Source of the DNA: Candidatus Saccharimonadota bacterium
GTDB taxonomy: Bacteria; Patescibacteriota; Saccharimonadia; Saccharimonadales; JAXHMH01
Assembly (NCBI GenBank): GCA_034521515.1
Contig: JAXHMH010000002.1
Span: forward strand, 640,444 to 704,443
Length of the DNA: 64,000 nucleotides
Reading direction: 5' to 3'
The notes under the pieces were generated by a model, which did no database searches, had not been told where the DNA came from, and was given only the letters and a program-made list of their open reading frames with translations. Position 1 is the first letter of the stretch, and each line of letters opens with the position of its first letter. Positions 1 through 64,000 of this stretch are shown in pieces. Position numbers and translations under genes: made by a program.

Positions 1-497
1 TGACAGATACAGAGCTGGAAGGGGTTATGGCTCACGAACTAGGACATGTAAAAAATTATGATATTAGGGTAACAATGATAGCTTTTGCGCTTGTAGCAGT
101 CATTTCAATCCTAGCGGACATTATGCTTAGGATGGTTTGGTTTGGTGGTGGCAATCGTAACAATAATAGTAGTCATGGGATTATCATGATACTAGGGATA
201 GTTGCGGCGATTTTAGCGCCTATCATTGCTATGCTTATTCAGCTGGCAGTATCCAGGCGACGAGAATTTTTGGCAGATGCGACCGGAGCACTAACCACGC
301 GTTATCCAGAAGGTTTGGCGAGCGCGCTAGAAAAGATTGGTGCGCGTGGCAGTTCTATGAAACGACAAAACACTTCAACAGCTCACTTATTTTTTGCTAA
401 CCCCTTAAAAGGTAAGTCAATGTCCAAGCTATTTAGTACTCATCCGCCAGTCGAAGAACGAGCTAAAAGATTACGAGAAATGGGAACACACGCCTAG
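1..497 (+). CDS. htpX: HtpX-like M48 zinc metalloprotease, C-terminal part (5' end lies outside the window)
   Basis: The frame is open to the window edge (..TDTELEGVMAHELGHVKNYD). It has the HExxH motif HELGH, hydrophobic helices, and a C-terminal FSTHPPVEERAKRL typical of HtpX. Confidence 0.85.
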   Translation, partial: TDTELEGVMAHELGHVKNYDIRVTMIAFALVAVISILADIMLRMVWFGGGNRNNNSSHGIIMILGIVAAILAPIIAMLIQLAVSRRREFLADATGALTTRYPEGLASALEKIGARGSSMKRQNTSTAHLFFANPLKGKSMSKLFSTHPPVEERAKRLREMGTHA

Positions 498-505
498 AGG
501 ACTTA

Positions 506-1471
506 ATGAGCGCATCGAGTAAAAAACCAACAATCGGGAATAAAGAAACCAAGAAACGGGCTACAACAAAATCCCGGAAACTCGCGGCACCAACGTACCG
601 TTCATTTAAAATCAGTAAACCCATTAAACATCCAAATGGCTCGCTCCCTAGCTCGCTCAAGTTATTGAAGTGGAGTCTGGCGCATATATTGGCGCATAAA
701 AAAGTTTTTATTGGTATAACGGCCGTTTACTTACTTTTAACCGTAGTGTTCGTCAAAGGCTTTGGTGTCGGCGGGGATGTCACCGAGCTACGTGGAGTCG
801 TTGATGAACTATTAGCTGGCAGTGGTCGTTTGTTTACCGGCTTAACGCTATATGGTTTATTGGTGGGCTCAACCGGTAATGCTAGTTCAGGAATAGCTGG
901 CCTATACCAAACTATATTACTTATAATGGTAAGCTTGGCTCTTATTTGGGCGTTACGTCAAACCTACGCCAAGGAGCCAATCAGGATACGTGACGCGTTC
1001 TATAAAGGCATGTATCCACTTGTTCCTTTCATTCTAGTTTTGGCGGTGGTCGGTTTGCAATTGTTGCCGGCTATCATCGGCGGTGCGTTCTACAGCATAG
1101 TGGTTTCAGGTGGGCTTGCTGTTACCGGTGCAGAACAGGTTATCTGGCTGCTAGTTCTTGGTCTGCTGATACTTCTGTCGCTGTATATGGTAAGTTCCTC
1201 GCTCTTTGCGCTATATATCGTAACCTTGCCAGACATGACGCCAATGTCGGCACTACGTTCGGCACGCGAACTGGTTCGTTACAGACGCTGGTCTTTGATG
1301 AGAAAAATCATGGTACTCCCTTTCATACTATTGATTAGTGCAGCGGTCATAATGGTACCGTTGTTATTAACCGTAACTCTGATTGCTGAATATATATTTT
1401 TCATAGGTACAATGTTTGCATTAGCGGTCGTGCATAGCTATATGTATACCTTGTATAGAGAACTTCTATAG
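506..1471 (+). CDS. Polytopic membrane protein, function unknown
   Basis: 321-aa ORF with a basic N-terminus followed by several long hydrophobic segments. It is tightly packed between htpX and ligA. Confidence 0.55.
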   Translation: MSASSKKPTIGNKETKKRATTKSRKLAAPTYRSFKISKPIKHPNGSLPSSLKLLKWSLAHILAHKKVFIGITAVYLLLTVVFVKGFGVGGDVTELRGVVDELLAGSGRLFTGLTLYGLLVGSTGNASSGIAGLYQTILLIMVSLALIWALRQTYAKEPIRIRDAFYKGMYPLVPFILVLAVVGLQLLPAIIGGAFYSIVVSGGLAVTGAEQVIWLLVLGLLILLSLYMVSSSLFALYIVTLPDMTPMSALRSARELVRYRRWSLMRKIMVLPFILLISAAVIMVPLLLTVTLIAEYIFFIGTMFALAVVHSYMYTLYRELL

Positions 1472-1473
1472 AT

Positions 1474-3489
1474 ATGGTTAAAACTAAAGCAAGATACAAA
1501 GAACTAAAGCAGCTGCTCAATAAATATAATTATGAGTATCATGTACTGGATAAGCCATCGGTGAGTGATGCGGTGTATGACGGGTTGATGCGTGAACTTA
1601 AAGATCTTGAGCAAGCAAATCCGGAATTAATAACGTCCGATTCACCGTCGCAAAGGGTTGGGAATCAACCGCTTGATAAGTTTGAAAAGTTTGAGCACTC
1701 ATCACGAATGCTTAGTCTCAATGATGTATTCAACCGTGAAGATGTGGAGGCCTGGGTTAAGCGGACTGATAAATTAGCACCTGGTCAGACGCACGAGTTT
1801 AGTTGTGAACTTAAGATGGACGGCTTGGCGTGCGCGTTGCATTACAACAACGGTGTTCTGGAACGTGCGATAACTCGGGGGGATGGGTTGATTGGTGAGG
1901 ATGTAACACAAAATGTTCGCACTATTAGCAGTGTGCCGCTCCGGCTGCATGATGATGGTACAAATAGCATCTTCCTTAAAGGCCGCACTGAAGTTCGCGG
2001 TGAAATTATAATGCTCAAAAAAGATTTTGAGGCTCTCAATAAACAACGAGAAAAAGAGGGTTTACCGGTTTTTATGAACCCGCGCAATTTAGCAGCCGGA
2101 ACAATACGTCAGCTCGATCCAAAATTAGTGGCTGCCCGACCCTTGCAATTTAGAGGTTGGGATTTGTTGCGCGACAACAATGAAGATGTGCCAACATACG
2201 CTGATGCCTACAACACGATTTTGTCGCTGGGTGTCATGGTTAATAAGGAGCGTAAAGTCGTAAAAACGGTGGACGAAGTGATGCAATTTATTGACGTGTG
2301 GGAAGAGAAACGTCACGAGCTGCCGTTTCACACCGACGGCATTGTTATTAAATTAAACGACCGCCGTTTATATGCTCAACTTGGCGTTGTAGGTAAAAAC
2401 CCTCGTGCCGCTGTGGCTTATAAATACCCAGCGGAGGAAGCCACGACGGCTGTAAAAGACATTGCTATAAGCGTTGGCCGTACGGGAGCCGCAACACCTG
2501 TAGCTGTGTTTGATCCGGTGGTAGTTGCCGGTACAACCGTGCAACATGCCAGCTTGCATAATGCTGACGAGATTGAACGTAAAGATATACGAGTTGGCGA
2601 TACGGTTGTTATATATAAGGCGGGCGATATTATTCCGCAAGTCGACCGGGTTGTACATGAATTACGTCCTCGCGGTACCAGACGATTTAACATGGAGCAA
2701 GAGCTAAAGCGTCAGCACGGAGACTTGGAATTTGTGCGACCTAAAGGTGAGGCTGTGTATCGGGTAAAAGGCGCCACTGGGCCGCTGCTTTTAAAGCGAG
2801 GCCTACGTCACTTTGCCAGTAAAGGCGCGCTTGACATAGATACTTTGGGAGAAAAAAATGTTGAAGCTTTGGTTGATGCCGGACTTGTATCGGATTTAGC
2901 AGATATTTTTACACTTAAAGAAGATCAGCTTATTAAACTAGATAGATTTGCAGAAGTGAGCGCCAAAAAGCTCGTCTATGGTATACAGGCAAAAAAGACT
3001 CCGCCATTGCATCGGTTTATCTATGGTTTAGGCATCCGCCACGTTGGTGCACAGACCGCTATTGATCTGGCGAATCATTTTAAACGGCTCGATAATTTAG
3101 GTAGCGCCACTCTTCAAGAACTGCAATCAGTTGAAGGCGTGGGTGATATCGTCGCTAGCTCAATTGTGCTTTGGTTTGAAGATGACGACAACCAGCGATT
3201 GTTGGCCAAATTTCGCGCACTCGGCGTTTGGCCAAAAGAAGTAAAACAGACCGGAGGTAAATTAAACGGACAAAAATTTGCTATAACCGGCACTCTAGAA
3301 ACAATGGGTCGAGATGTCGCAGCAGAAAAAATAAGGGCACTTGGTGGCACATTTCAGTCATCTTTAGGTAAAGATACGGATTATCTCGTGGTGGGTAAAA
3401 ATGTTGGCTCCAGTAAACTTACCAAAGCAGATCGATACGGCACAAAGCAAATTTCTGAAGAAGATCTCCTCGATATTATTGACAAATAA
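1474..3489 (+). CDS. ligA: NAD-dependent DNA ligase LigA
   Basis: 671 aa. It has the adenylation motif CELKMDGLA, an OB/Zn/HhH region (GIRHVGAQTA) and a C-terminal BRCT-like region (FAITGTL..DYLVVG). Confidence 0.95.
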   Translation: MVKTKARYKELKQLLNKYNYEYHVLDKPSVSDAVYDGLMRELKDLEQANPELITSDSPSQRVGNQPLDKFEKFEHSSRMLSLNDVFNREDVEAWVKRTDKLAPGQTHEFSCELKMDGLACALHYNNGVLERAITRGDGLIGEDVTQNVRTISSVPLRLHDDGTNSIFLKGRTEVRGEIIMLKKDFEALNKQREKEGLPVFMNPRNLAAGTIRQLDPKLVAARPLQFRGWDLLRDNNEDVPTYADAYNTILSLGVMVNKERKVVKTVDEVMQFIDVWEEKRHELPFHTDGIVIKLNDRRLYAQLGVVGKNPRAAVAYKYPAEEATTAVKDIAISVGRTGAATPVAVFDPVVVAGTTVQHASLHNADEIERKDIRVGDTVVIYKAGDIIPQVDRVVHELRPRGTRRFNMEQELKRQHGDLEFVRPKGEAVYRVKGATGPLLLKRGLRHFASKGALDIDTLGEKNVEALVDAGLVSDLADIFTLKEDQLIKLDRFAEVSAKKLVYGIQAKKTPPLHRFIYGLGIRHVGAQTAIDLANHFKRLDNLGSATLQELQSVEGVGDIVASSIVLWFEDDDNQRLLAKFRALGVWPKEVKQTGGKLNGQKFAITGTLETMGRDVAAEKIRALGGTFQSSLGKDTDYLVVGKNVGSSKLTKADRYGTKQISEEDLLDIIDK

Positions 3490-3663
3490 GCAAAAACGGT
3501 TATTATAAAAGTGATCGTGCGCAAGGGCTGCTTGCGCGAGATAAAACAAACATCAAAAACAAAAAGCCCTTTGGTGGGCGCGCACGAGCAACCGCTCTGA
3601 TTCTAAAAAGGGATGGAGCGGTTTTTGCTGCAAAGAGTAGTATATGAGTTTAGGGAGTAGTTT

Positions 3664-4254
3664 ATGAGTGAACGCCAACAAGATGATCTGGGTCAACCAA
3701 CCCACGATGTTTTACATAAAATAAACAATTCGCCCGAAGTAGTTCGCGGGATAACCGAAGAAACGGTGGAGGTTGTTGAGTCTATCGGTGGTATTTTGGT
3801 CAGTCAGTATGTCACACAAGAACGATACGAACACTTGGGATACCACACGCTGTTGGTGCATGGCTTACAAGCGTCTGATAAAGTTACGAATGTTATCTCG
3901 GATAGAATAGATAAAACATTGATTGCCAGAGGTCTTAATGTAGAAGAAACGGCTGTTAATCCGCAATGTGTTACAGAGGCGGACATTGTAGATTTCCACA
4001 ATAATCTTCCGCAAGATAGTCAGACTGTAGGGCATGCAGTAACGAAAGTATTCCGTATGCTGGCCAATCATCTAAGATTCGAAAACGAGGACGAGCTTGT
4101 CTACTACGGTAAAGAGAATATTATTTTTGGAATTAGATACCAATCGTTTTTAGATTTATGCCAAGAAATTAACCACGGCGAGCTAAAGGTTAAAGGTATT
4201 GCCGAGTGGGGTCAGGATTTTCTTCAAGAATTTTACAACCAGATAACCGACTAA
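3664..4254 (+). CDS. Hypothetical protein
   Basis: 196-aa ORF with no motif recognised. Confidence 0.45.
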   Translation: MSERQQDDLGQPTHDVLHKINNSPEVVRGITEETVEVVESIGGILVSQYVTQERYEHLGYHTLLVHGLQASDKVTNVISDRIDKTLIARGLNVEETAVNPQCVTEADIVDFHNNLPQDSQTVGHAVTKVFRMLANHLRFENEDELVYYGKENIIFGIRYQSFLDLCQEINHGELKVKGIAEWGQDFLQEFYNQITD

Positions 4255-4288
4255 CAGCGTGGTTCGTAAGGAGATCGGTATCTAAGTC

Positions 4289-4297
4289 TGCTATAAT
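4289..4297 (+). promoter_or_regulatory. Extended -10 promoter element (TGcTATAAT) upstream of the tRNA locus
   Basis: TGCTATAAT lies about 65 nt upstream of the tRNA-like 5' end at 4362. Confidence 0.3.
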
Positions 4298-4361
4298 TTG
4301 TTCGATTCGCAAAGAAGTAACTTAAGGAGTTAAAAGGAATTCTCGATCGAAAATACTTGGT

Positions 4362-4389
4362 GGGGCTATAGCTCAGTTGGCTAGAGCGG
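4362..4389 (+). tRNA. tRNA 5' half only (acceptor strand GGGGCTA plus a canonical D-arm); the body is interrupted
   Basis: GGGGCTA-TA-GCTC-AGTTGGCTA-GAGC-G matches the 5' part of tRNA-Ala-type genes. It is followed by a 14-bp palindrome, not an anticodon arm, so no valid cloverleaf can be drawn locally. Confidence 0.45.
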
Positions 4390-4407
4390 TCGCCGCGGCG
4401 ACAGGTC
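4390..4407. repeat. 18-bp direct repeat, copy 1 (TCGCCGCGGCGACAGGTC; contains the palindrome GTCGCCGCGGCGAC)
   Basis: An exact second copy lies at 4735-4752. Confidence 0.9.
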
Positions 4408-4410
4408 GAT

Positions 4411-4665
4411 AAGTATTACGTAGACGTACTAAAAAGTTTAAAGACTGGGCGCCTATACACGGGTTCTACAGTTGATGTTGCAAAAAGGCTGCACGAGCAT
4501 GACAATGGCAAGCCCAAGGCAACTAAATTCACAAGACCTTTTGAGCTTGTCTACAAAGAAAGCTATAATACACGGACAGAGGCCTACAGAAGAGAAATGT
4601 ACTTTAAGACGGGCAGAGGTCGTGAGGAGTTGAAACATATATTGGGGTCGTCGTATAACGGCTAG
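4411..4665 (+). CDS. GIY-YIG nuclease family ORF (small COG2827/UPF0213-like) with no canonical start codon
   Basis: Translation reads KYYVDVLKSLKTGRLYTGSTVDVAKRLHEHDNGK..FTRPFELVYKESYNTRTEAYRREMYFK..GREELKHIL. The frame is open from 4372, but there is no ATG, GTG, TTG or CTG between the upstream stop (4369) and the conserved YYV block. The 3' end overlaps tRNA-Ala. Confidence 0.6.
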   Translation, partial: KYYVDVLKSLKTGRLYTGSTVDVAKRLHEHDNGKPKATKFTRPFELVYKESYNTRTEAYRREMYFKTGRGREELKHILGSSYNG

Positions 4666-4718
4666 TATGCATCCATGGCATGGATGAGATGGGAGTTCGA
4701 TTCTCCCCGACTCCACCA
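4644..4718 (+). tRNA. tRNA-Ala (anticodon GGC), CCA encoded
   Basis: Hand fold: GGGGTCG/CGACTCC acceptor stem with G3:U70, D-loop AACGGCTA, anticodon arm CATCC-ATGGCAT-GGATG, T-arm GGGAG-TTCGATT-CTCCC, ending ACCA. Confidence 0.8.
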
Positions 4719-4734
4719 TTTTTAGCTATTGCGA

Positions 4735-4752
4735 TCGCCGCGGCGACAGGTC
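4735..4752. repeat. 18-bp direct repeat, copy 2
   Basis: Identical to 4390-4407. It is followed by AAGGGTTCG, which resembles the 5' half of a T-arm. Confidence 0.9.
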
Positions 4753-4821
4753 AAGGGTTCGCCATATCATGAGATATGGCGCCCTGTCGGCCGACAGGGC
4801 GAGTCCCTGTCGTCTCCACCA
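4753..4821 (+). other. Highly structured segment ending in a tRNA-like 3' terminus (T-arm-like hairpin plus CGTCTCC-A-CCA)
   Basis: Perfect hairpins are GCCATATC-ATGA-GATATGGC (4761-4780) and GCCCTGTCGG/CCGACAGGGC (4781-4800). An alternative pairing is GACAGGG-CGAGT-CCCTGTC (4793-4811), followed by TCTCCACCA. Confidence 0.5.
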
Positions 4822-4843
4822 TTTGATTGTTACAAAGGACGTT

Positions 4844-5806
4844 ATGGCAAAGGAGCATAGGAACTTCTTTGCTGATACAATAGACTTTATGAATAACAAA
4901 TCTCAGATTTTACCTCAAATTAGTAACATAACCGCTCGGGTGCTGCTAGTTATAGGTGTATGTGCATTTTTTATATCTGGCTTTCTCTGGTTTCAACATG
5001 TATATAGCAGCCCGCGTAACGTTTTCCTAGGTATGTTAGAAAATAGTTTTCAAACGTATGGTATAGGGCGTTCGGTGGAGCAGTCGGATGACTTTCAGTC
5101 GATAGACCAGACAATCCTACTACAAGCCTACCGACAACAGGCTGCCCGGTCGATTACAGATTTAACGTATCCCAACGACGAATCGGATGCGCATGTTGTA
5201 ACAGAGGCGGTGGGTACACCAAAAGAAGACCTTATTCGTTATCGAAGTATCGAAACCTCTGAAGTGGGAGCTGATAATCAACCGCTGGATTTTAGCGAGA
5301 CAATTGATGAGTGGGGTCGCGCTGAGTCATCCTCCGGGCAGACGGATGGTGAACTGTTCACGGAAGCAAGTTTAGGGATTGTACCTTTCGGAGTGTTGGC
5401 GCACGAAGATCGTCAGGAGTTAACACAAACTATAGCTAACCGCGATGTATTTCAAGTCGACTACGCTGATACCGAAAAGAGTCTCTGGGGATGGCGACCA
5501 CAGCTGACGTATACGGTAACCGTTACACCAGAAGATTACATTGTTATGCTCAAACAATTCGCTCAATCCGTAGAGCTTAACCATCTGGAGGATATTGACC
5601 CAGCTCAATTTAGCGACTCGCCGGACTTACAGTTTCAGATAACGGTTGATGTCTGGTCGCGGCAATTACGTGAACTTGTTTTCGTAGATTCCGGACGTAC
5701 AGAACGCTACAGTTCGCACGGTGCTTTGCTTCCGATTACCATACCCGATGCGGAAGAAACCATATCTGTTGATGAACTTCAGACACGCCTTCAGAGTGTC
5801 CAGTAA
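4844..5806 (+). CDS. Membrane-anchored hypothetical protein
   Basis: The ORF-track start (4769) lies inside the hairpin/tRNA-like region. ATG 4844 has AAGGA upstream, and a single N-terminal TM helix follows. Confidence 0.55.
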   Translation: MAKEHRNFFADTIDFMNNKSQILPQISNITARVLLVIGVCAFFISGFLWFQHVYSSPRNVFLGMLENSFQTYGIGRSVEQSDDFQSIDQTILLQAYRQQAARSITDLTYPNDESDAHVVTEAVGTPKEDLIRYRSIETSEVGADNQPLDFSETIDEWGRAESSSGQTDGELFTEASLGIVPFGVLAHEDRQELTQTIANRDVFQVDYADTEKSLWGWRPQLTYTVTVTPEDYIVMLKQFAQSVELNHLEDIDPAQFSDSPDLQFQITVDVWSRQLRELVFVDSGRTERYSSHGALLPITIPDAEETISVDELQTRLQSVQ

Positions 5807-5862
5807 GGTTTTTTGTTGTCCTTTCATGGCATTTAAGACCTTGCTCATCTATACTTTGACAC

Positions 5863-6624
5863 ATGCAAGCAATCGTACGCGACCTATTGGTTAACTACAC
5901 CTCCAGGGGTAAGGGTAAAGCAATACTCTTATTGCACGGTTGGGGTGATAGTGCCGATACGTTCTCCATTTTGCAAAAACAATTATCGGGCGATTATCAC
6001 GTGGTTTCAGTTGATTTACCGGGGTTTGGTAAATCACAGACGCCTAACACAGCTTGGGGTCTTGATGAGTATGCGGAGTTTACAGCGTCCTTTGTAAAAA
6101 AGGTTGGCATACAACCGCCTTACGCTATAATCGGCCATTCAAACGGTGGGGCAATTGCAACCCGTGGCCTAGGTACGGATACGCTTCAGACTGACAAGTT
6201 AATCTTGCTGGCGTCATCAGGGATTCGAGATGTATATAAGGTGCACAAAAAAGCACTCCGCTATCTGGTTAAGCTTGGTAAATATCTTACCATGCCACTG
6301 CCAATGTCCGTTAAGCGCGGTTTAAGAAATCGAATTTACCGATCTATTGGCTCGGATATGTTGGTTGCTGAACATATGCAAGAAACGTTTAAGAAAGTTA
6401 TTACAGACGATGTTCAGTCCGATGCCAAAAACATTACCGCCCGAACATTGCTTTTGTATGGCGGCCACGATAACGCTACGCCTACTAGTTATGGTGAAAC
6501 GTTCCACAGCCTCATTCAAAACTCTAAGCTTGACGTTTTGCCAGAAGCTGGCCACTTTATTCATCAGGATGCTGCCGAAGACGTCGTTAAACGAGTACAG
6601 GCTTTTCTCGGAGAAAAGTCATGA
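5863..6624 (+). CDS. Alpha/beta-fold hydrolase
   Basis: Contains LLHGWGDS and the nucleophile elbow GHSNGG, with a C-terminal His region (GHFIHQD). Confidence 0.75.
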   Translation: MQAIVRDLLVNYTSRGKGKAILLLHGWGDSADTFSILQKQLSGDYHVVSVDLPGFGKSQTPNTAWGLDEYAEFTASFVKKVGIQPPYAIIGHSNGGAIATRGLGTDTLQTDKLILLASSGIRDVYKVHKKALRYLVKLGKYLTMPLPMSVKRGLRNRIYRSIGSDMLVAEHMQETFKKVITDDVQSDAKNITARTLLLYGGHDNATPTSYGETFHSLIQNSKLDVLPEAGHFIHQDAAEDVVKRVQAFLGEKS

Positions 6625-8030
6625 ATTTTTTGAGCTATTACCGACTAAAAGCACCGCACATTCTAGTGTATATGTTGCAGCAGGTGGAGTATCAGCCAAA
6701 ATTATTTTTGCGCTGGCTGTTACGTTACCCGGACTTAAACCGGGTTATGGCGCGACAAACTCTTGTTAAAACACGAAAAGCTAAGATGTTACTCGTGCTA
6801 GCTTATATGACTTGGGTAGCTAGTTTGGCGGCTGCTGCTTGGTCTGTTGTTGACGGATTATATCCAATCGCGGTAATAATTTTTGTTGGTACACCGTTCG
6901 TAGTCGCGGGGGTTCTTGCAACTGTTGCTTTACTAGCACGCTTGGTTGTCGTAAATCCTGCAGAGCGCAAAGAGATTACTCGAGCAAAAGCACAGTTAGA
7001 ATCTATGGACGTAACGGTCATAGCAATCTTGGGAAGTTACGGCAAAACTACCATGAAGCAACTGCTTGAAACTGTGCTGAGAGAAGGAAAGCGCGTCGCT
7101 GCAACGCCTGGCAACAAAAATGTCCTAATTAGCCAGGCTCGTTGGATTAACCGTCTTCAGGGCGACGAAGAAGTCTTGATCATAGAATATGGTGAAGCGT
7201 ATCCGGGGGATGTTGGCAAAATGGCCGCATTTACGCAACCGGACATAGCGGTTATCACTGGTCTAGCGCCGGCACATCTTGATGAATATGGTTCTCTCGA
7301 TGCTGTGATGGCGGATTTTTCGGATGTTGTGCATTATGTCGGAGATAATCTTTACACCAACGGCGAATCGTTTGAATTAAGTGACAGAGTGCATAAAAGT
7401 ATAGCCTATACCATTAATGGGGTTGGGGAGTGGAAGGTTGATGACATAAAATCCTCTATAAGCGGGACTGAGTTCACTCTAAACCATAAAAAGCAAAAAC
7501 TTAGCCTTCAAACTTCTCTACTTGGTTTGCACCAGATTGGGCCATTATGCGCCATTGCGGCAATCGCTAAACAGCTCGGGCTTAGCGATAAACAGATCGA
7601 ACAGGGTGTTTCTCACACGCAACCATATGAGCATAGGATGCAGCCATACAAGATGGCCGGAGCTTGGATTATTGATGATACTTATAACGGTAATATTGAG
7701 GGAGCCAAAGCCGGGCTGCGATTCTTAAATGAGCTTACAGCTGATGGAAACAAAATTTACGTTACACCTGGCTTTGTTGAGCAAGGCGACATGAAGCAGC
7801 AGGTTCACGAAGAGCTTGGGCGAGCAATTGCCGCTGCACACCCCGATAAAGTGGTGCTTATGCAGAACTCAACCACCAGTTATATACAAAATGGGCTGCG
7901 TGAAGCTGGTTTTGATGGCGAGCTGCTTATAGAAGGCAAGCCATTAGAGTTTTATACCAATCTGGAGCATTTTGTTGCCCAGGGTGATATCGTGCTAATG
8001 CAGAACGACTGGACAGACAACTACAGCTAG
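6621..8030 (+). CDS. murF: Mur ligase family protein, MurF-like, with an N-terminal transmembrane region
   Basis: P-loop GSYGKTTMKQ and a DDTYNGN motif (MurF-type DDxYNANP). It lies next to ddl. The first ~120 aa are hydrophobic helices rather than the usual MurF N-domain. Confidence 0.7.
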   Translation: MNFLSYYRLKAPHILVYMLQQVEYQPKLFLRWLLRYPDLNRVMARQTLVKTRKAKMLLVLAYMTWVASLAAAAWSVVDGLYPIAVIIFVGTPFVVAGVLATVALLARLVVVNPAERKEITRAKAQLESMDVTVIAILGSYGKTTMKQLLETVLREGKRVAATPGNKNVLISQARWINRLQGDEEVLIIEYGEAYPGDVGKMAAFTQPDIAVITGLAPAHLDEYGSLDAVMADFSDVVHYVGDNLYTNGESFELSDRVHKSIAYTINGVGEWKVDDIKSSISGTEFTLNHKKQKLSLQTSLLGLHQIGPLCAIAAIAKQLGLSDKQIEQGVSHTQPYEHRMQPYKMAGAWIIDDTYNGNIEGAKAGLRFLNELTADGNKIYVTPGFVEQGDMKQQVHEELGRAIAAAHPDKVVLMQNSTTSYIQNGLREAGFDGELLIEGKPLEFYTNLEHFVAQGDIVLMQNDWTDNYS

Positions 8031-8083
8031 TTACCGCTGGATTTGCTCTATCCTGATTGACGACTAGAATTAAGCAAAAATCC

Positions 8084-8113
8084 TCACTTTATGTCCGATC
8101 GGACATAAAGTGA
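8084..8113. terminator. 30-bp perfect palindrome downstream of the murF-like gene
   Basis: TCACTTTATGTCCGA|TCGGACATAAAGTGA with no clear U-tract, so it could be a terminator or a protein-binding site. Confidence 0.4.
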
Positions 8114-8202
8114 AGAAATTATACGTTGATATTAGGTAGTTAGCTAATTGTATACGTTAATTGTAGGTTGAAATTGTAGTAAATGTGATATAAGCTAGAT
8201 TT

Positions 8203-9369
8203 ATGAAAACGATAGCGGTTATTTTCGGCGGCAGATCAACTGAGCATGATGTATCAATTGTTACGGCACTAGCCAGTGTTATAAAACCTTTGGAGCTCAC
8301 AAAGCAATACAAAGTAGAATCAATATATGTATCTAAAGACGGAGCTTGGTATTGGGATGACAAACTCAAGGATATTAAACTGTTCACCTCTGGAGATATC
8401 CGTGATTTTCTCCATAAATCAAACCCTGTCAGTGTGCAGTTTGACGGTGGCATGACGCTTATAAAATCCAGCGGTATCGCTGGCCGAAAAACCATCAAAA
8501 AAGTAGATCTTGTGTTTCCGGCAATGCACGGAACGTACGGCGAGGACGGCAGCCTTATGGGTTTGCTGCGTATGGCTAATGTACCATTTGTTGGCTGTGA
8601 TATTGACGGCAGTGTCTTAAGTATGGACAAAGTATTGGCTAAACAGGTTGCCGAGTCGCAAGATGTAGCGGTTGCCGCTTACCAGTATTTTATGCGTGAT
8701 AATTTTGCTCAAAAACCCAAGCAAATTCTCGATAACATTGAAAAAGATTTGAAATACCCATTATTCGTAAAACCAGCTCATCTTGGCTCTAGCATAGGGA
8801 TATCACGGGTCAAGAACCGTAGTGAGCTACAAAATGCTATAGAGGTAGCTTGCCACTACGACACCAAAGTATTAGTTGAAGAAGAAGTGCCAAATCTTAT
8901 TGAAGTAACTTTGCCAATTCTTGGCAATGAGGAGCTAAAACCAGCTTTATTGGAGCGCCCACTTACCAGCCCGGAAGACTTCTTTGATTTTGACACCAAG
9001 TACCTACAGGGCGGTAAAAAAGGCGGCAAGTCAGGTGGGTCAAAAGGTGCGCAAGGCTACAGCGAACTACCAGCTAAACTAGACAAAGCACTGTATGAAA
9101 AAGCAGAAAAGGTAGGGATAGACACTTACAAAGCGCTTGGGCTTGCAGGGACAGCGCGCATAGACATGCTTATCGATAAGAAAGATGGCACAGTCTACTT
9201 TAATGAGGTCAATCCGTTGCCTGGTGGGTTGTACGCCCACAACTGGCGTGCAGCTGGATTAAGCAGTATTGAGCTGGTGCAGACATTAGTGAGGTTGGCC
9301 GAAGAGCGCTGGCAGGAACAACAACGGCAAAATACAGTATTTAACACCAACTACCTCAAACAATTTTAG
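8203..9369 (+). CDS. ddl: D-alanine--D-alanine ligase
   Basis: Contains FPAMHGTYGEDGSLMGLL and ATP-grasp motifs (ARIDMLI..YFNEVNPLPG). It has a Gly/Lys-rich loop insertion (GGKKGGKSGGSKGAQG). Confidence 0.9.
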   Translation: MKTIAVIFGGRSTEHDVSIVTALASVIKPLELTKQYKVESIYVSKDGAWYWDDKLKDIKLFTSGDIRDFLHKSNPVSVQFDGGMTLIKSSGIAGRKTIKKVDLVFPAMHGTYGEDGSLMGLLRMANVPFVGCDIDGSVLSMDKVLAKQVAESQDVAVAAYQYFMRDNFAQKPKQILDNIEKDLKYPLFVKPAHLGSSIGISRVKNRSELQNAIEVACHYDTKVLVEEEVPNLIEVTLPILGNEELKPALLERPLTSPEDFFDFDTKYLQGGKKGGKSGGSKGAQGYSELPAKLDKALYEKAEKVGIDTYKALGLAGTARIDMLIDKKDGTVYFNEVNPLPGGLYAHNWRAAGLSSIELVQTLVRLAEERWQEQQRQNTVFNTNYLKQF

Positions 9370-9377
9370 GTTAAGTT

Positions 9378-10301
9378 ATGAAACTCACACAATCAAAAGC
9401 TTATCTAAGAGGAAGTTTTGTTCCATTCAAGGAGGCTAAGCTTAGCATTGCCAGCTCTCCGGTTTTGTATGGGTTAAGTGTCTATACGGTTATTCCGGTC
9501 AATTGGAATGAGCAAGAGCAGCAATTATATGTATTTCGGATGAAAGATCACTATAAGCGGCTGGTTAACTCTGCGCGGATTATGGACTTACACGGGTTTG
9601 TAGAATCTTGGACGTATGAAAAGTTTGAGTCCGTCGTGCTGGAGCTACTAAAGATCAACAAAGTCCAAGAAGATGCTCTGGTGCGTGTTACCGTGTTTAT
9701 CGATGAAATCCAGTCTGGTACCAAAATTCACGGCTTGAAAAACAGTGTAAGCGTGTACGTATATCCAGCCGGTGAAATTTTACCTTCGTCTGGGGCTCAC
9801 CTGTGTGTCTCTAGTTGGGTGCGTAATTCAGACAATTCAATTCCAGCCAAAGCTAAGGTGAATGGGAGCTATATAAATGCAGCACTAATGAAAAACGAGG
9901 CGATATTGAACGGTTATGATGATGCAATTTCACTAGATCATAACGGCCACGTTGCCGAAAGCACTGTTGCGAATCTGTTTATAGTTTGCGGCGATAAGCT
10001 TGTGACGCCAGATACATCGACGGACATTCTAGAGGGAATTACCCGCGACTCGTTACTATCAATCGCCAAGGAGGACAATATTTTGGTAGAGGAGCGGAGC
10101 ATTGACCGTACTGAGCTGTATAAAGCAAACGAGACATTTTTGTGTGGTACATCGGTTCGGGTGACGCCAATTTTGTCGATTGATCGTCGTCCAATCGGTG
10201 ACGGTAAACCAGGTATAATTACCAAGAAACTGATGAAAGATCTAGAAGCCATCCAGCGCGGCACCGATAAACGCTTCCCGCACTGGCGTAATGTAGCGTA
10301 A
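9378..10301 (+). CDS. Class IV (branched-chain / D-amino-acid) aminotransferase
   Basis: Contains the ESTVANLFIV..LVTP..ILEGITRDSLL motif block of fold-type IV PLP enzymes. Its position next to ddl hints at D-Ala supply. Confidence 0.75.
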   Translation: MKLTQSKAYLRGSFVPFKEAKLSIASSPVLYGLSVYTVIPVNWNEQEQQLYVFRMKDHYKRLVNSARIMDLHGFVESWTYEKFESVVLELLKINKVQEDALVRVTVFIDEIQSGTKIHGLKNSVSVYVYPAGEILPSSGAHLCVSSWVRNSDNSIPAKAKVNGSYINAALMKNEAILNGYDDAISLDHNGHVAESTVANLFIVCGDKLVTPDTSTDILEGITRDSLLSIAKEDNILVEERSIDRTELYKANETFLCGTSVRVTPILSIDRRPIGDGKPGIITKKLMKDLEAIQRGTDKRFPHWRNVA

Positions 10302-10343
10302 CAGTGGTGACAATCTATCAGATGTGATAAGGTGTTAATTGAT

Positions 10344-12806
10344 ATGAAACGTTACAACCCGAAAGAGATAGAGCCGAAGTGGCAGAAAACTTGGGCTGGC
10401 CAGGGCATTTATAGAGCGCTGGATTTTGATGAGTCGCGGCCAAAGTTTGTCATGCTCACCGAGTTCCCCTACCCATCTGGTGACGGTCTGCATATGGGAC
10501 ACATCCGCGAATACACGCTAGGCGATATACTGGCGCGCTATAAGCGAATGACAGGGTACAATGTGCTGTATCCGATGGCCTATGATGCGTTTGGTTTACC
10601 GACCGAAAACTTTGCCATTAAGAATAAAGTCGCACCGCAAGTAGCAACCGAGACAAACGCTGCTAACTTCCAAGAACAGTTCGAAAGCCTAGGCTATAGC
10701 ATCGATTGGTCGCGTAGCTTTAAGACAACCGATCCGGATTATTACAAGTGGACGCAGTGGTTGTTTTTACAGTTCTTTAACAAAGGCTTGGCATATCAGG
10801 AAGAGATTGCCATTAACTGGTGCCCAAAATGTAAGACAGGTCTTGCGAATGAAGAAGTTGTAAACGGCACGCACGAGCGCTGCGACACACCGGTGGAGAA
10901 GAAAGAGCTCAATCAATGGTTGCTACGTATCACCGATTATGCTGATCGTTTGATTGACGGACTAGAGACAGTGGATTACCCAAGCCGTATCGCTGACCAG
11001 CAAATCAACTGGATTGGCCGCTCACGAGGAGCCGTGATCAAGTTTAAAGTTGAGGGCTCAAAGTCAAAACAAATCGAAGTCTTTACTACGCGGCCAGATA
11101 CGCTGTTTGGGGCAACGTTTATGGTATTGGCACCAGAGCATGACTTAGTAGAACAGATTGCTACAGAAAAACAACGCAAAAACGTAGAAGCCTATGTCAA
11201 GCAAGCTCAGGCCAAGAGCGAGATTGAACGCCAAGACACAAATCGTGAAAAAACCGGTGTGTTTACCGGCGCGTACGCCATTAACCCAATCAGTCATGAG
11301 AAAGTTCCAATCTGGATTGCTGACTACGTGCTATCCGGATACGGCACTGGCGCAATTATGGCAGTCCCGGCTCATGATGAACGTGATCACGGTTTTGCCA
11401 AGAAGTTTGATTTACCGATTATAGAAGTGGTTCAAGCGCCAAAGGGCTTTGAAGGCTGTTACACCGGTGAGGGTGAGATGGTCAATTCAGGTGAGTATAA
11501 CGGTATATCCTCCAGTGAAGCACGCGATAAAATCGTGGCAGCTCTAGCCAATAAGGATATGGCTGAGGAACAGGTCAACTACCGCTTACGTGACTGGATT
11601 TTTAGCCGTCAACACTACTGGGGCGAGCCTATTCCGATTATCCACTGTAAAAAATGCGGAGCTGTGCCTGTTCCCGACAGCCAGTTGCCAGTAAAATTGC
11701 CACCGGTAGAACATTACGAACCGACCGATAGTGGCGAAAGCCCGCTTGCAGAAATTGAAGACTGGGTGAGCGTCGACTGTCCAAAATGCGGCGGAGCTGC
11801 CAAGCGCGAAACCGACACTATGCCGAACTGGGCGGGGAGCAGTTGGTATTATTTACGTTACTACGATGCTCACAACGACCGTGCATTTGCAGATAAGAAA
11901 AAGCTAGAGTATTGGGGTTCGGTAGATTTATATCTTGGCGGCATGGAGCACACCACGCTACATCTTTTGTACAGCCGATTTTGGCACCAATTCTTTTATG
12001 ATATAGGTCTAGTGCCGACTCCAGAGCCGTATTTAGCTCGCCGCGGACAAGGCATAATTTTGGCCGAAGACGGCTCAAAGATGAGTAAAAGTAAAGGTAA
12101 TATTGTAAATCCGAACGAAATCCTTGATGCAGGTTACGGAGCTGATGCCTTGCGCTTAGCAATTACGTTTTTGGCACCATACGATCAGACTACGCCGTGG
12201 AGTTCTGAGACAGTTGGGGGTACTCACCGTTTTGTAGCTCGAGTCTGGTCGCTTGTTCAAGAGTACCTAGAGAGAGTCCAAACTCCAATCTCCAAAGTCC
12301 AAAGTCAAGATAACGCTGCTTCGCAGCAAATTCTAAGGGAGACTCATAAAACCATCAAGAAGGTGAGCGAAGATTTGCACGAAATGAACTTTAATACTGC
12401 CATCGCAGCGTTGATGGAATACACTAATGCGCTATATAAAATAAAGTCCGATGACGATTTTGATGCGCGTGAGTGGCGGTCGTCTTTAGCTACGCTTCTA
12501 CAGCTTCTTGCGCCATTTGCACCACACATTGCAGAAGAACTGTGGCACGATCTGGGTTACAAAAGCACTATTCATACAAGTGACTGGCCTGTACACGATG
12601 ACCAATACCTGATTGCAGATATGATGAACATAGTCGTGCAAGTTAACGGCAAAGTCCGCGCTAATATTAGTGTTGCACCTGATGCAGATAAAGAGACTAT
12701 TTTACAGGCTGCAAAAACCGAAGAAAAAGTAGCTAGTTATCTAAAAGATCAGCATCTAAAAAAATCAATCTACGTATCAAATAAACTAGTTAACTTTGTA
12801 GTCTAG
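10344..12806 (+). CDS. leuS: Leucyl-tRNA synthetase
   Basis: Contains a HIGH-type motif (PSGDGLHMGHIREY), the KMSKS motif (SKMSKSKGN) and a CP1 editing domain. ATG 10344 is preferred over GTG 10332. Confidence 0.95.
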   Translation: MKRYNPKEIEPKWQKTWAGQGIYRALDFDESRPKFVMLTEFPYPSGDGLHMGHIREYTLGDILARYKRMTGYNVLYPMAYDAFGLPTENFAIKNKVAPQVATETNAANFQEQFESLGYSIDWSRSFKTTDPDYYKWTQWLFLQFFNKGLAYQEEIAINWCPKCKTGLANEEVVNGTHERCDTPVEKKELNQWLLRITDYADRLIDGLETVDYPSRIADQQINWIGRSRGAVIKFKVEGSKSKQIEVFTTRPDTLFGATFMVLAPEHDLVEQIATEKQRKNVEAYVKQAQAKSEIERQDTNREKTGVFTGAYAINPISHEKVPIWIADYVLSGYGTGAIMAVPAHDERDHGFAKKFDLPIIEVVQAPKGFEGCYTGEGEMVNSGEYNGISSSEARDKIVAALANKDMAEEQVNYRLRDWIFSRQHYWGEPIPIIHCKKCGAVPVPDSQLPVKLPPVEHYEPTDSGESPLAEIEDWVSVDCPKCGGAAKRETDTMPNWAGSSWYYLRYYDAHNDRAFADKKKLEYWGSVDLYLGGMEHTTLHLLYSRFWHQFFYDIGLVPTPEPYLARRGQGIILAEDGSKMSKSKGNIVNPNEILDAGYGADALRLAITFLAPYDQTTPWSSETVGGTHRFVARVWSLVQEYLERVQTPISKVQSQDNAASQQILRETHKTIKKVSEDLHEMNFNTAIAALMEYTNALYKIKSDDDFDAREWRSSLATLLQLLAPFAPHIAEELWHDLGYKSTIHTSDWPVHDDQYLIADMMNIVVQVNGKVRANISVAPDADKETILQAAKTEEKVASYLKDQHLKKSIYVSNKLVNFVV

Positions 12807-13069
12807 CCAACCTGGTCTTGATCGAATAATTCAACGCTATGTCTATGTTCAGCGGCTGGAACAACTTTGACATGGCCAGCAACAGGGTAATCACCAATGA
12901 CTCGATGGCTTAAGGGGTCTTTTTCGGTAGGGAATAAATCTACAACCTCACCGTTAGCAACTGCGGTTTCATGAGCTAGTTTATATAGGTCGGGTTGGAG
13001 TGCTAGCCTTTGTTCTTCAAACTCATCGATTGATGAGGTGTCGAGAGTGCTGCGTCGAAAAAAGTTCAT
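12803..13069 (-). CDS. Hypothetical small protein
   Basis: 88-aa ORF whose 3' end overlaps the leuS stop by 4 nt. No motif recognised. Confidence 0.35.
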   Translation of the reverse strand: MNFFRRSTLDTSSIDEFEEQRLALQPDLYKLAHETAVANGEVVDLFPTEKDPLSHRVIGDYPVAGHVKVVPAAEHRHSVELFDQDQVG

Positions 13070-13190
13070 TGTTGTACTATAACATTAATATATTAAAAAG
13101 TCAATGCCTAACTACTTGAGTTTATTGTAGTTTTAGGCTACTATACATCATAACATTCATCAATTAGGTAAGCAGGAGCTCTGTACTCGT

Positions 13191-13334
13191 ATGGGTAAAC
13201 CAAAGAAGCGAACAAGTCATCGTGCGACCGGTACACGGCGCAGCCATCTGGTAGTTAAGTTAGCGCGCGCAGTAAACGCCAAGTCGCCAGTCAAGGCATA
13301 TACAACCAAAAAAGAAACCGGCAAAAAAGCTTAA
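13191..13334 (+). CDS. rpmF: 50S ribosomal protein L32 (bL32)
   Basis: 47-aa ORF below the ORF-track cutoff: MGKPKKRTSHRATGTRRSHLVVKL.., which matches the bL32 N-terminal signature (PKxRTS..RRSH). Confidence 0.75.
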   Translation: MGKPKKRTSHRATGTRRSHLVVKLARAVNAKSPVKAYTTKKETGKKA

Positions 13335-13383
13335 GTACGCTTCGCCGGTAGGTTATACTGGAGCTAGGAATTAGTTTAACAAT

Positions 13384-13854
13384 ATGAGCGCAAATCGACA
13401 TCTCGGCCGAATCATTGCTTTGCAAACGCTATACGAACAGGAGTTTCGACAAGAGTGTAATGATAAGAATGTAAAACTCTCAAGCATTCTTAAGCGTAAC
13501 ATTAGTCGCTACAAGGCAATGGTAGATGACCGGACGTTTATTGAAAGATTGGTAAATGGAGTCAATCAAAGACAGCAGTCTCTTGATGACATAATTCAAC
13601 CAATTGCTCCAGAGTGGCCGCTTGATCAGATTGCGAGAATGGATCGGTTGGTACTAAGGATGGGCGCGTATGAGCTGCTACACGAAGCAGAAGTGCCACC
13701 AAAGGTAGTCATCAACGAAGCAGTCGAACTCGCTAAAGCATTTGGTGGAGAAAATTCAAGCAAATTTATAAATGGTGTGCTGGGGACGGTTTTAAAACAA
13801 AACAGTCCGCAATCAGAACCAGAGAAACCAGCAAAGCCTAAGGAAGAGAAGTAA
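13384..13854 (+). CDS. nusB: Transcription antitermination factor NusB
   Basis: Contains RIIALQTLYEQEF.., ..INEAVELAKAFGGENSSKFINGVL, and a short Lys/Glu/Pro C-terminal tail. Confidence 0.85.
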   Translation: MSANRHLGRIIALQTLYEQEFRQECNDKNVKLSSILKRNISRYKAMVDDRTFIERLVNGVNQRQQSLDDIIQPIAPEWPLDQIARMDRLVLRMGAYELLHEAEVPPKVVINEAVELAKAFGGENSSKFINGVLGTVLKQNSPQSEPEKPAKPKEEK

Positions 13855-13859
13855 GATAA

Positions 13860-14363
13860 ATGGTGAAACGACCAAAGCCAATAAGAGGGTTTAAGAAGTT
13901 TGTATCTCAGCGGCGTCCAGCTATCAACGAAGTTGTGCGGGAGCCAACTGCAGGCGGAGTTATATTTCGTCACAACCCAAAGTCTAAGCAGGTAGAGATC
14001 CTGCTGATTCAAGATGCCAAGAACCGCTGGACTATACCGAAAGGTCACATCGAAGAAGGTGAGTCAGCAAAACAGACTGCAGAGCGTGAGATTCGGGAAG
14101 AAACCGGCCTTCAACAGGTTAGAGTACTCAACTGGTTAGGTAAGATAAATTTCCGTTACCGACGTACTAATAGTCTTGTATTAATGACAACCGAAATATT
14201 TTTAGTGAAGGCTCTCAGTGACACTGATAAACTCAAACCCGAAGAATGGATGAATGGTATTCAGTGGTTTTCGGCGCCCGAAGCACTTGATAGGATAGAA
14301 TATGATGATATTGGTAAGCTAATTTTGTTGGCACTTAAAAAAATTCGTAATTCACATTCATGA
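13860..14363 (+). CDS. NUDIX hydrolase
   Basis: Complete Nudix box: GHIEEGESAKQTAEREIREETGL. Confidence 0.85.
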   Translation: MVKRPKPIRGFKKFVSQRRPAINEVVREPTAGGVIFRHNPKSKQVEILLIQDAKNRWTIPKGHIEEGESAKQTAEREIREETGLQQVRVLNWLGKINFRYRRTNSLVLMTTEIFLVKALSDTDKLKPEEWMNGIQWFSAPEALDRIEYDDIGKLILLALKKIRNSHS

Positions 14364-14451
14364 AAGGAGCAAGCAGGTAGATAGGAACGAGTAAATGGGC
14401 AATATGCCGTACAGTTTACTGGCTTTTATCTGTCAGCATAAGTAACAAACT

Positions 14452-15144
14452 ATGGACACCACACCGTATAAAAAATTTGCAAAAGAAAAACTCGAAATTG
14501 AGTTTAACGATCTAGATCTACTCATAACCGCTTTTACGCATCGTTCATATTTAAACGAGCATCGTAAATCAGTTCGAGAGCACAATGAGCGACTTGAGTT
14601 TTTGGGTGATGCTGTACTTGAACTGGTAGTTACAGAATACTTGTACGAAAACTTCACCGATCCGGAAGGCACACTTACTAATTGGCGTAGTGCCCTGGTG
14701 CGAACTGAAAGCATTGGCGCAGCTGCCGAGAGGTACGAGTTTGAGCCACTACTGCGTTTAAGCCGCGGCGAAAAGCGTGGAACAGATCGTGCTCGCGCAC
14801 AGATTTTAGCCAACAGTTATGAAGCAGTTGTCGGTGCTATCTACCTAGATCAGGGCTATGAAGCTGCTAAGAAATTTATTACGGAGAGTTTGCTCGTGAC
14901 GTTTAAAGAAATCCTTGAAACAGGTTCTTGGATGGATCCAAAATCGCAGTTGCAAGAACTTGTCCAGAGCACTGAAGGGCATACACCTCAGTACAAGGTT
15001 CTTAGTGAAGAAGGTCCAGACCACGATAAAGTGTTTACCGTTGGAGTGTATGTCGATGGTGCTATGAAGGGTCAGGGCGAAGGACCAAGCAAGCAGGCTG
15101 GTCAGGTTTCTGCTGCCGAGTCTGCACTCAAAAAATACCAATAA
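14452..15144 (+). CDS. rnc: Ribonuclease III
   Basis: Contains the RNase III signature ERLEFLGDAVLELVV and a C-terminal dsRBD (GPDHDKVFTV..G.GEGPSKQ.A). Confidence 0.9.
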   Translation: MDTTPYKKFAKEKLEIEFNDLDLLITAFTHRSYLNEHRKSVREHNERLEFLGDAVLELVVTEYLYENFTDPEGTLTNWRSALVRTESIGAAAERYEFEPLLRLSRGEKRGTDRARAQILANSYEAVVGAIYLDQGYEAAKKFITESLLVTFKEILETGSWMDPKSQLQELVQSTEGHTPQYKVLSEEGPDHDKVFTVGVYVDGAMKGQGEGPSKQAGQVSAAESALKKYQ

Positions 15145-15251
15145 AGAACATATTAGGCTCAGAAAGCCTACCACGCCAAAAATATAAGTCTTCTGTGCAT
15201 AGTCTTGCATGGTAGTTTCAAAAAAGAATGAAGGATTGGTTGATTAATTGA

Positions 15252-15280
15252 TTGACAACAGAGGTCATTCCCTGTAAAAT
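15252..15280 (+). promoter_or_regulatory. Sigma-70-type promoter upstream of rpsP
   Basis: TTGACA (15252-15257), a 17-nt spacer, then TAAAAT (15275-15280), about 45 nt upstream of the rpsP ATG. Confidence 0.5.
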
Positions 15281-15324
15281 GCACAGGTTAGTAATTATTC
15301 ATTTAACAAGAAAGAGAGATAGGG

Positions 15325-15783
15325 ATGTTAGTCATTCGTATGCAGCGTACTGGCCGTAAAGGTCACGCTCAATTCCGCGTCGTAGTTCAAGACTCGCGCC
15401 GGACCCCTACCAGCGGTAAACTAGTTGCCAGTCTGGGGTATTATAATCCACACAGCAAGGAAGCGGTTGTTGATAAAGACAAAGCTTCTTACTATTTACA
15501 GAACGGTGCTCAACCGTCGGAGCGTGTCGCCCGACTTCTAAAAAGTGAAGGCGTTAAGCTGCCAAAATGGGTTGAACTGACTGACTCAAAGAAGCGCTCT
15601 ATTAAAAATACAGATAAACTTCGGAAGAATCGTCCCGCAGAAGAAAAAACAGAAGAATCTACTGAAGAAACACCCAAAGAAGAGGTCGCCGAAGCAGCTG
15701 ATGAGGCGCCGGATAAGAATACAGAAGATGCCACTGAAGTGGCAGATGATAAGCCAAGCCAAGAAGCAGAGTCTGACAAATAA
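15325..15783 (+). CDS. rpsP: 30S ribosomal protein S16 with an acidic/Lys-rich C-terminal extension
   Basis: MLVIRMQRTGRKGHAQFRVVVQDSRRTPTSGK..LGYYNPH is the bS16 core. A low-complexity tail of about 70 aa follows. Confidence 0.9.
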   Translation: MLVIRMQRTGRKGHAQFRVVVQDSRRTPTSGKLVASLGYYNPHSKEAVVDKDKASYYLQNGAQPSERVARLLKSEGVKLPKWVELTDSKKRSIKNTDKLRKNRPAEEKTEESTEETPKEEVAEAADEAPDKNTEDATEVADDKPSQEAESDK

Positions 15784-15841
15784 TTGAACCTTAATTTGGT
15801 ATAATAAAACTGCAAAGACAGTAATGGGAGGAGTATCAGTC

Positions 15842-16216
15842 ATGGCTAAAGATATTGATCAGCAATTCATCGAATATATCGTCAAATCACTGGTTGGCAA
15901 ACCGGATGCGGTAACAGTTGAACGCACTATAGATGAAAGAGGTGTGTTACTAGAACTTACTGTTGACCCGGACGACTTAGGACGTGTTATTGGTAAGCGT
16001 GGGGCAACTGCTCAGAGTTTACGTACGTTACTACGTGCACTAGGTACTAAAAACGATGCCCGATATAATTTAAAAATTATCGATAACGGTGATCAAGCTG
16101 AAGCACCAGAAGCCCAGAGTGAGGATACGGAAACTGTAGCGGACGATAATGATGAAGATTCAGTGGCCAGCAAGACACGAAAAGAACTGGAAGAGTTTGA
16201 CGACCTAGACGTGTAA
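15842..16216 (+). CDS. KH-domain RNA-binding protein (YlqC/KhpA-like) with an acidic tail
   Basis: Contains LGRVIGKRGATAQSLRTLL (a GxxG KH motif). GGGAGGAG lies upstream of ATG 15842, and the gene follows rpsP in the conserved order. Confidence 0.8.
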   Translation: MAKDIDQQFIEYIVKSLVGKPDAVTVERTIDERGVLLELTVDPDDLGRVIGKRGATAQSLRTLLRALGTKNDARYNLKIIDNGDQAEAPEAQSEDTETVADDNDEDSVASKTRKELEEFDDLDV

Positions 16217-16389
16217 CACAGATATCCACAGTATATCCATAAAAAGTATTGTATTAGAACAGAGGTTGCGGTATATTTAAGTAGTTATCGACGGCCGCAA
16301 CCTCCGGCAATTAAAAACAAAAACATTGTAAGGGCTCATTGCGAGCCACTCGTGATTATGTCGCGGGTGGGAGCCTTATGTGACAAAGC

Positions 16390-16413
16390 GAACCCCTAAA
16401 GGGGTTCTTTTTG
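16390..16413 (+). terminator. Intrinsic terminator of the rpsP-KH unit
   Basis: GAACCCC-TAAA-GGGGTTC followed by TTTTTG. Confidence 0.75.
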
Positions 16414-16435
16414 TATCATCACCCAACAGTCCCAC

Positions 16436-16475
16436 GACTTTCACATTTACGACGGCCGTCGTAAATGTGAAAGTC
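16436..16475. repeat. 40-bp perfect palindrome (GACTTTCACATTTACGACGG|CCGTCGTAAATGTGAAAGTC)
   Basis: Perfect dyad that overlaps the stop codon of the minus-strand regulator. A related copy lies at 16957-16994. Confidence 0.9.
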
Positions 16476-16956
16476 AGGATGTTTTAAGTGACACGGCTTC
16501 AAAAATCTGTACGTATTTTTCAAGTTTGTACTCCTTGATTTCAGCCTTTAGGTAATCACGATGATCGTATTCAGTAGCCCAAACGCTTTGCTGTATTTTC
16601 TTGAAGGACAGTTCCTTTAATAGATCTCTCAGATGTTGACGCTTGTATCGCTCGTCTTCGGGTACATCAAACACCACCAGCAGAAACGCCCCCGCCTCAA
16701 GGCGTTTAGGCTTGTATAGTTTTACACGATGCCGACCTTTGTCGGTCAGTCTTGGAACTCCGTTATCGTCTAGGATAAGCAAGCCAGACTTAATAGCACG
16801 GTAATAGGCCGTTTGCAATGTGTTTGCAGAAATTTTTTCTACTCGTTCTAGCTCTGCAAAAAACTTAGAAGGCTGGAAACTGAGCAACAAGTTTGCCTTG
16901 GTATAGGGAACAAGGGATTTGAGTATATATTGTGTTGTGGGTGTTAAACGAGACAT
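16474..16956 (-). CDS. PaaX-like / Cas2-fold winged-helix regulator family protein (common in CPR genomes)
   Basis: The C-terminal block FLLVVFDVPEDERYKRQHLRDLLKELSFKKIQQSVWAT resembles the PaaX C-domain/Cas2-like ferredoxin fold. ATG 16956 is preferred, because the longer ORF runs through the palindrome. Confidence 0.6.
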   Translation of the reverse strand: MSRLTPTTQYILKSLVPYTKANLLLSFQPSKFFAELERVEKISANTLQTAYYRAIKSGLLILDDNGVPRLTDKGRHRVKLYKPKRLEAGAFLLVVFDVPEDERYKRQHLRDLLKELSFKKIQQSVWATEYDHRDYLKAEIKEYKLEKYVQIFEAVSLKTS

Positions 16957-16994
16957 ACTTTCAATTTTACGACGGCCGTCGAAAATATGAAAGT
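16957..16994. repeat. 38-bp imperfect palindrome related to 16436-16475 (candidate operator)
   Basis: ACTTTCAATTTTACGACGG|CCGTCGAAAATATGAAAGT shares the core ACGACGGCCGTCG and the outer ACTTTCA/TGAAAGT arms. It lies between the divergent regulator and trmD. Confidence 0.85.
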
Positions 16995-17005
16995 CGTGTG
17001 ATATT

Positions 17006-17014
17006 TGGTATAAT
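17006..17014 (+). promoter_or_regulatory. Extended -10 element (TGgTATAAT) 7 nt upstream of the trmD ATG
   Basis: TGGTATAAT is at 17006-17014 and the ATG at 17022, with no Shine-Dalgarno sequence between them. Confidence 0.35.
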
Positions 17015-17021
17015 GATTTGG

Positions 17022-17684
17022 ATGAAAGTGCAAATTGTATCATTGTTTCCAGAGATGTTTGAAGGTGTGCTAAACGCTAGCATGCTCTGGAAGGCGCAAG
17101 ATAAGGGCGCGGTTGAGTTTGCGTATGTAAACCTACGCGACTTTGGTTTAGGCTCGCGAAAGCAGGTTGATGACACGCCGTATGGCGGCGGTGACGGCAT
17201 GCTATTGATGGTTGAGCCGCTCGTATCAGCGATTGAGCAGGCTAAAAAGAACGATCCAAGCGCTACAGTGATTATGCCGACGCCTCGCGGTAAGACGTAT
17301 AAGCAGTCTGACGCCAAGCGATTGGCCGCTAAAGCTAAGGGAATGATTTTAGTTTGTCCTCGTTATGAAGGTTATGATGAGCGCGTCACAAGTTGGATTG
17401 ATAAACAATTTTGCATCGGCAACTATGTTTTAACAGGCGGAGAATTGCCGGCAATGGTGGTCATAGATAGCGTGGTGCGGCTTTTGCCTGGAGTGCTCGG
17501 TGGCGAAACGTCTGCTGAAATTGAGAGTTTCCAGCAGGATGACAAATCAGTAGAATTCCCGCAATATACACGACCGGAGGAATTCCGAGGATTACACGTG
17601 CCGGACGTACTGCTGAGCGGTCATCACGCCGAGATTAATAAATGGCGTAATCAGCAGGATAGCCAGGACAATAGAGTGCAATAA
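17022..17684 (+). CDS. trmD: tRNA (guanine37-N1)-methyltransferase TrmD
   Basis: MKVQIVSLFPEMFEGVLNASML.., PYGGGDGML, CPRYEGYDERV and YVLTGGELPAMVVIDSVVRLLPGVLG are all typical TrmD blocks. Confidence 0.92.
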   Translation: MKVQIVSLFPEMFEGVLNASMLWKAQDKGAVEFAYVNLRDFGLGSRKQVDDTPYGGGDGMLLMVEPLVSAIEQAKKNDPSATVIMPTPRGKTYKQSDAKRLAAKAKGMILVCPRYEGYDERVTSWIDKQFCIGNYVLTGGELPAMVVIDSVVRLLPGVLGGETSAEIESFQQDDKSVEFPQYTRPEEFRGLHVPDVLLSGHHAEINKWRNQQDSQDNRVQ

Positions 17685-17688
17685 AACT

Positions 17689-18546
17689 ATGGAACAGAGT
17701 GATAATCCAAAAGATTTATTCGATGAGACGCGTTACGCACGCGAAGTTTTTAGTAGCGTGGAGGATATAATTAGTCTCCCTGATGATATTGAGCCAAATG
17801 TGCCCGATTTGAAGGAGTTAGTAGCTGGCGAAGGGGAGTATATAGTAGCTTCTCTTGCTTCATATGGGCTCGAACAAGCTTGGGTGGAGAAACTGGACAG
17901 GCTCGTCCATGACTCTGATCGGCTACATGTAATATTTGAAAATGATGCTTTAGGTGCGCTAAAGACAGGGGTAGATGCCGTGAGAGTTCGTGATGAAAAA
18001 GTAGAAGTAAGTGTGGCGGCCAGTACACTGAGAGCGTTTATATCAGACGCTTATCATTCCATTAAGCCAATTGGCGATAATTCAGATTTGTGTTTTGCGC
18101 GAGATGCAGGAATAAAGATGCTCTACACATACGCGGTATCTTTAGGGGTAACTAGTTCTCTTGGTATTAACGACCTTCACGCCGAGCTAAAACAGGATTC
18201 ACATATTCGAAAGTTTTTGACGATAGGTAAAGACGATGAATTTAGTGACACAGATACTGAGCAATATGCAGCCTTCCTTCCTTATAGAGTGGCGTCAAGA
18301 CTTTCGATCGACAGATTAGAAAGTATGTGCGCTAAGTTCTTCGATGCGGATTCAGACGCGGCTGGTGAGGTCGTACAGGAGTATGCAGAAAATAGGCAGC
18401 GAGCACTACGAATGTTAAAGTCTGCGAGCTATGCTGGGTTCAGCCTGGTCGATTTGGCAAGCGCATATCCTCTGTCAAATGATGCAACGAGACAATTTGT
18501 ACAAGACATGCCCGGTGCTTTAAGGCAGGTAAATCGTATAGGTTGA
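17689..18546 (+). CDS. Hypothetical protein
   Basis: 285-aa ORF directly after trmD, where rplS is often found. No motif recognised. Confidence 0.5.
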   Translation: MEQSDNPKDLFDETRYAREVFSSVEDIISLPDDIEPNVPDLKELVAGEGEYIVASLASYGLEQAWVEKLDRLVHDSDRLHVIFENDALGALKTGVDAVRVRDEKVEVSVAASTLRAFISDAYHSIKPIGDNSDLCFARDAGIKMLYTYAVSLGVTSSLGINDLHAELKQDSHIRKFLTIGKDDEFSDTDTEQYAAFLPYRVASRLSIDRLESMCAKFFDADSDAAGEVVQEYAENRQRALRMLKSASYAGFSLVDLASAYPLSNDATRQFVQDMPGALRQVNRIG

Positions 18547-18660
18547 TACGTGACTGCAGTTGTAGTTTGGGGTGCCTTGGTGGCATAGAAACCATGGTAA
18601 ATAGGCAGTTATTGCGGTAAATCAATAGAATTTATGAGCCGTTTAGCCCTAATAAATTGC

Positions 18661-18822
18661 TTAATCAATAAGCGTAAGTATTATGTAGACGCTAACGATG
18701 ATAAACATGCTAACCCAAACCAGTAATATTGGCTTAGAACGTCGTTTATAACTCTGCCGTATGCCGTAAGCGCAGATAGCCGTCCATATAATTAGAACCA
18801 GTAATGTAAAAAGTATTTGCAT
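18661..18822 (-). CDS. Possible small two-TM membrane protein (53 aa)
   Basis: Encodes MQILFTLLVLIIWTAICAYGIRQSYKRRSKPILLVWVSMFIIVSVYIILTLID. It is below the ORF-track cutoff, has a hydrophobic-basic-hydrophobic layout, and sits in an otherwise empty 420-bp gap. Confidence 0.35.
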   Translation of the reverse strand: MQILFTLLVLIIWTAICAYGIRQSYKRRSKPILLVWVSMFIIVSVYIILTLID

Positions 18823-18964
18823 AAGCTTTATTGTACCAGTTTTTACTAAGCTAACTATTATTTATAAACTGTGCGTATTACATTAAAAGCGGAGGATATG
18901 TGAACAAACCGGCTGCATATTGAGTGTTCTTTACGTAGAATTTACCATAGAAAGGGGTTTTGGT

Positions 18965-19549
18965 ATGTCAAAGAACAACCAAGTAGATCCAGTAGAGCGA
19001 GCTTTTAGGGTGATAAAAAGAAAAGATTTTTTACCCGATGATATAAAACACAAAGCAGATTTAGATAGTCCGCTCCCAATCGGTTATGGTCAAACCAATA
19101 GTCAACCATCGACGGTACGCCGGATGTTGGAGTGGCTGGAGGTTCAAAAAAACGAAAAAATTCTTGATGTCGGCTCCGGTTCAGGTTGGACCAGTGCTTT
19201 ACTGGCCAATCTGGTCGGTAAAGAGGGGAGGGTTTACGCTGTAGAAAAAGTGCCTCAGCTTAAAAAATTTGGTGAGGATAATTGCTCACGGGAGGGGATT
19301 GATAATGTTGCCTTTTTTGAGGCAGGCGAGGTGTATGGTCTGCCAAGGCACGCACCGTATGATCGGATTTTGGTAAGTGCAGCGGCTGGTTCGCTGCCTG
19401 ATGAGTTGTTGCAGCAGTTGAAAGTTGGCGGCCGCGCGGTTATACCAGTCGAAGGTTCTGTTCATGTGATTGACAAGTTATCGTCAGATAAATTTCGTGA
19501 CATGCAGCACCCGGGTTATCTTTTCGTACCCTTAATTAAGCACCAATGA
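18965..19549 (+). CDS. pcm: Protein-L-isoaspartate O-methyltransferase
   Basis: Contains the SAM motif ILDVGSGSGWTSALLA, ..YDRILVSAAA.. and ..LKVGGRAVIPV. ATG 18965 has AAAGGGG upstream. Confidence 0.8.
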   Translation: MSKNNQVDPVERAFRVIKRKDFLPDDIKHKADLDSPLPIGYGQTNSQPSTVRRMLEWLEVQKNEKILDVGSGSGWTSALLANLVGKEGRVYAVEKVPQLKKFGEDNCSREGIDNVAFFEAGEVYGLPRHAPYDRILVSAAAGSLPDELLQQLKVGGRAVIPVEGSVHVIDKLSSDKFRDMQHPGYLFVPLIKHQ

Positions 19550-20060
19550 CCTGACCGTCTGTGGTGTTTCGATCATCGGTATAATTATCTAAATTATTGC
19601 CGTCAGGCAGACTAGTGTTGTTTGGTTTTTCGTAGTATCCCATAAATACTGCCTTTTCTAGGACGTTTCCTTCAAGCGCGTTGTCTAGTTGCTGTCTAGT
19701 GGCACCTTTTTCAAGTTTGGTTGGCGATTTAAGGGCGAACAATGTTACATAATATCTATGTTTACCGTCAGGTGGACAAGGACCATCGTAATTTTGGTTA
19801 CCGAAATCGTTTTTGCCCTGAAGGCCGGTTTTAGGAATAGAATTTTCAAGTATCTGCAGTGTGGCTGGTGACATATCATACAGCATCCAGTGAGTGAACA
19901 GTCCTGCAGGTGCGTCCGGGTCATCAATAATCAATGCCAAACCGGCAGCATCTTTTGGTATATCGGAAAACGTAAGAGGAGGATTCACATTATCTCCATC
20001 ACAGGTGTAAGAGCTTGGAATTATTTCTTCGTGTCGAAAGGCCGAACTAGTTATTGTCAT
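19536..20060 (-). CDS. YbhB/YbcL (PEBP / Raf-kinase-inhibitor-like) family protein
   Basis: Contains YTCDGDNVNPPL..ALIIDDPDAP...FTHWMLYDM..GYDGPCPP.G.HRYYVTLFAL. Confidence 0.85.
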   Translation of the reverse strand: MTITSSAFRHEEIIPSSYTCDGDNVNPPLTFSDIPKDAAGLALIIDDPDAPAGLFTHWMLYDMSPATLQILENSIPKTGLQGKNDFGNQNYDGPCPPDGKHRYYVTLFALKSPTKLEKGATRQQLDNALEGNVLEKAVFMGYYEKPNNTSLPDGNNLDNYTDDRNTTDGQVIGA

Positions 20061-20201
20061 CTTATATACCTCCCATTCTAATACCCAAATTCTAGCTAAA
20101 CTAGAAAGCTGTCACTATGATAATTTTATCGCTATCGACATGAAAAGACTAAAATGCCGCCTACTCAACGGGTTTTTTCATTACTATGGTTTAATAGGTG
20201 T

Positions 20202-21566
20202 ATGCCAAAAAGTCACACAAAAACTCACGAGCACGTACATGAAGTCAGGGAACTCATCCATGCGGGTCAGATTTCTAATCTGCGTACGTACTTAAAACGC
20301 CTTCACACGCAGACGGTTGTTGAGATAATCGATGAGCTCAGCGATGCCCAATCCACGCTGGTATTTCGCTTGCTCCCAAGAACCCTTGCTTCAAAAGTTT
20401 TTCGTCGCTTAGAGTTTCATCAGGAAGAACAGCTTCTAAAGGGCTTAAGTAAGGAAGAGACAGCCAAGCTGCTGCACTCCTTAAAACCCGATGAGCGCGT
20501 CAATCTGATTGAGGAGATGCCCGCCAAAGTTACTAGACGGATGCTCAATATGTTAGAGCCTGAAGATAGAGCAGAAGCCGTTAAATTGCTTGGCTACCCC
20601 GAAGATAGTATCGGACGCTTAATGACCCCTGATTTTGTGGCTGTGAAAGATAGTTGGACAGTAGAAAAAGCGCTTGAACACATGCGCGATCGAGCCAAAG
20701 AAAGCGAAACCATCAATGTAGTGTATGTGGTCGACAAGACATGGAAACTGTCGGGTTTTATCGAACTTAACCGGTTAATACTAGCTGAATCAGATCAAGG
20801 CGTGACAAGTATCATGGATGATAGGGTCATTAGTCTGTCGGCTTATGACGACAGGGAGCACGCTGTTCGGTTAATGAATAGTCACAAACTGTCGGTTATA
20901 CCGATTGTTGATTCCGGGGATACGTTGATTGGTATTGTGACTTTTGACGACGTTATCGAAGTTGCCCAAGAAGAGACAACTGAGGATTTTCATAAAACAT
21001 CGGCCATAGCCAATCTTGATGTAAGCTATCAAAAAGCCGGAGTGTGGCGACTGGTACACCGTCGAGCCGGTTGGTTGATTGGGTTGGTGGTTATAAACCT
21101 GGCCTCATCCGGAGTCATCGCGGCTTACGAAGAAACACTTGCCGCCGCATTGGCACTGGCCTTCTTTATCCCGTTGCTTATCGACAGCGGCGGAAATGCG
21201 GGAGCACAATCAGCTACGCTCATGATACGAGCGATTTCCACCGGAGAGGTTCGTTTATCTCAGTGGTTTAAAACAATTTATAAGGAAATGGCGGTTGGTA
21301 TAAGTTTGGCTATAGTGCTTGGTATTGCCAGCGCTGGAGTCGGTATGATTCGAGGCGGTCCGGTTATTGGGTTAATTGTCGGTCTATCTATGGCAGTTAT
21401 TGTTGTTCTAACGAACTTGCTTGGTAGCTTGTTGCCGTTTTTACTCTCTAGATTGAAGATAGACCCAGCGGTTGCTAGCGGGCCGTTAATCACCTCAGTC
21501 GCCGATGTGATGGGTCTGGTCATCTACTTTTCTATTGCCACGGCGCTGCTAGGACAACTGGCATAA
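20202..21566 (+). CDS. mgtE: Magnesium transporter MgtE
   Basis: Has an N-domain, tandem CBS domains (VIPIVDSGDTLIGIVTFDDVIEV) and a C-terminal TM domain with PLLIDSGGNAGAQS. ATG 20202 has AGGTG upstream. Confidence 0.9.
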   Translation: MPKSHTKTHEHVHEVRELIHAGQISNLRTYLKRLHTQTVVEIIDELSDAQSTLVFRLLPRTLASKVFRRLEFHQEEQLLKGLSKEETAKLLHSLKPDERVNLIEEMPAKVTRRMLNMLEPEDRAEAVKLLGYPEDSIGRLMTPDFVAVKDSWTVEKALEHMRDRAKESETINVVYVVDKTWKLSGFIELNRLILAESDQGVTSIMDDRVISLSAYDDREHAVRLMNSHKLSVIPIVDSGDTLIGIVTFDDVIEVAQEETTEDFHKTSAIANLDVSYQKAGVWRLVHRRAGWLIGLVVINLASSGVIAAYEETLAAALALAFFIPLLIDSGGNAGAQSATLMIRAISTGEVRLSQWFKTIYKEMAVGISLAIVLGIASAGVGMIRGGPVIGLIVGLSMAVIVVLTNLLGSLLPFLLSRLKIDPAVASGPLITSVADVMGLVIYFSIATALLGQLA

Positions 21567-21632
21567 ACAGTGTGCTGTGTTATAGTTTTTAACAATGATT
21601 TATAATCGTAAGCAATTAGAGGTATAAAGCTA

Positions 21633-23285
21633 ATGGATGGCGACAAGAATAAGCCAGAAAATCAAGACGATAGTGTAAGCAATCAGTCTGAAAACTTAAA
21701 CCAACAGGCACAAGAATCAACAGATTCCACAAACGAGCAATCAGTGCAACCTGACCAAACAATTCAGCCACAAAATCCGACCAACCAACCGACTGGACTA
21801 GATTCTGACCCGGTAGAGTCTTCAGATACTAGCAAGCCGGCCGAATCAACTTCGGCGGAGCCAGCACAATCAGCTACAGGTGAATTACCAAGCCAAGATA
21901 AGCCAGACGTGCAAAATAGTACTCCTTCTCTAGGAACTCCAGAGGTTGCCAAACAGCCGGAACCAATCAACAAGAAAAAGAAAATGTCTCTTAAGGTCGC
22001 CATAGCCATAACAATATCATTACTTGCCTTAGGAGCTGCTGGCGTGTTTGGTTGGTATATCCCCAACCGACCAGAAAATGTTTGGGCGGCTGGCATGGAG
22101 CGATCAGGTGAAGCTTTCGAAGAAATTGTGTTGTCGAGCGTCGAGCAAGAATCTCTCGACACTCTCAAAAGCATGGATTTTAGTGCCCAGCTTGACGCAG
22201 CTTTCGAAGGGGGAATTATTACCGGTTCGATGAGTGCACGCTATACAGATGAGGTTATTGATAGTAGTCTAGCGTTTGATTTGTCAGCTGATGGGGAAAA
22301 CGCAAGTATGGAGGTTGATTTTTTGACCGAACAACCCGAAGATGCGGTTTTCCCAGATAGCTACTTTAGGATTACAGGGATTGATTCGTTTGGGCTTGAT
22401 ATGTTTATGCCGGGTATCTCAAACTATGACGGACAATGGATAGAGGTGTCGGGCGATTGGCTAGAAACGTCCGCGCCAGATGATATTGTTGATGCTTTTG
22501 AACGTGACGACCAAGAAGACGAACTACTGACGGCCGAAGAACTTACCGAAATTACTCAAGCGGCAATTACTCCTATCCGTGACAGACTGTTTACCTCCGA
22601 TGATGAACGCGCAGTACTGAAGATGGGTGATTTTAAGGGGACAGAGAGTCTTGAGGATAATGTGACAGCCAACCGATATGAAGCGACTGTAGACCTGGAT
22701 AATGCTGCGGCGTTCTGTTATGAGCTGGCTGATTCGGTCTTATCAACCGATGCCGTACAAAATCAAGAGGACGTTGATAGTCAGCAAATCGAGGAGTGGA
22801 AATCATCGGCTCAGGAATCATGCCAGCGCGATACAGAGAGCGAGATAGAGGATGAAATCGAAGTTTGGATAGATACTCGGACTAAATTAGTGCACAAGAT
22901 TCGTGTAACCGATAACGATAATGAAAACAATTATACAGAGATCGGCCAATCCTACCAGGGAGGAGACAGTGTTCCTATGTTCATGCGGTTTTATGAAGGT
23001 GACTCTGGTTTATCGGCTGAATTTGACATTGAGACCAATATAAAGACGCATACTACCCAAGCTACATTGCAGTTTGAACAAGCAGACAATGATATTTATG
23101 TCACACTTGATTTTGAAGCCAAACCGCTAGGCTCAGAGTTTGAGATAGAACCACCATCTGATACTGTACCGATTCAACAGTTACTGGATGAACTCAATAG
23201 GCCATTACCGGGCTTGGATGAACCAGCCGATCCAATGACCGAGCCGACTTTCGAACTTGAAAACACACCAAACCCACAAACATAA
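21633..23285 (+). CDS. Membrane-anchored acidic hypothetical protein
   Basis: 550 aa with a Q/P/S-rich disordered N-terminus, one TM helix (VAIAITISLLALGAAGVFGWY) and a large acidic ectodomain. Confidence 0.55.
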   Translation: MDGDKNKPENQDDSVSNQSENLNQQAQESTDSTNEQSVQPDQTIQPQNPTNQPTGLDSDPVESSDTSKPAESTSAEPAQSATGELPSQDKPDVQNSTPSLGTPEVAKQPEPINKKKKMSLKVAIAITISLLALGAAGVFGWYIPNRPENVWAAGMERSGEAFEEIVLSSVEQESLDTLKSMDFSAQLDAAFEGGIITGSMSARYTDEVIDSSLAFDLSADGENASMEVDFLTEQPEDAVFPDSYFRITGIDSFGLDMFMPGISNYDGQWIEVSGDWLETSAPDDIVDAFERDDQEDELLTAEELTEITQAAITPIRDRLFTSDDERAVLKMGDFKGTESLEDNVTANRYEATVDLDNAAAFCYELADSVLSTDAVQNQEDVDSQQIEEWKSSAQESCQRDTESEIEDEIEVWIDTRTKLVHKIRVTDNDNENNYTEIGQSYQGGDSVPMFMRFYEGDSGLSAEFDIETNIKTHTTQATLQFEQADNDIYVTLDFEAKPLGSEFEIEPPSDTVPIQQLLDELNRPLPGLDEPADPMTEPTFELENTPNPQT

Positions 23286-23355
23286 AAGGGTCGGTCGCTT
23301 GCAAGCAAAGTTTTTATATTAAAGTGGTGCGATTTCAGCTACTTGTAAAACAGTG

Positions 23356-24669
23356 TTAAAAACTAAATTCTTCAAAATATAGCTGATTGTCGAGACCAAG
23401 CTCCTGTGCCTGGCTTTCATAAGCTTTCAACATACCGGGCGGGCCGCATATATATATCGCATAATCATCTAGCTCGCCAATCTGCTCAGCGATATCTTTC
23501 AGAGAAATTATGCCAAATTCATTTTCCGGCAGACAGGTGTAATCAAAGGCTCGATGACCTTGTTCGATTATGTCCAGGATATCTTTGTCAATCGCCTCTT
23601 CGTCTGCCCGAGCACAGTGAAACATTTTGACCTCGGGGGCTAGTTTACTGAAGCGAAGGCTGTGCGCCTTACTCAAAAACGGCGTTACACCAATACCACC
23701 AGCAATCCATAGCTGTTTACCATGTTTTTTGTCATTAAAAGTGAAGCCGCCGTAAGGTCCTTTCAGGCGAGCTTTAGTACCTGGTTTTAAATCAGCCAGT
23801 TTATTAGTGTAGTCTCCAAGTTGTTTGACTAAAAATCGCATCTTTGAGCTATCATTGCTCGAAGCGACAGAGTAGGGGTGATATTCTTCGGCGTCCATAG
23901 CATCAAACGCCACGTAAAAAAACTGCCCTGGTTTAAAGCTAGGGATTCGGTATTTTGGCTCAAGCTCAATATCAATAACGCCACCCGGTAACACGTGAAC
24001 GTTGGAAACCTTGTATTTATAATAAGGATGGAGGAAGTCGGCCAGCAATGAATAGTGAATGAAGGTTAGCGTAGCGGTAAGTGACAGTATGAACATATAC
24101 CACCACATAAACTGATTGTTTGCCAGCACTGACTCAGGACCGGATGAAAAGGCGTGTACCGCGCCAATAACAAATAGCACTCCAAGCCACCTGTGAACCG
24201 CGATAAATGTTTCGTGTCGAACTTTGAAAAAAATTGACCATAATCCAATAAGAATAAGACCGTAGAGCGAAACCCGACCCAGCGCAACCGCTAAGTCGCT
24301 AAAACCAAGAAAATGTTGAAGAAGATTACCGGCACCGTTATCTGCTATGTGCAGTATGGTGTAGCCAAGAGGGTGGAACAACAGGAGTGCCAAAGCAGCG
24401 GTACCGAAAAATCTATGTGCCACATAAACTTTATCAAGCCCTCTAAACCATGTATCTAGGAACTTAAAACGCCCGCTTAGTATTAGTGACCAAGCAAACA
24501 TTGCCATACCGGCAAAAGCTGCCGTTCGTTTTACAATATGACCGATAATTTCAATAAGATCTTTATCGGCAAAGTCGAACCCAATCATCCAGGCGAGCGA
24601 GGGGATGAGTATGATAAATAAGCTGATCGCTAGTCCGGGGCTGAACCGTATTTTTTTGTCTACATCCAT
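23356..24669 (-). CDS. Ferric-reductase-like transmembrane protein fused to an FAD/NAD(P)-binding oxidoreductase domain
   Basis: Has an N-terminal multi-TM domain with His-rich helices, an FAD motif (HPYSVAS) and a nucleotide-binding motif (AGGIGVTPF). Confidence 0.8.
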   Translation of the reverse strand: MDVDKKIRFSPGLAISLFIILIPSLAWMIGFDFADKDLIEIIGHIVKRTAAFAGMAMFAWSLILSGRFKFLDTWFRGLDKVYVAHRFFGTAALALLLFHPLGYTILHIADNGAGNLLQHFLGFSDLAVALGRVSLYGLILIGLWSIFFKVRHETFIAVHRWLGVLFVIGAVHAFSSGPESVLANNQFMWWYMFILSLTATLTFIHYSLLADFLHPYYKYKVSNVHVLPGGVIDIELEPKYRIPSFKPGQFFYVAFDAMDAEEYHPYSVASSNDSSKMRFLVKQLGDYTNKLADLKPGTKARLKGPYGGFTFNDKKHGKQLWIAGGIGVTPFLSKAHSLRFSKLAPEVKMFHCARADEEAIDKDILDIIEQGHRAFDYTCLPENEFGIISLKDIAEQIGELDDYAIYICGPPGMLKAYESQAQELGLDNQLYFEEFSF

Positions 24670-24773
24670 AAATTAATCATAAACAGTATAGCGTAATTCG
24701 CGCGCATAAAACAATTAACTCGCCGAAAAGCATTTTATGATACACTAAGCTTAATCAGGTTAAATCAAAACAT

Positions 24774-24891
24774 ATGAAGCCATATTATAATCAGTCCACT
24801 AATGAGGCCTTGCATTCACTTGAATCTAGCGAAGCGGGTTTGTTAGCCTGAAGTAAGGTAACAGCGAACCGAGCAGTATGGGCCAAACGCT
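24774..24891 (+). pseudogene. Disrupted 5' segment of the P-type ATPase gene (frameshift plus in-frame TAA)
   Basis: ATG 24774 gives MKPYYNQSTNEALHSLESSEAGLLA* in frame 0. The ATPase frame upstream of 24892 reads ..PEVR*QRTEQYGPNALTLKGEPLW. Together these reproduce the usual cation-ATPase N-terminal domain, interrupted twice. Confidence 0.6.
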
Positions 24892-27303
24892 TTGACCTTA
24901 AAGGGCGAGCCCCTTTGGAAGAAGATTATCGAGCCATTTCGTAGTATTTTTATGGCCATACTGTTCTTGGCAGCCGGTATCAGCTTCTTCATGGGTGAAA
25001 GCCTGGACGCTATAATAATTCTAGTCATAATCTCAATTAGCGCAGCTATATATTATATCCAACGGTTTTCTACAGAGAGAGTCCTTAAAACACTCAAAAA
25101 ATATGATGCCGCTAAGGTCGAAGTCTGGCGTGATAATAAAACGGCAGAAATACCGGTCGAAGAACTGGTACCAGGTGATATCATCAGATTGTATGAAGGT
25201 CAGAAAGTTCCGGCTGACGCTCGTATCATTAATGCTAGCAATGTGCGTGCGGACGAGTCATTACTGACCGGCGAATCGGCTCCCGTTACCAAACAAGATG
25301 CTGCATTATCCGGTGAACAAGAAACGTATTCCCAGAAAAACATGCTCTTTTCGGGTTCGTTTATTGTCGACGGCGAAATTACAGCACTAGTAACTGCAAC
25401 CGGCAACGATACAGAGTTTGGCAAAATTGCTGTATTGGCTCAAAACCGCGAAACCAGCTCGCCGGTACAGCAAAAAATAGACAAACTAATTGAATATATT
25501 GTCGGTGTTGTTGCTGTGTTGGCGGTATTCTTGATTATTTTAAGTCTTTTCAGAGATACTAGTTTTGCAGAGGCGGTTCACTTTGTACTGGCTTTATCTG
25601 TATCGGTTATACCGGAAGGTTTGCCAGTAGCTATATCGGTTGTTTTGGTGTTTGGCATGCGTCGGATGGCTCGCCGCAAGGCTTTGGTTCGGAATATGGC
25701 AGCCATTGAGAATATCGGGCTGATCACCACAATTGCCAGTGACAAGACCGGCACGCTCACCAAGAATCTACTGGAGGTAAACACTTTGTGGCACCTGGAT
25801 CCAAAAGCTGATTTAAGCCAGACCGCCGCTTACTTATTACTAAGTACCAACCGCAAAAACGATGTAGCACACGACCCGCTGGACGAAGCCTTCATCGCCT
25901 ATGCCAAAAAACATTCGCCAAGCAAAGAATCATACGAACAAGTTTCCAGCCATCCGTTCGATCCGGTTGTAGCAATGAGTGGAAACGTCTGGAAACATAA
26001 GGGCAAACACTGCATTTATCTGAAGGGTTCACCTGAGCGTATACTGGAAAAGACAACACTGACTGCAGCTGAAAAAAGCAAGGTGGAGGCGGAGCTTACT
26101 GAGCTATCGTCACAAGGGCTCCGGGTTATTGCGCTGGGTCGGGTCAACGATAAACAAGTTAAAGATCTTGATGAGCTCAAAGGCGTACCGATTGAGTTTT
26201 TGGCACTCATTGCGGTTGCCGATGAACTACGCCCAGAATCAAAGGGGGCAATCCGCGAAGCTCAACGCGCCGGTATTACGGTACGAATGATTACCGGTGA
26301 TCACTTTGAGACGGCATACAGCATAGGCCGCCAGCTCGGACTGTGTGATTCACGCGACCAAGTATTTGATAGCCGTCGTATAAAAGACATGAGCGACGAA
26401 GAACTGTCGGAAACAGTCAAGAATTCTCGAGTTTTTGCCCGCGTAATTCCGGAGCACAAACATCGCATTCTTGAAGTATTAAAAGAGCATGATATTACCG
26501 CCATGACTGGCGACGGTGTTAATGATGTACCGGCCTTGACTAACGCGCATATTGGGTTTGCCATGGGTAGCGGTTCTGAGATAGCCAAAGATGCTGGTGA
26601 TATCATACTGCTTGACAATAATTTCAAGAGCATTACTGCCGCCTTGAGCGAAGGTCGGAAGATCTTTGACAACATTCGGCGAATGCTTTTCTTATTACTG
26701 ACGACGAGTGCCGGTGAAGCTTTAACATTTATGGTAGCTTTACTGATTGGTATGCCGGTTCCAGTACTAGCGGTTCAGATTTTGTGGATTAACCTGGTTA
26801 CCGATACTGCTATGGTTATCCCGTTAGGTTTGGAGCCGGGCGAAAGCGATGTTATGCGCCGTAAACCGCGCAAGCCTAACAAGCCGATTCTTGGTAAGGT
26901 CGTGATAAGCCGGATGATTTTTATTGCCGCCGTTATGGCAACCGTAACCCTAAGCTTGTTCCATTACTTCAACCAGTTTATGAGCGAAGATTATGCCCGA
27001 ACTATCGCTTTCAGTGCGCTTGTAGTGATGCAATGGGCTGATGCGTTTAACGGCCGAAGCTTGTGGCAATCCATATTTATCCGTATCAAGACTATGAACA
27101 AAGCTTTCTACGTTGGGTTGACTATTGCGGTAGTTACACAGATGCTGGCTTTGTTCGGGCCGCTTCAGGGGGTATTGTCGCTTGAACCAATTTCAGTTCA
27201 GCACTTCTTGATCACGACGGTTATCGCGATGGCTCCGATTATCGCTGCTGGTGAATTACACAAGTTCTTTATTATTAAAAAGATAGACCCAGATTTCCGT
27301 TAA
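24892..27303 (+). CDS. Cation-transporting P-type ATPase (P2-like)
   Basis: Contains TGES, PEGLP, the phosphorylation site DKTGTLT, TGDGVNDVPAL and about 10 TM segments. The longest intact frame starts at TTG 24892. Confidence 0.85.
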   Translation: MTLKGEPLWKKIIEPFRSIFMAILFLAAGISFFMGESLDAIIILVIISISAAIYYIQRFSTERVLKTLKKYDAAKVEVWRDNKTAEIPVEELVPGDIIRLYEGQKVPADARIINASNVRADESLLTGESAPVTKQDAALSGEQETYSQKNMLFSGSFIVDGEITALVTATGNDTEFGKIAVLAQNRETSSPVQQKIDKLIEYIVGVVAVLAVFLIILSLFRDTSFAEAVHFVLALSVSVIPEGLPVAISVVLVFGMRRMARRKALVRNMAAIENIGLITTIASDKTGTLTKNLLEVNTLWHLDPKADLSQTAAYLLLSTNRKNDVAHDPLDEAFIAYAKKHSPSKESYEQVSSHPFDPVVAMSGNVWKHKGKHCIYLKGSPERILEKTTLTAAEKSKVEAELTELSSQGLRVIALGRVNDKQVKDLDELKGVPIEFLALIAVADELRPESKGAIREAQRAGITVRMITGDHFETAYSIGRQLGLCDSRDQVFDSRRIKDMSDEELSETVKNSRVFARVIPEHKHRILEVLKEHDITAMTGDGVNDVPALTNAHIGFAMGSGSEIAKDAGDIILLDNNFKSITAALSEGRKIFDNIRRMLFLLLTTSAGEALTFMVALLIGMPVPVLAVQILWINLVTDTAMVIPLGLEPGESDVMRRKPRKPNKPILGKVVISRMIFIAAVMATVTLSLFHYFNQFMSEDYARTIAFSALVVMQWADAFNGRSLWQSIFIRIKTMNKAFYVGLTIAVVTQMLALFGPLQGVLSLEPISVQHFLITTVIAMAPIIAAGELHKFFIIKKIDPDFR

Positions 27304-27365
27304 AACACAAGCATTGTTGGGTAAGACCTAACCCTGTGGTTAAATAATAGGCGAGTAGCTAAACT

Positions 27366-28589
27366 ATGCAAGAATTTATCCCATTTTTTATTATATTGCT
27401 CATTGCCGTAGTCTTCTCTTGGGCGTTTGCTCGAGCGCGCATTCCATGGGTAGTGTCGCTTATTGTTGGTGGAATCATTGCCGGTCCAAATGGCTTCGGT
27501 TGGTTCAGCGGTAACGAGACCATAGATTTCCTGGCAACTATCGGGTTGGTATTTTTGATGTTTATGGCGGGGCTGGAGGCAAAACTTTCGGAGCTAAAAG
27601 ACATAAAAGCCGATATCGCGATAATCGGTCTGTTTATTGGAATATTACCGCCGTTGGTCGGGACAGGAATTATCTTGAGTTTTGGTTATGGTTTAACCCC
27701 CGCAATTCTTATGGGCATCGTGTTTATGTCGCCAGCAATTGCCATGTTGTTGCCACAATTTCAAGCCAACAACATATTAACAACCAAACTTGGGCGAACC
27801 ATTGTTAGTTCAACGGTTATTATTGATGCACTGAGCCTGCTGCTGCTTTCAGTGTTTTTACAATTTGCAACCGGTGGCGGCCCAAGCGTGAGTTCGCTAT
27901 TGGTTTATCCGTTCGCTATGGTTCTACTAGGAGCTTTTGCCTGGGTGCTGCCGCGGGTACGGTGGCTGGTTGTGCCGCGTCCCGCTAAGGATGCTCCCGA
28001 TATGTTTGAGCGGGAATTACGCTTTACCATATTAGTCTTAATCGGCTTAGTGGTGTTCTTTGAGTTCATCGGTTTGCACGCTATAATTGCCGGTTTCTTC
28101 GGCGGCATGATCTTATCACATGCTATGGATAGCGCAATTATTAAAGCCAAGCTGCACGCCATTAGCTACGGGTTCTTTGTGCCTATATTCTTTGTGTCAG
28201 TTGGTGCGAACACCGATTTATCGGTTTTTACAGAAGGCTTGCGTCCGCTGATTATTACATTTGTTGTTGTGGTAGCACTGGTTATTTCAAAGTTTTTCAG
28301 CGGCTGGATCGGCGCACGGCTGAGTGGGCTTGATAATCTTTCTAGCATGTTAGTTGGATCGTCAGCAATACCGCAACTTGCAACTGCGTTAGCAGTAGCG
28401 TTTCTAGGTTTCGGGGAAGGTATTTTACCGCCAGAATTGCTTTCGGCTGTTATCGGCATGGTTATCGTTACCAGCGTCGTCGCTCCGATATTCGTAAGTA
28501 TTTTAAGCAGAAGAATCATGAGCCAGGCTCATCCAACTACCCGCAGCAACGCCTTGAGCGAGATGCCATCATCCGATGTTCACGCCTAG
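27366..28589 (+). CDS. Cation:proton antiporter (CPA/Kef-type Na+/H+ exchanger family)
   Basis: 407 aa, about 11-12 TM segments, with the typical GPNGFGW..ETIDFLATIGLVFLMFMAGLE N-terminal block. Confidence 0.8.
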   Translation: MQEFIPFFIILLIAVVFSWAFARARIPWVVSLIVGGIIAGPNGFGWFSGNETIDFLATIGLVFLMFMAGLEAKLSELKDIKADIAIIGLFIGILPPLVGTGIILSFGYGLTPAILMGIVFMSPAIAMLLPQFQANNILTTKLGRTIVSSTVIIDALSLLLLSVFLQFATGGGPSVSSLLVYPFAMVLLGAFAWVLPRVRWLVVPRPAKDAPDMFERELRFTILVLIGLVVFFEFIGLHAIIAGFFGGMILSHAMDSAIIKAKLHAISYGFFVPIFFVSVGANTDLSVFTEGLRPLIITFVVVVALVISKFFSGWIGARLSGLDNLSSMLVGSSAIPQLATALAVAFLGFGEGILPPELLSAVIGMVIVTSVVAPIFVSILSRRIMSQAHPTTRSNALSEMPSSDVHA

Positions 28590-28710
28590 TACATACTTTT
28601 TAATGCAACCTAAGTTTATGGCAATATAACCGGAAGCATTTTGCATAAATTTTATAAAAGTAGTACATTAACAGTAGAAATTAATAATAATAGAAATTTA
28701 GGCATACAAT

Positions 28711-29415
28711 ATGGAACTTCATACATTCCTGGTCGCACTACACCTACTTGGTTTCGCGTTTGGTATAGGCGGAGCTACTGCTAGTGACTTGGTGTTTATT
28801 CGCTCAACTAAAGACGGGCAGGTATCTAAAGACGAGTACAAGTTAATAAAAACTCTATCTTTTCTGGTCTGGACAAGTGTTGCATTACTGATTGTGTCGG
28901 GTGCGGCAGCTATGTTGCTTGAATACAGGGAACTGGGCGAAATACCACGCCTGGGATGGAGTTTTTTCCAGATGAAGCTAATTATATTTAGTGTTTTGGT
29001 AGCAAACGGTATCATATTTCATACCAAGGTATTTCCGTACCTGAAAAAGAGCATCGGAAAGTCGTTTCGGTCTGCCTCCCTTCAGTCTAAGTACTGGTTG
29101 TTTGCACTAACGGGCGCGGTTTCGATTGTTTCCTGGTACACCGCATTTATTATGGTGGCCTTTAGCCGAGTTTGGAATGAATATTCTTGGGTGGTGCTGA
29201 TAACCGGTTATCTTATGGTTATGGCATTTGGAGTGGTTGGTGCCTACCTCACGCTTAAACTACATGCTAATAACGGCAAGCTCATAAAAACTTTAAAACA
29301 GAGCAATGACAGTCAATTTGTCAGAGTGGTTTTGTTAATTGCTGTTGGATTAATTGGTTTACTTGTTCTACAGCTTTTGCATATTCACCTTGTCCAAAGC
29401 ACTATCGTTCTTTAG
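28711..29415 (+). CDS. Membrane protein, function unknown
   Basis: 234 aa with about 6 hydrophobic helices. Confidence 0.5.
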   Translation: MELHTFLVALHLLGFAFGIGGATASDLVFIRSTKDGQVSKDEYKLIKTLSFLVWTSVALLIVSGAAAMLLEYRELGEIPRLGWSFFQMKLIIFSVLVANGIIFHTKVFPYLKKSIGKSFRSASLQSKYWLFALTGAVSIVSWYTAFIMVAFSRVWNEYSWVVLITGYLMVMAFGVVGAYLTLKLHANNGKLIKTLKQSNDSQFVRVVLLIAVGLIGLLVLQLLHIHLVQSTIVL

Positions 29416-29427
29416 GATATACCTGTT

Positions 29428-29721
29428 ATGTCTGAAACCTTACTAACCCTACATATTGCCGGTGCTTTTATCTCGTTTGGTGTGGTTGCGCACGGTATAG
29501 CATCGGCACTTCTACGTAAAGGTGTACTGCAACGCATCAAGCAGTACGTTGTAACAGCTGCGGTGTATATGATTGGAACCGGTGCGGGCTTAATCATGTT
29601 ACGCCCGTCAACGGCTGCACTGGCAACTTTTTGCATCAGTGGACTGGCGTTCACCTCTATGTTCGCAATTACTTACAAGCTAGCAGCTTGGCGATTGAGC
29701 CCACAAACCCTAAAACGTTAA
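29428..29721 (+). CDS. Small membrane protein, function unknown
   Basis: 97 aa with 3 hydrophobic helices, adjacent to the previous gene. Confidence 0.45.
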   Translation: MSETLLTLHIAGAFISFGVVAHGIASALLRKGVLQRIKQYVVTAAVYMIGTGAGLIMLRPSTAALATFCISGLAFTSMFAITYKLAAWRLSPQTLKR

Positions 29722-29745
29722 ACGCGCCAGTCGAGTGGCGCGTTT
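29720..29745. terminator. Hairpin between convergent genes (AAACGCGCCA-GTCGAG-TGGCGCGTTT)
   Basis: 10-bp GC-rich stem flanked by A-runs and T-runs on both sides. A near-identical copy lies at 33521-33546. Confidence 0.7.
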
Positions 29746-29782
29746 AAATTTAGCATGGGTTTTAAGGTAGATAAGAGACTGG

Positions 29783-30121
29783 TTAAGCAGCGGATCCTTC
29801 AAAACCAAAGCCTGCATCTTGCCAGCCTGCTAGGCCGTCGTCGAAATCAGCCACGTTTGTAAAACCAGCTTTCTCGATTGAAGCAGCGGCGGCGGGACTA
29901 GCCCCACACGTTGCCGAAGAACAATACACAACAAGCGGCGTATCCTTGTCGATGTTTTGCTTTTCTACCTCGTGGATTAATTCTGGTCCGTTAGGTATGT
30001 TTATAGCACCTGGAATATGACGTGCTTCGTAACTTTCTGGCGCAAGTACGTCTATGACAACGGTTTGCTTATTGTTTTGTCGTAGGTCTTTTAGTTCTGC
30101 TGCCGTGATTGATCGTGGCAT
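29783..30121 (-). CDS. Rhodanese-domain sulfurtransferase
   Basis: Active-site loop VVYCSSATCGAS and the typical single-domain size of 112 aa. Confidence 0.8.
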   Translation of the reverse strand: MPRSITAAELKDLRQNNKQTVVIDVLAPESYEARHIPGAINIPNGPELIHEVEKQNIDKDTPLVVYCSSATCGASPAAAASIEKAGFTNVADFDDGLAGWQDAGFGFEGSAA

Positions 30122-30153
30122 AGATCCCCTTAATTTAGTCGATATTTTTACTA

Positions 30154-30408
30154 TTATTTGGCAAGACCGAGTGCATGGTCAATCTTGTGCCTGTCAAAAC
30201 CAAGCACGCTCACTTCTTCGCCATTATCTTGCTCAATGATTGTAAACGGCACACCAAGTTGACCGCTTTTCTCATACAATTCTTTGGCGAGTGACTGGTC
30301 TTCATCGGCTATCTTCTCATCGTACGTTATATCGTGGTTTTGCAGGTAGCTCTTGAGCATTTTGCAATACCCGCAGGTTGACGTACTATAGATTGTTATT
30401 TTAGACAT
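30154..30408 (-). CDS. Glutaredoxin/NrdH-like small thiol-disulfide protein
   Basis: IYSTSTCGYCKMLK contains a CxxC motif, with ..GVPF.. further on. 84 aa. Confidence 0.8.
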   Translation of the reverse strand: MSKITIYSTSTCGYCKMLKSYLQNHDITYDEKIADEDQSLAKELYEKSGQLGVPFTIIEQDNGEEVSVLGFDRHKIDHALGLAK

Positions 30409-30420
30409 GGTTGCCCTCCT

Positions 30421-30735
30421 TTATTTACTTTCTTCAACCGCGATTTGTTCGATCTTATGAACTAAATCATCCTGGTTCTTCAAAACATAACATATGCGCT
30501 GTCCGAACCGTTGCTTATCAACTAGCCCGACAATCTCAAAATTACGAAAGTGTTGCGATACGGCTGACGGTGATATATCTAGTTCATCTGCTATTTCTGA
30601 AACGCACATTTCCTGGCGAGACATGAGCAATTTGAACAACTTATAACGCGTCTTGTCGCCAAGTAGTTGCATGATATAAATTAGCCGCTCTTCCGAGTTG
30701 GTTAGTTGTGGATTATGAATGCTAGTTGATTGCAT
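30421..30735 (-). CDS. ArsR/SmtB-family transcriptional regulator
   Basis: Winged HTH block: LLGDKTRYKLFKLL..EMCVSEIADELDISPSAVSQHFRNFEIVGLV. Confidence 0.8.
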   Translation of the reverse strand: MQSTSIHNPQLTNSEERLIYIMQLLGDKTRYKLFKLLMSRQEMCVSEIADELDISPSAVSQHFRNFEIVGLVDKQRFGQRICYVLKNQDDLVHKIEQIAVEESK

Positions 30736-30809
30736 ATAAGTATTTTAGCATACACTTAAACATCTGCAATAGGATTTTATGATTTTTTACGGACTGGCAT
30801 TATACTGTA

Positions 30810-31754
30810 ATGGTGACAAGACAAGCTAAAAATACAAAACTGTCAAATAACTCAAGTAAGTCAAACCGCAAGTTTAACCTGTTTGGAATCGGTGCTTTTA
30901 TGGGTTTGGCAGATTTGGTTCCGGGAGTTTCCGGCGGTACAATCGCCTTTATTTTTGGTATATACGAAGAGTTAGTGGCGGCCATTAAAAGTGTCACAAG
31001 CAAGACAATCACACTTACTTTGAAAGGTAACATCATCGCCGCCTTTCGCAGTGTGCCGTTTAATTTTTTGGTTCCGTTGCTTGGCGGTATCGTGTTGGCT
31101 ATTTTTACTATGGCCGGTCTTGTCTCGTACTTGATTGATAATCACACGACTTATATTTACGCTGCCTTTTTTGGGCTGATAGTCGGCTCAGTCTATGTTG
31201 TAAGCCAGCGGTTACCACGTTGGCGTATGCAGGATAAGCTGGCGTTGGTCGCAGGCGCAGTGTCAGTGTTTTTAATCGTCGGCTTAACTGCCGGTGATTT
31301 GCCAGCCACGCCTTTGGTGTTTTTCTTGACTGGTCTCGTGGCATTTTGCGCCATGATACTACCAGGTATTTCCGGATCATTAATCATGTTGATAATTGGT
31401 TCTTATACGGCAGTGTTGCAGGCTGTGTCGGATAAGAATATCTCACTACTACTGTTTTTAGTTATCGGCGGGGCAATAGGGTTAGCGCTGTTTTCGCGGT
31501 TGTTGTCATGGCTACTACTGTCTCATCACAACGTAGTAGTTGCGCTGCTTATCGGTATGATGATTGGCTCGCTCCGTAAAGTATGGCCCTGGCAAGAAAT
31601 TGTAGAAGGTGATTTAACGCGTAATGTTTTGCCGTCTATTGACCTAAAGCTACTTTTGGTTTTCATCATAATAGTAGTGGCCGCGATATTAATTGTCCGG
31701 CTTGGTCAGCGAGGTATCATTCACGATCATCGTCTCGAAGATATCCGACAATAG
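30810..31754 (+). CDS. DUF368-family membrane protein (polyprenyl-phosphate transporter-like)
   Basis: Duplicated DUF368 motif: ADLVPGVSGGTIAFIFGIYEEL and AMILPGISGSLIMLIIGSY. Confidence 0.75.
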   Translation: MVTRQAKNTKLSNNSSKSNRKFNLFGIGAFMGLADLVPGVSGGTIAFIFGIYEELVAAIKSVTSKTITLTLKGNIIAAFRSVPFNFLVPLLGGIVLAIFTMAGLVSYLIDNHTTYIYAAFFGLIVGSVYVVSQRLPRWRMQDKLALVAGAVSVFLIVGLTAGDLPATPLVFFLTGLVAFCAMILPGISGSLIMLIIGSYTAVLQAVSDKNISLLLFLVIGGAIGLALFSRLLSWLLLSHHNVVVALLIGMMIGSLRKVWPWQEIVEGDLTRNVLPSIDLKLLLVFIIIVVAAILIVRLGQRGIIHDHRLEDIRQ

Positions 31755-31817
31755 ACACATGATTAACAGTATATAAATATAAACGCGCCCCTGGTTTTAT
31801 GATATTCTAATAGAATT

Positions 31818-32735
31818 ATGAAACGGACATTACAAAAACAATTGTCGCGGTTAACACTGCCAGACTACATTTTTTTTGCAGGTGTTTGTGTAGCTATTGT
31901 GTCGCTTTTGGCGTTTTATTTTGTAGACTTGCGCAATGTTTTTGGATTACGTGACATACTTTTTGCGGTTAACCCGTTATATTTTTACACTGACTATGTG
32001 CCTCTATTTTTTGCTCACTGGGGTAGAAATGGTGGGTTGGCGGAGATCCTCCAATACGGTTTGCTCGGCAGCTCAGCTTTAATTATGATGTATTGCGCCG
32101 GCAGTCTTTATGCGCGTCGAATAGCTCAAACCAGTAAGGAAGCTCGCCGCCAAACTACGCAACTGTTTATGTTTACGCTACTGATAGCTGTAGCTTTGCT
32201 ATTGATGCTCATGCAGGATGCTGCAGGCATTAGGCACACTCTTATGGGTTATGTGCAAGCAATTGCTGATGAGCAAGATCAAGGCGTGTTTGGCACACTA
32301 TTTGAGATGCTTTACTTCATAGTGCTTGGCGGCATTCCTGTGTACGCCTATATTCGCTATGGTGCACCACTGAAGCAGTTGGCACGCGCCAAGGTATATA
32401 TCATCATCGCTTATGTATTTTATTTTGCAGCCGGATCTCTGTCGTTCGCAGGTACTGCATTTTCTAAGCTGGTATCTCAAAACGTATACGAGATTGCTGG
32501 TGACAAGTTCTATAACTTTGCACTAAGTATTGGCGACCCGGGGCTGCAATCTGCTTGGGCTGCACTTCAGGCAACACATTGGTGGTACCCTATTGCGTTT
32601 AACTTGATGGATCATCTTGTAGAGGAGAACCTCGAACTTATTGCTGCCGGAGCATTTTTAGCAGCTGCAACATCTATATATATCTTTGTTAACAATACGA
32701 ATACTCAGAACTCCGAAGTAAAACCAACACCATAG
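31818..32735 (+). CDS. Membrane protein, function unknown
   Basis: 305 aa with about 8 hydrophobic helices. Confidence 0.5.
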   Translation: MKRTLQKQLSRLTLPDYIFFAGVCVAIVSLLAFYFVDLRNVFGLRDILFAVNPLYFYTDYVPLFFAHWGRNGGLAEILQYGLLGSSALIMMYCAGSLYARRIAQTSKEARRQTTQLFMFTLLIAVALLLMLMQDAAGIRHTLMGYVQAIADEQDQGVFGTLFEMLYFIVLGGIPVYAYIRYGAPLKQLARAKVYIIIAYVFYFAAGSLSFAGTAFSKLVSQNVYEIAGDKFYNFALSIGDPGLQSAWAALQATHWWYPIAFNLMDHLVEENLELIAAGAFLAAATSIYIFVNNTNTQNSEVKPTP

Positions 32736-32758
32736 CGAATAAAGCGTATAATGAGTGT

Positions 32759-33496
32759 ATGCATAAACAAAATACAGCCTATAACGATCTAAAAGCACTA
32801 TTTATAAATTGCTCGATTAAGCAGGATAAAGCGCAATCGCACACACAGACATTGATGGATAAAGCAGCCAGTGTCATGAGCGAGCAAGGAGTGAAGATTG
32901 AGCATCGCTACGCGCTTGATTATGAAATCGCCTTTGGCATGGTCAAAGACGGCAACCAAGAAGGGCAAACTGATGATTGGCCGATGATTCAGCAAAAAAT
33001 TATGGATGCCGACATTTTGGTGATTGGAACCCCGATATGGCTTGGCGCAAAGTCAAGTGTTGCTACCCAAGTTATTGAGCGGATGTACGCCTATAGCGGC
33101 GACATGAACCACAAAAATCAGTATGCTTATTATGGCAAGACAGGCGGGTGTGTTATTACGGGTAATGAAGACGGAGCAAAGCATTGCGCGATGGATATCT
33201 TGTATGCTATGGGGCATATTGGTTACACCATACCGCCGCAGGCAGACTGTGCGTGGCTGGGTGAGGCTGGACCAGGTCCGAGTTACGGAGACACCGAGTG
33301 GGACGGTAAGGTGCTTAATCCGCCGGCTGGTTTTGATAATCAGTTTACCAATCGAAACACCACTTTCATGGCTTGGAATTTAATGCACATGGCACGCTTG
33401 TTAAAAGACAACAATGGTCTGCCAGCAGTAGGTAACACCACGGAGGGATGGCAAGAGGTTACTAATGCTGCAAGTGACAACCCCGAATATCGATAA
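32759..33496 (+). CDS. Flavodoxin-fold NAD(P)H-dependent FMN reductase family protein
   Basis: Contains ADILVIGTPIWLGAKSS and GKTGGCVITGNEDG, the motif layout of flavodoxin-like oxidoreductases. Confidence 0.65.
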   Translation: MHKQNTAYNDLKALFINCSIKQDKAQSHTQTLMDKAASVMSEQGVKIEHRYALDYEIAFGMVKDGNQEGQTDDWPMIQQKIMDADILVIGTPIWLGAKSSVATQVIERMYAYSGDMNHKNQYAYYGKTGGCVITGNEDGAKHCAMDILYAMGHIGYTIPPQADCAWLGEAGPGPSYGDTEWDGKVLNPPAGFDNQFTNRNTTFMAWNLMHMARLLKDNNGLPAVGNTTEGWQEVTNAASDNPEYR

Positions 33497-33520
33497 AAAC
33501 AAAAAATAACGGATAATGCT

Positions 33521-33546
33521 AAACGCGCCAGTCGACTGGCGCGTTT
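33521..33546. terminator. 26-bp perfect palindrome between convergent genes (AAACGCGCCAGTC|GACTGGCGCGTTT)
   Basis: Differs from the 29720-29745 hairpin by one loop base. Confidence 0.7.
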
Positions 33547-33570
33547 AATGCAAGAAGCGTATCCAGTGCT

Positions 33571-33948
33571 TTAACTACTTAAGCAGGTTTGAATAGCAGC
33601 TGTTTCTTCTTGGTTGGGTTGCTGACCTTGTTGTAACTCAGTAAAGCGTTCTTCGCCGACCTCATCACTTACGCAGTCAAGTTGTTCCTGGGTTGGCTGC
33701 TGTTGCTGTTGTTGAGGTGGTGGTGTTTGAGAGCCTTGAGTGTCTTGTTGCTGGGCGACTTCTGGTTGTTTAGTTAGGTTAAGGTTCTCTACCCACGTGC
33801 CGCTACCAAAAACTGCAACTGCCATTAGGGTCAATACGGCGACACCGATTGTTGACCAGACCATATAATTAAAGTTTTTCAGCCCGCGTGAAAAACCGCT
33901 GCTGTCTGTAGATTTATCCTTGCTTGAATTTTGTTCCATAAGCACCAC
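33571..33948 (-). CDS. Membrane-anchored Gln/Pro-rich hypothetical protein
   Basis: 125 aa with one TM helix followed by a PPPQQQQQQP low-complexity stretch. Confidence 0.45.
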   Translation of the reverse strand: MVLMEQNSSKDKSTDSSGFSRGLKNFNYMVWSTIGVAVLTLMAVAVFGSGTWVENLNLTKQPEVAQQQDTQGSQTPPPQQQQQQPTQEQLDCVSDEVGEERFTELQQGQQPNQEETAAIQTCLSS

Positions 33949-34002
33949 CCTAACACGCTAATGTGTTACCGCAAAACATAACATATTTTTTGTCGGGCTA
34001 GA

Positions 34003-34470
34003 TTACTCAACAATAACAGTACCGGTAATGTGTGAGGCTAGATGATTGTGGTAACCCCACGTTCCACTCTCTTCAAAAGTAAAACTATACGTTCCGCCGA
34101 CTGGAATTTGGCCGGAATCAAATTCCGGTAAGTCAGTGTGGCTGGGGTGCGTATCGGAAGCCACCCACATGGAACGATCAGCGTTATTTGTAAAAATTAC
34201 CGTTTCGCCGGCACTGATAGATATTTCGCTTGGGCTAAAAGAGCTTCCGTCGTAGGTTACCTGTTGTGCGTCAGAAGCAGTTGAGCTTGGGTCTTGAGAA
34301 TCGCTGTTGTTTGTTGTTGGGTTCGTATTTGTCTGCTGGTCAGTAGCTTGGGTGGAGGTTTCTGGGTTATTGGCTCCATTGGTAGCACCATTATCCTGGA
34401 ATACCATAAATATCCCGATGCCGGCCACTAGTACAAAGATCGCTATTATTGCTAAAAACCCCTTATTCAT
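34003..34470 (-). CDS. Membrane-anchored cupredoxin-like protein
   Basis: ATG 34470 gives the signal anchor MNKGFLAIIAIFVLVAG. The C-terminal block is SAGETVIFTNNADRSMWVASDTHP.H...FDS.....G.TYSFTF...G.WGYHNHL..H..G.VIV. Confidence 0.65.
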   Translation of the reverse strand: MNKGFLAIIAIFVLVAGIGIFMVFQDNGATNGANNPETSTQATDQQTNTNPTTNNSDSQDPSSTASDAQQVTYDGSSFSPSEISISAGETVIFTNNADRSMWVASDTHPSHTDLPEFDSGQIPVGGTYSFTFEESGTWGYHNHLASHITGTVIVE

Positions 34471-34558
34471 CCTTGAGCCCCCATTATCCATTATGATTAC
34501 GTTCGTGATTACAATTATACCATTGCGTGTTAGTGGAGAGCGGTGAGTAGTGAGACGT

Positions 34559-34650
34559 GAGTACCTAGTACCCAGTACCCAGCAACCAGTACACAGCACA
34601 ACAGTACACAGTACCTAGTACGCAGTATCTAGTACATAGTACACAGTGCT
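34559..34650 (+). repeat. Tandem heptanucleotide array, ~13 units of YAGTACN
   Basis: GAGTACC TAGTACC CAGTACC CAGCAAC CAGTACA ... TAGTACA CAGTGCT, preceded by GGTGAGTAGTGAG (34542-34554). Confidence 0.9.
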
Positions 34651-34662
34651 TGGGTTTTTGGT

Positions 34663-35082
34663 TTAGAGTTCGCTGGGGTCAATCTCAAAAAAGAGTTTTG
34701 CATTGTTGTTGGCAAAGTCTGGGACGTAATCTTGAGCATAACTTCCAAGTCTGTCGATTGAGACTGCGTCTTTACCAAAAAATCCTTGCATTAAGTCAAT
34801 CGATTCACGAGATCTGAGTGTTGCATGGATAAATCTTGCTTCATAGTCTAGCGCAGTATCAAAAGCCGCTTGCAATAATCGTGTACCAACACCTTGCCTG
34901 CGTAGATCTGGACGAACATTCACGGTGGCGATACCAAACATACCGGTTATCGTGTTGTGAGTCGCGTTAAGATAAGTATAATCATCAATTTCAAACTCAA
35001 GTTGCAGATCATTCGGGCCTGTCTCAATACCTCTAAAAGTCACCCGTTGTGGTGGTTCTGGGCAAAACTCTGGGTTCGACAT
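34663..35082 (-). CDS. GNAT-family N-acetyltransferase
   Basis: Acetyl-CoA motif A: VRPDLRRQGVGTRLLQAA. 139 aa. Confidence 0.8.
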   Translation of the reverse strand: MSNPEFCPEPPQRVTFRGIETGPNDLQLEFEIDDYTYLNATHNTITGMFGIATVNVRPDLRRQGVGTRLLQAAFDTALDYEARFIHATLRSRESIDLMQGFFGKDAVSIDRLGSYAQDYVPDFANNNAKLFFEIDPSEL

Positions 35083-35214
35083 AAGCTATATAATACAATA
35101 AAACATACTATATCGCTACATTTCTACCGTTTAACCCTATCCACTAACCCCTATCCCCTCATTACTCATAACTCACTCCTCACTACTCACCACTCATCAC
35201 TATCCGCTAACCTC

Positions 35215-35263
35215 TAAGTACTACACACTAGGTACTGTGTACTATGTACTACGTACTGCTCAC
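35215..35263 (-). repeat. Tandem heptad array (7 units), in inverted orientation relative to 34559-34650
   Basis: TAAGTAC TACACAC TAGGTAC TGTGTAC TATGTAC TACGTAC TGCTCAC, preceded by CTCACTACTCACC (35179-35191), which is the reverse complement of 34542-34554. Confidence 0.85.
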
Positions 35264-35318
35264 TTGTTAATTTATTGCCATATCCACTATACTAGGGGTC
35301 ATAACAGGAGGGTATTAC

Positions 35319-35453
35319 ATGGTAAATTTCGCGCATCACACTGTAGAGCACACCCTAAGTCTAGGTGTATTAACCTGGATTGCAGTAGGTGTCGTCGCCG
35401 CATCGGGGCTGATAGCTGCAATTTATGCAATAAAGCAAAGGAGTAATCGATGA
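35319..35453 (+). CDS. Small His-rich single-TM protein (44 aa) overlapping the sodC start
   Basis: AGGAGG lies 7 nt upstream. The ORF encodes MVNFAHHTVEHTLSLGVLTWIAVGVVAASGLIAAIYAIKQRSNR and makes an ATGA overlap with sodC. Confidence 0.5.
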   Translation: MVNFAHHTVEHTLSLGVLTWIAVGVVAASGLIAAIYAIKQRSNR

Positions 35454-35971
35454 AAGTCCGTCTAGATGCTGAAGATAAAAATATAACTAACCAGGCCAAG
35501 GCTCAGGTGGATGGACCGAGTATAAAGGGTACAGCAGAGTTTACCGAATACGACGTGGATGGATGGAAGTATGTGCACATAGCGTTAGCGTTAGATGGTG
35601 ACCCAAGCGTACTCACGCCCGGGCGGCACGCCGTGCATATTCACGAAAAGGGTGACTGCGAGTGCGAAGGGTTCAAGTGTGCCGGTGGTCATTTTGATCC
35701 AGGCCCTTCTGGTAATACTGATGCCGATGCCAACCATGGCTATCACGCCGGTGACTTACCAAGTATTACTGTTGACGAGCAAGGCAAGGGCGAGCTAGAA
35801 ACAATAACTACTCGCGTAACGTTGTCTGATGGACCGGTATCAATCTTGCAGCCAGAAGAAGGCACATCTCTGATGGTGCACGCTAATCCAGATCCACATA
35901 CGCCAGGTGAAACTGGTTCTGGTCATAGTGGCGGCCCAAGGCTTGCCTGCGGCAAAATTGAACAAGCTTAA
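35450..35971 (+). CDS. sodC: Cu/Zn superoxide dismutase
   Basis: Contains HAVHIHEKGDC, GGHFDP, HGYHAGDLPSI and the C-terminal GGPRLACGKI. No signal peptide is present in this frame. Confidence 0.9.
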   Translation: MKVRLDAEDKNITNQAKAQVDGPSIKGTAEFTEYDVDGWKYVHIALALDGDPSVLTPGRHAVHIHEKGDCECEGFKCAGGHFDPGPSGNTDADANHGYHAGDLPSITVDEQGKGELETITTRVTLSDGPVSILQPEEGTSLMVHANPDPHTPGETGSGHSGGPRLACGKIEQA

Positions 35972-36033
35972 TTAAAGTATTGCTTTAGTAGCGCAACGAG
36001 CAGTCTAGTACGATTAAAAGTAGATTTATAAAA

Positions 36034-36076
36034 TTTAAACGAGCAGATTTTTCCTGCTCGTTTAAATTATTTTTTG
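36034..36076. terminator. Intrinsic terminator between sodC and the convergent gene
   Basis: TTTAAACGAGCAG-ATTTTTC-CTGCTCGTTTAAA followed by TTATTTTTT. Confidence 0.75.
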
Positions 36077-36087
36077 GTAGTAGTGTC

Positions 36088-36675
36088 TTACTCGTTGTTC
36101 TCTAGGCGAGTAACAGAAAGCGTGAGCTCAGACTGGTCGCCAGCCTCAATCACCACGTTTACTCGTGTAATTTCATCTTGCCTCAGTGCGCTAATGGTTC
36201 TGGTATCATTGCGCGAGCTTGTAGACTGAACTTCCCAACCGTCGCTAAACTCGTCGTCGTAAAAGGCGTAGATGTCATCCACCTCGTCGTCTGACGTGAG
36301 CCGTACAGACCAAACCTTGTTTTCCCCGGCGCTGTATGAGCTAGAAGACGTAACTGTAGCTGGGTCATAAAGCGGAACTTCGCTTGGGAAGTCGTCTGCC
36401 AATTCAGCACCGCCAACCTGCAGTGACCCGTCGTCTGATTCTATAGAAACATTGTCTCCATCGGTTTCTATTTGCGTGTTGGTAGATTGCTCGAATATTT
36501 CTTTACCGACTTTGGCACCGATAAAGCCAAGCAGCATTGTGCCAAGCACACCTAACACCACAAGCACTGCCAGTACAATCAGGATAATTTTTAATGTCTT
36601 CTTCTGACCCTGATTTGGTGGTGGAGGCGTTTGTTGTGATTGGTTGTCTTTAGAAGGTGATGTATTTTCAGCCAT
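36088..36675 (-). CDS. Membrane-anchored hypothetical protein
   Basis: 195 aa with an N-terminal Pro/Gln-rich region, one TM helix and an acidic ectodomain. Confidence 0.5.
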   Translation of the reverse strand: MAENTSPSKDNQSQQTPPPPNQGQKKTLKIILIVLAVLVVLGVLGTMLLGFIGAKVGKEIFEQSTNTQIETDGDNVSIESDDGSLQVGGAELADDFPSEVPLYDPATVTSSSSYSAGENKVWSVRLTSDDEVDDIYAFYDDEFSDGWEVQSTSSRNDTRTISALRQDEITRVNVVIEAGDQSELTLSVTRLENNE

Positions 36676-36686
36676 AATATTTCCTG

Positions 36687-37040
36687 TTACTTAATGAGAT
36701 CGAAGTTACCGATGAGCGGTAGTCGTTTCATATCCTTGTTGAGCGCGTTGATGATGCCCATAACAAAGAATACGAGCGATGCGATGCTCACAACCGGCAG
36801 AATCAAAAACCAACCGATAAGTGGGATTATGGTACCTATTGTGGTGCCGGCAAACCCAAAAATGAGTAGCATCAGCCCTTGATTTGCGTGAAACTTACCA
36901 AACTGGCTGTTTGGATTGGTTACTAGTGGTAAAAAGAACAAAATGCCAAAGTAGGCGAGTGCTGCCATTATTTTTACTTGCTCAAGATCTTCACCGTTTT
37001 GTTTTTTGTCGTTGTCTGCAGATGCGTTGTCGTTCGCCAT
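36687..37040 (-). CDS. DUF4870-like small membrane protein
   Basis: AALAYFGILFFLPLV....FGKFHANQGLMLLIF matches the motif layout recalled for DUF4870. Confidence 0.55.
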   Translation of the reverse strand: MANDNASADNDKKQNGEDLEQVKIMAALAYFGILFFLPLVTNPNSQFGKFHANQGLMLLIFGFAGTTIGTIIPLIGWFLILPVVSIASLVFFVMGIINALNKDMKRLPLIGNFDLIK

Positions 37041-37127
37041 ATAGAGTCTCCCCCTCTTAATTTATACGTCTACATCAATAGTAGCACTTCGCAGCACTGG
37101 CGTAAACCAAGGTTGGGTTAGGGGGTT

Positions 37128-38903
37128 TTAACGGCCTCCACCGCCGCCTCCGCCGCCGCCTCCGCCGGCACCGCCGGAAAACCCACTGCCGCTTGATGTC
37201 GTAGCGGTAGAACTTACCTGACTCATTGCAGTTGAAAAATGAGCCGCGTTAAAGCTGCTTGTTCCGGCGTACCAAGCTGGTGCGGACTGTTGTTGCTCAT
37301 AATAATCGCCAATTTGCTTGAACCACTGTTTCTCTTGGTTTAATAAAACTGCGTAGGGCAGTAGTTTCTCATAGAGCTTTACCACTTGGCCGGTGTCCTT
37401 GGCGTCAACACTGGTGCGCAAGGCTCCTTCTGGACTCTGAAGGTATCGCAATCTATCAGCCTCTGCCAGCTTGACGTACATTTCTACACCCTTTAGATAG
37501 TCAACTACCTTTCGGCCTTTGTTGGTTAACGGCTTGGCGTTTTTACCAAGTATAATACTCATAACAATAAAGGCGATGACACTCAAAGGTAAGGGTATGG
37601 TTCGCCATTCCTGGTGTGGTAATAGCACAAATCCGGCTTCTGACATGTTGATAAATACTCCCAGTGCTGACACGAAGGCGATTCCCAGAACAACCAGCGG
37701 TAACCACAGATTTTTGGCCTTATATCGGTAGCCGTCGTCTATTTTTTGCTTATCAAGTTTTGTCTTTAGTCTGTGGAGCTTTTTGGTAGTTTTTGGTTTT
37801 GCTTTAGATAGATTGTAGCGTGCGCCGGGTTTGAGTATGTCGCCAAAAAAGGCGCTCAAGAACTTTAGTTCATTGTCAGAAAGACCTTTGGTCTTCTTTA
37901 GCTCCAGTTCAAATACCGGTTTGCTGCTGAAAAAATGTTGCTTACGCTCGGTTTCAATAATTTTCACAAATTTGCGCACCGCCAGATCCATAATTTGAGC
38001 AGTCACGGCGCGAGACATCATTTTGTTATTCTCATAAATTGAAGCTAAGTACAGGGGCGAAATATGTTTTAGCGGTGTATATTCCGGGATAATAGTACCT
38101 CTCCCCGGTGCATCAGGTGAACGGCGTCGTACAACTATGCCTAGAAACGTACCGGCGACTGTTAGAAATACCGAGATTGCAGCAATAATCCAACGGACAA
38201 GCCCGGCACTACCTTCAGCAAATGCAGAAAAGGCGTCAGGTTCAAACTCCATAACCAGCGACAGTGTTTCGCCAGATTTCATCGGACGAGTAGTCGTAAA
38301 CGTCACGAGGCTTTCTCCGATCTGACTCTCGCAGTTATAACGAGAACCAGGCCTGCCCTGGTAACAGGTAATTTTGCCAGTGAAGGCGTTTTTTGTAGAG
38401 TCATCCAAGTGTACGCGGGCGGTTACGCTCTCAAAGGGTTGTCGCCAGCCAGTACCGTTGACGTTCCAGAAAAGTTCCTGAGTGTTCTCAAGATCGCGGG
38501 TGACGTCCCGGAGGGTGTAAGTGAACTCGTACGTTTGCTGGCCAGTTACGTATTCATCGGTGCCGGTTTCAACAATTGCAAACCCGCCTTCTTTGGATTC
38601 ATCATAAACTGGCTCCGGCTGCCCGTTCCTCGTAAGCGATACAAACTCATAAGAAAGCGGGTGTCCATCATAGGTTATGGGGATTTCACGCACGATACCT
38701 TTGTTTTGGTCATGGTCTGGGAACTGAGCAACCAGCGTTTCAACAACCCGCATATGCGAGCGGCCTTCATCGTCTTGGGATAGGTAATAGTCGGCATCAA
38801 AAGAATCAAACGTGAAGTTATCAACGGATTGAGCGCTCGAGGTTGCTGGAATAAACAGCAAAAGAATTGGTATAGAACATAAGCCGGCAATCAAACGCTT
38901 CAT
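37128..38903 (-). CDS. DUF2207-domain membrane protein
   Basis: 591 aa with a signal peptide, an extracellular beta-rich domain, several TM segments and a C-terminal poly-Gly tail (SGFSGGAGGGGGGGGGGGR) typical of DUF2207. Confidence 0.7.
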   Translation of the reverse strand: MKRLIAGLCSIPILLLFIPATSSAQSVDNFTFDSFDADYYLSQDDEGRSHMRVVETLVAQFPDHDQNKGIVREIPITYDGHPLSYEFVSLTRNGQPEPVYDESKEGGFAIVETGTDEYVTGQQTYEFTYTLRDVTRDLENTQELFWNVNGTGWRQPFESVTARVHLDDSTKNAFTGKITCYQGRPGSRYNCESQIGESLVTFTTTRPMKSGETLSLVMEFEPDAFSAFAEGSAGLVRWIIAAISVFLTVAGTFLGIVVRRRSPDAPGRGTIIPEYTPLKHISPLYLASIYENNKMMSRAVTAQIMDLAVRKFVKIIETERKQHFFSSKPVFELELKKTKGLSDNELKFLSAFFGDILKPGARYNLSKAKPKTTKKLHRLKTKLDKQKIDDGYRYKAKNLWLPLVVLGIAFVSALGVFINMSEAGFVLLPHQEWRTIPLPLSVIAFIVMSIILGKNAKPLTNKGRKVVDYLKGVEMYVKLAEADRLRYLQSPEGALRTSVDAKDTGQVVKLYEKLLPYAVLLNQEKQWFKQIGDYYEQQQSAPAWYAGTSSFNAAHFSTAMSQVSSTATTSSGSGFSGGAGGGGGGGGGGGR

Positions 38904-38980
38904 AAGGTTATTGTATCATCAGAAATACAAGCTGGATCGCGGTGGTCGTTAACTGCAGGTTATTATTGTGGCTATGCATT

Positions 38981-39014
38981 AAAAAGCCGCCCCTTTTTAA
39001 GCAGGCGGCTTTTT
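38981..39014 (-). terminator. Intrinsic terminator after the beta-helix protein gene
   Basis: On the minus strand: GCCGCC-TGCTTAAAAAGG-GGCGGC followed by TTTTTAAT. Confidence 0.7.
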
Positions 39015-39036
39015 AAAAGATATTTTTACTGTGTTT

Positions 39037-40002
39037 TTATTGTACTGGGGTTACTAGACCTCTCACTACGTTGTCTCCGCCGTCATACACTGGGTATGCA
39101 AAGCCGCTCACGCGGTTTCCGGTTAGACGGTTCTTTTCAGATCCTGGGAAGAAGTAGACACCTACGGCTCCATCGTCGCTGGTTAGTTTGTTGCCAGCAA
39201 TATGATTTTTCTCGCCGGAAACTAGTATTCCATAAGCGCTGAATACAGAACTCACAACCGTAGAGTTGGTTGTGTTACCCTTAACCTTATTTTTGTCGCC
39301 GCTTACATAAAAAGCGAACTCGCTGTCTTTTACATCGTTGTTAACCACAGAAGACTTATCTGCAAACAACATGATAGCGGTTGACGCCCAGTTAGATTCG
39401 CCATCCCACCAAAATCCTTCAATCTGATTGTTTTTGATGCTGGCGGTTGCACCTTGGTCGACTTGTACGCCGTTTTCTGCCCATCCGCTCGTTTTTGCCC
39501 CGGTGCCGGCTATCAAATTCTTCTGCACGGATACATCTGTGTTTGCACCACGAACAACAACAGCGGCACGAAGTGCACCAGTTAACTCGCTGTTACGAAC
39601 TGCACCTGATGCTCCGTCTTGGTACGTTACACCAACAAATCGGTTGGCATAGTCTTCTTCCACCGTCACGCTAGAATTTCTGACGTCTACTTTAGCGCCG
39701 TCAACGTAAATACCGTACTGGGTTGACATTGCACTGTCGGTAGCGCCTTCAACCTGTGCGCGGTTAATCGTGCCGTTTTGGTCAAAGTAAATACCAATTT
39801 CACACGTTACAGTAAACGCATTATTGGGTACTTCATTGACGTAATTGGCCGTGCCGGCTGGTGTTGTTTGACAGTGATCACTCGCGCCAGCACTTGAAAA
39901 CACACCGATCGCGGCTGTTAAAGAAAAGAGTAGCGCTATCGTTAGCAAGGCTAGCTTGCTAATACGCTCTCTTACCACACCTTGATAATAGTTATAGACC
40001 AT
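39037..40002 (-). CDS. Secreted right-handed parallel beta-helix repeat protein
   Basis: Has a signal anchor and repetitive ~22-aa N/G/V-rich units (..VRNS.LTG.., ..IKNNQIEG.., ..VVNNDVKD.., ..IAGNKLTS.., ..LTGNRVSG..). Confidence 0.55.
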   Translation of the reverse strand: MVYNYYQGVVRERISKLALLTIALLFSLTAAIGVFSSAGASDHCQTTPAGTANYVNEVPNNAFTVTCEIGIYFDQNGTINRAQVEGATDSAMSTQYGIYVDGAKVDVRNSSVTVEEDYANRFVGVTYQDGASGAVRNSELTGALRAAVVVRGANTDVSVQKNLIAGTGAKTSGWAENGVQVDQGATASIKNNQIEGFWWDGESNWASTAIMLFADKSSVVNNDVKDSEFAFYVSGDKNKVKGNTTNSTVVSSVFSAYGILVSGEKNHIAGNKLTSDDGAVGVYFFPGSEKNRLTGNRVSGFAYPVYDGGDNVVRGLVTPVQ

Positions 40003-40058
40003 ACTAACTCCTCCTGTTTAGGTAATACCCATTATACGCTCATTTGCCTAGAGTGTCG

Positions 40059-40433
40059 TTAAGAATTGTAATATCTGCCTATCACGGACTCTCTACTGTC
40101 AGCGGCTTGAAAGTAGTTTTCGCAAAAGGTTTTTGCCTGCTTGGTGTCGTAAGGTTTACAGGAGAATAAATTAATAAAAACAGTTTGAAGTTTGTCAAGG
40201 CAGTGTATGGTAACGTTACTGGTTGTAATGAACTGAACGGCAGAGACTCCTTTTAGGTGTGGGGTGTCGCTATTATCAATCCAAAACATTGGTTCTCCGT
40301 ATCGTTCCATATCAATTTCTTTACATAATTCGATAAAAAATACGCGTAATGTTTGCTCGGTGAATTTAGACACATCGCACTGGTACAAATCAAGAATTAG
40401 CTCGGTACCGTACTTGTTCTCACTATTGGGCAT
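40059..40433 (-). CDS. S-adenosylmethionine decarboxylase-like (SpeD/SpeH-type pyruvoyl enzyme family) protein
   Basis: GTELILDLYQCD.. and GVSAVQFITTSNVTIHC parallel GxHxxxELxGCD and GVSGVVIISESHLTIH of bacterial AdoMetDC. The Glu-Ser cleavage pair reads Thr-Ser here. Confidence 0.45.
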   Translation of the reverse strand: MPNSENKYGTELILDLYQCDVSKFTEQTLRVFFIELCKEIDMERYGEPMFWIDNSDTPHLKGVSAVQFITTSNVTIHCLDKLQTVFINLFSCKPYDTKQAKTFCENYFQAADSRESVIGRYYNS

Positions 40434-40482
40434 ATATGTATGCTATCACGTCGAAAGTTGAATGGATTATATGTAAAAGCGT

Positions 40483-40767
40483 TTAGGTGAAAAAACGGCT
40501 AAGTAAGAAAATCATAATTAACCCTCCGAGCAAGCGTCTAAACAAATTTACACCTAAAGTTAGCTCTAGTCCTGACCAGATAAGTCCGGCTAACAACGTT
40601 GCCCAACCGAGACCTTGATGCAGGGAATGTGATGCAGGTACTAAGAGGCGTGCAAGTGCCAAAGTAGCCCATATTATAAGTATCGCGTTTGGACGTTGGC
40701 CTATAACAACATTTCCGTGACTATCTTTTATTATCTTAGTGGCGTATTGCTTGATGTGTTTTAGCAT
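40483..40767 (-). CDS. Small membrane protein
   Basis: 94 aa with 3 hydrophobic helices, adjacent to the oxidoreductase gene. Confidence 0.4.
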   Translation of the reverse strand: MLKHIKQYATKIIKDSHGNVVIGQRPNAILIIWATLALARLLVPASHSLHQGLGWATLLAGLIWSGLELTLGVNLFRRLLGGLIMIFLLSRFFT

Positions 40768-40770
40768 GTT

Positions 40771-42120
40771 CTAGAACATAGATCTCATGTCATCGCTCGC
40801 CGTTGGGAAGGCCATAATCGGCTTTTTTATATCATCAGTGGTTAGGCCAAGCTCAATCGCGAGACTGAATATGTTTATTAGGTCTTCGGTATGGTTCCCG
40901 ATAAGGTGAGCACCGATGATTTTACCTGATTTCTTCTCGACGAGCACCTTACTTTTTGAATGGATTTGATTTAGTCTTTTTGCGTCGAACCAGCCTGATG
41001 TATCTTTATTAATAACATCGTACTCCAACTGGGACTGTGTAGCACTTGCCTCGTTATGGCCAACACTCGCCACAACTGGTGTCGTGAACAGAACGCTTGG
41101 GGTAGACAGGTAATTTGGTTGCTCGAGGTTGCCACCCAGAATGTTCTTGGCCACAATTGATCCTTGAACACCGGCGACGGGTGACAATGGCGGGCCGGCT
41201 GCAGCGGCATCACCGGCAGCATATACGTTGGGATTGGACACACTTTGCAAATGCTCATTAACTATAACCCCGCGTCTAAGATCAAACTCGACGTTTGTCG
41301 CTTCAAGGTTCAGCTCAGCAATAGCAGGGGGGCGACCGGCGCCGTGCATTACCAAATCAGCTTCAAACGACTGACCACTCTTTGTTTTTATCAAGAACGT
41401 GTCCGCAGTTTTTTCTATGCTAGTCACCAGTTGGTTTAGTTCTGTCTTAATACCAATTTCTTCGGATGCACTTAAGAGTTCTTTTACCATGTCGTCATCA
41501 AACATGGCAACCGGTTTGTCGTCACCGTGTAATATCGTCACTTCGGCTCCAAAACGTGATGCTATGTGCGCAAACTCAAACGATATATAACCGCCACCAA
41601 CGAAGATGATTCGTTTTGGCAACTCATCAAGCTCCAAGAAATCGTCGCTTGTAATCATGTGCTTAAATCCATCAATAGGTAATTTTGCAGGTTTGGCACC
41701 AACAGCAATGTGAACTTTATCGGCAGTTAGTGTTGAGCCGTTGACTTCAAGTGTTAAGTTGTCAGTAAAGCGTGGGCTGCCGGTAAATACGTCAATCCCG
41801 GCTTCTTTTATGGAGTTCTCTGTACTAGAGGGGATGTCATCGGTAAAGCTACGCTTGAAGGTAATCAAGCTAGACCAATTCATTGCAGGTTGTGATGCGA
41901 CGATATCAAGGTCAGCAAGGCGTCGATTAATATCAGCAATTTCTGCTGTGCCAGCTAAAACTTTTTTTGGAATACAACCTCTAACAGAGCATGTTCCACC
42001 AAAAAGACCGTCGTTGATGAGGGCTACCTTTTTGCCGGCTTCTTTGGCGCGCATCGCAACCTGATAGCCAGCTCCTCCGGTTCCGAGTACGATTAAATCG
42101 TAAGTGTTGTTTGTACCCAT
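40771..42120 (-). CDS. Class I pyridine nucleotide-disulfide oxidoreductase (glutathione reductase / dihydrolipoyl dehydrogenase family)
   Basis: Contains DLIVLGTGGAGY, the redox-active GGTCSVRGCIPKK, a second Rossmann motif (IIFVGGGYISFEFA) and a dimerisation domain. Confidence 0.85.
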   Translation of the reverse strand: MGTNNTYDLIVLGTGGAGYQVAMRAKEAGKKVALINDGLFGGTCSVRGCIPKKVLAGTAEIADINRRLADLDIVASQPAMNWSSLITFKRSFTDDIPSSTENSIKEAGIDVFTGSPRFTDNLTLEVNGSTLTADKVHIAVGAKPAKLPIDGFKHMITSDDFLELDELPKRIIFVGGGYISFEFAHIASRFGAEVTILHGDDKPVAMFDDDMVKELLSASEEIGIKTELNQLVTSIEKTADTFLIKTKSGQSFEADLVMHGAGRPPAIAELNLEATNVEFDLRRGVIVNEHLQSVSNPNVYAAGDAAAAGPPLSPVAGVQGSIVAKNILGGNLEQPNYLSTPSVLFTTPVVASVGHNEASATQSQLEYDVINKDTSGWFDAKRLNQIHSKSKVLVEKKSGKIIGAHLIGNHTEDLINIFSLAIELGLTTDDIKKPIMAFPTASDDMRSMF

Positions 42121-42361
42121 ATTGTTCCCCCTTAAATTGGCACCGGAATGCCCGGCTTATTTTAAATCAAATGTAATTGTATTGCGTCCAGTATAAAGCA
42201 ACGGTTAATTTCTGCAGATTAAACACGTGCCATTTATTGATTAAGCAACTACTTAATAATAGCAAACCAATTATTTTGGACAAAAAACCGCAATGCTAAG
42301 AGTTACATTTTTATTGCATCGACACGTATAATGGTAGGAGTAAGAAAATAACTCAGGGGGT

Positions 42362-43069
42362 ATGATGGGACTAACAAAGCAGCAGTTAATTGGTCTTTTT
42401 GCGGGACTCATTATTGTAGTCGGCGGTGTGTTTGCATATATGTACTTCACCGGCGATGATGTAACCAATCAACAAAACCAAGAAGAACAAGCCACAACAG
42501 ATAATAATGACAGACAAACACCCGAGCCTGGCTTTAATCCGGTCGATACAGAAGAGGTCGCCTACATTGCAACGATTTCCGGTTCTGATGAGGACGGCGA
42601 GATTTCTGGCACTATCGAGTCTGACGGGCAGGGAAGTATAGTCTATAAGTTTACCGATAACGGTACTAGTTCAGAAATGTACGTCACGCCAGACGGTACC
42701 TACGCCTGCCAAGATGGCAGTGATTGCGTAAAGTTCAGCAACAATAATGAAGATTCAGCCAATAGTGCCAGCCCGTTTAACCCGGATAGGTTCAACTTTA
42801 ACGAAGAAGACTACAACGACTTCCGCGATATTGCTACTTACGAAGGTAGCTCACCTTGCAGCTCCGGAACATGCGATGTTTGGTCATACGTTGATGAAGA
42901 TACAAATACCGATACCACAACTTACATTGATAACAGTAGTAACCGGATTGTCCGCATCGAGAGCGATGAGGCTAACAGTAGCTTTGTGATCGAATATGAT
43001 TACGATGTATCTGTGACTATTACACCACCAGAAAATGCCCAAGATTTGTCCAATGTAAACGGTCTTTAG
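42362..43069 (+). CDS. Membrane-anchored acidic hypothetical protein
   Basis: 235 aa with one N-terminal TM helix and a D/E/N/S/T-rich ectodomain containing Cys pairs. Confidence 0.5.
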   Translation: MMGLTKQQLIGLFAGLIIVVGGVFAYMYFTGDDVTNQQNQEEQATTDNNDRQTPEPGFNPVDTEEVAYIATISGSDEDGEISGTIESDGQGSIVYKFTDNGTSSEMYVTPDGTYACQDGSDCVKFSNNNEDSANSASPFNPDRFNFNEEDYNDFRDIATYEGSSPCSSGTCDVWSYVDEDTNTDTTTYIDNSSNRIVRIESDEANSSFVIEYDYDVSVTITPPENAQDLSNVNGL

Positions 43070-43161
43070 TCCGCACCATTAGCTCCTGCACGTCATACAG
43101 AACCCATATAAAAAAGGTAGTCATATGAAAATATGCACGTATCTAAAATCACAATCCACGC

Positions 43162-43191
43162 CCCTGTTAGAGGACAGTCCTCTGGGTTCCC
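43162..43191 (-). repeat. Island repeat family, copy R1 (hairpin core AGAGGACAGTCCTCT with flanks)
   Basis: CCCTGTTAGAGGACAGTCCTCTGGGTTCCC. The upstream ~40 nt resemble the reverse complement of the B module of R4/R5. Confidence 0.8.
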
Positions 43192-43338
43192 GACAGATAA
43201 CTGACCTGCACTAACTTCTTCCCGTTTATCTCGCAGTCTACACTCCGTTCAATGGCAGGCAAAGTGGTGCAGTAATGATACTGTATATTTTATATATCTC
43301 AACTAGACAACATCCTGCTGCCAGTACATTTATCGTAA

Positions 43339-44679
43339 TCAAGCTTCGTGGTAATCGAATGACTTATACTGATCTATTTTTATTTCAACGGCATCGACAA
43401 GTCTGTTGTGCTCACTGATTAACTGGTTATAGTAGTCTACTTGAGCGTTATAACTGTCAAGAGCATAAAGATAGTTGTTGTACGTTTGACTCTTTCTAGG
43501 ATTATTTACGGTGTCGCAAGAATACCTGTAGGATGGGCTGTAATAACTATCGTAGTAGTAGGAATTATACGAGTAATCATAGCTATATCCGCAGTCTAGA
43601 GTGGTTGACGGTGTAGCGAGATATGTATTATAGGCACTTGCCTGATTGGCATCGAGGCGCATAAGTTTATCATATTGCTGATTAAGCGTAGCGGTGCTGC
43701 TTTCAAGACCATCGAACCGGTTTATAATTTCTTGCTCAAGGTTGCGAATTATTACAATGCGACGATACTCTTGCCCTTCATTAACGTCAACTATCATATT
43801 TGGCATCGAGATTGTTCCGGATGGGGTGTATTCGTAGTCTGAAGGATCATCTGATATATCTAGATCATTAATAGAGCTTATTGAAACAGCAGGCGTGCCG
43901 TTAGACTCATTTACACTGCTAGGTATTTCTCCCGGGGCAAAACCTGGGGCCGTCATCTCCATGTACGCATAGCTAGTTCCAAAATCCGTATATCCGTCTG
44001 GGCTTTTGATGCCTAGCGCCATGTGCTGTGCATCAGGAAACAGCATTATCCCAGTGCCATAGCCAAGCTCTTGTAGAAGAGCACTACCAAGATATGTTTT
44101 GCCTGTACAAATACCAGAGTTATTGTATATAGTCTCGTATGGGTACTGTGCTAACTCTCTATCTGTTATGAAAGCATCGCTTAGGACCACTTCAGCCTTT
44201 TGTTCATCGTAAGGTATGTTTTGAATGAAGCAAGTAGTGAGCTCGACCAACTGATCATCATTTAGTCCGTATTGATACCCTAAGTCTCTTATATCATCAG
44301 CCAGTTCAGCGATAAAAGTGTCGTTAGGGTGGCTTTCAGCCAGTCGATTGAAATGTGCGTTATCAAGACTGGATGATTTTGTTGAATTGTAATGATAATA
44401 CCTGTAGACGCTATCGTAGGTAGCTACATCTAACGTGATTTCATTATCTGCATAATTGCACTCAAGTGTAGTAATATTTTCTCCAAGATTCATTGGTGGA
44501 TACGCATTAAAAACATAATTGGCGTGGCCAGTAGTGAACCCTGCAAACATCAGCACTAAAAACAAGACACCACTACCATACACTAGCCTTCTGCCTTGAA
44601 AGATAGCAGCGATATTGCTGACGCCGATTGTTTTTTGGTTATTTAACTCAAAATCTTGAGTTTCATGAAGACGCTTCAC
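43339..44679 (-). CDS. Membrane-anchored hypothetical protein, possibly with a transglutaminase-like Cys-peptidase core
   Basis: 446 aa with an N-terminal TM helix. SGICTGKTYLGSALLQELGY...QHMALG loosely resembles a transglutaminase-like Cys/His core. There is a Tyr/Ser-rich low-complexity stretch and a C-terminal coiled coil. Confidence 0.35.
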   Translation of the reverse strand: MKRLHETQDFELNNQKTIGVSNIAAIFQGRRLVYGSGVLFLVLMFAGFTTGHANYVFNAYPPMNLGENITTLECNYADNEITLDVATYDSVYRYYHYNSTKSSSLDNAHFNRLAESHPNDTFIAELADDIRDLGYQYGLNDDQLVELTTCFIQNIPYDEQKAEVVLSDAFITDRELAQYPYETIYNNSGICTGKTYLGSALLQELGYGTGIMLFPDAQHMALGIKSPDGYTDFGTSYAYMEMTAPGFAPGEIPSSVNESNGTPAVSISSINDLDISDDPSDYEYTPSGTISMPNMIVDVNEGQEYRRIVIIRNLEQEIINRFDGLESSTATLNQQYDKLMRLDANQASAYNTYLATPSTTLDCGYSYDYSYNSYYYDSYYSPSYRYSCDTVNNPRKSQTYNNYLYALDSYNAQVDYYNQLISEHNRLVDAVEIKIDQYKSFDYHEA

Positions 44680-44704
44680 CTTATATATTATATAATCTCT
44701 ACGT

Positions 44705-45547
44705 TCAGTTTACAAATGTTTGCTTCACTCTCTGGCTTTTTATGAGATAAAACAGCCAAGCCACAGAAACTGCTAGTCCAGGTATAGACTCTGCGATACC
44801 TGGCGTAAAGTCACTTAACATGCCTAATCTAGAAAATACAATTATTCCCGCAACTATTTCAAAGAGCAACAGTAAAACCAAGAAACTTACAATAAATATT
44901 CCAAAAGCCCGAGCAGATTTCTTTTTTCTAAAAAACCAAAACCAATAAACAAAAAATAATTGCGCTATGATTATACCCCCAAGTGAAACCATTGCAACAT
45001 ATACAGCAATCGAAGGGAGGACATCTGTATTGCTGTCTAAAACCAACCCCATATTGGTTATGGAATAGTAGGCGTTAATGAAAGGGCTTACAATTACCAT
45101 AAGCCCAAAGAGTGCAAGCCAACCAGATATTGTCTTGGTATTGTTTATCTTTTTATGGTTGTTCGATTTCGAAGTTTCTTTAGTAGTTTCTCGTCCGAGA
45201 TAAGCATCAAGAATTTCATTATCGTCTAGACCGATTACCCCGTTTTGATACGCACTAATCATTTCTGAATCAAAATCATCATCACCTTTTAATGATTCGG
45301 CATCTCTTAAGAAGCCCCGTGCATCTTCAAATTTTTCTTTTGCTAAAAAAATCATTGCCTGGAGCTGATATAGTAGGTAACGATCAGACCCTATCTCATT
45401 GTTCTCCTGATATTTATCAGCGAGCTGATCAAGCCTCGACTGCATTTTTAATATTTCTGTTTTTGACAACTTGTCTTGCTGATAGGCAGCGTCAAGTGCT
45501 TCAATATATTTTTTAGTTTTGTGGAAATCTTCAAAACGTCGCTTCAT
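44705..45547 (-). CDS. Helical (TPR-like) N-domain fused to a 4-TM DUF2569-like domain
   Basis: 280 aa. The GWLALFGLMVIVSPF block is followed by 4 TM helices. A decayed paralog lies at 49581-50452. Confidence 0.5.
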   Translation of the reverse strand: MKRRFEDFHKTKKYIEALDAAYQQDKLSKTEILKMQSRLDQLADKYQENNEIGSDRYLLYQLQAMIFLAKEKFEDARGFLRDAESLKGDDDFDSEMISAYQNGVIGLDDNEILDAYLGRETTKETSKSNNHKKINNTKTISGWLALFGLMVIVSPFINAYYSITNMGLVLDSNTDVLPSIAVYVAMVSLGGIIIAQLFFVYWFWFFRKKKSARAFGIFIVSFLVLLLLFEIVAGIIVFSRLGMLSDFTPGIAESIPGLAVSVAWLFYLIKSQRVKQTFVN

Positions 45548-45748
45548 AAAAATCTCTTTGTATTTTGATTATATACGAAAACAAGCCATAAACTAATGCT
45601 GGAATACATGATTTGCCATAGAGTCACGTTTAATCTTGCATTTCGATTCGATGCGAAAAAAATATTTTATTTTATGTTATCTTCAGAGTCCTTTAAACTA
45701 CCCCTTCTGAACGCATGCTCACTCAATCCATTACTGTAATCTGAGATA

Positions 45749-45775
45749 GTGTTAGAGGACAGTCCTCTGGGTTCC
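45749..45775 (-). repeat. Island repeat family, copy R2 (hairpin core)
   Basis: GTGTTAGAGGACAGTCCTCTGGGTTCC followed by CTCTGGGTTC-type 10-mers. Confidence 0.8.
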
Positions 45776-46028
45776 TCTGGGTTCTCTGGATTCTCAAGTA
45801 AGCGACTTTGAGCAAGCTGGATGGCTTGAGTCTCGACTGCGACGTCAGCTAGCTTGTGAGCAAGGTAAGGCAAGCCTATGGAGTGACTTACTCTCTACTG
45901 CTTTTGGCCGCATTGATTGGCTTGAAGTTATTACGAGCAATAAGAGCTAGCTCGAGCGTCCTGAGCAAGACGTAAAACTGCTCAATACAGGAAATGTGCT
46001 AGAGCTATGCACGGGAGATTGGGAAGAG

Positions 46029-47042
46029 CTACAATTTGCTACTTCTGTTGAACGGGGAGCTTATGCTGGTAATTGGTGCTGTTCGCTTGAACTTCTTGAA
46101 ATGGTCTGTAATAGTTCTGTCTTCCAGGTTGCTGAATATCCATCGATCAGCAAAGTGATAGGTGAAGTAATTGATATAATTCACTGCATCCTGATTGTAT
46201 TGAAAAGTTTCCATCACCATATCTTCATTTACAAGCAGCAGGCATCTATACGGACTTATTGGAATTTGAAATATCGCATCAATATAGCCTACTCCTTGGA
46301 AGAACGCCGGTCGTTTAGCGCGCTGCTGCGCTGTTAGGTAGTGAGTCACAGGGTTATCGGAGGTTACGAATACTCCTGCGTCGTGCGTTTTACTAACGAG
46401 CACCGCCTTCTTCAGCGTGAAAAGTATTTCGTATAACGTTCTGCTCATATCTAGTGCTGCACCCATGAAATACTGATCCATCGGGTCAAACTTAATCTCT
46501 GCTTTGCCGTCTAAGAACGCTTTTCTAGAATTCTCAACCTTTTCGTAGTCGTATTTTTCACCGAATGCTTTCTTTGCATCCTTGTGGTACGACTTTTTGT
46601 GCGATGCGACAGCTTGCATATGCATTTTTGTTGATTGTCCATATGAGGTCGCCCACATTTTCCGCTCTTGAAGATTGCGCGTATGCTGAAAAGCTATGTA
46701 CGCGAGTAGATTGCCTTTCTGTTTTTCAGGCAAGTCAATAAAACCATCAGTCATATCATCAAGTAGGCGCATCATGTTTACACCTTCGGCATCTACATCG
46801 GCGAGCGCATCTTCTAGCGCTGAATCTTTTTGTCCGGTTTCTACGACGGTGTATGTATAAAAGTCTCTCTGTCCGGCAATATTATGGATATTCGTAATAT
46901 ATGGCTTCTTGCCAATCTCATAAGCAACAATTTGGTCCGGATTATTTTTGGTTGCAAACCGTTTTAGATAACCTTGTGGTACATAATGGTGTATCGCCCC
47001 TAATTTATCTTTGCTTGGTTGTCGTTGATCCTCTTTGTTCAT
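46029..47042 (-). CDS. DUF4238-like protein (candidate anti-phage effector family)
   Basis: 337 aa. The N-terminal HHYVPQGYLKRF matches the HY(V/I)PxxYLxxF start recalled for DUF4238. Its start overlaps the stop of the upstream gene by 4 nt. Confidence 0.55.
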   Translation of the reverse strand: MNKEDQRQPSKDKLGAIHHYVPQGYLKRFATKNNPDQIVAYEIGKKPYITNIHNIAGQRDFYTYTVVETGQKDSALEDALADVDAEGVNMMRLLDDMTDGFIDLPEKQKGNLLAYIAFQHTRNLQERKMWATSYGQSTKMHMQAVASHKKSYHKDAKKAFGEKYDYEKVENSRKAFLDGKAEIKFDPMDQYFMGAALDMSRTLYEILFTLKKAVLVSKTHDAGVFVTSDNPVTHYLTAQQRAKRPAFFQGVGYIDAIFQIPISPYRCLLLVNEDMVMETFQYNQDAVNYINYFTYHFADRWIFSNLEDRTITDHFKKFKRTAPITSISSPFNRSSKL

Positions 47043-47929
47043 ATATTTTTATCCTCTGGCTTGATTAAGTCAATCTCAGTACATTTAAGCAAGCTTACGA
47101 CATGCATGAGCGCAATCAGTGCATTCAGTTTAGAATACTGCATCGGAGATACACCGTGTGTCGAAGCATTGCGAGAGTATTTTTTAGGAATTTTATCACC
47201 GTTTTTTGGCCAATACTCTCCATAGCTAGCAGATATCGCGCCAACCACTAGAGCTATACCAACTGACTCCTCCTTCCAGTCTATGGGGTTCTTCTGGCTC
47301 GTGATACTTATACGCGATTGCTCATCAAATATTCTGTACAAAAGTGAATCGAGTAGATTAGTGCTCAGCGCCTGACTTGCTTCCCAATGACCACACTCGA
47401 ATGCCGTGGCAGATTTTTTTGCAAAAACTACGTACTCCGACAAAACGTATGAATCTATCGAATCAAGCACCGTGAAGCCATGCCTCACGATTGACTTATG
47501 ATTATCACTCAAAATTTTCCTACGATTGCCAGGAGATTCAGATAAAAATATCTTTTCTAGTATATCCCTGGGTGGCGTCCATGCTAAAGGGATACCTTCA
47601 GCGATAAGGCTATCTAAATTATCTGGCAAGGACAGATATTCACCATCTCTCCAGTTATCAGGATAACTAGTCGCGATAAGTTCAAGGGACGTCTTTACTA
47701 ATTTTGATACTTGTCCAATGTGTTGCTGTGTCATTTCTGATAACAGCTTTTGGATCTGCTCGGACTGGGTTCTTGGAAATATTTTTGAGTAGTCAATTTC
47801 AGGGATATGAGCGGTCACTCTAAGCGAGTTTTTTAATGTATCGCTGAAATTATTTTCACGCAAAGTGTTGGCAATACTTTTTTGTAGTTTCTCTAAATCA
47901 TTCTTAGCTTCGTTGTGCTCCCAGCTCAT
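47039..47929 (-). CDS. Hypothetical protein with a C-terminal HEPN-like Rx4H motif
   Basis: 296 aa. KKYSRNASTHGVSPMQYSKLNALIALMHV contains R-N-x3-H in a helical C-terminal region, as in HEPN RNases. It is translationally coupled to the DUF4238-like gene. Confidence 0.45.
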   Translation of the reverse strand: MSWEHNEAKNDLEKLQKSIANTLRENNFSDTLKNSLRVTAHIPEIDYSKIFPRTQSEQIQKLLSEMTQQHIGQVSKLVKTSLELIATSYPDNWRDGEYLSLPDNLDSLIAEGIPLAWTPPRDILEKIFLSESPGNRRKILSDNHKSIVRHGFTVLDSIDSYVLSEYVVFAKKSATAFECGHWEASQALSTNLLDSLLYRIFDEQSRISITSQKNPIDWKEESVGIALVVGAISASYGEYWPKNGDKIPKKYSRNASTHGVSPMQYSKLNALIALMHVVSLLKCTEIDLIKPEDKNI

Positions 47930-48330
47930 CTAATCTTATTGTATCAGGTAGGCGAGGTCTCAATTTGCATAGATCTTTTAACATAAAGACTCAGCTTAAG
48001 CGCTAGACAGCTTTTTTCTTTAGTGAAATTCGACATATAAATTTAATAAGAGTATTTTTAGCTCTTACAGCTCAAGCTAGATGGTGTTAGAAATATTAGA
48101 CAAAACAGAAACAGCTTCAAAAGTAAACTCTTAGTTATTGTGGTTGGTTTCCTTCTTTATGCCTTCTCAGTGTACGCATAGAACCTGCCCAGGTAAGGTC
48201 GTATTCACCCATAAGGCAATTGTTTAAGGGTTATTTTGGTGGCCTTAAGGGGAATCTCCACCTTGCCAAGCCAGAACCTATGCCGTGGTGATGTTGGTGC
48301 ATAAAAAATAACATCCCAAAGGAGGGAATC

Positions 48331-48510
48331 ATGCACACAACATCATTACTTACAAAACAAGAGTTAAAGAGCATACCAGAGCTCTACAAGTCAGAAGACC
48401 TGAAGGTCGATGACATGATCGTTCATGCCAAGTTCTTCACACCCTGGAGTAACTGGACATGGTACGTCATGGAATTTGACGGAGAAGATCGTTGCTACGG
48501 CTATGCCAAA
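48331..48510 (+). pseudogene. DUF2958-like gene fragment truncated by a repeat insertion
   Basis: IPELYKSEDLKVDDMIVHAKFFTPWSNWTWYVMEFDGEDRCYGYAKG matches the DUF2958 N-terminal block. From 48511 the frame runs into repeat R3. Confidence 0.6.
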
Positions 48511-48600
48511 GGGAACCCAGAGGACTGTCCTCTAACAGGGAGCAAAATGTTGAATTGTTGGTTTATACGAATAGCTGGTCTAGCATTCCCCCAGCTAGTT
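48511..48600 (+). repeat. Island repeat family, copy R3 (hairpin core plus a diverged B module)
   Basis: GGGAACCCAGAGGACTGTCCTCTAACAGGG, then AGCAAAATGTTGAATTGTTGGTTTATAC..GGTCTAGC..ATTCC, which is related to R4/R5. Confidence 0.75.
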
Positions 48601-48902
48601 TTTGACAGCGCTCTAGGTGTGCGTTGCCAAGTTGTCGTTTGTGACCTTCTGGTTCAGATAACGCCATAGTCTCTTCAAGACTTGCACGGAACTCATCGAG
48701 GTGTTGCAGGTCTAACTTGAAGTGTCATTCTTCATGGTGCAGTACAAAATTTTGCGTTGTACAGGCAACGTTCCATTCCCGCTGACTATCCGCTTGTGCG
48801 CCTGCCTCTAGGTCATCGGGTGTGATGAACAAATACTCACTTGTGATATCCATACAACTATTGTAATCCAATTACTGCAAAAGATGTAAATATACTTTTC
48901 TT

Positions 48903-49050
48903 TCTAGAGGTCCGTCCTCTAACAGGGGAGTAGAATGTGAAATTATTGATTTATGCTGTTTTGGAGCGTGGTCTAGGCGTATATTCCAAACACACTCTAG
49001 GCGACTTTCAATAGCTCAAACAGGTAATACATTTCGATCAGGCTGGCCGC
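48903..49050 (+). repeat. Island repeat family, copy R4 (hairpin, B module, start of C module)
   Basis: CTAGAGGTCCGTCCTCTAACAGGGGAGTAGAATGTGAAATTATTGATTTATGCTGTTTTGGAGCGTGGTCTAGGCG.. is near-identical to 51123-51240. Confidence 0.85.
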
Positions 49051-49188
49051 ACTATTGATTTTAGTAAAGCGTAGAAGAATGCCAGATGTTTGCAAAAAGT
49101 ACGCAAACGCACCAATCCACGCTACAAATAGCACGTAACCCATCGGGCCGTTATCGACGGCTACTTTTGTCTTATCTTTCTTTGCCAC
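48997..49188 (-). CDS. Small membrane protein; its 3' end runs into repeat R4
   Basis: 63 aa with one TM helix (GYVLFVAWIGAFAYFL). The C-terminal ~20 aa are encoded by repeat sequence. Confidence 0.35.
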   Translation of the reverse strand: MAKKDKTKVAVDNGPMGYVLFVAWIGAFAYFLQTSGILLRFTKINSAASLIEMYYLFELLKVA

Positions 49189-49209
49189 GATTTATCCTCC
49201 TATGCATCT

Positions 49210-49584
49210 CTAATATCTAGGAACTCTATAAATTCTACAATCGTAATCGCCTCTAATCCTATCTTCATAATGGTCGTAGGGATGGTTTGAGCTTCTGAAA
49301 TCATTCCACGCAACGCTTGGCATCTCGCAATAGTGATAGTAGGTACTGCCTAGCTTTATGACCATGTACTCTTGCGCCTTGTCATACCATGCGCCTTTTA
49401 CGGTTGAATCGGATTTATTGAGTGATTCAAAATTACTAGCAGAAATATTTACTTTGTCATCACGATATTTGATTTTGACATAATCAGAGCCTGATGAGAA
49501 AAAGAGTAAATATAAAATTACTCCACCGATTAATATTGCAAGTCCAATATGTATCCACGAATAGTCCTCTTTGTGTGTGGTCAT
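49210..49584 (-). CDS. Membrane-anchored KTSC-domain-like protein
   Basis: N-terminal TM helix. GAWYDKAQEYMVIKLGSTYYHYCEMPSVAWNDFRSSNHPYDHY resembles the KTSC domain pattern. Confidence 0.45.
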   Translation of the reverse strand: MTTHKEDYSWIHIGLAILIGGVILYLLFFSSGSDYVKIKYRDDKVNISASNFESLNKSDSTVKGAWYDKAQEYMVIKLGSTYYHYCEMPSVAWNDFRSSNHPYDHYEDRIRGDYDCRIYRVPRY

Positions 49585-50452
49585 TTTGTTAAAGTCGCCT
49601 TTACTCGTTTAGATACCAATAAATACGGTACCCATATAAGCGCATAAAAAATGCTGCGTCCTACATCCTTTGAATAATCGCTTATGTATTCAGTTGATAA
49701 CCCAGCACCAGTTAATACGTTGTAAACAATTGCATAGTCGGCTATTGCATAGATAGCACCGAATGATAATGCAGCAATAGCTACTGTTTTCGCTGCTTTT
49801 TTTCGACTGAATATCAGAATTGCTGAACCTATAAGCAAACCTATATATACAATTACTGCAACGTTTTCAAAAGCTGTTAGCGTTGAAAATGTATCGCCAA
49901 GCCCAGGTTGATATTCGTTGAGTGCACTTATGTCGGACCCAGATCAGGCCAAGGCCTTCTTGAAATGAAGCTGAAAAGGGACCAAAGCTGTCAAGATAAA
50001 GTATGTAATGTAAAAAATGCTAGCCAGCCGTCTAGTCCTACTAGTTTTTTTCGTTTTTTTGCCTTGGTTAGTTCTTTTTCCGACTTAGTACTTGCCTGCG
50101 GTTCTTTGGGTGTATCGTTAATTTGATTTATGAGTTGTTCTGCTCGCTTGTATGATTCACCTTTCATTTTTATTGCTTGCTTGATGAAAGCAAGTGCATC
50201 ATTGTCTTTATTTTGGAAGTAATAAAGTATTGCCTGTAGCTCATATAGCTTGTATCGCGCAGTTCCTAATTTCTCATAATATTGAAAGCGCTCGGCCAAT
50301 TTGTCTAACTTATTCTGAGAGTAATTATATAGTTCTTGTGGTGCATCACCGCTAGCAATGTCTTTTATGTTCGCCTCAATAACTTTAATCTCGTTAGTAT
50401 ATTCTTCACGAAGTTTTGAGTGCGGTAACTCCATTACTCTATATCTCTCCAT
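49581..50452 (-). pseudogene. Frameshifted paralog of the 44705-45547 gene
   Basis: ORFs 49991-50452 and 49581-49838, plus an out-of-frame middle piece (..SDISALNEYQPGLGDTFSTLTAFENVAVIVYIGLLIGSA..), together recapitulate the helical domain, the GWLAFF block and the TM/SKRVK tail of the intact paralog. Confidence 0.6.
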
Positions 50453-50970
50453 GTTCGTTTGGCCTTTTCTGGCTCTAAATCAATTACGTCAGCATCTTCT
50501 TCGGCTTTTTCGGAACTCTCAGCAAGTAGAGCACCAATGATTCGTGCACCATAGGTCAAGAATACTGCAAGTATCAGAGTCCAGAATATTTCCCAATGTC
50601 CGTTAAGTGCTGATGCTAACATGCCAATAGGCACAACGCCTACACCACCCAAGAAAAGACCAATAATAACGGCTATCCATCCCCATAAGGCAAGCGTAAC
50701 CGCAAGTCCAAATATCCAGGCGTTTAAACCGTAGACGTATGATGAGATAAAGATAATAATGCCTGCAACGCCTCGTGCTTTTGGAGCTATAGCGATCAAC
50801 AAGGTGATTATGTTAATTGTAAGTAATATTCCTGTTAGCCAGTTAACGAATGGTTGAATTGTGAATGCTACTCTTGCGCCCAATGTAAATAGTAGAACCG
50901 TAGCTACAATAATACCTATGAATATTACGATGCCAAGGAGCGAGCCTCCGATAGATTTCAGTGTTTCCAT
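50434..50970 (-). CDS. Membrane protein, function unknown
   Basis: 178 aa with about 5 TM helices and an acidic C-terminal tail. Confidence 0.5.
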   Translation of the reverse strand: METLKSIGGSLLGIVIFIGIIVATVLLFTLGARVAFTIQPFVNWLTGILLTINIITLLIAIAPKARGVAGIIIFISSYVYGLNAWIFGLAVTLALWGWIAVIIGLFLGGVGVVPIGMLASALNGHWEIFWTLILAVFLTYGARIIGALLAESSEKAEEDADVIDLEPEKAKRTWRDIE

Positions 50971-51122
50971 AATTCAGTCGCTTTACTTTACCTATAGACT
51001 AAACTAAAAAGTAAATTTTTTCTAGAACTCGAGTTGAGTTTACTATTCACTTCCGAAATAACGCGTAAATAGATACAACCAGAGCGACTACTTATTTATC
51101 GGTTCGTTTTCAAACTGGGCTC

Positions 51123-51317
51123 CTAGAGGTTCGTACTCTGACAGGGAGTAGAATGTGAAATTATTGATTCATGCTGTTTTGGAGTGTGGTCTAGGCGAAT
51201 ATTCCAAGTACAGTCTAGGCGACGTTCAACAGCTCAAGGTAGTACATAATAGTCCTTCGACAGGCTCAGGGCATTTTCCAGTCTCCGGCTGAAAGCCATG
51301 AGCCTGTCGAATGGCTG
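51123..51317 (+). repeat. Island repeat family, copy R5 (full hairpin + B + C modules)
   Basis: The A-like hairpin is CTAGAGGTTCGTACTCTGACAGGG. The B module is about 115 nt, as in R4. The C module (51238-51317) contains the long dyad TTCGACAGGCTCA..TGAGCCTGTCGAA. Confidence 0.85.
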
Positions 51318-51396
51318 AGCACGTACCCCATAGATGGAGCTGTTTATCCGCAGATTTATGTATAATCTATGATAAACTTGTCAAAAGGAAAAGTTT

Positions 51397-52149
51397 ATGA
51401 CAGAGATACCTACAGGTTCGCTATTACCTGGATTCAGCTCGGTAGATATTATAGATTATTCTGCGAGACGTCAGTTTGGCCTACCAGTTTCAGAAAATCT
51501 TCATAGAACATGGCATTCGGTTATGTCCGTAGTGACATATCTTGACGCCATCGAAGATGGAGACTACGGACAACAAGGTGAGTTGAACGTCGAGGATATA
51601 GTAGGCTTCATAAGTGGCGAGGCAGAAGAAGCTCCTCAATTACCTAACATTCATGCAAGTATCGCTCTTGAAGGTCTAGTCAAAAACTTTAAGCTTGTTG
51701 GGCTTGAAGATAGTCATCGCCAGGAATTCGTCGATAATTCAATTAGTCTTGCGTTGTTACATGCAGGCAATCCTGTTGACTCTTCCGTTAAGTCTCTAAC
51801 TCGCCATAGACTGGCGCAAGGTAGATTGTTTGGAAAGCTGTTTTCTGACGTTGTCCCAGATGTGTGCCGTACGGATAGATTTGAAGAATTTGAAGAATGG
51901 GTTCAGGTCGTTGGCGCAGTATCAGAAGTAGTTGACAGCATCTGGGATCTTTCAGAAGACCATCGCACAGGTAAAACTGCAGTGCAGCCAATATTGAAAA
52001 ATCGAGCACTGCTGGCATGGCACGCGACACCTGAATCCATGGTTGCTGCTAAGAACATGAGCCCAATGCTTGCAGGTAAGTTGGCGGTAAAAGCTGTACT
52101 TTTTGGGGTTAATCGTTCAGGGCGGTTCAACGCTCATCGTACAAAATAA
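51397..52149 (+). CDS. Possible squalene/phytoene-synthase-fold (class 1 isoprenoid synthase-like) protein
   Basis: 250 aa. YLDAIEDGD and IWDLSEDHRTGKTAVQP resemble the two Asp-rich motifs (xxDDxxD and DxxED..GRxYxP) of that family. This is a weak call from motif recall only. Confidence 0.35.
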   Translation: MTEIPTGSLLPGFSSVDIIDYSARRQFGLPVSENLHRTWHSVMSVVTYLDAIEDGDYGQQGELNVEDIVGFISGEAEEAPQLPNIHASIALEGLVKNFKLVGLEDSHRQEFVDNSISLALLHAGNPVDSSVKSLTRHRLAQGRLFGKLFSDVVPDVCRTDRFEEFEEWVQVVGAVSEVVDSIWDLSEDHRTGKTAVQPILKNRALLAWHATPESMVAAKNMSPMLAGKLAVKAVLFGVNRSGRFNAHRTK

Positions 52150-52157
52150 CTAAAACA

Positions 52158-52238
52158 GGTAGTACATAATAGTCCTTCGACACAGCTCAGGACATTCTCT
52201 AGTTTCCGGCTGAAAGCCATGAGCCTGTCGAATGGCTG
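52158..52238 (+). repeat. Island repeat family, copy R6 (C module only)
   Basis: GGTAGTACATAATAGTCCTTCGACACAGCTCAGGACATTCTCTAGTTTCCGGCTGAAAGCCATGAGCCTGTCGAATGGCTG is a direct repeat of 51238-51317. Confidence 0.85.
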
Positions 52239-52455
52239 GATAGACGGGACGGTGACCAAACTTTTTCTATTGATGACTTCGACCCTGAAACGGAAATTGA
52301 ACAGATTAAAAAACTCTTGAAGAATGAGCAGGATGATAATACTTGATGCTGTTATATCCATCATAAATAGCAAGATTTACTCATTTAAAACTGTATAACA
52401 AAAGTTCATTTGAGGGTAACTAATCGTTTGCAATAGCAGTAAACTCATGTAACAT

Positions 52456-52809
52456 ATGAATATGCGTTCATATGATGATGACGACAACGTGCTTAATTTA
52501 TTTAAGCTTTTAGCCGATAAAAATAGGTATAACATAATTCGGCACTTGAATATGCAAGAGGACTGCGTGTGCACGATGGCCGAATCGCTCGACATGGATC
52601 AGTCATTATTGTCGCACCATCTCAAAAAATTGAGTACTGAGGGCTTGGTGCAAACCAGGAAGGTCGGATCATGGGTGCATTACTCGCTAAATGTTGAGAC
52701 ATTTAAGCGGTTCGAGGAACAATTCAAGCGTGAGCTGAGTATTGAAAACTACAGCCCGTCACTTTGTGTCGACCATGAAGCATGCAAAAAATTAACGGAG
52801 GTAAAATAA
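52456..52809 (+). CDS. arsR: ArsR/SmtB-family metalloregulator
   Basis: LFKLLADKNRYNIIRHL..EDCVCTMAESLDMDQSLLSHHLKKLSTEGLV. This is the first gene of the ars-like operon. Confidence 0.8.
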   Translation: MNMRSYDDDDNVLNLFKLLADKNRYNIIRHLNMQEDCVCTMAESLDMDQSLLSHHLKKLSTEGLVQTRKVGSWVHYSLNVETFKRFEEQFKRELSIENYSPSLCVDHEACKKLTEVK

Positions 52810-52810
52810 T

Positions 52811-53113
52811 ATGTCAAACGTAATAATATACGATCCACCTATGTGTTGTTCGTCTGGTGTTTGTGGCCCAAATCCCGACGAGAGTCTAATGGATGTCGAA
52901 ACCATGCTGGCAGAGCTTAAAAAGTCTTCTTTTGAGGTTAATCGCTACTTAATAAATCAAAGCCCAGAAAAATTCAAAGAAGATCCAAGGATCATTAAAC
53001 TCATACAAGAAAAGCAACTAAAAGTTTTACCAATTACAGTCGTAGACGGTGAGATTATAAAAACAGGCAGTTATCCCACGATAGATGAAGTGCATGCCGC
53101 AAAGAAAGGTTAG
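52811..53113 (+). CDS. arsD: ArsD-like arsenical metallochaperone/repressor
   Basis: Contains MSNVIIYDPPMCCSSGVCGP, the ArsD N-terminal Cys cluster. 100 aa with a thioredoxin-like layout. Confidence 0.8.
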   Translation: MSNVIIYDPPMCCSSGVCGPNPDESLMDVETMLAELKKSSFEVNRYLINQSPEKFKEDPRIIKLIQEKQLKVLPITVVDGEIIKTGSYPTIDEVHAAKKG

Positions 53114-53118
53114 TTTAT

Positions 53119-54969
53119 ATGGCAACTAAGTTCTATTTTTTCTCAGGTAAAGGCGGCGTCGGCAAGACGACTACATCATCTGCTACCGCCCTACATTTAG
53201 CTGGGCAGGGTAAGAAAACTCTCATCGTCACAACAGACCCCGCGTCAAACTTGGCTGATGTATTTGATCAGAAGATTGGGCATGATATTACCCCAATACA
53301 AAGCGTTGATAATCTCTTTGCTATGGAGCTTGATCCAGATATCGCAACCAGTGAGTACAAAGAGAAAACTTTAGGCCCACTCCGGGACATATTGCCAGCA
53401 GAAAGCCTGACGGTTATCGAGGAGCAACTCAATTCTCCGTGTACGGCAGAAATGGCGTCGTTTGATAAATTTACGGATTTTCTGCAAGAAGGAACATTTG
53501 ATGAAGTTATATTTGATACCGCACCTACCGGCCACACGCTACGACTACTAGAACTGCCGGTTGAATGGAGCGGCGTAATTGAAACCGCTTCAAAAGAAGG
53601 CAGTAGCGGACAGACATGCATAGGTCCAGCAGCAGCCCTTGCTGAATCAAAAGAAAAATTCGATAGAGCCATAGAAGCGATGCGGGATAAAAACACGACA
53701 AGCTTTACGTTTGTGCTTCGGCCAGAATCAACCTCAATACAAGAAACCAAACGATCCATAAAAGAACTGCAGCGTCTTGGCATCGAGTCAATTGACCTTA
53801 TAGTCAACGGAGTCTTTCCTGCTGAAGCCGTAGATAACCCTCTTGCTATGAAGCGACAGCAAAAGCAAAAAGAGTTTCTTCGTATAATCATAAAGACATT
53901 CAAGACTGATCCAAAAATATTGTACTTACGTTCAAGCGAGATTGGTGGATTAACGAAATTAAAAGAAATTGGTGAAGATCTGCACCTTAGAACGCAGCGT
54001 TTGTCTGACTATGCTTTTTCATCAGGTAAAGCAAAAACTCTAAAGACCATATCTTCATATCCAAAAACTGACTCGAGCATAGTTAAACTACTTACCCCAG
54101 ATCCAGACTATCAAACACGGACTATTTTCTTTGCGGGTAAAGGAGGGGTAGGAAAAACAAGCGTGTCATCGGCAACTGGTCTGTGGCTAGCCGAAAAAGG
54201 CTATAAAACGCTCGTTCTCACCACTGACCCAGCCTCTCACCTTAAGGAGGTCTTCGGTCAGGAGATTCATCATCACCCCACTCCGCATAAAGATGTACCC
54301 AACCTCGACCTAGCACACATCGATGCCGAAAAAGCTACTGAAGAATACAAGGAAAAAATTCTTTCTCAGGCTCGAAAAAAATATGACGCCGAAAGATTGA
54401 GTGCTATAGAAGAAGAACTGGATTCACCCTGCACTGAAGAAATGGCTACATTCGAAAAGTTCATGGACTACATGAGCCAAAGCGAATACGACATTATCGT
54501 ATTCGACACCGCACCGACCGGTCACACACTGCGGTTGTTGAACCTACCAATTGCTTGGGATAAACAGCTCGAGATAAAAACGCTAAATCAAGAACAAGTG
54601 ACAGAAGTAGACAAAGCAACTAAAGAACGTTACGACAAAGTCATCGATAGGCTACGAGATCCACGCAAAACAACATTTAGTTTTGTGATGTATCCCGAAA
54701 CAACGCCAATCATCGAAGCACATCGAGCAGTACAAGAGCTTGAATCTGCAGGAATCACTACCACGCTCGTTGTTGCGAATTTAGTGATTAATGATTCGTA
54801 CGCAACAAACAATTTCTGGAAAGAGCGTCGTAGTATGCAACAAAAGCACCTTGATGATATGAAAAAGAAATTCAGTGGAACGATTGCCACCCTCGATATG
54901 ATGCCTGATGATTTAAACGGTATAAACAATCTAAGAGAAGCGGGATATTTACTATATGGAAAAGAATAA
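53119..54969 (+). CDS. arsA: ArsA-type (Get3-like) tandem ATPase
   Basis: Two homologous halves, each with GKGGVGKTT/S, TTDPAS.L and DTAPTGHTLRLL. Confidence 0.9.
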   Translation: MATKFYFFSGKGGVGKTTTSSATALHLAGQGKKTLIVTTDPASNLADVFDQKIGHDITPIQSVDNLFAMELDPDIATSEYKEKTLGPLRDILPAESLTVIEEQLNSPCTAEMASFDKFTDFLQEGTFDEVIFDTAPTGHTLRLLELPVEWSGVIETASKEGSSGQTCIGPAAALAESKEKFDRAIEAMRDKNTTSFTFVLRPESTSIQETKRSIKELQRLGIESIDLIVNGVFPAEAVDNPLAMKRQQKQKEFLRIIIKTFKTDPKILYLRSSEIGGLTKLKEIGEDLHLRTQRLSDYAFSSGKAKTLKTISSYPKTDSSIVKLLTPDPDYQTRTIFFAGKGGVGKTSVSSATGLWLAEKGYKTLVLTTDPASHLKEVFGQEIHHHPTPHKDVPNLDLAHIDAEKATEEYKEKILSQARKKYDAERLSAIEEELDSPCTEEMATFEKFMDYMSQSEYDIIVFDTAPTGHTLRLLNLPIAWDKQLEIKTLNQEQVTEVDKATKERYDKVIDRLRDPRKTTFSFVMYPETTPIIEAHRAVQELESAGITTTLVVANLVINDSYATNNFWKERRSMQQKHLDDMKKKFSGTIATLDMMPDDLNGINNLREAGYLLYGKE

Positions 54970-55738
54970 TTCGACACAGAAGGTATTGTTTGTCAGCCGC
55001 GATGATGCGGTAAGCGTAAAAGTCGCGCAAGCGATATTCAATACACTCGTTCAAAAATATGCACTAGAGTGGACTGCCGATGCAGCTGTATTGAATTTAG
55101 AATCTGTAGACCAGAACCATCCAATATCTGAGCCCTTGCAGGCGAAGGGATATAAGACGGAGGGTATACATACTAGAACTCTAAACCCGAGCGATTCTGA
55201 AAGATACCGTATTGTCATAACGCTTGGTCAGACGAGTACACCATCAACATACGTCGATGCCGACATCGAAGTATGGGATCGGCCAAATAAATCCAGCGGT
55301 AGCAATGTAGACGCCGAAGAAATAGTACGACAAATTGAGGCAAAGGTAGTGAAGCTGGTCAACAAACTACATGAATACATGGACCCTCGCCTAGCTAGTC
55401 AGCTACAGGGCTTTGTATCTACTGTTTTTGATTATGTGCCAGAAGTCGTCGAGTTCAAGAAAGCGAAGGACGATTTACATGCTCATCCTGAGTCGCTCGC
55501 ACTTTGGCAGAAAAAACAAGAGATTCAGGAGACAATGAAAACATTGCAAGATAGCGGGCTCCCAGTCGATGACCAGCAACAACAATTGTTGAGCGAAACG
55601 ATGGCGAAAATGCGCGATGATGCAAATATAATGCGCTATTTACGTGCTGAAACATTTGTAAAACGTGCTACAGGATACATCGGATATATATTAGAGCAAA
55701 AAATCGGTGTTGATTTTGCACCAAGGAAGGAATGTTAA
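54956..55738 (+). CDS. Fusion of a degenerate LMW-PTP/ArsC-like domain and a YlbF/YmcA-like domain
   Basis: The N-terminal KVLFVSRDDAVSVKVAQAIF aligns with VLFVCxGNxCRSxMAE, but the CX5R Cys and Arg are missing. The C-terminal half (..LALWQKKQEIQETMKTLQDSG..ANIMRYLRAE..) resembles YlbF-family helical proteins. Confidence 0.5.
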   Translation: MEKNNSTQKVLFVSRDDAVSVKVAQAIFNTLVQKYALEWTADAAVLNLESVDQNHPISEPLQAKGYKTEGIHTRTLNPSDSERYRIVITLGQTSTPSTYVDADIEVWDRPNKSSGSNVDAEEIVRQIEAKVVKLVNKLHEYMDPRLASQLQGFVSTVFDYVPEVVEFKKAKDDLHAHPESLALWQKKQEIQETMKTLQDSGLPVDDQQQQLLSETMAKMRDDANIMRYLRAETFVKRATGYIGYILEQKIGVDFAPRKEC

Positions 55739-55740
55739 CT

Positions 55741-56124
55741 ATGTCTAAAACGAAAGCAGTAAAAACCCCCAAGCAAGCAGCCCGTGAACTAGCTGATATC
55801 ATCAACGAAACCAAGGAGATGAAGTTATATAAAAAAGCTATGGAAGAATTACAGGCTGACAAAAAAGCCCAAGAACTCATTCGTCAGTTTCAGGAAACTC
55901 GCGAAACGGTTATTACGCTACAGCGTAGTGGCATAGATGCCGGAGAGTCCATGGATAAGCTCAATTCTCTTCAGGGTGAAATCGGGAAAGTTACAGCAAT
56001 ACAAGACTTGACCAAACACCAGGCCAACATACAGAAAATGACGCAGGATCTAGCAATAGAAATTAGCCAGAAAATAAACTTTGAATTTAGTGTCCCTCAA
56101 TCTGGTGGCGGAGGCTGTTGCTAA
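55741..56124 (+). CDS. YlbF/YmcA (UPF0342)-family protein with a C-terminal GGGGCC tail
   Basis: Contains ..YKKAMEELQADKKAQELIRQFQE....LQRSG...... and IQDLTKHQANIQKMTQDLAIEISQKI...VPQSGGGGCC. Its overall layout and Gly/Cys C-terminus resemble B. subtilis YlbF. AAGGAAGG lies upstream of ATG 55741. Confidence 0.55.
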   Translation: MSKTKAVKTPKQAARELADIINETKEMKLYKKAMEELQADKKAQELIRQFQETRETVITLQRSGIDAGESMDKLNSLQGEIGKVTAIQDLTKHQANIQKMTQDLAIEISQKINFEFSVPQSGGGGCC

Positions 56125-56187
56125 CAGTCGCTCGTCACGTCTCTTAATATAAGGCGTGATAACCAGGGTAAAACACTTATATCATTC

Positions 56188-56215
56188 TGGGAGAGAAAGG
56201 ATTCGAACTTTGCCC
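56188..56215 (-). other. tRNA 3'-end-like fragment (T-arm/acceptor remnant)
   Basis: TGGGAGAGAAAGGATTCGAACTTTGCCC has the TGG..GGATTCGAAC pattern of a minus-strand tRNA 3' end, but no matching 5' half exists. Confidence 0.4.
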
Positions 56216-56333
56216 AGAAGAGTTATTTTGAACTTATGAAGTAAATATTGTTTAGTTGTTAAAATAACCAAACCGAAACAACAAATGAAAATCTCAGAAA
56301 TGCAATTTGGCTGACCTTATGGGTCTAGAACAT

Positions 56334-56660
56334 CTACTTATTAGCTTCAGAATCTGCTACTTTATCAAGAGTGTAGACATCTACCTTTTCTACAACCTTT
56401 TTAACTTGAGTAAAAAACTGTTTAAACTCCGGGCTCTGGCGCCACTCGTCTACTACCTCTAGGCTTTGCCAATCACGGTACGACAGAAAATGGCTTAAAT
56501 TGGTTTTATCCCGTAACAATCTAGCCCTGCCAGCACTAGGTGACTCTGATTGATTGGCAAAATCTTGCCATAGTTTTATAAAGGAGTCTTCCTCTCCTGG
56601 CTTAATGTGCCAGCTGCCACACATAAATATATTAAATTCATTCACTATTAATCTCTCCAT
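56334..56660 (-). CDS. ABM/Dabb-fold (antibiotic biosynthesis monooxygenase-like) small protein
   Basis: 108 aa. Contains ..W.IKPGEEDSFIKLWQDF... and FLSYRDWQSLEVVDEWRQSPEFKQF. Confidence 0.5.
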   Translation of the reverse strand: MERLIVNEFNIFMCGSWHIKPGEEDSFIKLWQDFANQSESPSAGRARLLRDKTNLSHFLSYRDWQSLEVVDEWRQSPEFKQFFTQVKKVVEKVDVYTLDKVADSEANK

Positions 56661-56689
56661 CTGAAAGTTACTGATTACATTATAACATC

Positions 56690-56710
56690 TGGCTGGGATG
56701 GAGGGATTCG
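56690..56710 (-). other. tRNA-Gln-like 3'-end fragment (candidate att-site relic)
   Basis: TGGCTGGGATGGAGGGATTCG compared with the 3' end of the intact tRNA-Gln, TGGCTAGGGCGGAGGGATTCG (57448-57468). A shorter echo, TGGCTGGGGATG, lies at 56828-56839. Confidence 0.5.
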
Positions 56711-57034
56711 CTTTCGTCGATTAATCTCCGAAAGTCCCGGGGAGCAAAGACATTTCGCACCCGTTCGAATCCCGCGCAACCAAACAAAAAAGGTTTGTCA
56801 GCAAGCTAAAGCTTACAAACAAACCTTTTGGCTGGGGATGCAGGTCAGAAACATTTAAATATGTACATTTTATATTGTCTAACGGCCGTCGATAGGTCTG
56901 CCAACTTGCTTAATGCACAACAACTGAGTGCTCCAGAAGCAATTAATAAATTTCGGAAATACCAAAGTCCCAATATAGATTATCGACAAACACCAATATC
57001 TTTAACTTTTAGACTTCAATGGTTTGTTTTATAG

Positions 57035-57436
57035 CTATTCTGTTGTTTGTCCATCAAATTCTTCTTCACTGGCTTCAGCTGGTTCTAATTTGTCGAATTC
57101 AATGCCGTCTTTGTGGTGCGGTGGTGAGTATATGGTGTACAATTTTAGCTTTTCAGTGTCAGAAGTATTAATGACATTATGTCTAGCTCCAGCAGGTACT
57201 ATTACTGCGCTACCGTCCCGTACTGTGTGTTCATTATCGTCAATCACTACTTTACCTTGGCCTGTTTCTATTCTAAAGAATTGATCATTATTTTGATGTG
57301 TTTCTAAACCAATTTCTTGGTTTGGATTCAAACACATCAGTACAAGTTGGGAATATTTGCTCGTATAGAGTACTTTTCTATACTTATCATTTTCTCTAGT
57401 TAATTCCTCTATGTTTTGTGAATAGCCTTTCATCAA
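57035..57436 (-). CDS. Cupin-domain protein
   Basis: Contains ..LETHQNNDQFFRIETGQGKVVID.. and ..GSAVIVPAGARHNVINTS.., the two cupin motifs. 133 aa. Confidence 0.75.
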   Translation of the reverse strand: MMKGYSQNIEELTRENDKYRKVLYTSKYSQLVLMCLNPNQEIGLETHQNNDQFFRIETGQGKVVIDDNEHTVRDGSAVIVPAGARHNVINTSDTEKLKLYTIYSPPHHKDGIEFDKLEPAEASEEEFDGQTTE

Positions 57437-57447
57437 TGTCTCCTCTG

Positions 57448-57521
57448 TTACAATGCTTGGCTAGGGCGGAGGGATTCGAACCCCCGATCACGGGACCAGA
57501 ACCCGTTGCCTTACCACTTGG
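57448..57521 (-). tRNA. tRNA-Gln (anticodon CUG), CCA encoded
   Basis: Reverse-complement fold: TAGGGCG/CGCCCTA acceptor stem (U1:A72, G73), 3-bp D stem GCC/GGC, anticodon arm ACGGG-TTCTGGT-CCCGT, T-arm GGGGG-TTCGAAT-CCCTC. Confidence 0.85.
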
Positions 57522-57564
57522 CCACGCCCTACTGCTAAGAAAAGTATACCAATTTTGAGTGTAT

Positions 57565-57688
57565 GATTCGACTCACCTCCGGCGAGCCCGATCACGGGGT
57601 CCCTTCGACAAGCTCAGGATAAACACCACCCGTTGCCTGGACTTTATCCGCCTATGGCGGAACTTGGCTAATCCCCAATGAGGTGAGC
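57565..57688 (-). pseudogene. Degenerate tRNA-Gln-derived element carrying insertions
   Basis: Shares four ordered blocks with the adjacent tRNA-Gln: GCCAAGT, AGGCAACGGGT, CCCGTGATCGGG and TCGAATC. These are separated by inserted hairpin/repeat sequence and enclosed by CTCACCTC/GAGGTGAG pairing. Confidence 0.5.
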
Positions 57689-57697
57689 TTTAGCTCA

Positions 57698-57753
57698 TAG
57701 TACTCAGTACCTAGTACCTAGTACACAGTACACAGTAGACAGTACCTAGTACT
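57698..57753 (+). repeat. Tandem heptad array (8 units of YAGTACN), third locus
   Basis: TAGTACT CAGTACC TAGTACC TAGTACA CAGTACA CAGTAGA CAGTACC TAGTACT followed by TGGG. The orientation and the CTTGGG end match 34559-34655. Confidence 0.9.
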
Positions 57754-57820
57754 TGGGATGCTGCGTTTTCTGACGAGGTTATTTTAACAGATTAACGGTG
57801 CAGGGGCTAGGCGCGTAATG

Positions 57821-59029
57821 TCAGGTAAATAGGTTGAGATCCTGGATGTCGTCCGGCAAGAAGCCTTTTTGGTGCTGGAAGTTGGCTTCCCATTTGTAAT
57901 CTTTGCCGTAACCTAGATCTTTCATGAGTTTGGTCGGGGCGTTGCGCACATGTAGTGGAACTGGTAGGTCGGGGTGGTCGCGGGCGGCGCTGGCAGCTGC
58001 GGTCATAGCGTTGGCTACGGTACGGGACTTGTCACATTTGGCTAACACCAGCGCGCAGTGAAACAGGTTGTACTGACACTCTGGCATACCGATGCGTTCT
58101 ACTGCCTGGAAGGTTGATACAGCTAGGTTTAGCACCGGCGAGGCTGCGATACCGACATCTTCTGAGGCAAAAATTACCATCCGACGGGCAACAAACTTGG
58201 GGTCTTCACCAGCTTGTAGCATGCGCGCCAAGTAATATAAGGCGGCATTGGCGTCTGACCCGCGCATGGATTTAATAAATGCGCTGATGACGTTGTAGTG
58301 GGTTTCGCCAGCTTTGTCATAGCCGGGTACACGGCGTTGAGCGGCCGTTTCCACGACTTGTTTAGTTACTGGTTTTTTGCCGGCCAGCTGCAGAGCCAAC
58401 TCTAGATTACCGAGCGCAACGCGGGCGTCGCCACCAGATAGCTCGGCAATCAGATCAAGACTCTTGGCGGGGACTTGCTTGGCAGTAAGTTTCTCTGATT
58501 TTATGGCAGCTTTAAGCACCTGCATTATGTCGGTTTTGCTTAAGGGTTCTAGCACCAGCACACGACTACGCGATAGCAGCGGATTTATAACTTCAAAGCT
58601 GGGGTTTTCGGTGGTTGCTCCTATCAAGACGACAGTTCCAGCCTCAACATGAGGCAAAAAGGCATCTTGCTGGGCTTTGTTGAACCGGTGAATTTCATCT
58701 ATGAATAAGATAGTGGTCATGCCCAGACGCTGATTAGCTTTGGCGTGCTCGATAACCTTGGTTACATCGGCTTTGCCGGCAGTGACGGCACTTAGTTCAA
58801 CAAACTCGGACTCTGTCTCACTAGCAATAATTCGTGCCAGAGTGGTTTTGCCGCTGCCTGGTGGACCCCATAAAATCAGGCTGGTGGGGCTTTGTTTTTG
58901 TATGATTTCGCGCAGTATCTGACCTTTGGCTAGCAAGTGCTCTTGACCAATGACATCAGCCAGTTTTTTTGGCCGCATTCGTTCGGCGAGAGGTGTACCA
59001 TACATAACAGTAGTATAACCTGCTTGCAC
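57821..59029 (-). CDS. rarA: Replication-associated recombination protein A (RarA/MgsA AAA+ ATPase)
   Basis: Contains Walker A (WGPPGSGKTTLA), Walker B (LFIDEIHRFNKAQQDAFLP) and the MgsA C-terminal domain (HYN.ISAF.KS.RGSD..AALYYLARM). Confidence 0.9.
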   Translation of the reverse strand: MQAGYTTVMYGTPLAERMRPKKLADVIGQEHLLAKGQILREIIQKQSPTSLILWGPPGSGKTTLARIIASETESEFVELSAVTAGKADVTKVIEHAKANQRLGMTTILFIDEIHRFNKAQQDAFLPHVEAGTVVLIGATTENPSFEVINPLLSRSRVLVLEPLSKTDIMQVLKAAIKSEKLTAKQVPAKSLDLIAELSGGDARVALGNLELALQLAGKKPVTKQVVETAAQRRVPGYDKAGETHYNVISAFIKSMRGSDANAALYYLARMLQAGEDPKFVARRMVIFASEDVGIAASPVLNLAVSTFQAVERIGMPECQYNLFHCALVLAKCDKSRTVANAMTAAASAARDHPDLPVPLHVRNAPTKLMKDLGYGKDYKWEANFQHQKGFLPDDIQDLNLFT

Positions 59030-59091
59030 AGTTGATGTCAGGTGGTATACTTCTTGCGATTAATAGAAAAATAAAAACAGGAATAGACTAG

Positions 59092-59736
59092 ATGAAAAAC
59101 ATACATAAAAATCAAACCGGGTTTTCGCCGGTACATATTGTTGCCATTGTGGTACTGGTTGGAGTGATTGGCTTTGTGATAGGTAACGTGGTTAACACGC
59201 AGCGCAAAAACCAGGCCAGCCAACAAGCAGCAGAGCAAGCCCAGCTTGATTCAAAATTTGCCCAAGCTGCTGAGAAAGATTTGGCACTAGCAGAGCAAAG
59301 CGAGGAAAAAACAGAATCTGAGAAAACAGAAGATGAAACTACGCAGGACGAACCAAAGAAGACAAGCGGCACAACCGAAACCGTAAAGAAGAAACCAACT
59401 GACACAACTACTGATAAGGACAAAAAAGAAAACGAAGACCCAGATTACTATAAATTCAGCCTGACTGGTCTATCAGCAGAAAAATCCGGTAGCAATGTAG
59501 TAGTATCGGCTAGCCTGGACAAATCTCGCAGCGGTAAATGTAAACTTTATATGAAGAAAAAATCTGATACGAGTGTTAAAAAGTATTACGAAACGACAAT
59601 TTCTAGCCAAAGTACCTGCAGCCTTAATGCTCCCCTCGCGGATGTAGAGGGTGAATTGTGGCATTACTATATGGAGTATCACAACGATAAGAAAACAGTA
59701 AAAGCCAACACTGACTGGAAAGACCTGAGTATCTAA
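59092..59736 (+). CDS. Membrane-anchored hypothetical protein
   Basis: 214 aa with an N-terminal TM helix, a Lys/Glu/Thr-rich linker and a small C-terminal domain containing a Cys pair. Confidence 0.5.
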   Translation: MKNIHKNQTGFSPVHIVAIVVLVGVIGFVIGNVVNTQRKNQASQQAAEQAQLDSKFAQAAEKDLALAEQSEEKTESEKTEDETTQDEPKKTSGTTETVKKKPTDTTTDKDKKENEDPDYYKFSLTGLSAEKSGSNVVVSASLDKSRSGKCKLYMKKKSDTSVKKYYETTISSQSTCSLNAPLADVEGELWHYYMEYHNDKKTVKANTDWKDLSI

Positions 59737-59753
59737 ATAATACTCGACTAAGT

Positions 59754-60194
59754 CTATACGCTTTTGTTGGCAGAAATATTGTCTTTCAGACCATCGAGCG
59801 CGACAACCCAAGTAGGTGCTTCATATGTCGATGCATCAGCTGAGTAATCCGCTTTTTCTTGCCTGTCGAGTGTTGCAAGCTCCTCTGTTTTTACAAATCC
59901 AAATAACCATTTTTTGAAACTACCGTATTCGAATACGTCATCTATTGGTAAAGAATCGCGGGTAATTACAACCAGTGAGGGGACTTCGATGTAATCTGTG
60001 TTTTGACCGAACCATACAGCAGCTTTGCTCCCTGATGTAACGGCTATTGGGGTGGCTTTTTCGTGTACGTGATATCGCTCAAAGAAATCATGGTACATTC
60101 CTGAGCCCTCCTCTAGAAGTTTAAAAGGTATTTCAGGTGTGAACTGAGCGTCTAGGGTAAAAGTCTCTGGCGAAAGCCTATCGATTTGTGTCAT
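59754..60194 (-). CDS. Hypothetical protein
   Basis: 146-aa ORF with no motif recognised. Confidence 0.45.
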   Translation of the reverse strand: MTQIDRLSPETFTLDAQFTPEIPFKLLEEGSGMYHDFFERYHVHEKATPIAVTSGSKAAVWFGQNTDYIEVPSLVVITRDSLPIDDVFEYGSFKKWLFGFVKTEELATLDRQEKADYSADASTYEAPTWVVALDGLKDNISANKSV

Positions 60195-60320
60195 GGCAAC
60201 ACAGTAATATCAGTGCAGAATTTATTCAAGCGTAAGTGTAAATCTTTTTTCAAAATGTAGATACTTCGTGGTATTTTATAAGTAGTTTTGGTAACTTAGC
60301 GGCGTAAGCGGGGGCTATGA

Positions 60321-60974
60321 ATGAAACACGTATACACTGATTCTAGGGGTGGTCTGCATCCAGTACACCTCATTATTATATGTATTATTATCATGTTATT
60401 GGCTGCCTTTGGTTGGTGGTTATGGCAACGTAACGAGCCACAACCTATTGAAGAGTCGGCGGAAGAAACCTCTATACAAGTAGACTCGGATGAGGAGCCA
60501 GACGAGGCAGCTCCAGAAGAAGAACCAGCAACACGCATTGCGGTGTCTGAGAGCGGTGGTTTTGAGGTAATGATACCGGAAGCCTGGCTTGATACGACGT
60601 GTGATGGAGTCGATTCGCTGTTTGTTGCGCCAAACGATGATTTATTAGGTGTGTGCGCAAGTGAGTTCGGAGGCTTGATATCTATCACTAAGACATCCGG
60701 TGATCGGCGTTATGAAGAAACGGCGTTCATGGCACGAACCGATATCAATGACCAAAGTTTCTTGGTAACTGAGCTTGACGGAATGCCAGCAACCCGAGCT
60801 GTCTATACACAATCTGAGGAACCGATAGTTGGCCCGCCGATTGGCACGCAGTACGTTAGTGTGGTGGCATTTGACGGTACCGACAGCTACATATTGACCT
60901 ACACTCAATATCCTGACTGGGGCAATTACCAACTGGAGTTTGAGGAAATTGTCAGCAGTTTTAGTAGAGACTAG
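60321..60974 (+). CDS. Membrane-anchored hypothetical protein
   Basis: 217 aa with an N-terminal TM helix, an acidic linker and a globular C-terminal domain. Confidence 0.5.
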   Translation: MKHVYTDSRGGLHPVHLIIICIIIMLLAAFGWWLWQRNEPQPIEESAEETSIQVDSDEEPDEAAPEEEPATRIAVSESGGFEVMIPEAWLDTTCDGVDSLFVAPNDDLLGVCASEFGGLISITKTSGDRRYEETAFMARTDINDQSFLVTELDGMPATRAVYTQSEEPIVGPPIGTQYVSVVAFDGTDSYILTYTQYPDWGNYQLEFEEIVSSFSRD

Positions 60975-61228
60975 AGCTTTATGTCTAATAACCGCCCAAG
61001 TAGGAGTGTCGGTTCATTAGTTGCTGCATAAGATTCGATACCACTTGAAGGTACTTGAGTTTCCGTATAATTGGGTTCAATAGGTTTACGTGTCGGTTGA
61101 GGTGTAGGTTTAGGTTGTCGCTCGCTCCATAGACGGGCAACAGTTGAATTGTCGGTAATCTGCTTCTCAAGATAGGGTGACAGTGGTTCAGATAGGTTGA
61201 TAACTTCATCCGGGTACACAGATTCCAT
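60971..61228 (-). CDS. Hypothetical small protein
   Basis: 85-aa ORF. A competing overlapping frame (60985-61263) makes this call uncertain. Confidence 0.3.
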   Translation of the reverse strand: MESVYPDEVINLSEPLSPYLEKQITDNSTVARLWSERQPKPTPQPTRKPIEPNYTETQVPSSGIESYAATNEPTLLLGRLLDIKL

Positions 61229-61306
61229 AATATCATATTAACATAATATTCAAAACTAGTCAATGCTACGTTTGCACAATAGTGTTATAAATGTTATAAT
61301 ACACTT

Positions 61307-61669
61307 ATGAGTGAAAAAGAGTTATTTGACTTAGTTGAATACTTTAAAAACGTTGACAATCGAGTGCACGAAACGGATCTTAATGAAGGGCAACATTACT
61401 GGCTTACTGAGCTTTTAGGTAATAATAAACTTCGTATAAATCCGGACGAGTGTGTCTCTAGAACCCTAACCATTATTCGATCAGTAAAAGTGTTGCAAAA
61501 CGAAATATTTGACGTAGAGTTTTCTATGATTGAACCAGACCAAGAGGGTTCGATGTCGTTGAACTTTCAAATGAAGGACGGACTCTTCGTACCTAACGAG
61601 AACTGTAAAATAACAAATGCTGGATTAAATATTTGTGAAGCCTATTTCATTCCGGTAGAAGAAGCATAA
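61307..61669 (+). CDS. Hypothetical protein
   Basis: 120-aa ORF with no motif recognised. Confidence 0.4.
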   Translation: MSEKELFDLVEYFKNVDNRVHETDLNEGQHYWLTELLGNNKLRINPDECVSRTLTIIRSVKVLQNEIFDVEFSMIEPDQEGSMSLNFQMKDGLFVPNENCKITNAGLNICEAYFIPVEEA

Positions 61670-61717
61670 GAAGTAAACGGCGTTTCGCCGTAAGTTAGAT
61701 GCGCTATACTTAAGTGT

Positions 61718-62860
61718 ATGGGCAAACTAAAAAACGTTTTACTAGTGCTGGGGTTAGTGATATTACTAGCAGGTATTGGCTGGTATTTTTCTAGGGAGTG
61801 GCTAATGCAGCAATTTTTTAGTCCGTCAGATTCGGCGACAACAGAAGGCGTGAGTGAAGTTTCAGACAGACAGCAATCAGAGATTGAAGTGATAGCGACG
61901 AGCCTAGATGTTCCCTGGGAAGTTTTGCAATTACCTAGCGGCGACTTACTGGTGACTGAGCGTAGCGGGAACCTGGTGAGGATAGGTCAAGGCGAGCAGA
62001 GGTATAAAATTGATGGCGTAGCTCACCGTGGTGAGGGCGGTCTTTTAGGTATGGCGCTGCACCCAGAGTTTGAGGGCAACCAGCAAATTTATTTGTACAT
62101 GACAACCGAGACAGCAGGTGGTTTGACCAACCGAGTTGAACGGTATAAATATAACGAGAACGGATTGAGTGAACGTACTAGTATCCTAGAAGGTATCCCT
62201 GGCGCCTCTTATCACGATGGCGGACGGATTGCTTTTGGGCCGGATGGATACCTGTATATAACCACTGGCGATGCTGGCGATACGGCACTTGCGCAAAGTA
62301 CAAGCTCGCTGGCAGGCAAAATACTACGGGTCGATGAAAACGGCGAGATACCTGATGACAACCCGTTCGGTAATGCCGTGCATAGCTATGGTCACCGTAA
62401 CCCTCAGGGCATTGCCTGGGATGATCAGGGAAGGATGTGGTCAAGCGAACACGGCCGGTCGGGAAGATTGTCCGGGATGGACGAGCTAAATCTGATTGAG
62501 CGTGGAGTTAACTATGGTTGGCCGGTGATTGAGGGCGATGAAACGCGTGAAGGTATGCAAGCTCCTGTGATTCATTCCGGATCGGACGTGACATGGGCTC
62601 CGGCCAGCTTGACATATTGGGATGGCTCACTCTTTTTTGGTGGACTACGCGGGGTGACGCTTTATGAAGCGAGGCTTGGCGAGGGTGAATCTGTTGATTT
62701 GCAGGCTCATCTGCGGGACGAATACGGCAGGATACGAGCGGTGACTGTCATCTATAACGACCAGCTCTACATCACCACATCCAACACTGACGGTCGGGGT
62801 GTTGAACGGTCGGGTGATGATAAGTTGATACGCATAAGCGGCGGCGTGTTTCGTGACTGA
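61718..62860 (+). CDS. PQQ-dependent (soluble) sugar dehydrogenase / sorbosone dehydrogenase family beta-propeller
   Basis: Has a signal anchor and the blocks PWEV..LPSGDLLVTERSGNLVRI, GEGGLLGMALHPEF, HDGGRIAFGPDGYLYITTGD, HRNPQGIAWD and GWP. Confidence 0.8.
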   Translation: MGKLKNVLLVLGLVILLAGIGWYFSREWLMQQFFSPSDSATTEGVSEVSDRQQSEIEVIATSLDVPWEVLQLPSGDLLVTERSGNLVRIGQGEQRYKIDGVAHRGEGGLLGMALHPEFEGNQQIYLYMTTETAGGLTNRVERYKYNENGLSERTSILEGIPGASYHDGGRIAFGPDGYLYITTGDAGDTALAQSTSSLAGKILRVDENGEIPDDNPFGNAVHSYGHRNPQGIAWDDQGRMWSSEHGRSGRLSGMDELNLIERGVNYGWPVIEGDETREGMQAPVIHSGSDVTWAPASLTYWDGSLFFGGLRGVTLYEARLGEGESVDLQAHLRDEYGRIRAVTVIYNDQLYITTSNTDGRGVERSGDDKLIRISGGVFRD

Positions 62861-62914
62861 ACTACTAAGAGGTCTTTATTAGCAGCAGCATAAGAGTTAT
62901 AATTGCGGCACGTA

Positions 62915-63472
62915 ATGTCAAATAAACAAAATCAAGTTAATCGGCTGCAAGCCAGTGTCGTTGGAATCGGGCGAGTGCATTTTGCGTTTATCGCTATCTT
63001 GGCGGCGCAAATCGTGGTTTATGATGCTTGGGGGTTAATAACCCCGCAGATGGTGTTACACCGCTGGATAGCGGTCGCCGGACTTTTTGTGGCGGTAACA
63101 GTGGTGTGGTATTTAGCAAAAGTGCTAAAAAAGCGCAGCGTAGCTTTGTATACAAGTCTAACCTTCGCGCTCATTACGGCTGATCTCCTGTTCGTATCGT
63201 TTTATGTATATTTTCAGCGCGGCATGGCCAGTCGGGCAGTTGTCTTGTATTTGATACCAATTATTGTGTCAATGCTACTGCTTAGTAGATCGGCAATATT
63301 TGCCACCGCTGCATTAGCGGTCGCTGCCTATGTCACAACTGCAGTGGCCTATTTTGTCATGAATTTTAACGAGGGCTACAAGGTAGAGCTATACGGCGAA
63401 GTCGGCTTTTATGCGGCTTTGTTTTTAATTGTCGCTTCACTACTATGGGTAATTATTAGGCCAAAAAGATGA
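62915..63472 (+). CDS. Membrane protein, function unknown
   Basis: About 185 aa with 5 hydrophobic helices. The start is uncertain (62903 or 62915). Confidence 0.5.
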   Translation: MSNKQNQVNRLQASVVGIGRVHFAFIAILAAQIVVYDAWGLITPQMVLHRWIAVAGLFVAVTVVWYLAKVLKKRSVALYTSLTFALITADLLFVSFYVYFQRGMASRAVVLYLIPIIVSMLLLSRSAIFATAALAVAAYVTTAVAYFVMNFNEGYKVELYGEVGFYAALFLIVASLLWVIIRPKR

Positions 63473-63858
63473 TTGATATTAGCGACGAAGCGTTTGAAAA
63501 GATGGTCACGGATGCTATTGATGATATTCCGGAGCATTACGGGAACTTTATCAAGAATGTTGGCTTTGTGGTTGAGGACGAACCGTCACCTGAGCAACGC
63601 GAGCGGCTGCATCTTCATCACGGTGTCACGTTATTTGGGCTATACGAAGGAGTGCCGTTGACACAGCGCAACAATAACTACAGCGGCGTACTGCCAGATA
63701 AAATAACGATATTTAAACGACCCATGCAACACCAGGCGTGGACATACGAGGAATTAGAAAAGACCGTAAAAAACACTGTTTGGCACGAGGTGGCGCACTA
63801 CTTTGGCTTGGATCACGACAGGATTTATCGATTAGAAGGTAAAGACAGAAAACATTAG
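63469..63858 (+). CDS. Small zinc metallopeptidase-fold protein (DUF1025-like)
   Basis: 129 aa with the C-terminal motif VWHEVAHYFGLDHDRI (HExxH...D) and the upstream block LFGLYEGVPLT.R. Confidence 0.7.
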   Translation: MIDISDEAFEKMVTDAIDDIPEHYGNFIKNVGFVVEDEPSPEQRERLHLHHGVTLFGLYEGVPLTQRNNNYSGVLPDKITIFKRPMQHQAWTYEELEKTVKNTVWHEVAHYFGLDHDRIYRLEGKDRKH

Positions 63859-64000
63859 TCTGTGCCGGTGTTTGTTTAGTCAGAGAAAACGCGCTAAAAT
63901 GCTTGTGATTACACAAAATAAATAATAAACATGACAAAAAATCACTATATTCGGTTTAGGCCAGGACCAACACTACAGCTTTTCATGGCGATGATTCTGT

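Follow-up and report, generated by a model that had tools for sequence, protein, structure and literature searches.

The locus raises the question of how a tRNA gene could have come to have a palindrome in place of its anticodon arm, and why the two outer pieces of this gene enclose a GIY-YIG reading frame together with a second, complete tRNA gene. It lies in a 64-kb stretch of Saccharimonadota DNA (the window), where the neighbouring genes encode LigA, hypothetical proteins, a hydrolase and a Mur ligase, with Ddl also near. According to the original prediction, a tRNA gene had been invaded by a GIY-YIG cassette carrying its own tRNA, and an 18-bp target duplication had been left behind; the invading cassette is supported by the relatives and the cassette-free sites described below, and the target duplication is not. 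We consider it probable, with a likelihood of roughly 60%, that what remains at the locus is an old copy, now in decay, of a selfish cassette resident inside tRNA genes. The family to which this cassette belongs spans at least five bacterial phyla and appears to be undescribed.

Table 1. Features of the composite tRNA locus (window coordinates)
Feature	Position	Strand	Remarks
tRNA-Ala 5′ part (acceptor 5′ strand, D-arm, G26)	4362..4388	+	GGGGCTATAGCTCAGTTGGCTAGAGCG; upstream tRNA-derived arm
Hairpin motif, copy 1	4389..4407	+	palindrome GTCGCCGCGGCGAC (4389-4402), then variable loop AGGTC
GIY-YIG ORF, probably a pseudogene	4408..4665	+	Pfam match; identity to intact homologues
tRNA-Ala(GGC), intact, G3:U70, encoded CCA	4644..4718	+	ARAGORN; Rfam 53.4 bits
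Second copy: D-arm 3′ remnant TTAGCTATTGCGA, hairpin ATCGCCGCGGCGAC, variable loop AGGTC	4722..4752	+	31-nt direct repeat
T-stem 5′ strand and first four T-loop bases (AAGGG TTCG)	4753..4761	+	matches AGGTCAAGGGTTCGAATCCCTT of the L001 inner tRNA-Ala
T-loop insert, two hairpins, each with a CGCC...GGCG base	4760..4801	+	between T-loop nt 57 and 58
T-loop end, T-stem 3′ strand, acceptor 3′ strand CGTCTCC, discriminator A, CCA	4802..4821	+	downstream tRNA-derived arm, decayed

The 27-nt 5′ part of the outer tRNA is followed, as had been predicted, by a 14-nt palindrome that occupies the place of the 17-nt anticodon arm. The palindrome and the tRNA variable loop AGGTC make up an 18-mer, which has exactly two occurrences, at 4390-4407 and 4735-4752, separated by 327 bp; the chance expectation is 0.02 even if up to three mismatches are allowed. 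The second hairpin copy (4734-4747) differs from the first in its first base. The 18-mer forms part of a more extensive and older repeat made of tRNA D-arm sequence, which reaches 31 nt at 87% identity (4377-4407 versus 4722-4752). Both copies of the hairpin motif in the window lie at this tRNA locus, and the possibility that the 18-mer is a common dispersed repeat is therefore rejected for the window. Downstream of the second copy, the hairpins originally reported are present, with some coordinates moved by one: the 40-nt T-loop insert comprises a hairpin at 4760-4781 and a perfect 22-nt palindrome at 4780-4801, and an alternative hairpin is found at 4792-4812. The single-stranded DNA fold of 4722-4824 has a z-score of -5.2. 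The outer gene terminates in CGTCTCC-A-CCA at 4811-4821, and the 14 nt at 4811-4824 match the inner tRNA's 3′ end with 93% identity. The outer acceptor strands pair at 5 of 7 positions, as noted before, with two of these being G-U, and the 3′ strand of the T-stem has one base too many.

The reading frame between the repeats (4372-4665) encodes a GIY-YIG domain, for which the profile matches are significant (Pfam PF01541, E=1.1e-11; family HMM, E=1.5e-39) and which is the sole domain found by the Pfam search. The reported absence of a start codon was verified, as no ATG, GTG, TTG or CTG is found from the in-frame stop at 4369-4371 to the domain, and AAG occupies the position (4411-4413) at which homologues carry ATG. 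Furthermore, GAC (Asp) is found at 4423-4425 where homologues carry the Tyr of the GIY motif, a column that is near-invariant in the homologue alignment A1 and shows Asp in the window alone. The frame ends at a TAG (4663-4665) that is part of the D-loop of the inner tRNA, the overlap being its last 22 nt. It is 49-71% identical to intact homologues of 79-89 aa. From these sequence features, the nuclease gene of the window is probably dead, i.e., a pseudogene. Most homologues have 79-89 aa, and the few longer ones result from gene calls that extend into upstream tRNA sequence. The proteins stop after the catalytic domain and have no C-terminal DNA-binding domain. Their nearest solved structures are UPF0213 1zg2 (E=1.8e-9) and 1ywl, while TIGR01453 matches only the N-terminal ~40 residues with 17-25 bits against a cut-off of 56.

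The inner tRNA-Ala(GGC), including its G3:U70 pair and its overlap with the end of the ORF, was recovered by both ARAGORN and Rfam as predicted, and nothing else in the region reaches an Rfam gathering score. It is identical at 75 of 75 positions to the inner tRNA of the relative L004, in which ligA and the GIY-YIG ORF show only ~70-72% identity, and in its D-arm and variable region it departs from what is typical of the lineage. It is a working gene that has been maintained. No match to Intron_gpI was obtained at E≤10 in 4250-4950, six related cassettes contained tRNA as the only Rfam family, and a group I or group II intron or another known RNA family is thus rejected as an identity for the locus. 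A tmRNA or permuted tmRNA is also rejected: RF00023 (34.9) and RF04321 (23.5) score below the gathering score of 47, with both matches resting on the inner tRNA-Ala, and ARAGORN reports none. In agreement with the earlier failure to draw a legal cloverleaf from the outer halves, ARAGORN recognises no tRNA in the joined halves, which lack an anticodon; when the T-loop insert is removed as well, relaxing the threshold yields no more than a "tRNA-???" whose anticodon has 2 nt.

A search for relatives, with the synteny comparison anchored on ligA, yielded both the same layout and cassette-free sites with an ordinary tRNA-Ala(GGC). A layout like that of the window is present between ligA and the Mur ligase gene in related Saccharibacteria (L001 and L004-L008), and a search with the protein alone uncovered it in other Patescibacteria, with Ala, Ile and Val tRNAs (L129, L130-L133). 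The cleanest example is L132, whose outer acceptor pairs at 7/7 positions and whose T-arm is intact; L001 and L004 retain 6/7 outer acceptor pairs. The hairpin is preceded by an upstream tRNA arm in L001, L129, L132, L050 and L073, and second copies of the hairpin and D-arm sequence equivalent to that of the window are found in L001, L130 and L132. The order is mirrored in Verrucomicrobiota and Planctomycetota, where a tRNA-Pro is followed by the GIY-YIG gene and then by the hairpin piece. Only one outer half is present in L131, L129, L073, L050, L034 and most tRNA-Pro loci, and there are also forms that lack the nuclease, carry an internal deletion (L121) or consist of tandem arrays (L063, L072, L080, L093, and L096). 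Approximately 13 of 55 GIY-YIG copies are frameshifted or truncated. Two loci from Elusimicrobiota, L039 and L055, have two-hairpin inserts at the same T-loop position as the window, and compensatory changes distinguish their hairpin stems. Since this hairpin structure is kept by compensatory changes, the outer pieces may serve more than homology. A search of the genome contigs with the upstream 196-aa protein of the window found no relatives, and this protein is not homologous to the 192-aa protein in the corresponding position of L001.

The distribution of the motif extends well beyond this lineage. The 19-mer formed by the palindrome and AGGTC was found in 120 genome stretches and has a tRNA context in 87 of them, which belong to Verrucomicrobiota, Planctomycetota, Elusimicrobiota, Patescibacteria and Chloroflexota. 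In these 87, the motif always replaces the anticodon arm, with a same-strand tRNA (69/87) or a same-strand GIY-YIG gene of ~80 aa (55/87) within 700 nt. The remaining 33 stretches have neither a GIY-YIG gene nor a tRNA within 700 nt on the same strand. The target-site duplication is rejected on these grounds because the same sequence, the family's own hairpin plus variable loop, is identical at the 87 loci with a tRNA context and is present at unrelated loci in five phyla; its inclusion in the longer D-arm repeat also speaks against such a duplication. In the loci found via the protein alone, the hairpin adjoins the ORF in every case, and its stem is fixed while its loop varies (CGCG, CGTG, CACG, CAAG, TAA). 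The stem remains invariant while the proteins diverge to ~50% identity, and the hairpin contexts include Pro, Ala, Val, Ile, Gly and Arg tRNAs. Only one or two cassette loci are present per genome (MAGs). In viral contigs, the motif was not found in a tRNA context; a phage origin is rejected, the sole match there being in an unrelated coding sequence.

Several comparisons bear on whether the cassette moves. Plain tRNA-Ala(GGC) genes near ligA, with no GIY-YIG gene and no hairpin, are found in ten cassette-free relatives (LigA ~64-72% identical), and the first 27 nt of the outer 5′ half in the window are identical to the resident tRNA-Ala(GGC) of one of these, L136. The distribution of the cassette is patchy among equally distant relatives. 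Another comparison is that of L130 with L131, in which the cassette, measured from the first nucleotide of the 5′ tRNA arm up to the last of tRNA-Ile, is identical at 367 of 369 positions (99.5%), whereas the flanking start of accC is identical at only 122 of 173 (70.5%). Judged from such an identical unit in diverged flanks, the family is mobile, a statement made at the level of the family and not about the window copy. In the ligA-locus lineage, the cassette shows 72-74% and ligA 70-72% nucleotide identity; the cassette is as diverged as ligA, and therefore there is no sign of recent movement into the window genome. At 37 tRNA-Pro loci, the similarity to the neighbouring tRNA begins at a modal distance of 8 nt upstream of the hairpin; in 31 of them, the T-arm plus acceptor is at least 92% identical to that tRNA. 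The idea that an uninterrupted hairpin-tRNA serves as an empty attachment site was rejected, since only one case among ~110 sites, L071, was plausible.

Three other origins of the locus could be considered on the basis of these data. If it were a split or intron-containing tRNA, the 345 nt between the repeats would be excised from the transcript, and joining of the outer halves would give a functional tRNA-like RNA such as an anticodon-less alanine acceptor. The outer halves of L132 would indeed give a perfect cloverleaf with G3:U70, A73, CCA and a tetraloop hairpin for the anticodon arm, the 6/7 acceptor pairs of L001 and L004 point in the same direction, and peptidoglycan genes (Mur ligase and Ddl) are nearby. 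We nevertheless regard this as very unlikely, and the same holds for the intron-like removal at the RNA level that had been raised as an alternative: neither a group I nor a group II intron was matched, nor any other Rfam family, the non-coding sequence is too short to hold a ribozyme core, the joined RNA would lack an anticodon, many members possess one half only, and one and the same hairpin is found in Pro, Ala, Val, Ile, Gly and Arg contexts. In the window itself, the acceptor strands are mismatched and a 40-nt insert lies in the T-loop. It is even harder to accept the repeats as leftover att sites of an integrase-type element that once resided in the tRNA-Ala gene, with the repeat as att core. 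What favours this origin is the well-known use of tRNA genes as integration sites, in the course of which a portion of the tRNA becomes duplicated; here, by contrast, the repeat is in the middle of the tRNA rather than at its 3′ end, its core is a foreign palindrome common to phyla and not host tRNA sequence, only 327 bp separate the two copies, and the neighbours are housekeeping genes with no integrase gene nearby. Equally remote is the idea that tRNA-Ala genes were duplicated in tandem and then decayed, an unrelated small GIY-YIG gene lying between them by chance. tRNA fragments and duplicates are common and the outer pieces of the window are decayed, but the trio of nuclease, hairpin and tRNA recurs in dozens of unrelated genomes in fixed order and strand, and is transferred as a unit (L130/L131).

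A domesticated hairpin-nuclease system, kept by the host and possibly controlling recombination, transformation or copy number at tRNA loci, is an improbable explanation that deserves more attention. It would accommodate the perfect conservation of the hairpin and variable loop across phyla, the compensatory changes by which the T-loop hairpins are kept and the long vertical carriage at the ligA locus. Such a system would resemble Ssn with its NTS repeats in Neisseria, where Ssn modulates transformation (PMC11893778), or SegB of T-even phages, which is reported to amplify tRNA loci (PMC13096335). Against domestication are the patchy distribution among equally distant relatives, the identical cassette in diverged backgrounds, the presence of one or two loci per genome with no genome-wide repeat set, and the finding that roughly one in four nuclease genes is broken, that of the window among them.

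Under the selfish-cassette reading, a full element would open with the tRNA 5′ part (nt 1-26), the 14-nt palindromic hairpin, which takes the place of the anticodon arm, and the variable loop AGGTC. These would be followed by a gene for an ~80-aa single-domain GIY-YIG protein and a single intact tRNA gene, either of which may come first. A few D-arm bases would then recur, together with the hairpin and the variable loop, ahead of the T-arm and the 3′ acceptor strand. The intact inner tRNA would supply the host, and carriage of the cassette would therefore be cheap. The nuclease gene, which would have no promoter of its own, could be transcribed from the tRNA unit and stop on the D-loop TAG of the next tRNA piece. 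By analogy with Ssn, the ~27-nt unit composed of ~8 nt from the 3′ side of the D-arm, the palindrome and AGGTC (GTAGAGCG-GTCGCCGCGGCGAC-AGGTC) is probably the recognition site of the nuclease, and a tRNA gene would be a natural look-alike of this candidate site. The nuclease may cut a tRNA gene, after which repair, with homology provided by the tRNA-derived arms, would copy the cassette into it. The half, nuclease-less and tandem forms could arise from recombination among the repeated tRNA pieces. It speaks against this reading that ordinary recombination between repeats, in which no nuclease takes part, could also give rise to all the derivative forms. In the window copy, the outer tRNA pieces are scrambled, the nuclease is probably dead and the inner tRNA is kept.

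A wider proposal, which we put forward tentatively and would not call established, is that these elements belong to an as yet undescribed class of mobile cassettes, self-compensating and located within tRNA genes, in at least five phyla. Such cassettes would combine a hairpin-directed GIY-YIG nuclease of ~80 aa, a site mimicking tRNA positions ~19-48 and homology-arm copying with a spare tRNA, and the replacement, duplication or movement of tRNA genes would be a side effect. It is quite unlikely that intact members also make the hairpin-tRNA as an anticodon-less RNA accepting alanine or proline.

Among known systems, the closest kind appears by analogy to be the Ssn family of hairpin-directed GIY-YIG single-stranded DNA nucleases. 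Ssn nucleases (CDD clade cd10448) are GIY-YIG proteins of ~94 aa whose genes are flanked by hairpin repeats; they bind such a repeat in single-stranded DNA and cut this DNA, but neither dsDNA nor RNA, just upstream of the hairpin, the loop of which can be varied (PMC11893778). The layout of repeat, gene and repeat has been called insertion-sequence-like (Chenal et al. 2025, PMC11893778). The cassettes share with this family a tiny single-domain GIY-YIG protein (79-89 aa here, 94 aa in SsnA), a gene that has an oriented hairpin repeat of ~27-28 nt beside it at one end or at both, and a fixed stem with a loop that is free to vary or expand. In addition, the junction in the cassettes, as read from sequence comparison, is ~8 nt upstream of the hairpin, and Ssn cuts a few nucleotides upstream. 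The differences are also considerable. The cassette hairpin is a 14-nt palindrome with another sequence, shorter than the 20-50 nt quoted for SRM hairpin repeats (PMC11893778); it is placed within a tRNA scaffold at the position of the anticodon arm, whereas the Ssn paper never mentions tRNA (PMC11893778); and the cassette bears an intact tRNA gene. There are one or two cassette loci per genome, while Ssn-associated repeats number hundreds of copies in pathogenic Neisseria genomes (PMC11893778). The SRM consensus HGTCWYN(0-2)YYVSBRHN(0-5)WNVSBRGN(0-2)RNCYNB has no match in the 64-kb window or the six cassettes, and the NTS positive controls match. A tblastn search of plasmids for an SsnA-like protein gave only distant UPF0213-like matches.

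Free-standing GIY-YIG homing endonucleases such as SegB of phage T4 offer a different parallel in that their genes are found among tRNA genes (PMC2330249; PMC13096335). Presence/absence polymorphism, co-transfer of the gene with flanking tRNA sequence and local amplification of tRNA segments are further likenesses. In contrast, Seg proteins and I-TevI have ~200-250 aa with a separate DNA-binding domain, whereas the cassette proteins consist of the catalytic domain only, and the cassettes, unlike the Seg genes, are bacterial and chromosomal. We know of no equivalent among Seg genes of a hairpin that replaces the anticodon arm. Group I introns in bacterial tRNA genes (PMC3984707; PMC13011429, the latter on Patescibacteria) are likewise selfish insertions in tRNA genes, found in the same phylum, with low host cost and the capacity to encode endonucleases. 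The cassette differs from them in having no ribozyme, in replacing the anticodon arm rather than interrupting its loop, and in a rescue that would depend on a second copy of the tRNA gene in DNA rather than on RNA splicing. The IS200/IS605 and REP/RAYT elements are also small, with ends bearing the same oriented hairpin that is recognised as single-stranded DNA, but they use an HUH tyrosine transposase, which is absent here, and have no tRNA scaffold. In the literature searched, PMC13011429 included, no description was found of GIY-YIG cassettes that split tRNA genes.

The selfish-cassette reading would explain the tRNA halves, anticodon-less tRNA-like pieces and tandem 5′-half arrays that lie beside small genes annotated as "GIY-YIG nuclease family" in uncultured bacteria. 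It would also give the recently discovered hairpin-directed mini-nucleases a habitat, the tRNA genes, as well as a ~27-nt candidate site that could be useful for the single-stranded DNA tools based on this family. The way in which host cost is limited would be new, since the cassette would bring or regenerate a second tRNA gene in DNA, whereas group I introns mend the RNA. The working tRNA-Ala(GGC) of the window is atypical for its lineage and yet identical to that of a relative that is ~70% identical at ligA, and such cassettes may provide a possible route for replacing tRNA genes and moving them between genomes.

All of the composite features named in the original prediction for positions 4362-4843 (a tRNA 5' part, repeats, a GIY-YIG frame, an inner tRNA, hairpins and a CCA end) were found in the sequence, and they are collected in the table below. 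The 18-mer TCGCCGCGGCGACAGGTC has exactly two copies in the window, starting at 4390 and 4735, for a chance expectation of 0.02 matches with up to three mismatches permitted. The true repeat is 31 nt long with 87% identity, its left part being less conserved D-arm sequence. The end of the GIY-YIG ORF overlaps the first 22 nt of the inner tRNA-Ala(GGC), whose D-loop TAG serves as the stop codon. The outer acceptor strands pair at 5 of 7 positions. In the 3' piece, the T-stem resembles that of the inner tRNA of L001, a Saccharibacteria MAG, and the acceptor strand resembles that of the window's own inner tRNA (D3, a repeat family within the window). The 3' piece is thus a mosaic, which explains why the outer halves fail to pair. 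A weak sigma-70-like match, GCGACA-16-TATCAT, lies at 4743-4770, just 5' of the next gene, where it overlaps hairpin copy 2 and the first of the T-loop hairpins. The likely start of that gene is an ATG at 4846, and its mechanical ORF call begins at 4769, overlapping the tRNA-like piece; the promoter region of this gene may now reside in the decayed 3' piece.

Features of the composite tRNA locus in the window
Feature	Position	Strand	Remark
tRNA-Ala 5' part, textbook form	4362-4388	+	sequence read
14-nt palindrome GTCGCCGCGGCGAC	4389-4402	+	directly 3' of the tRNA-Ala 5' part; AGGTC follows
GIY-YIG reading frame	between the two 18-mer copies	+	Pfam E=1.1e-11
tRNA-Ala(GGC), good	4644-4718	+	between the repeat copies
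T-stem 5' strand and T-loop start, AAGGGTTCG	3' of the second repeat copy	+	
Two hairpins	4760-4781 and 4780-4801	+	3' of AAGGGTTCG
T-loop end, T-stem 3' strand, CGTCTCC-A-CCA	3' of the two hairpins	+	

The window ORF shares 49-71% identity with intact homologues, which are 79-89 aa long, and the nearest solved structures are those of UPF0213 proteins. A search of the window frame found no usable start codon, and the position of the homologues' ATG is occupied by AAG. In addition, the Tyr of the GIY motif (VYV), near-invariant in the homologue alignment A1, is Asp in the window alone. Mutation of the motif Tyr to Ala in SsnA, a characterised member of the hairpin-directed Ssn family of ssDNA nucleases, abolishes cutting and leaves binding intact (PMC11893778); that this Tyr and the window Asp occupy equivalent positions is our inference from the motif. 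The window nuclease gene is probably dead.

The closest proteins, encoded in L001 and in five further loci (L004-L008), share the neighbourhood of the window, with ligA on one side and a Mur ligase gene on the other; as L001 is a Saccharibacteria MAG, this suggests a Saccharibacteria origin for the window. In these loci a tRNA-Ala 5' part leads into GTCGCCG(C/T)GGCGAC and AGGTC, a 6-7-nt spacer, the ATG of the GIY gene and tRNA-Ala(GGC), after which more tRNA-derived pieces terminate in CTCCACCA. The hairpin also adjoins the ORF in L129 and L130-L133, which were reached through protein homology without use of the motif. The cleanest example is L132, with 7/7 outer acceptor pairs, G3:U70, an intact T-arm and CCA; its outer halves would give a complete cloverleaf, but a 5-bp stem with a 4-nt loop replaces the anticodon arm. 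The stem GTCGCC/GGCGAC is invariant in all of these loci, while the hairpin centre varies (CGCG, CGTG, CACG, CAAG, TAA, and 20 extra bases at one locus). With ligA and the Mur ligase gene as reference, the whole cassette of L001 (4950-5503) is on the opposite strand from those of the window (4362-4821) and L004; the tRNA block was inverted in one lineage. Three more pieces follow the inner tRNA-Ala(GGC) of L004 (5309-5570). The first is another 5' fragment of tRNA-Ala (GGGGTATTAGCTCAGCTG) and the second a complete tRNA-Ala(CGC); the third, a 3' fragment of a tRNA, begins within the anticodon loop, contains a repeat of CGCATTGCAG and has ATACTCCACCA as its end. Together they give the impression of a second, palindrome-free layer of tRNA fragmentation.

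The age of the window copy was addressed by comparison with its two closest cassette-bearing relatives, L004 and L001. Their nucleotide identities to the window are 71.6% and 73.5%, respectively, for the GIY ORF, 69.6% and 71.9% for ligA, 84.4% and 95.6% for the 5' arm with hairpin and AGGTC, and 100% and 77.1% for the inner tRNA. The nuclease ORF and ligA show similar degrees of divergence, and therefore the cassette has long been carried with the chromosome in this lineage. The window copy is old and now degenerating, a decayed relic. The inner tRNA departs from the lineage-typical tRNA-Ala(GGC) in its unusual D-arm and its short variable region; that it is perfectly conserved in L004 speaks for its being the functional gene.

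Sites without the cassette were sought among 65 related loci retrieved with the window ligA as query. In ten relatives (LigA identity ~64-72%), an ordinary tRNA-Ala(GGC) lies no more than 3 kb from ligA, and both the GIY gene and the hairpin are absent. The outer 5' part of the window is identical over 27 nt to the resident tRNA of one related locus, L136, past which L136 continues into a normal anticodon arm (CTTGC CTGGCAG GCAAG) and the window into the palindrome. In L130 and L131, the same nuclease is encoded upstream of accC in a tRNA-Ile context. The stretch that opens with base 1 of the 5' tRNA arm and closes with the final base of tRNA-Ile is identical at 367/369 positions between the two, whereas outside the cassette the start of accC is identical at 122/173 and the upstream DNA does not align; the optional 3' piece is present in L130 and absent from L131. 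These comparisons are evidence that the cassette comes and goes and transfers as a unit. The tRNA-derived arms can originate elsewhere: in L129 the inner tRNA is identical to one lineage-typical tRNA-Ala(GGC) and the 5' arm to another type.

A scan for the 19-mer GTCGCCGYGGCGACAGGTC, with one genome per species, matched at least 120 stretches. Among the 120 matches listed, 87 lie in a tRNA-derived context (54 Verrucomicrobiota, 19 Planctomycetota, 6 Elusimicrobiota, 6 Patescibacteria and 2 Chloroflexota), and the other 33 fall in unrelated coding sequence of GC-rich genomes, where neither a tRNA nor a GIY gene is nearby. Within 700 nt on the same strand, 55 of these 87 have a GIY gene, of which ~13 are frameshifted or truncated, and 69 have a tRNA, chiefly tRNA-Pro and in some cases Ala, Val, Gly or Arg. 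In Acidobacteriota (L012, L018, L020, L030, L043, L048, L070, L074, L082, L087, L088, L109, L111, L118 and L119), the 19-mer sits inside a conserved coding stretch, between GGGGTTCTGGCAATATGCCGT and TCGCAGGTTCC, with neither a tRNA nor a GIY gene nearby, and appears unrelated to the cassette.

Two layouts were distinguished. In Patescibacteria and Elusimicrobiota, tRNA nt 1-26, hairpin and AGGTC precede the GIY gene and an intact tRNA, optionally followed by a 3' piece of D-arm remnant, hairpin, AGGTC, T-arm and acceptor; the window is a full form of this layout. In Verrucomicrobiota and Planctomycetota, an intact tRNA-Pro precedes the GIY gene, followed by ~8 nt of D-arm, hairpin, AGGTC, T-arm and acceptor, with an optional upstream piece of 5' half and hairpin. 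In both, the ORF stops on the D-loop TAG of the following tRNA piece. The layouts are mirror images, and their common full form is a hairpin-tRNA interrupted by a nuclease gene and a normal tRNA. Recombination among the repeated tRNA segments accounts for tandem 5'-arm arrays (L063 with five copies, L072, L096, L019), as well as tandem nuclease-hairpin units (L080, L093, L026, L029), nuclease-less hairpin pieces (L011, L014, L042, L053, L062) and a miniature derivative, L121 7250-7400, in which only the first six codons of the ORF (ATGTTTTACGTTTATGTA) are joined directly to GAACG, hairpin and tRNA-Pro 3' half, in tandem with an 89-nt period. The sole plausible uninterrupted hairpin-tRNA among ~110 sites examined in the matches listed is L071 (- strand), which reads GGGCGGTTAACTCAATGGTAGAGCG, palindrome, AGGTC, a shortened T region and ACCGCCCA, with 7/7 acceptor pairs.

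Other hairpins were also observed. The two-hairpin T-loop insert of the downstream tRNA-like piece (window 4760-4801) recurs in L039 and L055, three lineages in all, and its position, behind GGTTCG and flanked by T-loop nt 57 and 58, is shared by all three; in L039 and L055 it lies in the piece after the inner tRNA-Ala. Compensatory stem changes distinguish L039 from L055 (GGCGCC/GGCGCC vs CCCGCC/GGCGGG; CGTCCGCCA/TGGCGGACG vs CGAGCGCC/GGCGCTCG), and a CGCC...GGCG base is common to the insert hairpins and the main palindrome. Hairpins of similar style (TCCGCC..GGCGGA, GTCCGCC..GACGGAC, CTCGCC..GGCGAG) are found within the D-loop, or in place of the T-arm, of tRNA-derived pieces, at L004 4941-4974, upstream of the motif in L010, L028, L033, L041 and L114, and downstream in L021, L084 and L120. 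Every loop of the tRNA scaffold can thus hold one. More distant small GIY-YIG ORFs (L128 645-848(-) and 61-252(-), L052 2807-2995(-), L050 4090-4323(-)) likewise lie embedded among tRNA genes and pieces of them (tRNA-fMet, tRNA-Asn, a tRNA-Ala 3' remnant), and L128 645-848 is flanked by two partial tRNA-fMet copies with different hairpins, CCGGCAGCCGCCGG and CCCGCGCCTGCGGG. A wider group of such nucleases may share this tRNA-gene habitat.

These data bear on how the window locus arose. The original prediction of a cassette bringing its own tRNA into a tRNA-derived gene was right in outline, given the same layout in relatives and the empty sites. Its proposed 18-bp target duplication was mistaken, as the repeat is the motif of a widespread cassette family; within the 64-kb window the motif is not dispersed. 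An intron removed from the RNA, offered as an alternative, is unsupported: an Rfam search of the window region and related cassettes returned no group I/II intron, tmRNA or family beyond tRNA at threshold, and the joined outer halves of the window are not recognised as a tRNA. An integrase-borne element was rejected, with no integrase near the window locus, and a search for the motif in viral contigs gave no phage link of the cassette.

In the preferred reading, a nuclease cassette nested in tRNA-derived pieces, the hairpin is a candidate target of the protein. Among the matches listed, similarity to the neighbouring tRNA at 37 tRNA-Pro loci starts, as the modal value, 8 nt upstream of the hairpin; the conserved unit spans ~27 nt (~8 nt of D-arm 3' side, palindrome and AGGTC). 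Protein identity falls to ~50% without any covariation in the stem, a pattern suggesting that a protein recognises this DNA by its sequence, rather than an RNA structure, and the ~27-nt unit is a candidate recognition site. The closest described system is Ssn, whose ~94-aa GIY-YIG proteins are encoded by genes flanked by an oriented ~28-nt hairpin repeat, bind the hairpin solely as ssDNA, cut a few bases upstream and tolerate loop changes or extensions (PMC11893778). However, the cassette hairpin does not match the Ssn-related motif consensus, and the Ssn paper nowhere mentions tRNA (PMC11893778), whereas the cassettes here are tRNA-embedded.

From these comparisons we infer the most likely mechanism and expression scheme. 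The nuclease would recognise its own hairpin unit and also, though less well, a structurally similar segment in genuine tRNA genes, made up of the D-arm 3' side, the anticodon hairpin and AGGTC. The resulting break in a tRNA gene would then be repaired from a cassette-bearing copy, the tRNA-derived arms providing homology. Since a whole tRNA gene is contained in the cassette or regenerated by it, the host would not lose its tRNA. Expression of the nuclease would be driven by the tRNA promoter, since the ORF of most intact members begins 6-12 nt after the tRNA-derived leader. Alternatively, hosts may keep the system for a recombination-related function.

No description of GIY-YIG cassettes splitting tRNA genes was found in the literature, and a survey of Patescibacteria tRNA introns does not describe them (PMC13011429). 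The cassette family is apparently a coherent, widespread and undescribed variant of hairpin-associated GIY-YIG elements, to which the relic in the window has led, and this variant is directly testable.

Follow-up and report, generated by a model that had tools for sequence, protein, structure and literature searches.

A 64-kb stretch of a Candidatus Saccharibacteria MAG (hereafter the window) probably contains, at 43070-57457, an island of att-bounded, integrase-less modules accreted at a lineage-wide hotspot, the 3' end of tRNA-Gln(CUG). The region is set apart by a compositional anomaly, by its junction sequences, by an ars block that was shared recently and ends sharply at CAGCCA on either side, and by recurrence in other genomes. 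An earlier sequence-only reading had proposed such a tRNA-targeted hotspot, accreted and then eroded, and was partly confirmed, with corrections: the ars exchange, the tRNA-end edges and the recurrence elsewhere support the proposal in the right ~6 kb (51312-57457); in the left ~8 kb it is plausible without being proven. Its suspicion that the source is a CPR bacterium was right, Saccharibacteria being tiny parasitic bacteria with reduced CPR genomes.

Extent and composition of the island

The GC content is 0.4095 in the island and 0.4487 elsewhere in the window (1-kb windows, Mann-Whitney p = 2.6e-6), and the minimum-GC 14.4-kb sliding window begins at 43001 in a scan of the whole window. Tetranucleotide distances are 0.20-0.26 inside and 0.13-0.18 outside, bearing out an AT-richness previously judged by eye. 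The long non-coding gaps were likewise real, with eight gaps of 269, 481, 401, 540, 426, 306, 209 and 374 nt and a coding density of 0.78 against 0.89 outside. The anomaly in GC and gene density matches the proposed borders, and genes lie on both strands. No integrase, transposase, relaxase, excisionase or recognisable fragment of one was found with Pfam, PADLOC and PHROGs on the ORFs or with six-frame Pfam on all gaps, as had been stated for the first three. The supposed switch from housekeeping to niche genes at 43069 did not hold, since the genes at 36-43 kb are also non-housekeeping.

These niche flanking genes would fit a native, fast-evolving region decaying under relaxed selection, or a mis-assembled or chimeric MAG, as would the poor synteny everywhere among the available relatives and the wide distribution of several island gene families within Saccharibacteria. 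We consider this very improbable, because an independent Logan assembly reproduces both borders (left, contig L163, 42777-46014, 100% identity; right, contig L081, spanning 54492-61642); the ars block described below also argues against it. The only near-identical contigs, from this assembly (run SRR26473340), contain the same island and apparently derive from the same population; an empty site at strain level was not found.

Table 1. Features of the island and its tRNA-Gln border, with positions in the window.
Feature	Position	Strand	Evidence
Proposed island: accessory region low in GC and gene density	43070..57457	.	GC, tetranucleotide distance, coding density
Repeat A1, island left edge	43144..43191	-	sequence comparison
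Transglutaminase-like (DUF553) gene	43339-44679	-	Pfam; GC 0.41
DUF2569 membrane-protein gene	44705-45547	-	Pfam; GC 0.37
Repeat A2 (short)	45747..45775	-	26/26 nt identical to A1/A3 core
Two-gene operon, 4-nt overlap, candidate anti-phage pair	46029..47929	-	Pfam, PADLOC
DUF4238 gene	46029-47042	-	Pfam DUF4238 5.9e-33; PADLOC DUF4238-Pers 1.3e-17
Uncharacterised 296-aa protein gene of candidate anti-phage pair	47039-47929	-	ORF
DUF2958-like gene N-terminal fragment, weak support	48331..48510	+	Pfam E = 0.019, 15.8 bits
Repeat A3	48511..48566	+	30-nt stretch is perfect inverted repeat of 43162-43191
Repeat A4 (long form), then partial B left arm	48904..49032	+	sequence comparison
Frameshifted DUF2569 paralog	49581..50452	-	tblastn
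Repeat A5 (long form)	51123..51253	+	88% identity to A4 over 129 nt; nhmmer E = 1.5e-23
Repeat B1 (hairpin), ends in J1	51237..51317	+	RNA fold z-score -5.8
J1, TGGCTG, leftmost junction of its type, terminating B1	51312-51317	+	sequence
250-aa gene between B1 and B2, function not assignable from profiles	51397..52149	+	ORF
Repeat B2 (long hairpin), adjoins J2	52157..52238	+	93% identity to B1
J2 (CCCGUCUAUCCAGCCA), ars block left edge	52233..52248	-	homology with L166 begins at TGGCTGG
Horizontally shared ars-type block	52233..56313	+	Pfam; 4,081 bp homology to L166 9115-13195
arsR	52456-52809	+	Pfam
arsD	52811-53113	+	Pfam
arsA	53119-54969	+	Pfam
LMWPc+YlbF fusion	54956-55738	+	Pfam
YlbF	55732-56124	+	Pfam
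J3 (UCUAGACCCAUAAGGUCAGCCA), shared ars block right edge	56308..56329	-	homology with L166 stops at TGGCTG
ABM (antibiotic biosynthesis monooxygenase-like) gene module	56334..56660	-	Pfam ABM 1.7e-10
J4 (GCGAAUCCCUCCAUCCCAGCCA), 3'-end copy of 'typical' tRNA-Gln, ends 82-nt element	56690-56711	-	27.1 bits
82-nt conserved element terminating in J4	56690..56772	-	conservation with L004, L165
J5 (UUCUGACCUGCAUCCCCAGCCA), tRNA-Gln 3'-end-like copy	56829..56850	-	position-weight-matrix 11.3 bits, weak alone
Cupin gene, module closest to tRNA	57035..57436	-	Pfam Cupin_2 6.6e-17; GC 0.36
Intact tRNA-Gln(CUG), acceptor stem UAGGGCG/CGCCCUA	57458..57531	-	ARAGORN; Rfam tRNA 61.8 bits
Degenerate 5' three-quarters of second tRNA-Gln, 'typical' Saccharibacteria type (UGGGGAUUAGCCAAGU...)	57551..57677	-	local alignment

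Modules bounded by tRNA-Gln 3'-end copies

The 3' end of tRNA-Gln(CUG), which ARAGORN places 10 nt away from the 57448-57521 reported previously, points toward the island. Copies resembling this 3' end divide the cupin, ABM, ars and 250-aa gene modules; read on the other strand, the TGGCTG at the junctions is CAGCCA, the end of the tRNA, and the non-coding TGGCTG sites of the island coincide exactly with the module junctions. The strongest copy, J4, matches the tRNA 3' end at 18/21 nt and scores 27.1 bits, for which fewer than 0.1 matches are expected, and its acceptor sequence is of the type typical of other Saccharibacteria, unlike the resident tRNA; J4 thus appears to be a foreign-type relic. 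The claim of several tRNA 3'-end fragments therefore stands far above chance for J4, the matches at J1, J2, J3 and J5 each being short or weak individually, and their common orientation did not survive, as a weak tRNA-like fragment at 56765-56786 lies on the plus strand, opposite the tRNA.

J3 belongs to a junction family, TCTAGACC-N8-CAGCCA, that recurs twice in L166 and, downstream of tRNA-Gln, in L013, and J5 to TCTGACC-N-CAGCCA, also found in L166. The family TCTAGACC/TCTGACC-N-CAGCCA has 8 matches in 2.2 Mb (1.6 expected), six of which lie downstream of tRNA-Gln in tRNA orientation, in three genomes. The 10-mer GTTCGAATCC occurs three times in the window, each time within 1.3 kb of the tRNA, and the L166 counterpart of J2 matches that genome's own tRNA-Gln 3' end at 13/16 nt. 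J5 is followed, in tRNA orientation, by a terminator-like hairpin seen in the sequence at 56785-56825; a hairpin also follows J1 and J2, and J3 as judged by unaided inspection only.

The 82-nt element ending in J4 serves as a conserved distal marker and shares 84% identity with L004 11501-11581, directly downstream of the L004 tRNA-Gln. In L165 a partial copy lies 1.7 kb from the tRNA, and a homolog of the 250-aa gene sits between it and the tRNA-Gln 3' end. The 250-aa gene itself has no Pfam, PADLOC or PHROG match and only three relatives in the searched collection; both non-identical homologs occupy different genomic contexts.

The right ~6 kb is best read as a tandem array of cupin, ABM, arsR-arsD-arsA-LMWPc/YlbF-YlbF and 250-aa gene modules, with every module bounded by a tRNA-Gln 3'-end relic (...CAGCCA). 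Elements would insert repeatedly at the tRNA 3' end, each bringing its own 3'-end copy and terminator, because the arrangement of relic and hairpin is what such insertion would give. As no recombinase was identified anywhere, we infer the mechanism, namely formation of the junctions by a site-specific recombinase, and also the order of insertions, in which newer arrivals would push earlier ones outward from the tRNA. The integrase and other mobility genes would have been lost or be supplied in trans, leaving modules like cis-mobilizable elements (CIMEs) that may still be moving between Saccharimonadales lineages.

Exchange of the ars block

The ars block is 92.2% identical to L166 9115-13195 (GCA_040904145.1, Saccharimonadales) over 4,081 bp with zero gaps, its non-coding parts being 82-88% identical. 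It occupies the same position in both genomes, with an oxidoreductase gene on one side and tRNA-Gln(CUG) on the other. This adjoining ortholog shares only 70% nucleotide and 74% amino-acid identity, and its third-codon-position identity is 0.42 (saturated) compared to 0.84 for arsA. Because of this disparity, the block was evidently exchanged recently with a distant Saccharimonadales relative at the same spot. arsA, where 100 of the 123 differences from L166 lie at third codon positions, is under purifying selection. The two sets of identities, together with this selection, largely refute already the reading of the region as native decaying sequence or an assembly artefact.

Both block edges are TGGCTG[GA] in the window and in L166, with edge identity of only 6-7 nt, whereas the sequences flanking the block are not alike in the two. 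A ~43-nt repeat consisting of the downstream flank plus TGGCTGG occurs in L166 at the ars edge and again at the tRNA. Edge identity of microhomology size and the ~43-nt repeat are also what might be expected of a recombination hotspot that operates without a site-specific recombinase, by DNA uptake followed by homologous or homology-facilitated illegitimate recombination. Here tRNA-Gln, its partial copies and the 82-nt element would serve as anchors, joins would form at CAGCCA-type microhomologies, and the tRNA fragments would be by-products rather than att sites. Simple double-crossover replacement is, however, insufficient given the differing flanks.

The same locus in other Saccharibacteria

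Same-strand tRNA-Gln 3'-end copies were present downstream of tRNA-Gln at four other Saccharibacteria loci, including L002, L004 and L013; the L013 copy is identical at 16/16 nt, with one gene intervening. The genomes used for comparison are only distantly related (MgsA 60-78% identity), and the surroundings of the locus generally show little synteny. The cargo following tRNA-Gln is unlike in every one of seven loci (L002, L004, L013, L082, L097, L166 and the window), and no integrase was detected in any of them; Pfam scans covered the cargo of six loci (L097 partly, three ORFs), and L013 was read by eye. The failure to detect an integrase in any of the seven loci and the partial tRNA copies that flank the tRNA gene both upstream and downstream, which classical 3'-end integration does not predict, again suit recombination without a dedicated enzyme. 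The junction family, recurring across genomes in constant tRNA orientation, is tidier than illegitimate joining predicts, and we regard that route as a possible but doubtful alternative to accretion by site-specific insertion.

The left part of the island and its repeats

The left ~8 kb (43070-51311) may be older or differently acquired. Its content is a candidate defence pair, genes for membrane proteins, pseudogenes and repeats seen only in the island. A tRNA-derived junction was looked for here and none was found: TGGCT[GA] is absent from the plus strand at 42000-51311 and the left border has no tRNA direct repeat. DUF4238 homologs share 45-82% identity (best 46 full-length matches) and are common in Saccharibacteria, with unrelated upstream partners.

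At least three decayed genes had been claimed. The DUF2569 paralog is indeed split over two frames, with residues 36-152 in one and 184-278 in another (26-29% identity). The DUF2958-like ORF, cut off by repeat A3, is a weak match below the Pfam cut-off that covers profile positions 4-55 of 111 only. An in-frame TGA is visible in a minus-strand ORF at ~48560-48860, which has no homology support.

Repeats described as six copies of one family, all in tRNA-Gln orientation, proved to be two families, both confined to the island. The five copies of family A, of which two are on the minus strand and three on the plus strand, show no compensatory changes. Family B, a ~80-nt hairpin, is represented by two complete copies and a partial one of 17 nt.

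Family B, the 82-nt element and a three-hairpin element near the tRNA could be viewed as folded single-strand recombination sites of a cassette-capture platform (integron-like, or an integrase-less site cluster), into which single-gene cassettes would be inserted by a recombinase supplied in trans. Long hairpins are located at the junctions, the modules are small and often single-gene (cupin, ABM, the 250-aa gene; a 209-aa gene in L013), and compensatory changes preserve the structure of the three-hairpin and 82-nt elements. Nevertheless, such a platform seems unlikely, as family B lacks attC GTT/AAC core triplets, the left arm of B2 carries an uncompensated indel and mismatches, genes are in both orientations and no IntI-like gene was found.

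Comparison with known systems

Islands associated with tRNA genes include pathogenicity islands and the Mesorhizobium symbiosis island at tRNA-Phe. Like these, the island in the window adjoins a tRNA 3' end, carries direct 3'-end copies, deviates in composition and has accessory cargo (metal resistance, candidate defence, detoxification-type) that is mosaic and decayed. Unlike them, it has very small modules (0.4-4 kb) in a reduced CPR genome, and mobility genes were found neither in the island nor in six related loci.

CIMEs and tandem accretion arrays are exemplified by ICESt1/ICESt3 of Streptococcus thermophilus, whose attachment site is the fda gene. The modules of the window resemble CIMEs in being integrase-less, bounded by att-type repeats and arranged in tandem at one attachment site, and at least one, the ars block, has evidently passed from one genome to another. 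They differ in using a tRNA 3' end rather than fda, and their mobilisation in trans is presumed; we know of no partner element that provides the recombinase.

As in integron arrays and in integrase-less clusters of attC sites (CALINs), small, often single-gene cassettes lie between hairpin-forming sites with no integrase nearby, but the sites are tRNA-derived and without attC core motifs, genes point in both directions and there is no attI or intI.

Arsenic resistance operons of the arsRDABC type are carried, for example, by plasmid R773. The block in the window has arsR, arsD and a two-domain arsA in the canonical order. However, neither this block nor that of L166 contains an ArsB or Acr3 permease, and where ArsC would be encoded there is instead a weak LMWPc domain in fusion with YlbF, and after it another YlbF gene.

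Sequence upstream of the tRNA-Gln gene

The degenerate second tRNA-Gln contains insertions and is truncated within the T loop. Its local alignment score against the tRNA is 62.9 (shuffles, 38.6 +/- 4), and its initial 16 nt are those of the L002 tRNA-Gln. The hairpin motif GGGCTCGCCGGAGGTGAGTCGAATC, at 57565-57589 inside this copy, also occurs upstream of tRNA-Gln in L002 and L092, and the copy weakly matches covariance model R1 (15.6 bits). A covarying three-hairpin element lies upstream of tRNA-Gln within such partial tRNA-Gln copies.

Composition and gene content of the tRNA-Gln island

The accessory region that ends at tRNA-Gln(CUG) (the island, positions 43070-57457) has a GC content of 0.4095 compared to 0.4487 in the remaining window (p = 2.6e-6 for 1-kb window GC). 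The 14.4-kb sliding window with the minimum GC begins at 43001 and coincides with the proposed borders. Tetranucleotide distances to the flanks are 0.20-0.26 within the island and 0.13-0.18 elsewhere. These calculations bear out the AT-richness judged by eye in the sequence-only reading (GC 0.41 versus 0.45). Coding density is 0.78 in the island compared to 0.89 outside, and intergenic gaps longer than 200 nt are frequent (8 of 17, compared to 7 of 54 outside). The tRNA gene itself, first placed at 57448-57521, was located by ARAGORN and Rfam 10 nt away.

The island genes are listed in the table together with the repeats and tRNA-derived elements of this and other Saccharibacteria loci (L-numbers; L166 is the Saccharimonadales genome GCA_040904145.1). 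At least three genes had been described as decayed, and this stands for the frameshifted DUF2569 paralog and the TGA-interrupted ORF, whereas the DUF2958-like fragment is a weak match. Homologs of the DUF4238 protein in other Saccharibacteria have unrelated upstream partner genes, and family A repeats (see below) are absent from those loci. Sequence searches against solved structures gave no match for the 296-aa and 250-aa proteins, and a single-sequence AlphaFold model of the former reached a pLDDT of only 35. The 296-aa protein (47039-47929), the partner of DUF4238, carries an R-x4-H motif (SRNASTHG) near the C terminus, reminiscent of HEPN nucleases.

Features of the island and of the compared tRNA-Gln loci (positions in the window unless another locus is named)
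Feature	Locus	Position	Strand	Remarks
Transglutaminase-like protein	window	43339-44679	-	
DUF2569 membrane protein	window	44705-45547	-	
Overlapping pair, unknown 296-aa protein and DUF4238	window	46029-47929	-	DUF4238 matches PADLOC candidate defence model DUF4238-Pers
DUF2958-like truncated ORF	window	48331-48510	+	weak: Pfam E = 0.019, N-terminal half only
TGA-interrupted ORF	window	~48560-48860	-	
KTSC-domain protein	window	49210-49584	-	
DUF2569 paralog	window	49581-50452	-	broken over two frames
Membrane protein	window	50434-50970	-	
250-aa protein	window	51397-52149	+	no assigned family
arsR, arsD, arsA, LMWPc (weak)-YlbF fusion, second YlbF gene	window	52456-56124	+	
ABM monooxygenase-like protein	window	56334-56660	-	
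Cupin	window	57035-57436	-	
tRNA-Gln(CUG)	window	57458-57531	-	ARAGORN and Rfam; 3' end at 57458 faces island
Family A repeats	window	43144-43191, 45747-45775	-	
Family A repeats	window	48511-48566, 48904-49032, 51123-51253	+	
Family B repeats	window	51237-51317, 52157-52238		flank the 250-aa gene on both sides
Three-hairpin element	window	57550-57673		remnant only, 15.6 bits
Three-hairpin element	L092	2441-2559, 2826-2944, 3126-3212		
Three-hairpin element	L002	16416-16531		
Three-hairpin element	L013	12609-12726, 14985-15146		
Three-hairpin element	L089	1-110, 312-419		
Three-hairpin element	L165	1-41		
tRNA-Gln 3'-end copy	L013			721 nt from tRNA-Gln; 16/16 nt identical; one 209-aa gene between
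tRNA-Gln 3'-end copy	L004			108 nt from tRNA-Gln
tRNA-Gln 3'-end copy	L002			154 nt from tRNA-Gln
Cargo downstream of tRNA-Gln	L082			glyoxalase, Vgb lyase
Cargo downstream of tRNA-Gln	L097			Fic
Cargo downstream of tRNA-Gln	L004			RelA/SpoT, LPG synthase
Cargo downstream of tRNA-Gln	L166			copper and ars modules

As the sequence-only reading had claimed, no integrase, transposase or relaxase was found, and neither was a phage structural gene, in searches of the island ORFs with Pfam, PADLOC and PHROGs; a six-frame Pfam scan of all island gaps likewise gave no mobility domains. Neither these searches nor those against solved structures revealed a cryptic recombinase in the island. An integrative conjugative or mobilizable element was dismissed given that no integrase, relaxase or conjugation domains were found, the only hint being the weak DUF2958-like fragment. 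Against a prophage or phage satellite, PHROGs gave only a match of unknown function for DUF4238 and a marginal one for the KTSC protein, and exact-pattern scans of viral contigs for the repeat cores were negative. A known plasmid origin was also rejected, as a search of a plasmid collection found no similar DNA except short arsA motifs.

An ars block shared with a distant genome

The closest homolog of the island ArsA (96% amino-acid identity) is found in a different Saccharimonadales MAG, GCA_040904145.1. Window positions 52233-56313 (the ars block) align with L166 9115-13195 with zero gaps and 92.2% DNA identity; for its non-coding parts the identity is 82-88%. In contrast, the neighbouring oxidoreductase gene (40771-42120) and its L166 ortholog share 70% nucleotide and 74% amino-acid identity, and the tRNA-Gln genes are 83% identical. 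Identity at third codon positions is 0.84 for arsA and 0.42 for the oxidoreductase gene, and third positions hold 100 of the 123 differences in arsA. The comparison with the oxidoreductase gene and the third-position differences indicate that the ars block is functional and that its common ancestor is far more recent than that of its surroundings, and hence that it was transferred horizontally; for the island, this is evidence of a horizontal origin.

In both genomes the block sits in the interval that runs from the oxidoreductase gene to the tRNA-Gln(CUG) 3' end; the other genes there are unrelated, with a lipase, DsbA and a CsoR/P-type ATPase copper module in L166. Homology stops abruptly on either side of the block, in both genomes at TGGCTG[GA], which is the tRNA terminus CAGCCA in reverse complement. 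The ars comparison, together with an independent assembly across both borders, effectively rules out mis-assembly and the view that this region is not an island.

Best relatives of MgsA in scans of genome and metagenome contigs were Saccharibacteria throughout, with amino-acid identities of at most 78%, and neither these scans nor exact-protein look-ups revealed a strain-level empty site. The look-ups matched only Logan contigs of run SRR26473340, which are colinear with the window and show few mismatches, clustered at contig ends, and therefore appear to represent the same population. No island genes were found downstream of tRNA-Gln in other relatives.

A complete ars operon (arsRDAB/C) was rejected, since ArsR, ArsD and ArsA are strong in Pfam but no ArsB/Acr3 permease is present in the block or the scanned flanks. 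The permease is missing from the arsR-arsD-arsA block in both genomes (52456-56124 in the window, 9338-13006 in L166), and the block instead encodes a YlbF fusion with a weak LMWPc domain and, separately, another YlbF protein; it may not be a classical arsenite pump. ArsA relatives of 58-64% identity are common in Patescibacteria. L166 also contains a direct repeat of ~43 nt ("flank + TGGCTGG") at 9079-9121, the left edge of the ars block, and at 18495-18537, immediately downstream of tRNA-Gln.

tRNA-Gln 3'-end-like sequences between island modules

The plus-strand non-coding TGGCTG sites of the island (junctions J1-J5 at 51312, 52233, 56308, 56690 and 56829) all lie exactly between modules, and the real tRNA-Gln end follows at 57458; between 42000 and 51311 the plus strand holds no TGGCTG. 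Several junctions show a longer pattern (TCTAGACC or TCTGACC, ~8 nt, CAGCCA). Where 1.6 matches would be expected in 2.2 Mb, this pattern has eight, and six are oriented like the tRNA and located downstream of tRNA-Gln (window, L166 and L013).

At J4 (56690-56711, minus strand) 18 of 21 nt match the tRNA-Gln 3' end. With a scoring matrix built from eight Saccharibacteria tRNA-Gln ends this copy scores 27 bits, with fewer than 0.1 hits expected at 14 bits or more. It is highly significant, while J1-J3, J5 (56829-56850, -) and the other pieces at 56765-56786 (+) and ~56199 (-) are weaker. The claim that all tRNA-like fragments share the orientation of the tRNA holds for J4, J5 and the piece at ~56199 and fails for 56765-56786. 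The 10-mer GTTCGAATCC occurs three times in the whole window, each time within 1.3 kb of tRNA-Gln. A tRNA-Ala fragment at 4300 was discarded as a 9-mer chance match. The acceptor sequence of J4 (AUCCC[C]A) is of the type found in the L013, L004 and L002 genomes and unlike that of the resident tRNA-Gln (CGCCCUA), which points to a foreign origin.

Read in the tRNA orientation, three junctions precede hairpins: J1 precedes B1, J2 precedes B2, and J5 precedes a terminator-like one; for J3, a hairpin was noticed only by unaided sequence reading. The pairing of junction and hairpin matches the remnant expected of an element-borne "3' end plus terminator" once the next element has inserted.

Like tRNA-associated genomic islands, the region lies on the 3' side of a tRNA gene, has a deviant composition and shows evidence of horizontal origin; no integrase or mobility gene was found in it, and its copies of the tRNA 3' end are internal, with no tRNA-derived repeat found at the far-left border. 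The best-supported reading is that of a tRNA-Gln-anchored accretion island, in which the right-hand 6 kb (51312-57457) consists of successive att-bounded modules that lack an integrase and resemble cis-mobilizable elements (CIMEs), and at least one module moved recently between lineages. Because no recombinase was found, the mechanism can only be inferred: site-specific recombination would make the modules move, through a recombinase acting in trans or integrases since lost. The left 8 kb (43070-51311) combines low GC with decay and many repeats, and yielded neither a tRNA-type junction nor an informative comparator.

The tRNA-Gln locus in other Saccharibacteria

Three further loci (L013, L004 and L002) carry same-strand 3'-end copies on the downstream side of tRNA-Gln(CUG). 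An 82-nt element with two hairpins (56690-56772), which ends in J4, is conserved across genera, at 84% identity to L004 11501-11581, located directly after tRNA-Gln and its terminator. One hairpin shows compensatory changes between the two (CUUUCG/CGAAAG in the window, CUUUUG/CAAAAG in L004). The element is also present in L165 (~1755-1825), where 1.7 kb, including a 64% identical homolog of the 250-aa gene, separate it from a tRNA-Gln 3' end. The insertion site thus has this element as a marker on its distal side. The cargo following tRNA-Gln differs in every locus compared, and no integrase was detected in these loci (L013 inspected by eye, L097 in part by Pfam).

The main rival to site-specific recombination is a recombinase-free hotspot, in which DNA uptake is followed by homology- or microhomology-guided joining. 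It, too, is consistent with the universal lack of integrases in the compared loci, with the identity of only 6-7 nt at block edges, and with the partial tRNA copies that flank the tRNA gene on both sides.

A Cu/Zn superoxide dismutase gene (35450-35971 in the window, 20616-21131 in L004; 80% amino-acid identity) is the only gene downstream of tRNA-Gln common to both, 21.5 kb and 9.2 kb from the tRNA, respectively. With a gene shared so far from the tRNA, the variable interval could reach left of 43070.

A covarying three-hairpin element upstream of tRNA-Gln

Immediately upstream of the intact tRNA-Gln lie the degenerate 5' three-quarters of a "typical" tRNA-Gln (57677-57551), with insertions and cut in the T loop. 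This partial copy and J5 may be the two halves of an older tRNA-Gln, now separated by the resident tRNA and the cupin gene. Considered as a known RNA, this upstream region was rejected (fold z-score only -1.1, Rfam negative). Similar partial copies occur in L002, L092 and L013, where a three-hairpin element of ~100 nt interrupts the D loop or T arm.

This element (~95-120 nt, GGGG-UGAG-P1-CGCAAGG-P2-CGGG-P3-UCGAAUCC) is found inside partial tRNA-Gln copies or adjoining other tRNAs. In an alignment of six sequences, 13 of the 28 base pairs are supported by compensatory double changes, and 90% of cells are paired, compared to 34-43% with the partner column slid; 500 shuffles all fell short of the observed value. 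A covariance model found further copies outside its building set. The element has no match in Rfam, where the tRNA itself was the sole match for all repeats and tRNA-like elements.

Backed by covariation and situated in tRNA-Gln-derived units, the three-hairpin element could represent a new RNA or recombination-site family. A wider proposal, which we consider improbable, is that Saccharibacteria possess a new kind of tRNA-Gln-anchored gene capture, with small modules inserted and exchanged at tRNA 3'-end copies by a recombinase never encoded alongside. Such a recombinase might act on folded single-stranded DNA acquired by competence, guided by structure-conserved hairpins, the 82-nt element downstream and the three-hairpin element upstream. 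Alternatively, the latter could represent a family of small RNAs derived from tRNA, or a new mobile insertion that targets tRNA genes.

In L092 (2300-3212), the tRNA-Gln promoter region (TGGGTTATAATATTTCTTGTC) is present in three tandem copies, each followed by a tRNA-Gln-derived unit, with an intact tRNA in the last unit only. This arrangement suggests that several tRNA-derived units are transcribed in a row upstream of tRNA-Gln.

Tandem accretion in a tRNA-adjacent genomic island is well known in bacteria and is proposed here for a CPR lineage; what could be new is that integrases are consistently absent and that covarying elements surround tRNA-Gln. Full-text searches of the literature gave nothing on tRNA-associated islands of either Saccharibacteria or Patescibacteria. 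Mobile DNA of CPR bacteria is poorly described, and this locus provides a concrete, testable case of recent exchange between Saccharimonadales lineages, with a defined insertion site (the tRNA-Gln(CUG) 3' end), junction sequences, and cargo of metal-resistance type and candidate defence genes. It raises the question of how modules without an integrase move in genomes of ~0.7-0.8 Mb, by which recombinase or by which process linked to competence.

Repeat families

Instead of six copies of one structured repeat, all oriented as tRNA-Gln, the window contains two families, A (five copies, on both strands) and B (two copies). Both are restricted to the island and absent from 2.1 Mb of related loci. 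Family A has the core GGGAACCCAGAGGACTGTCCTCTAACAGGG, and one pair of copies forms a perfect 30-nt inverted repeat; a structured RNA was rejected, as compensatory changes are absent. Family B is a hairpin of ~80 nt (fold z-score -5.8), whose 17-nt core is found again beside tRNA-Gln. Derivation of family B from the pseudo-tRNA was discarded, with just this core in common and an extended alignment no better than shuffles.

A further, more remote alternative to the accretion reading is integron-like capture. The attC sites of integrons consist of R''/R' cores (RYYYAAC ... GTTRRRY) in an imperfect hairpin, and the cassettes lie in one orientation. Family B does not qualify as attC, its core motifs being GAC/GTC instead of the required AAC/GTT, and the island genes occupy both strands, so an integron or CALIN was rejected.

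Two further repeats were observed in the window. A palindrome of ~40 nt, CTTTCACATTTACGACGGCCGTCGTAAATGTGAAAG, is present at 16436-16475 (perfect) and 16957-16995 (imperfect); these copies are ~90% alike and ~520 nt apart, around the ORF 16474-17043. Tandem arrays of the 7-nt unit AGTACNY (~7 copies, 82% alike) are located at 57691-57746, upstream of the tRNA-Gln region, and at 34603-34647, upstream of a cupredoxin gene (34003-34599).
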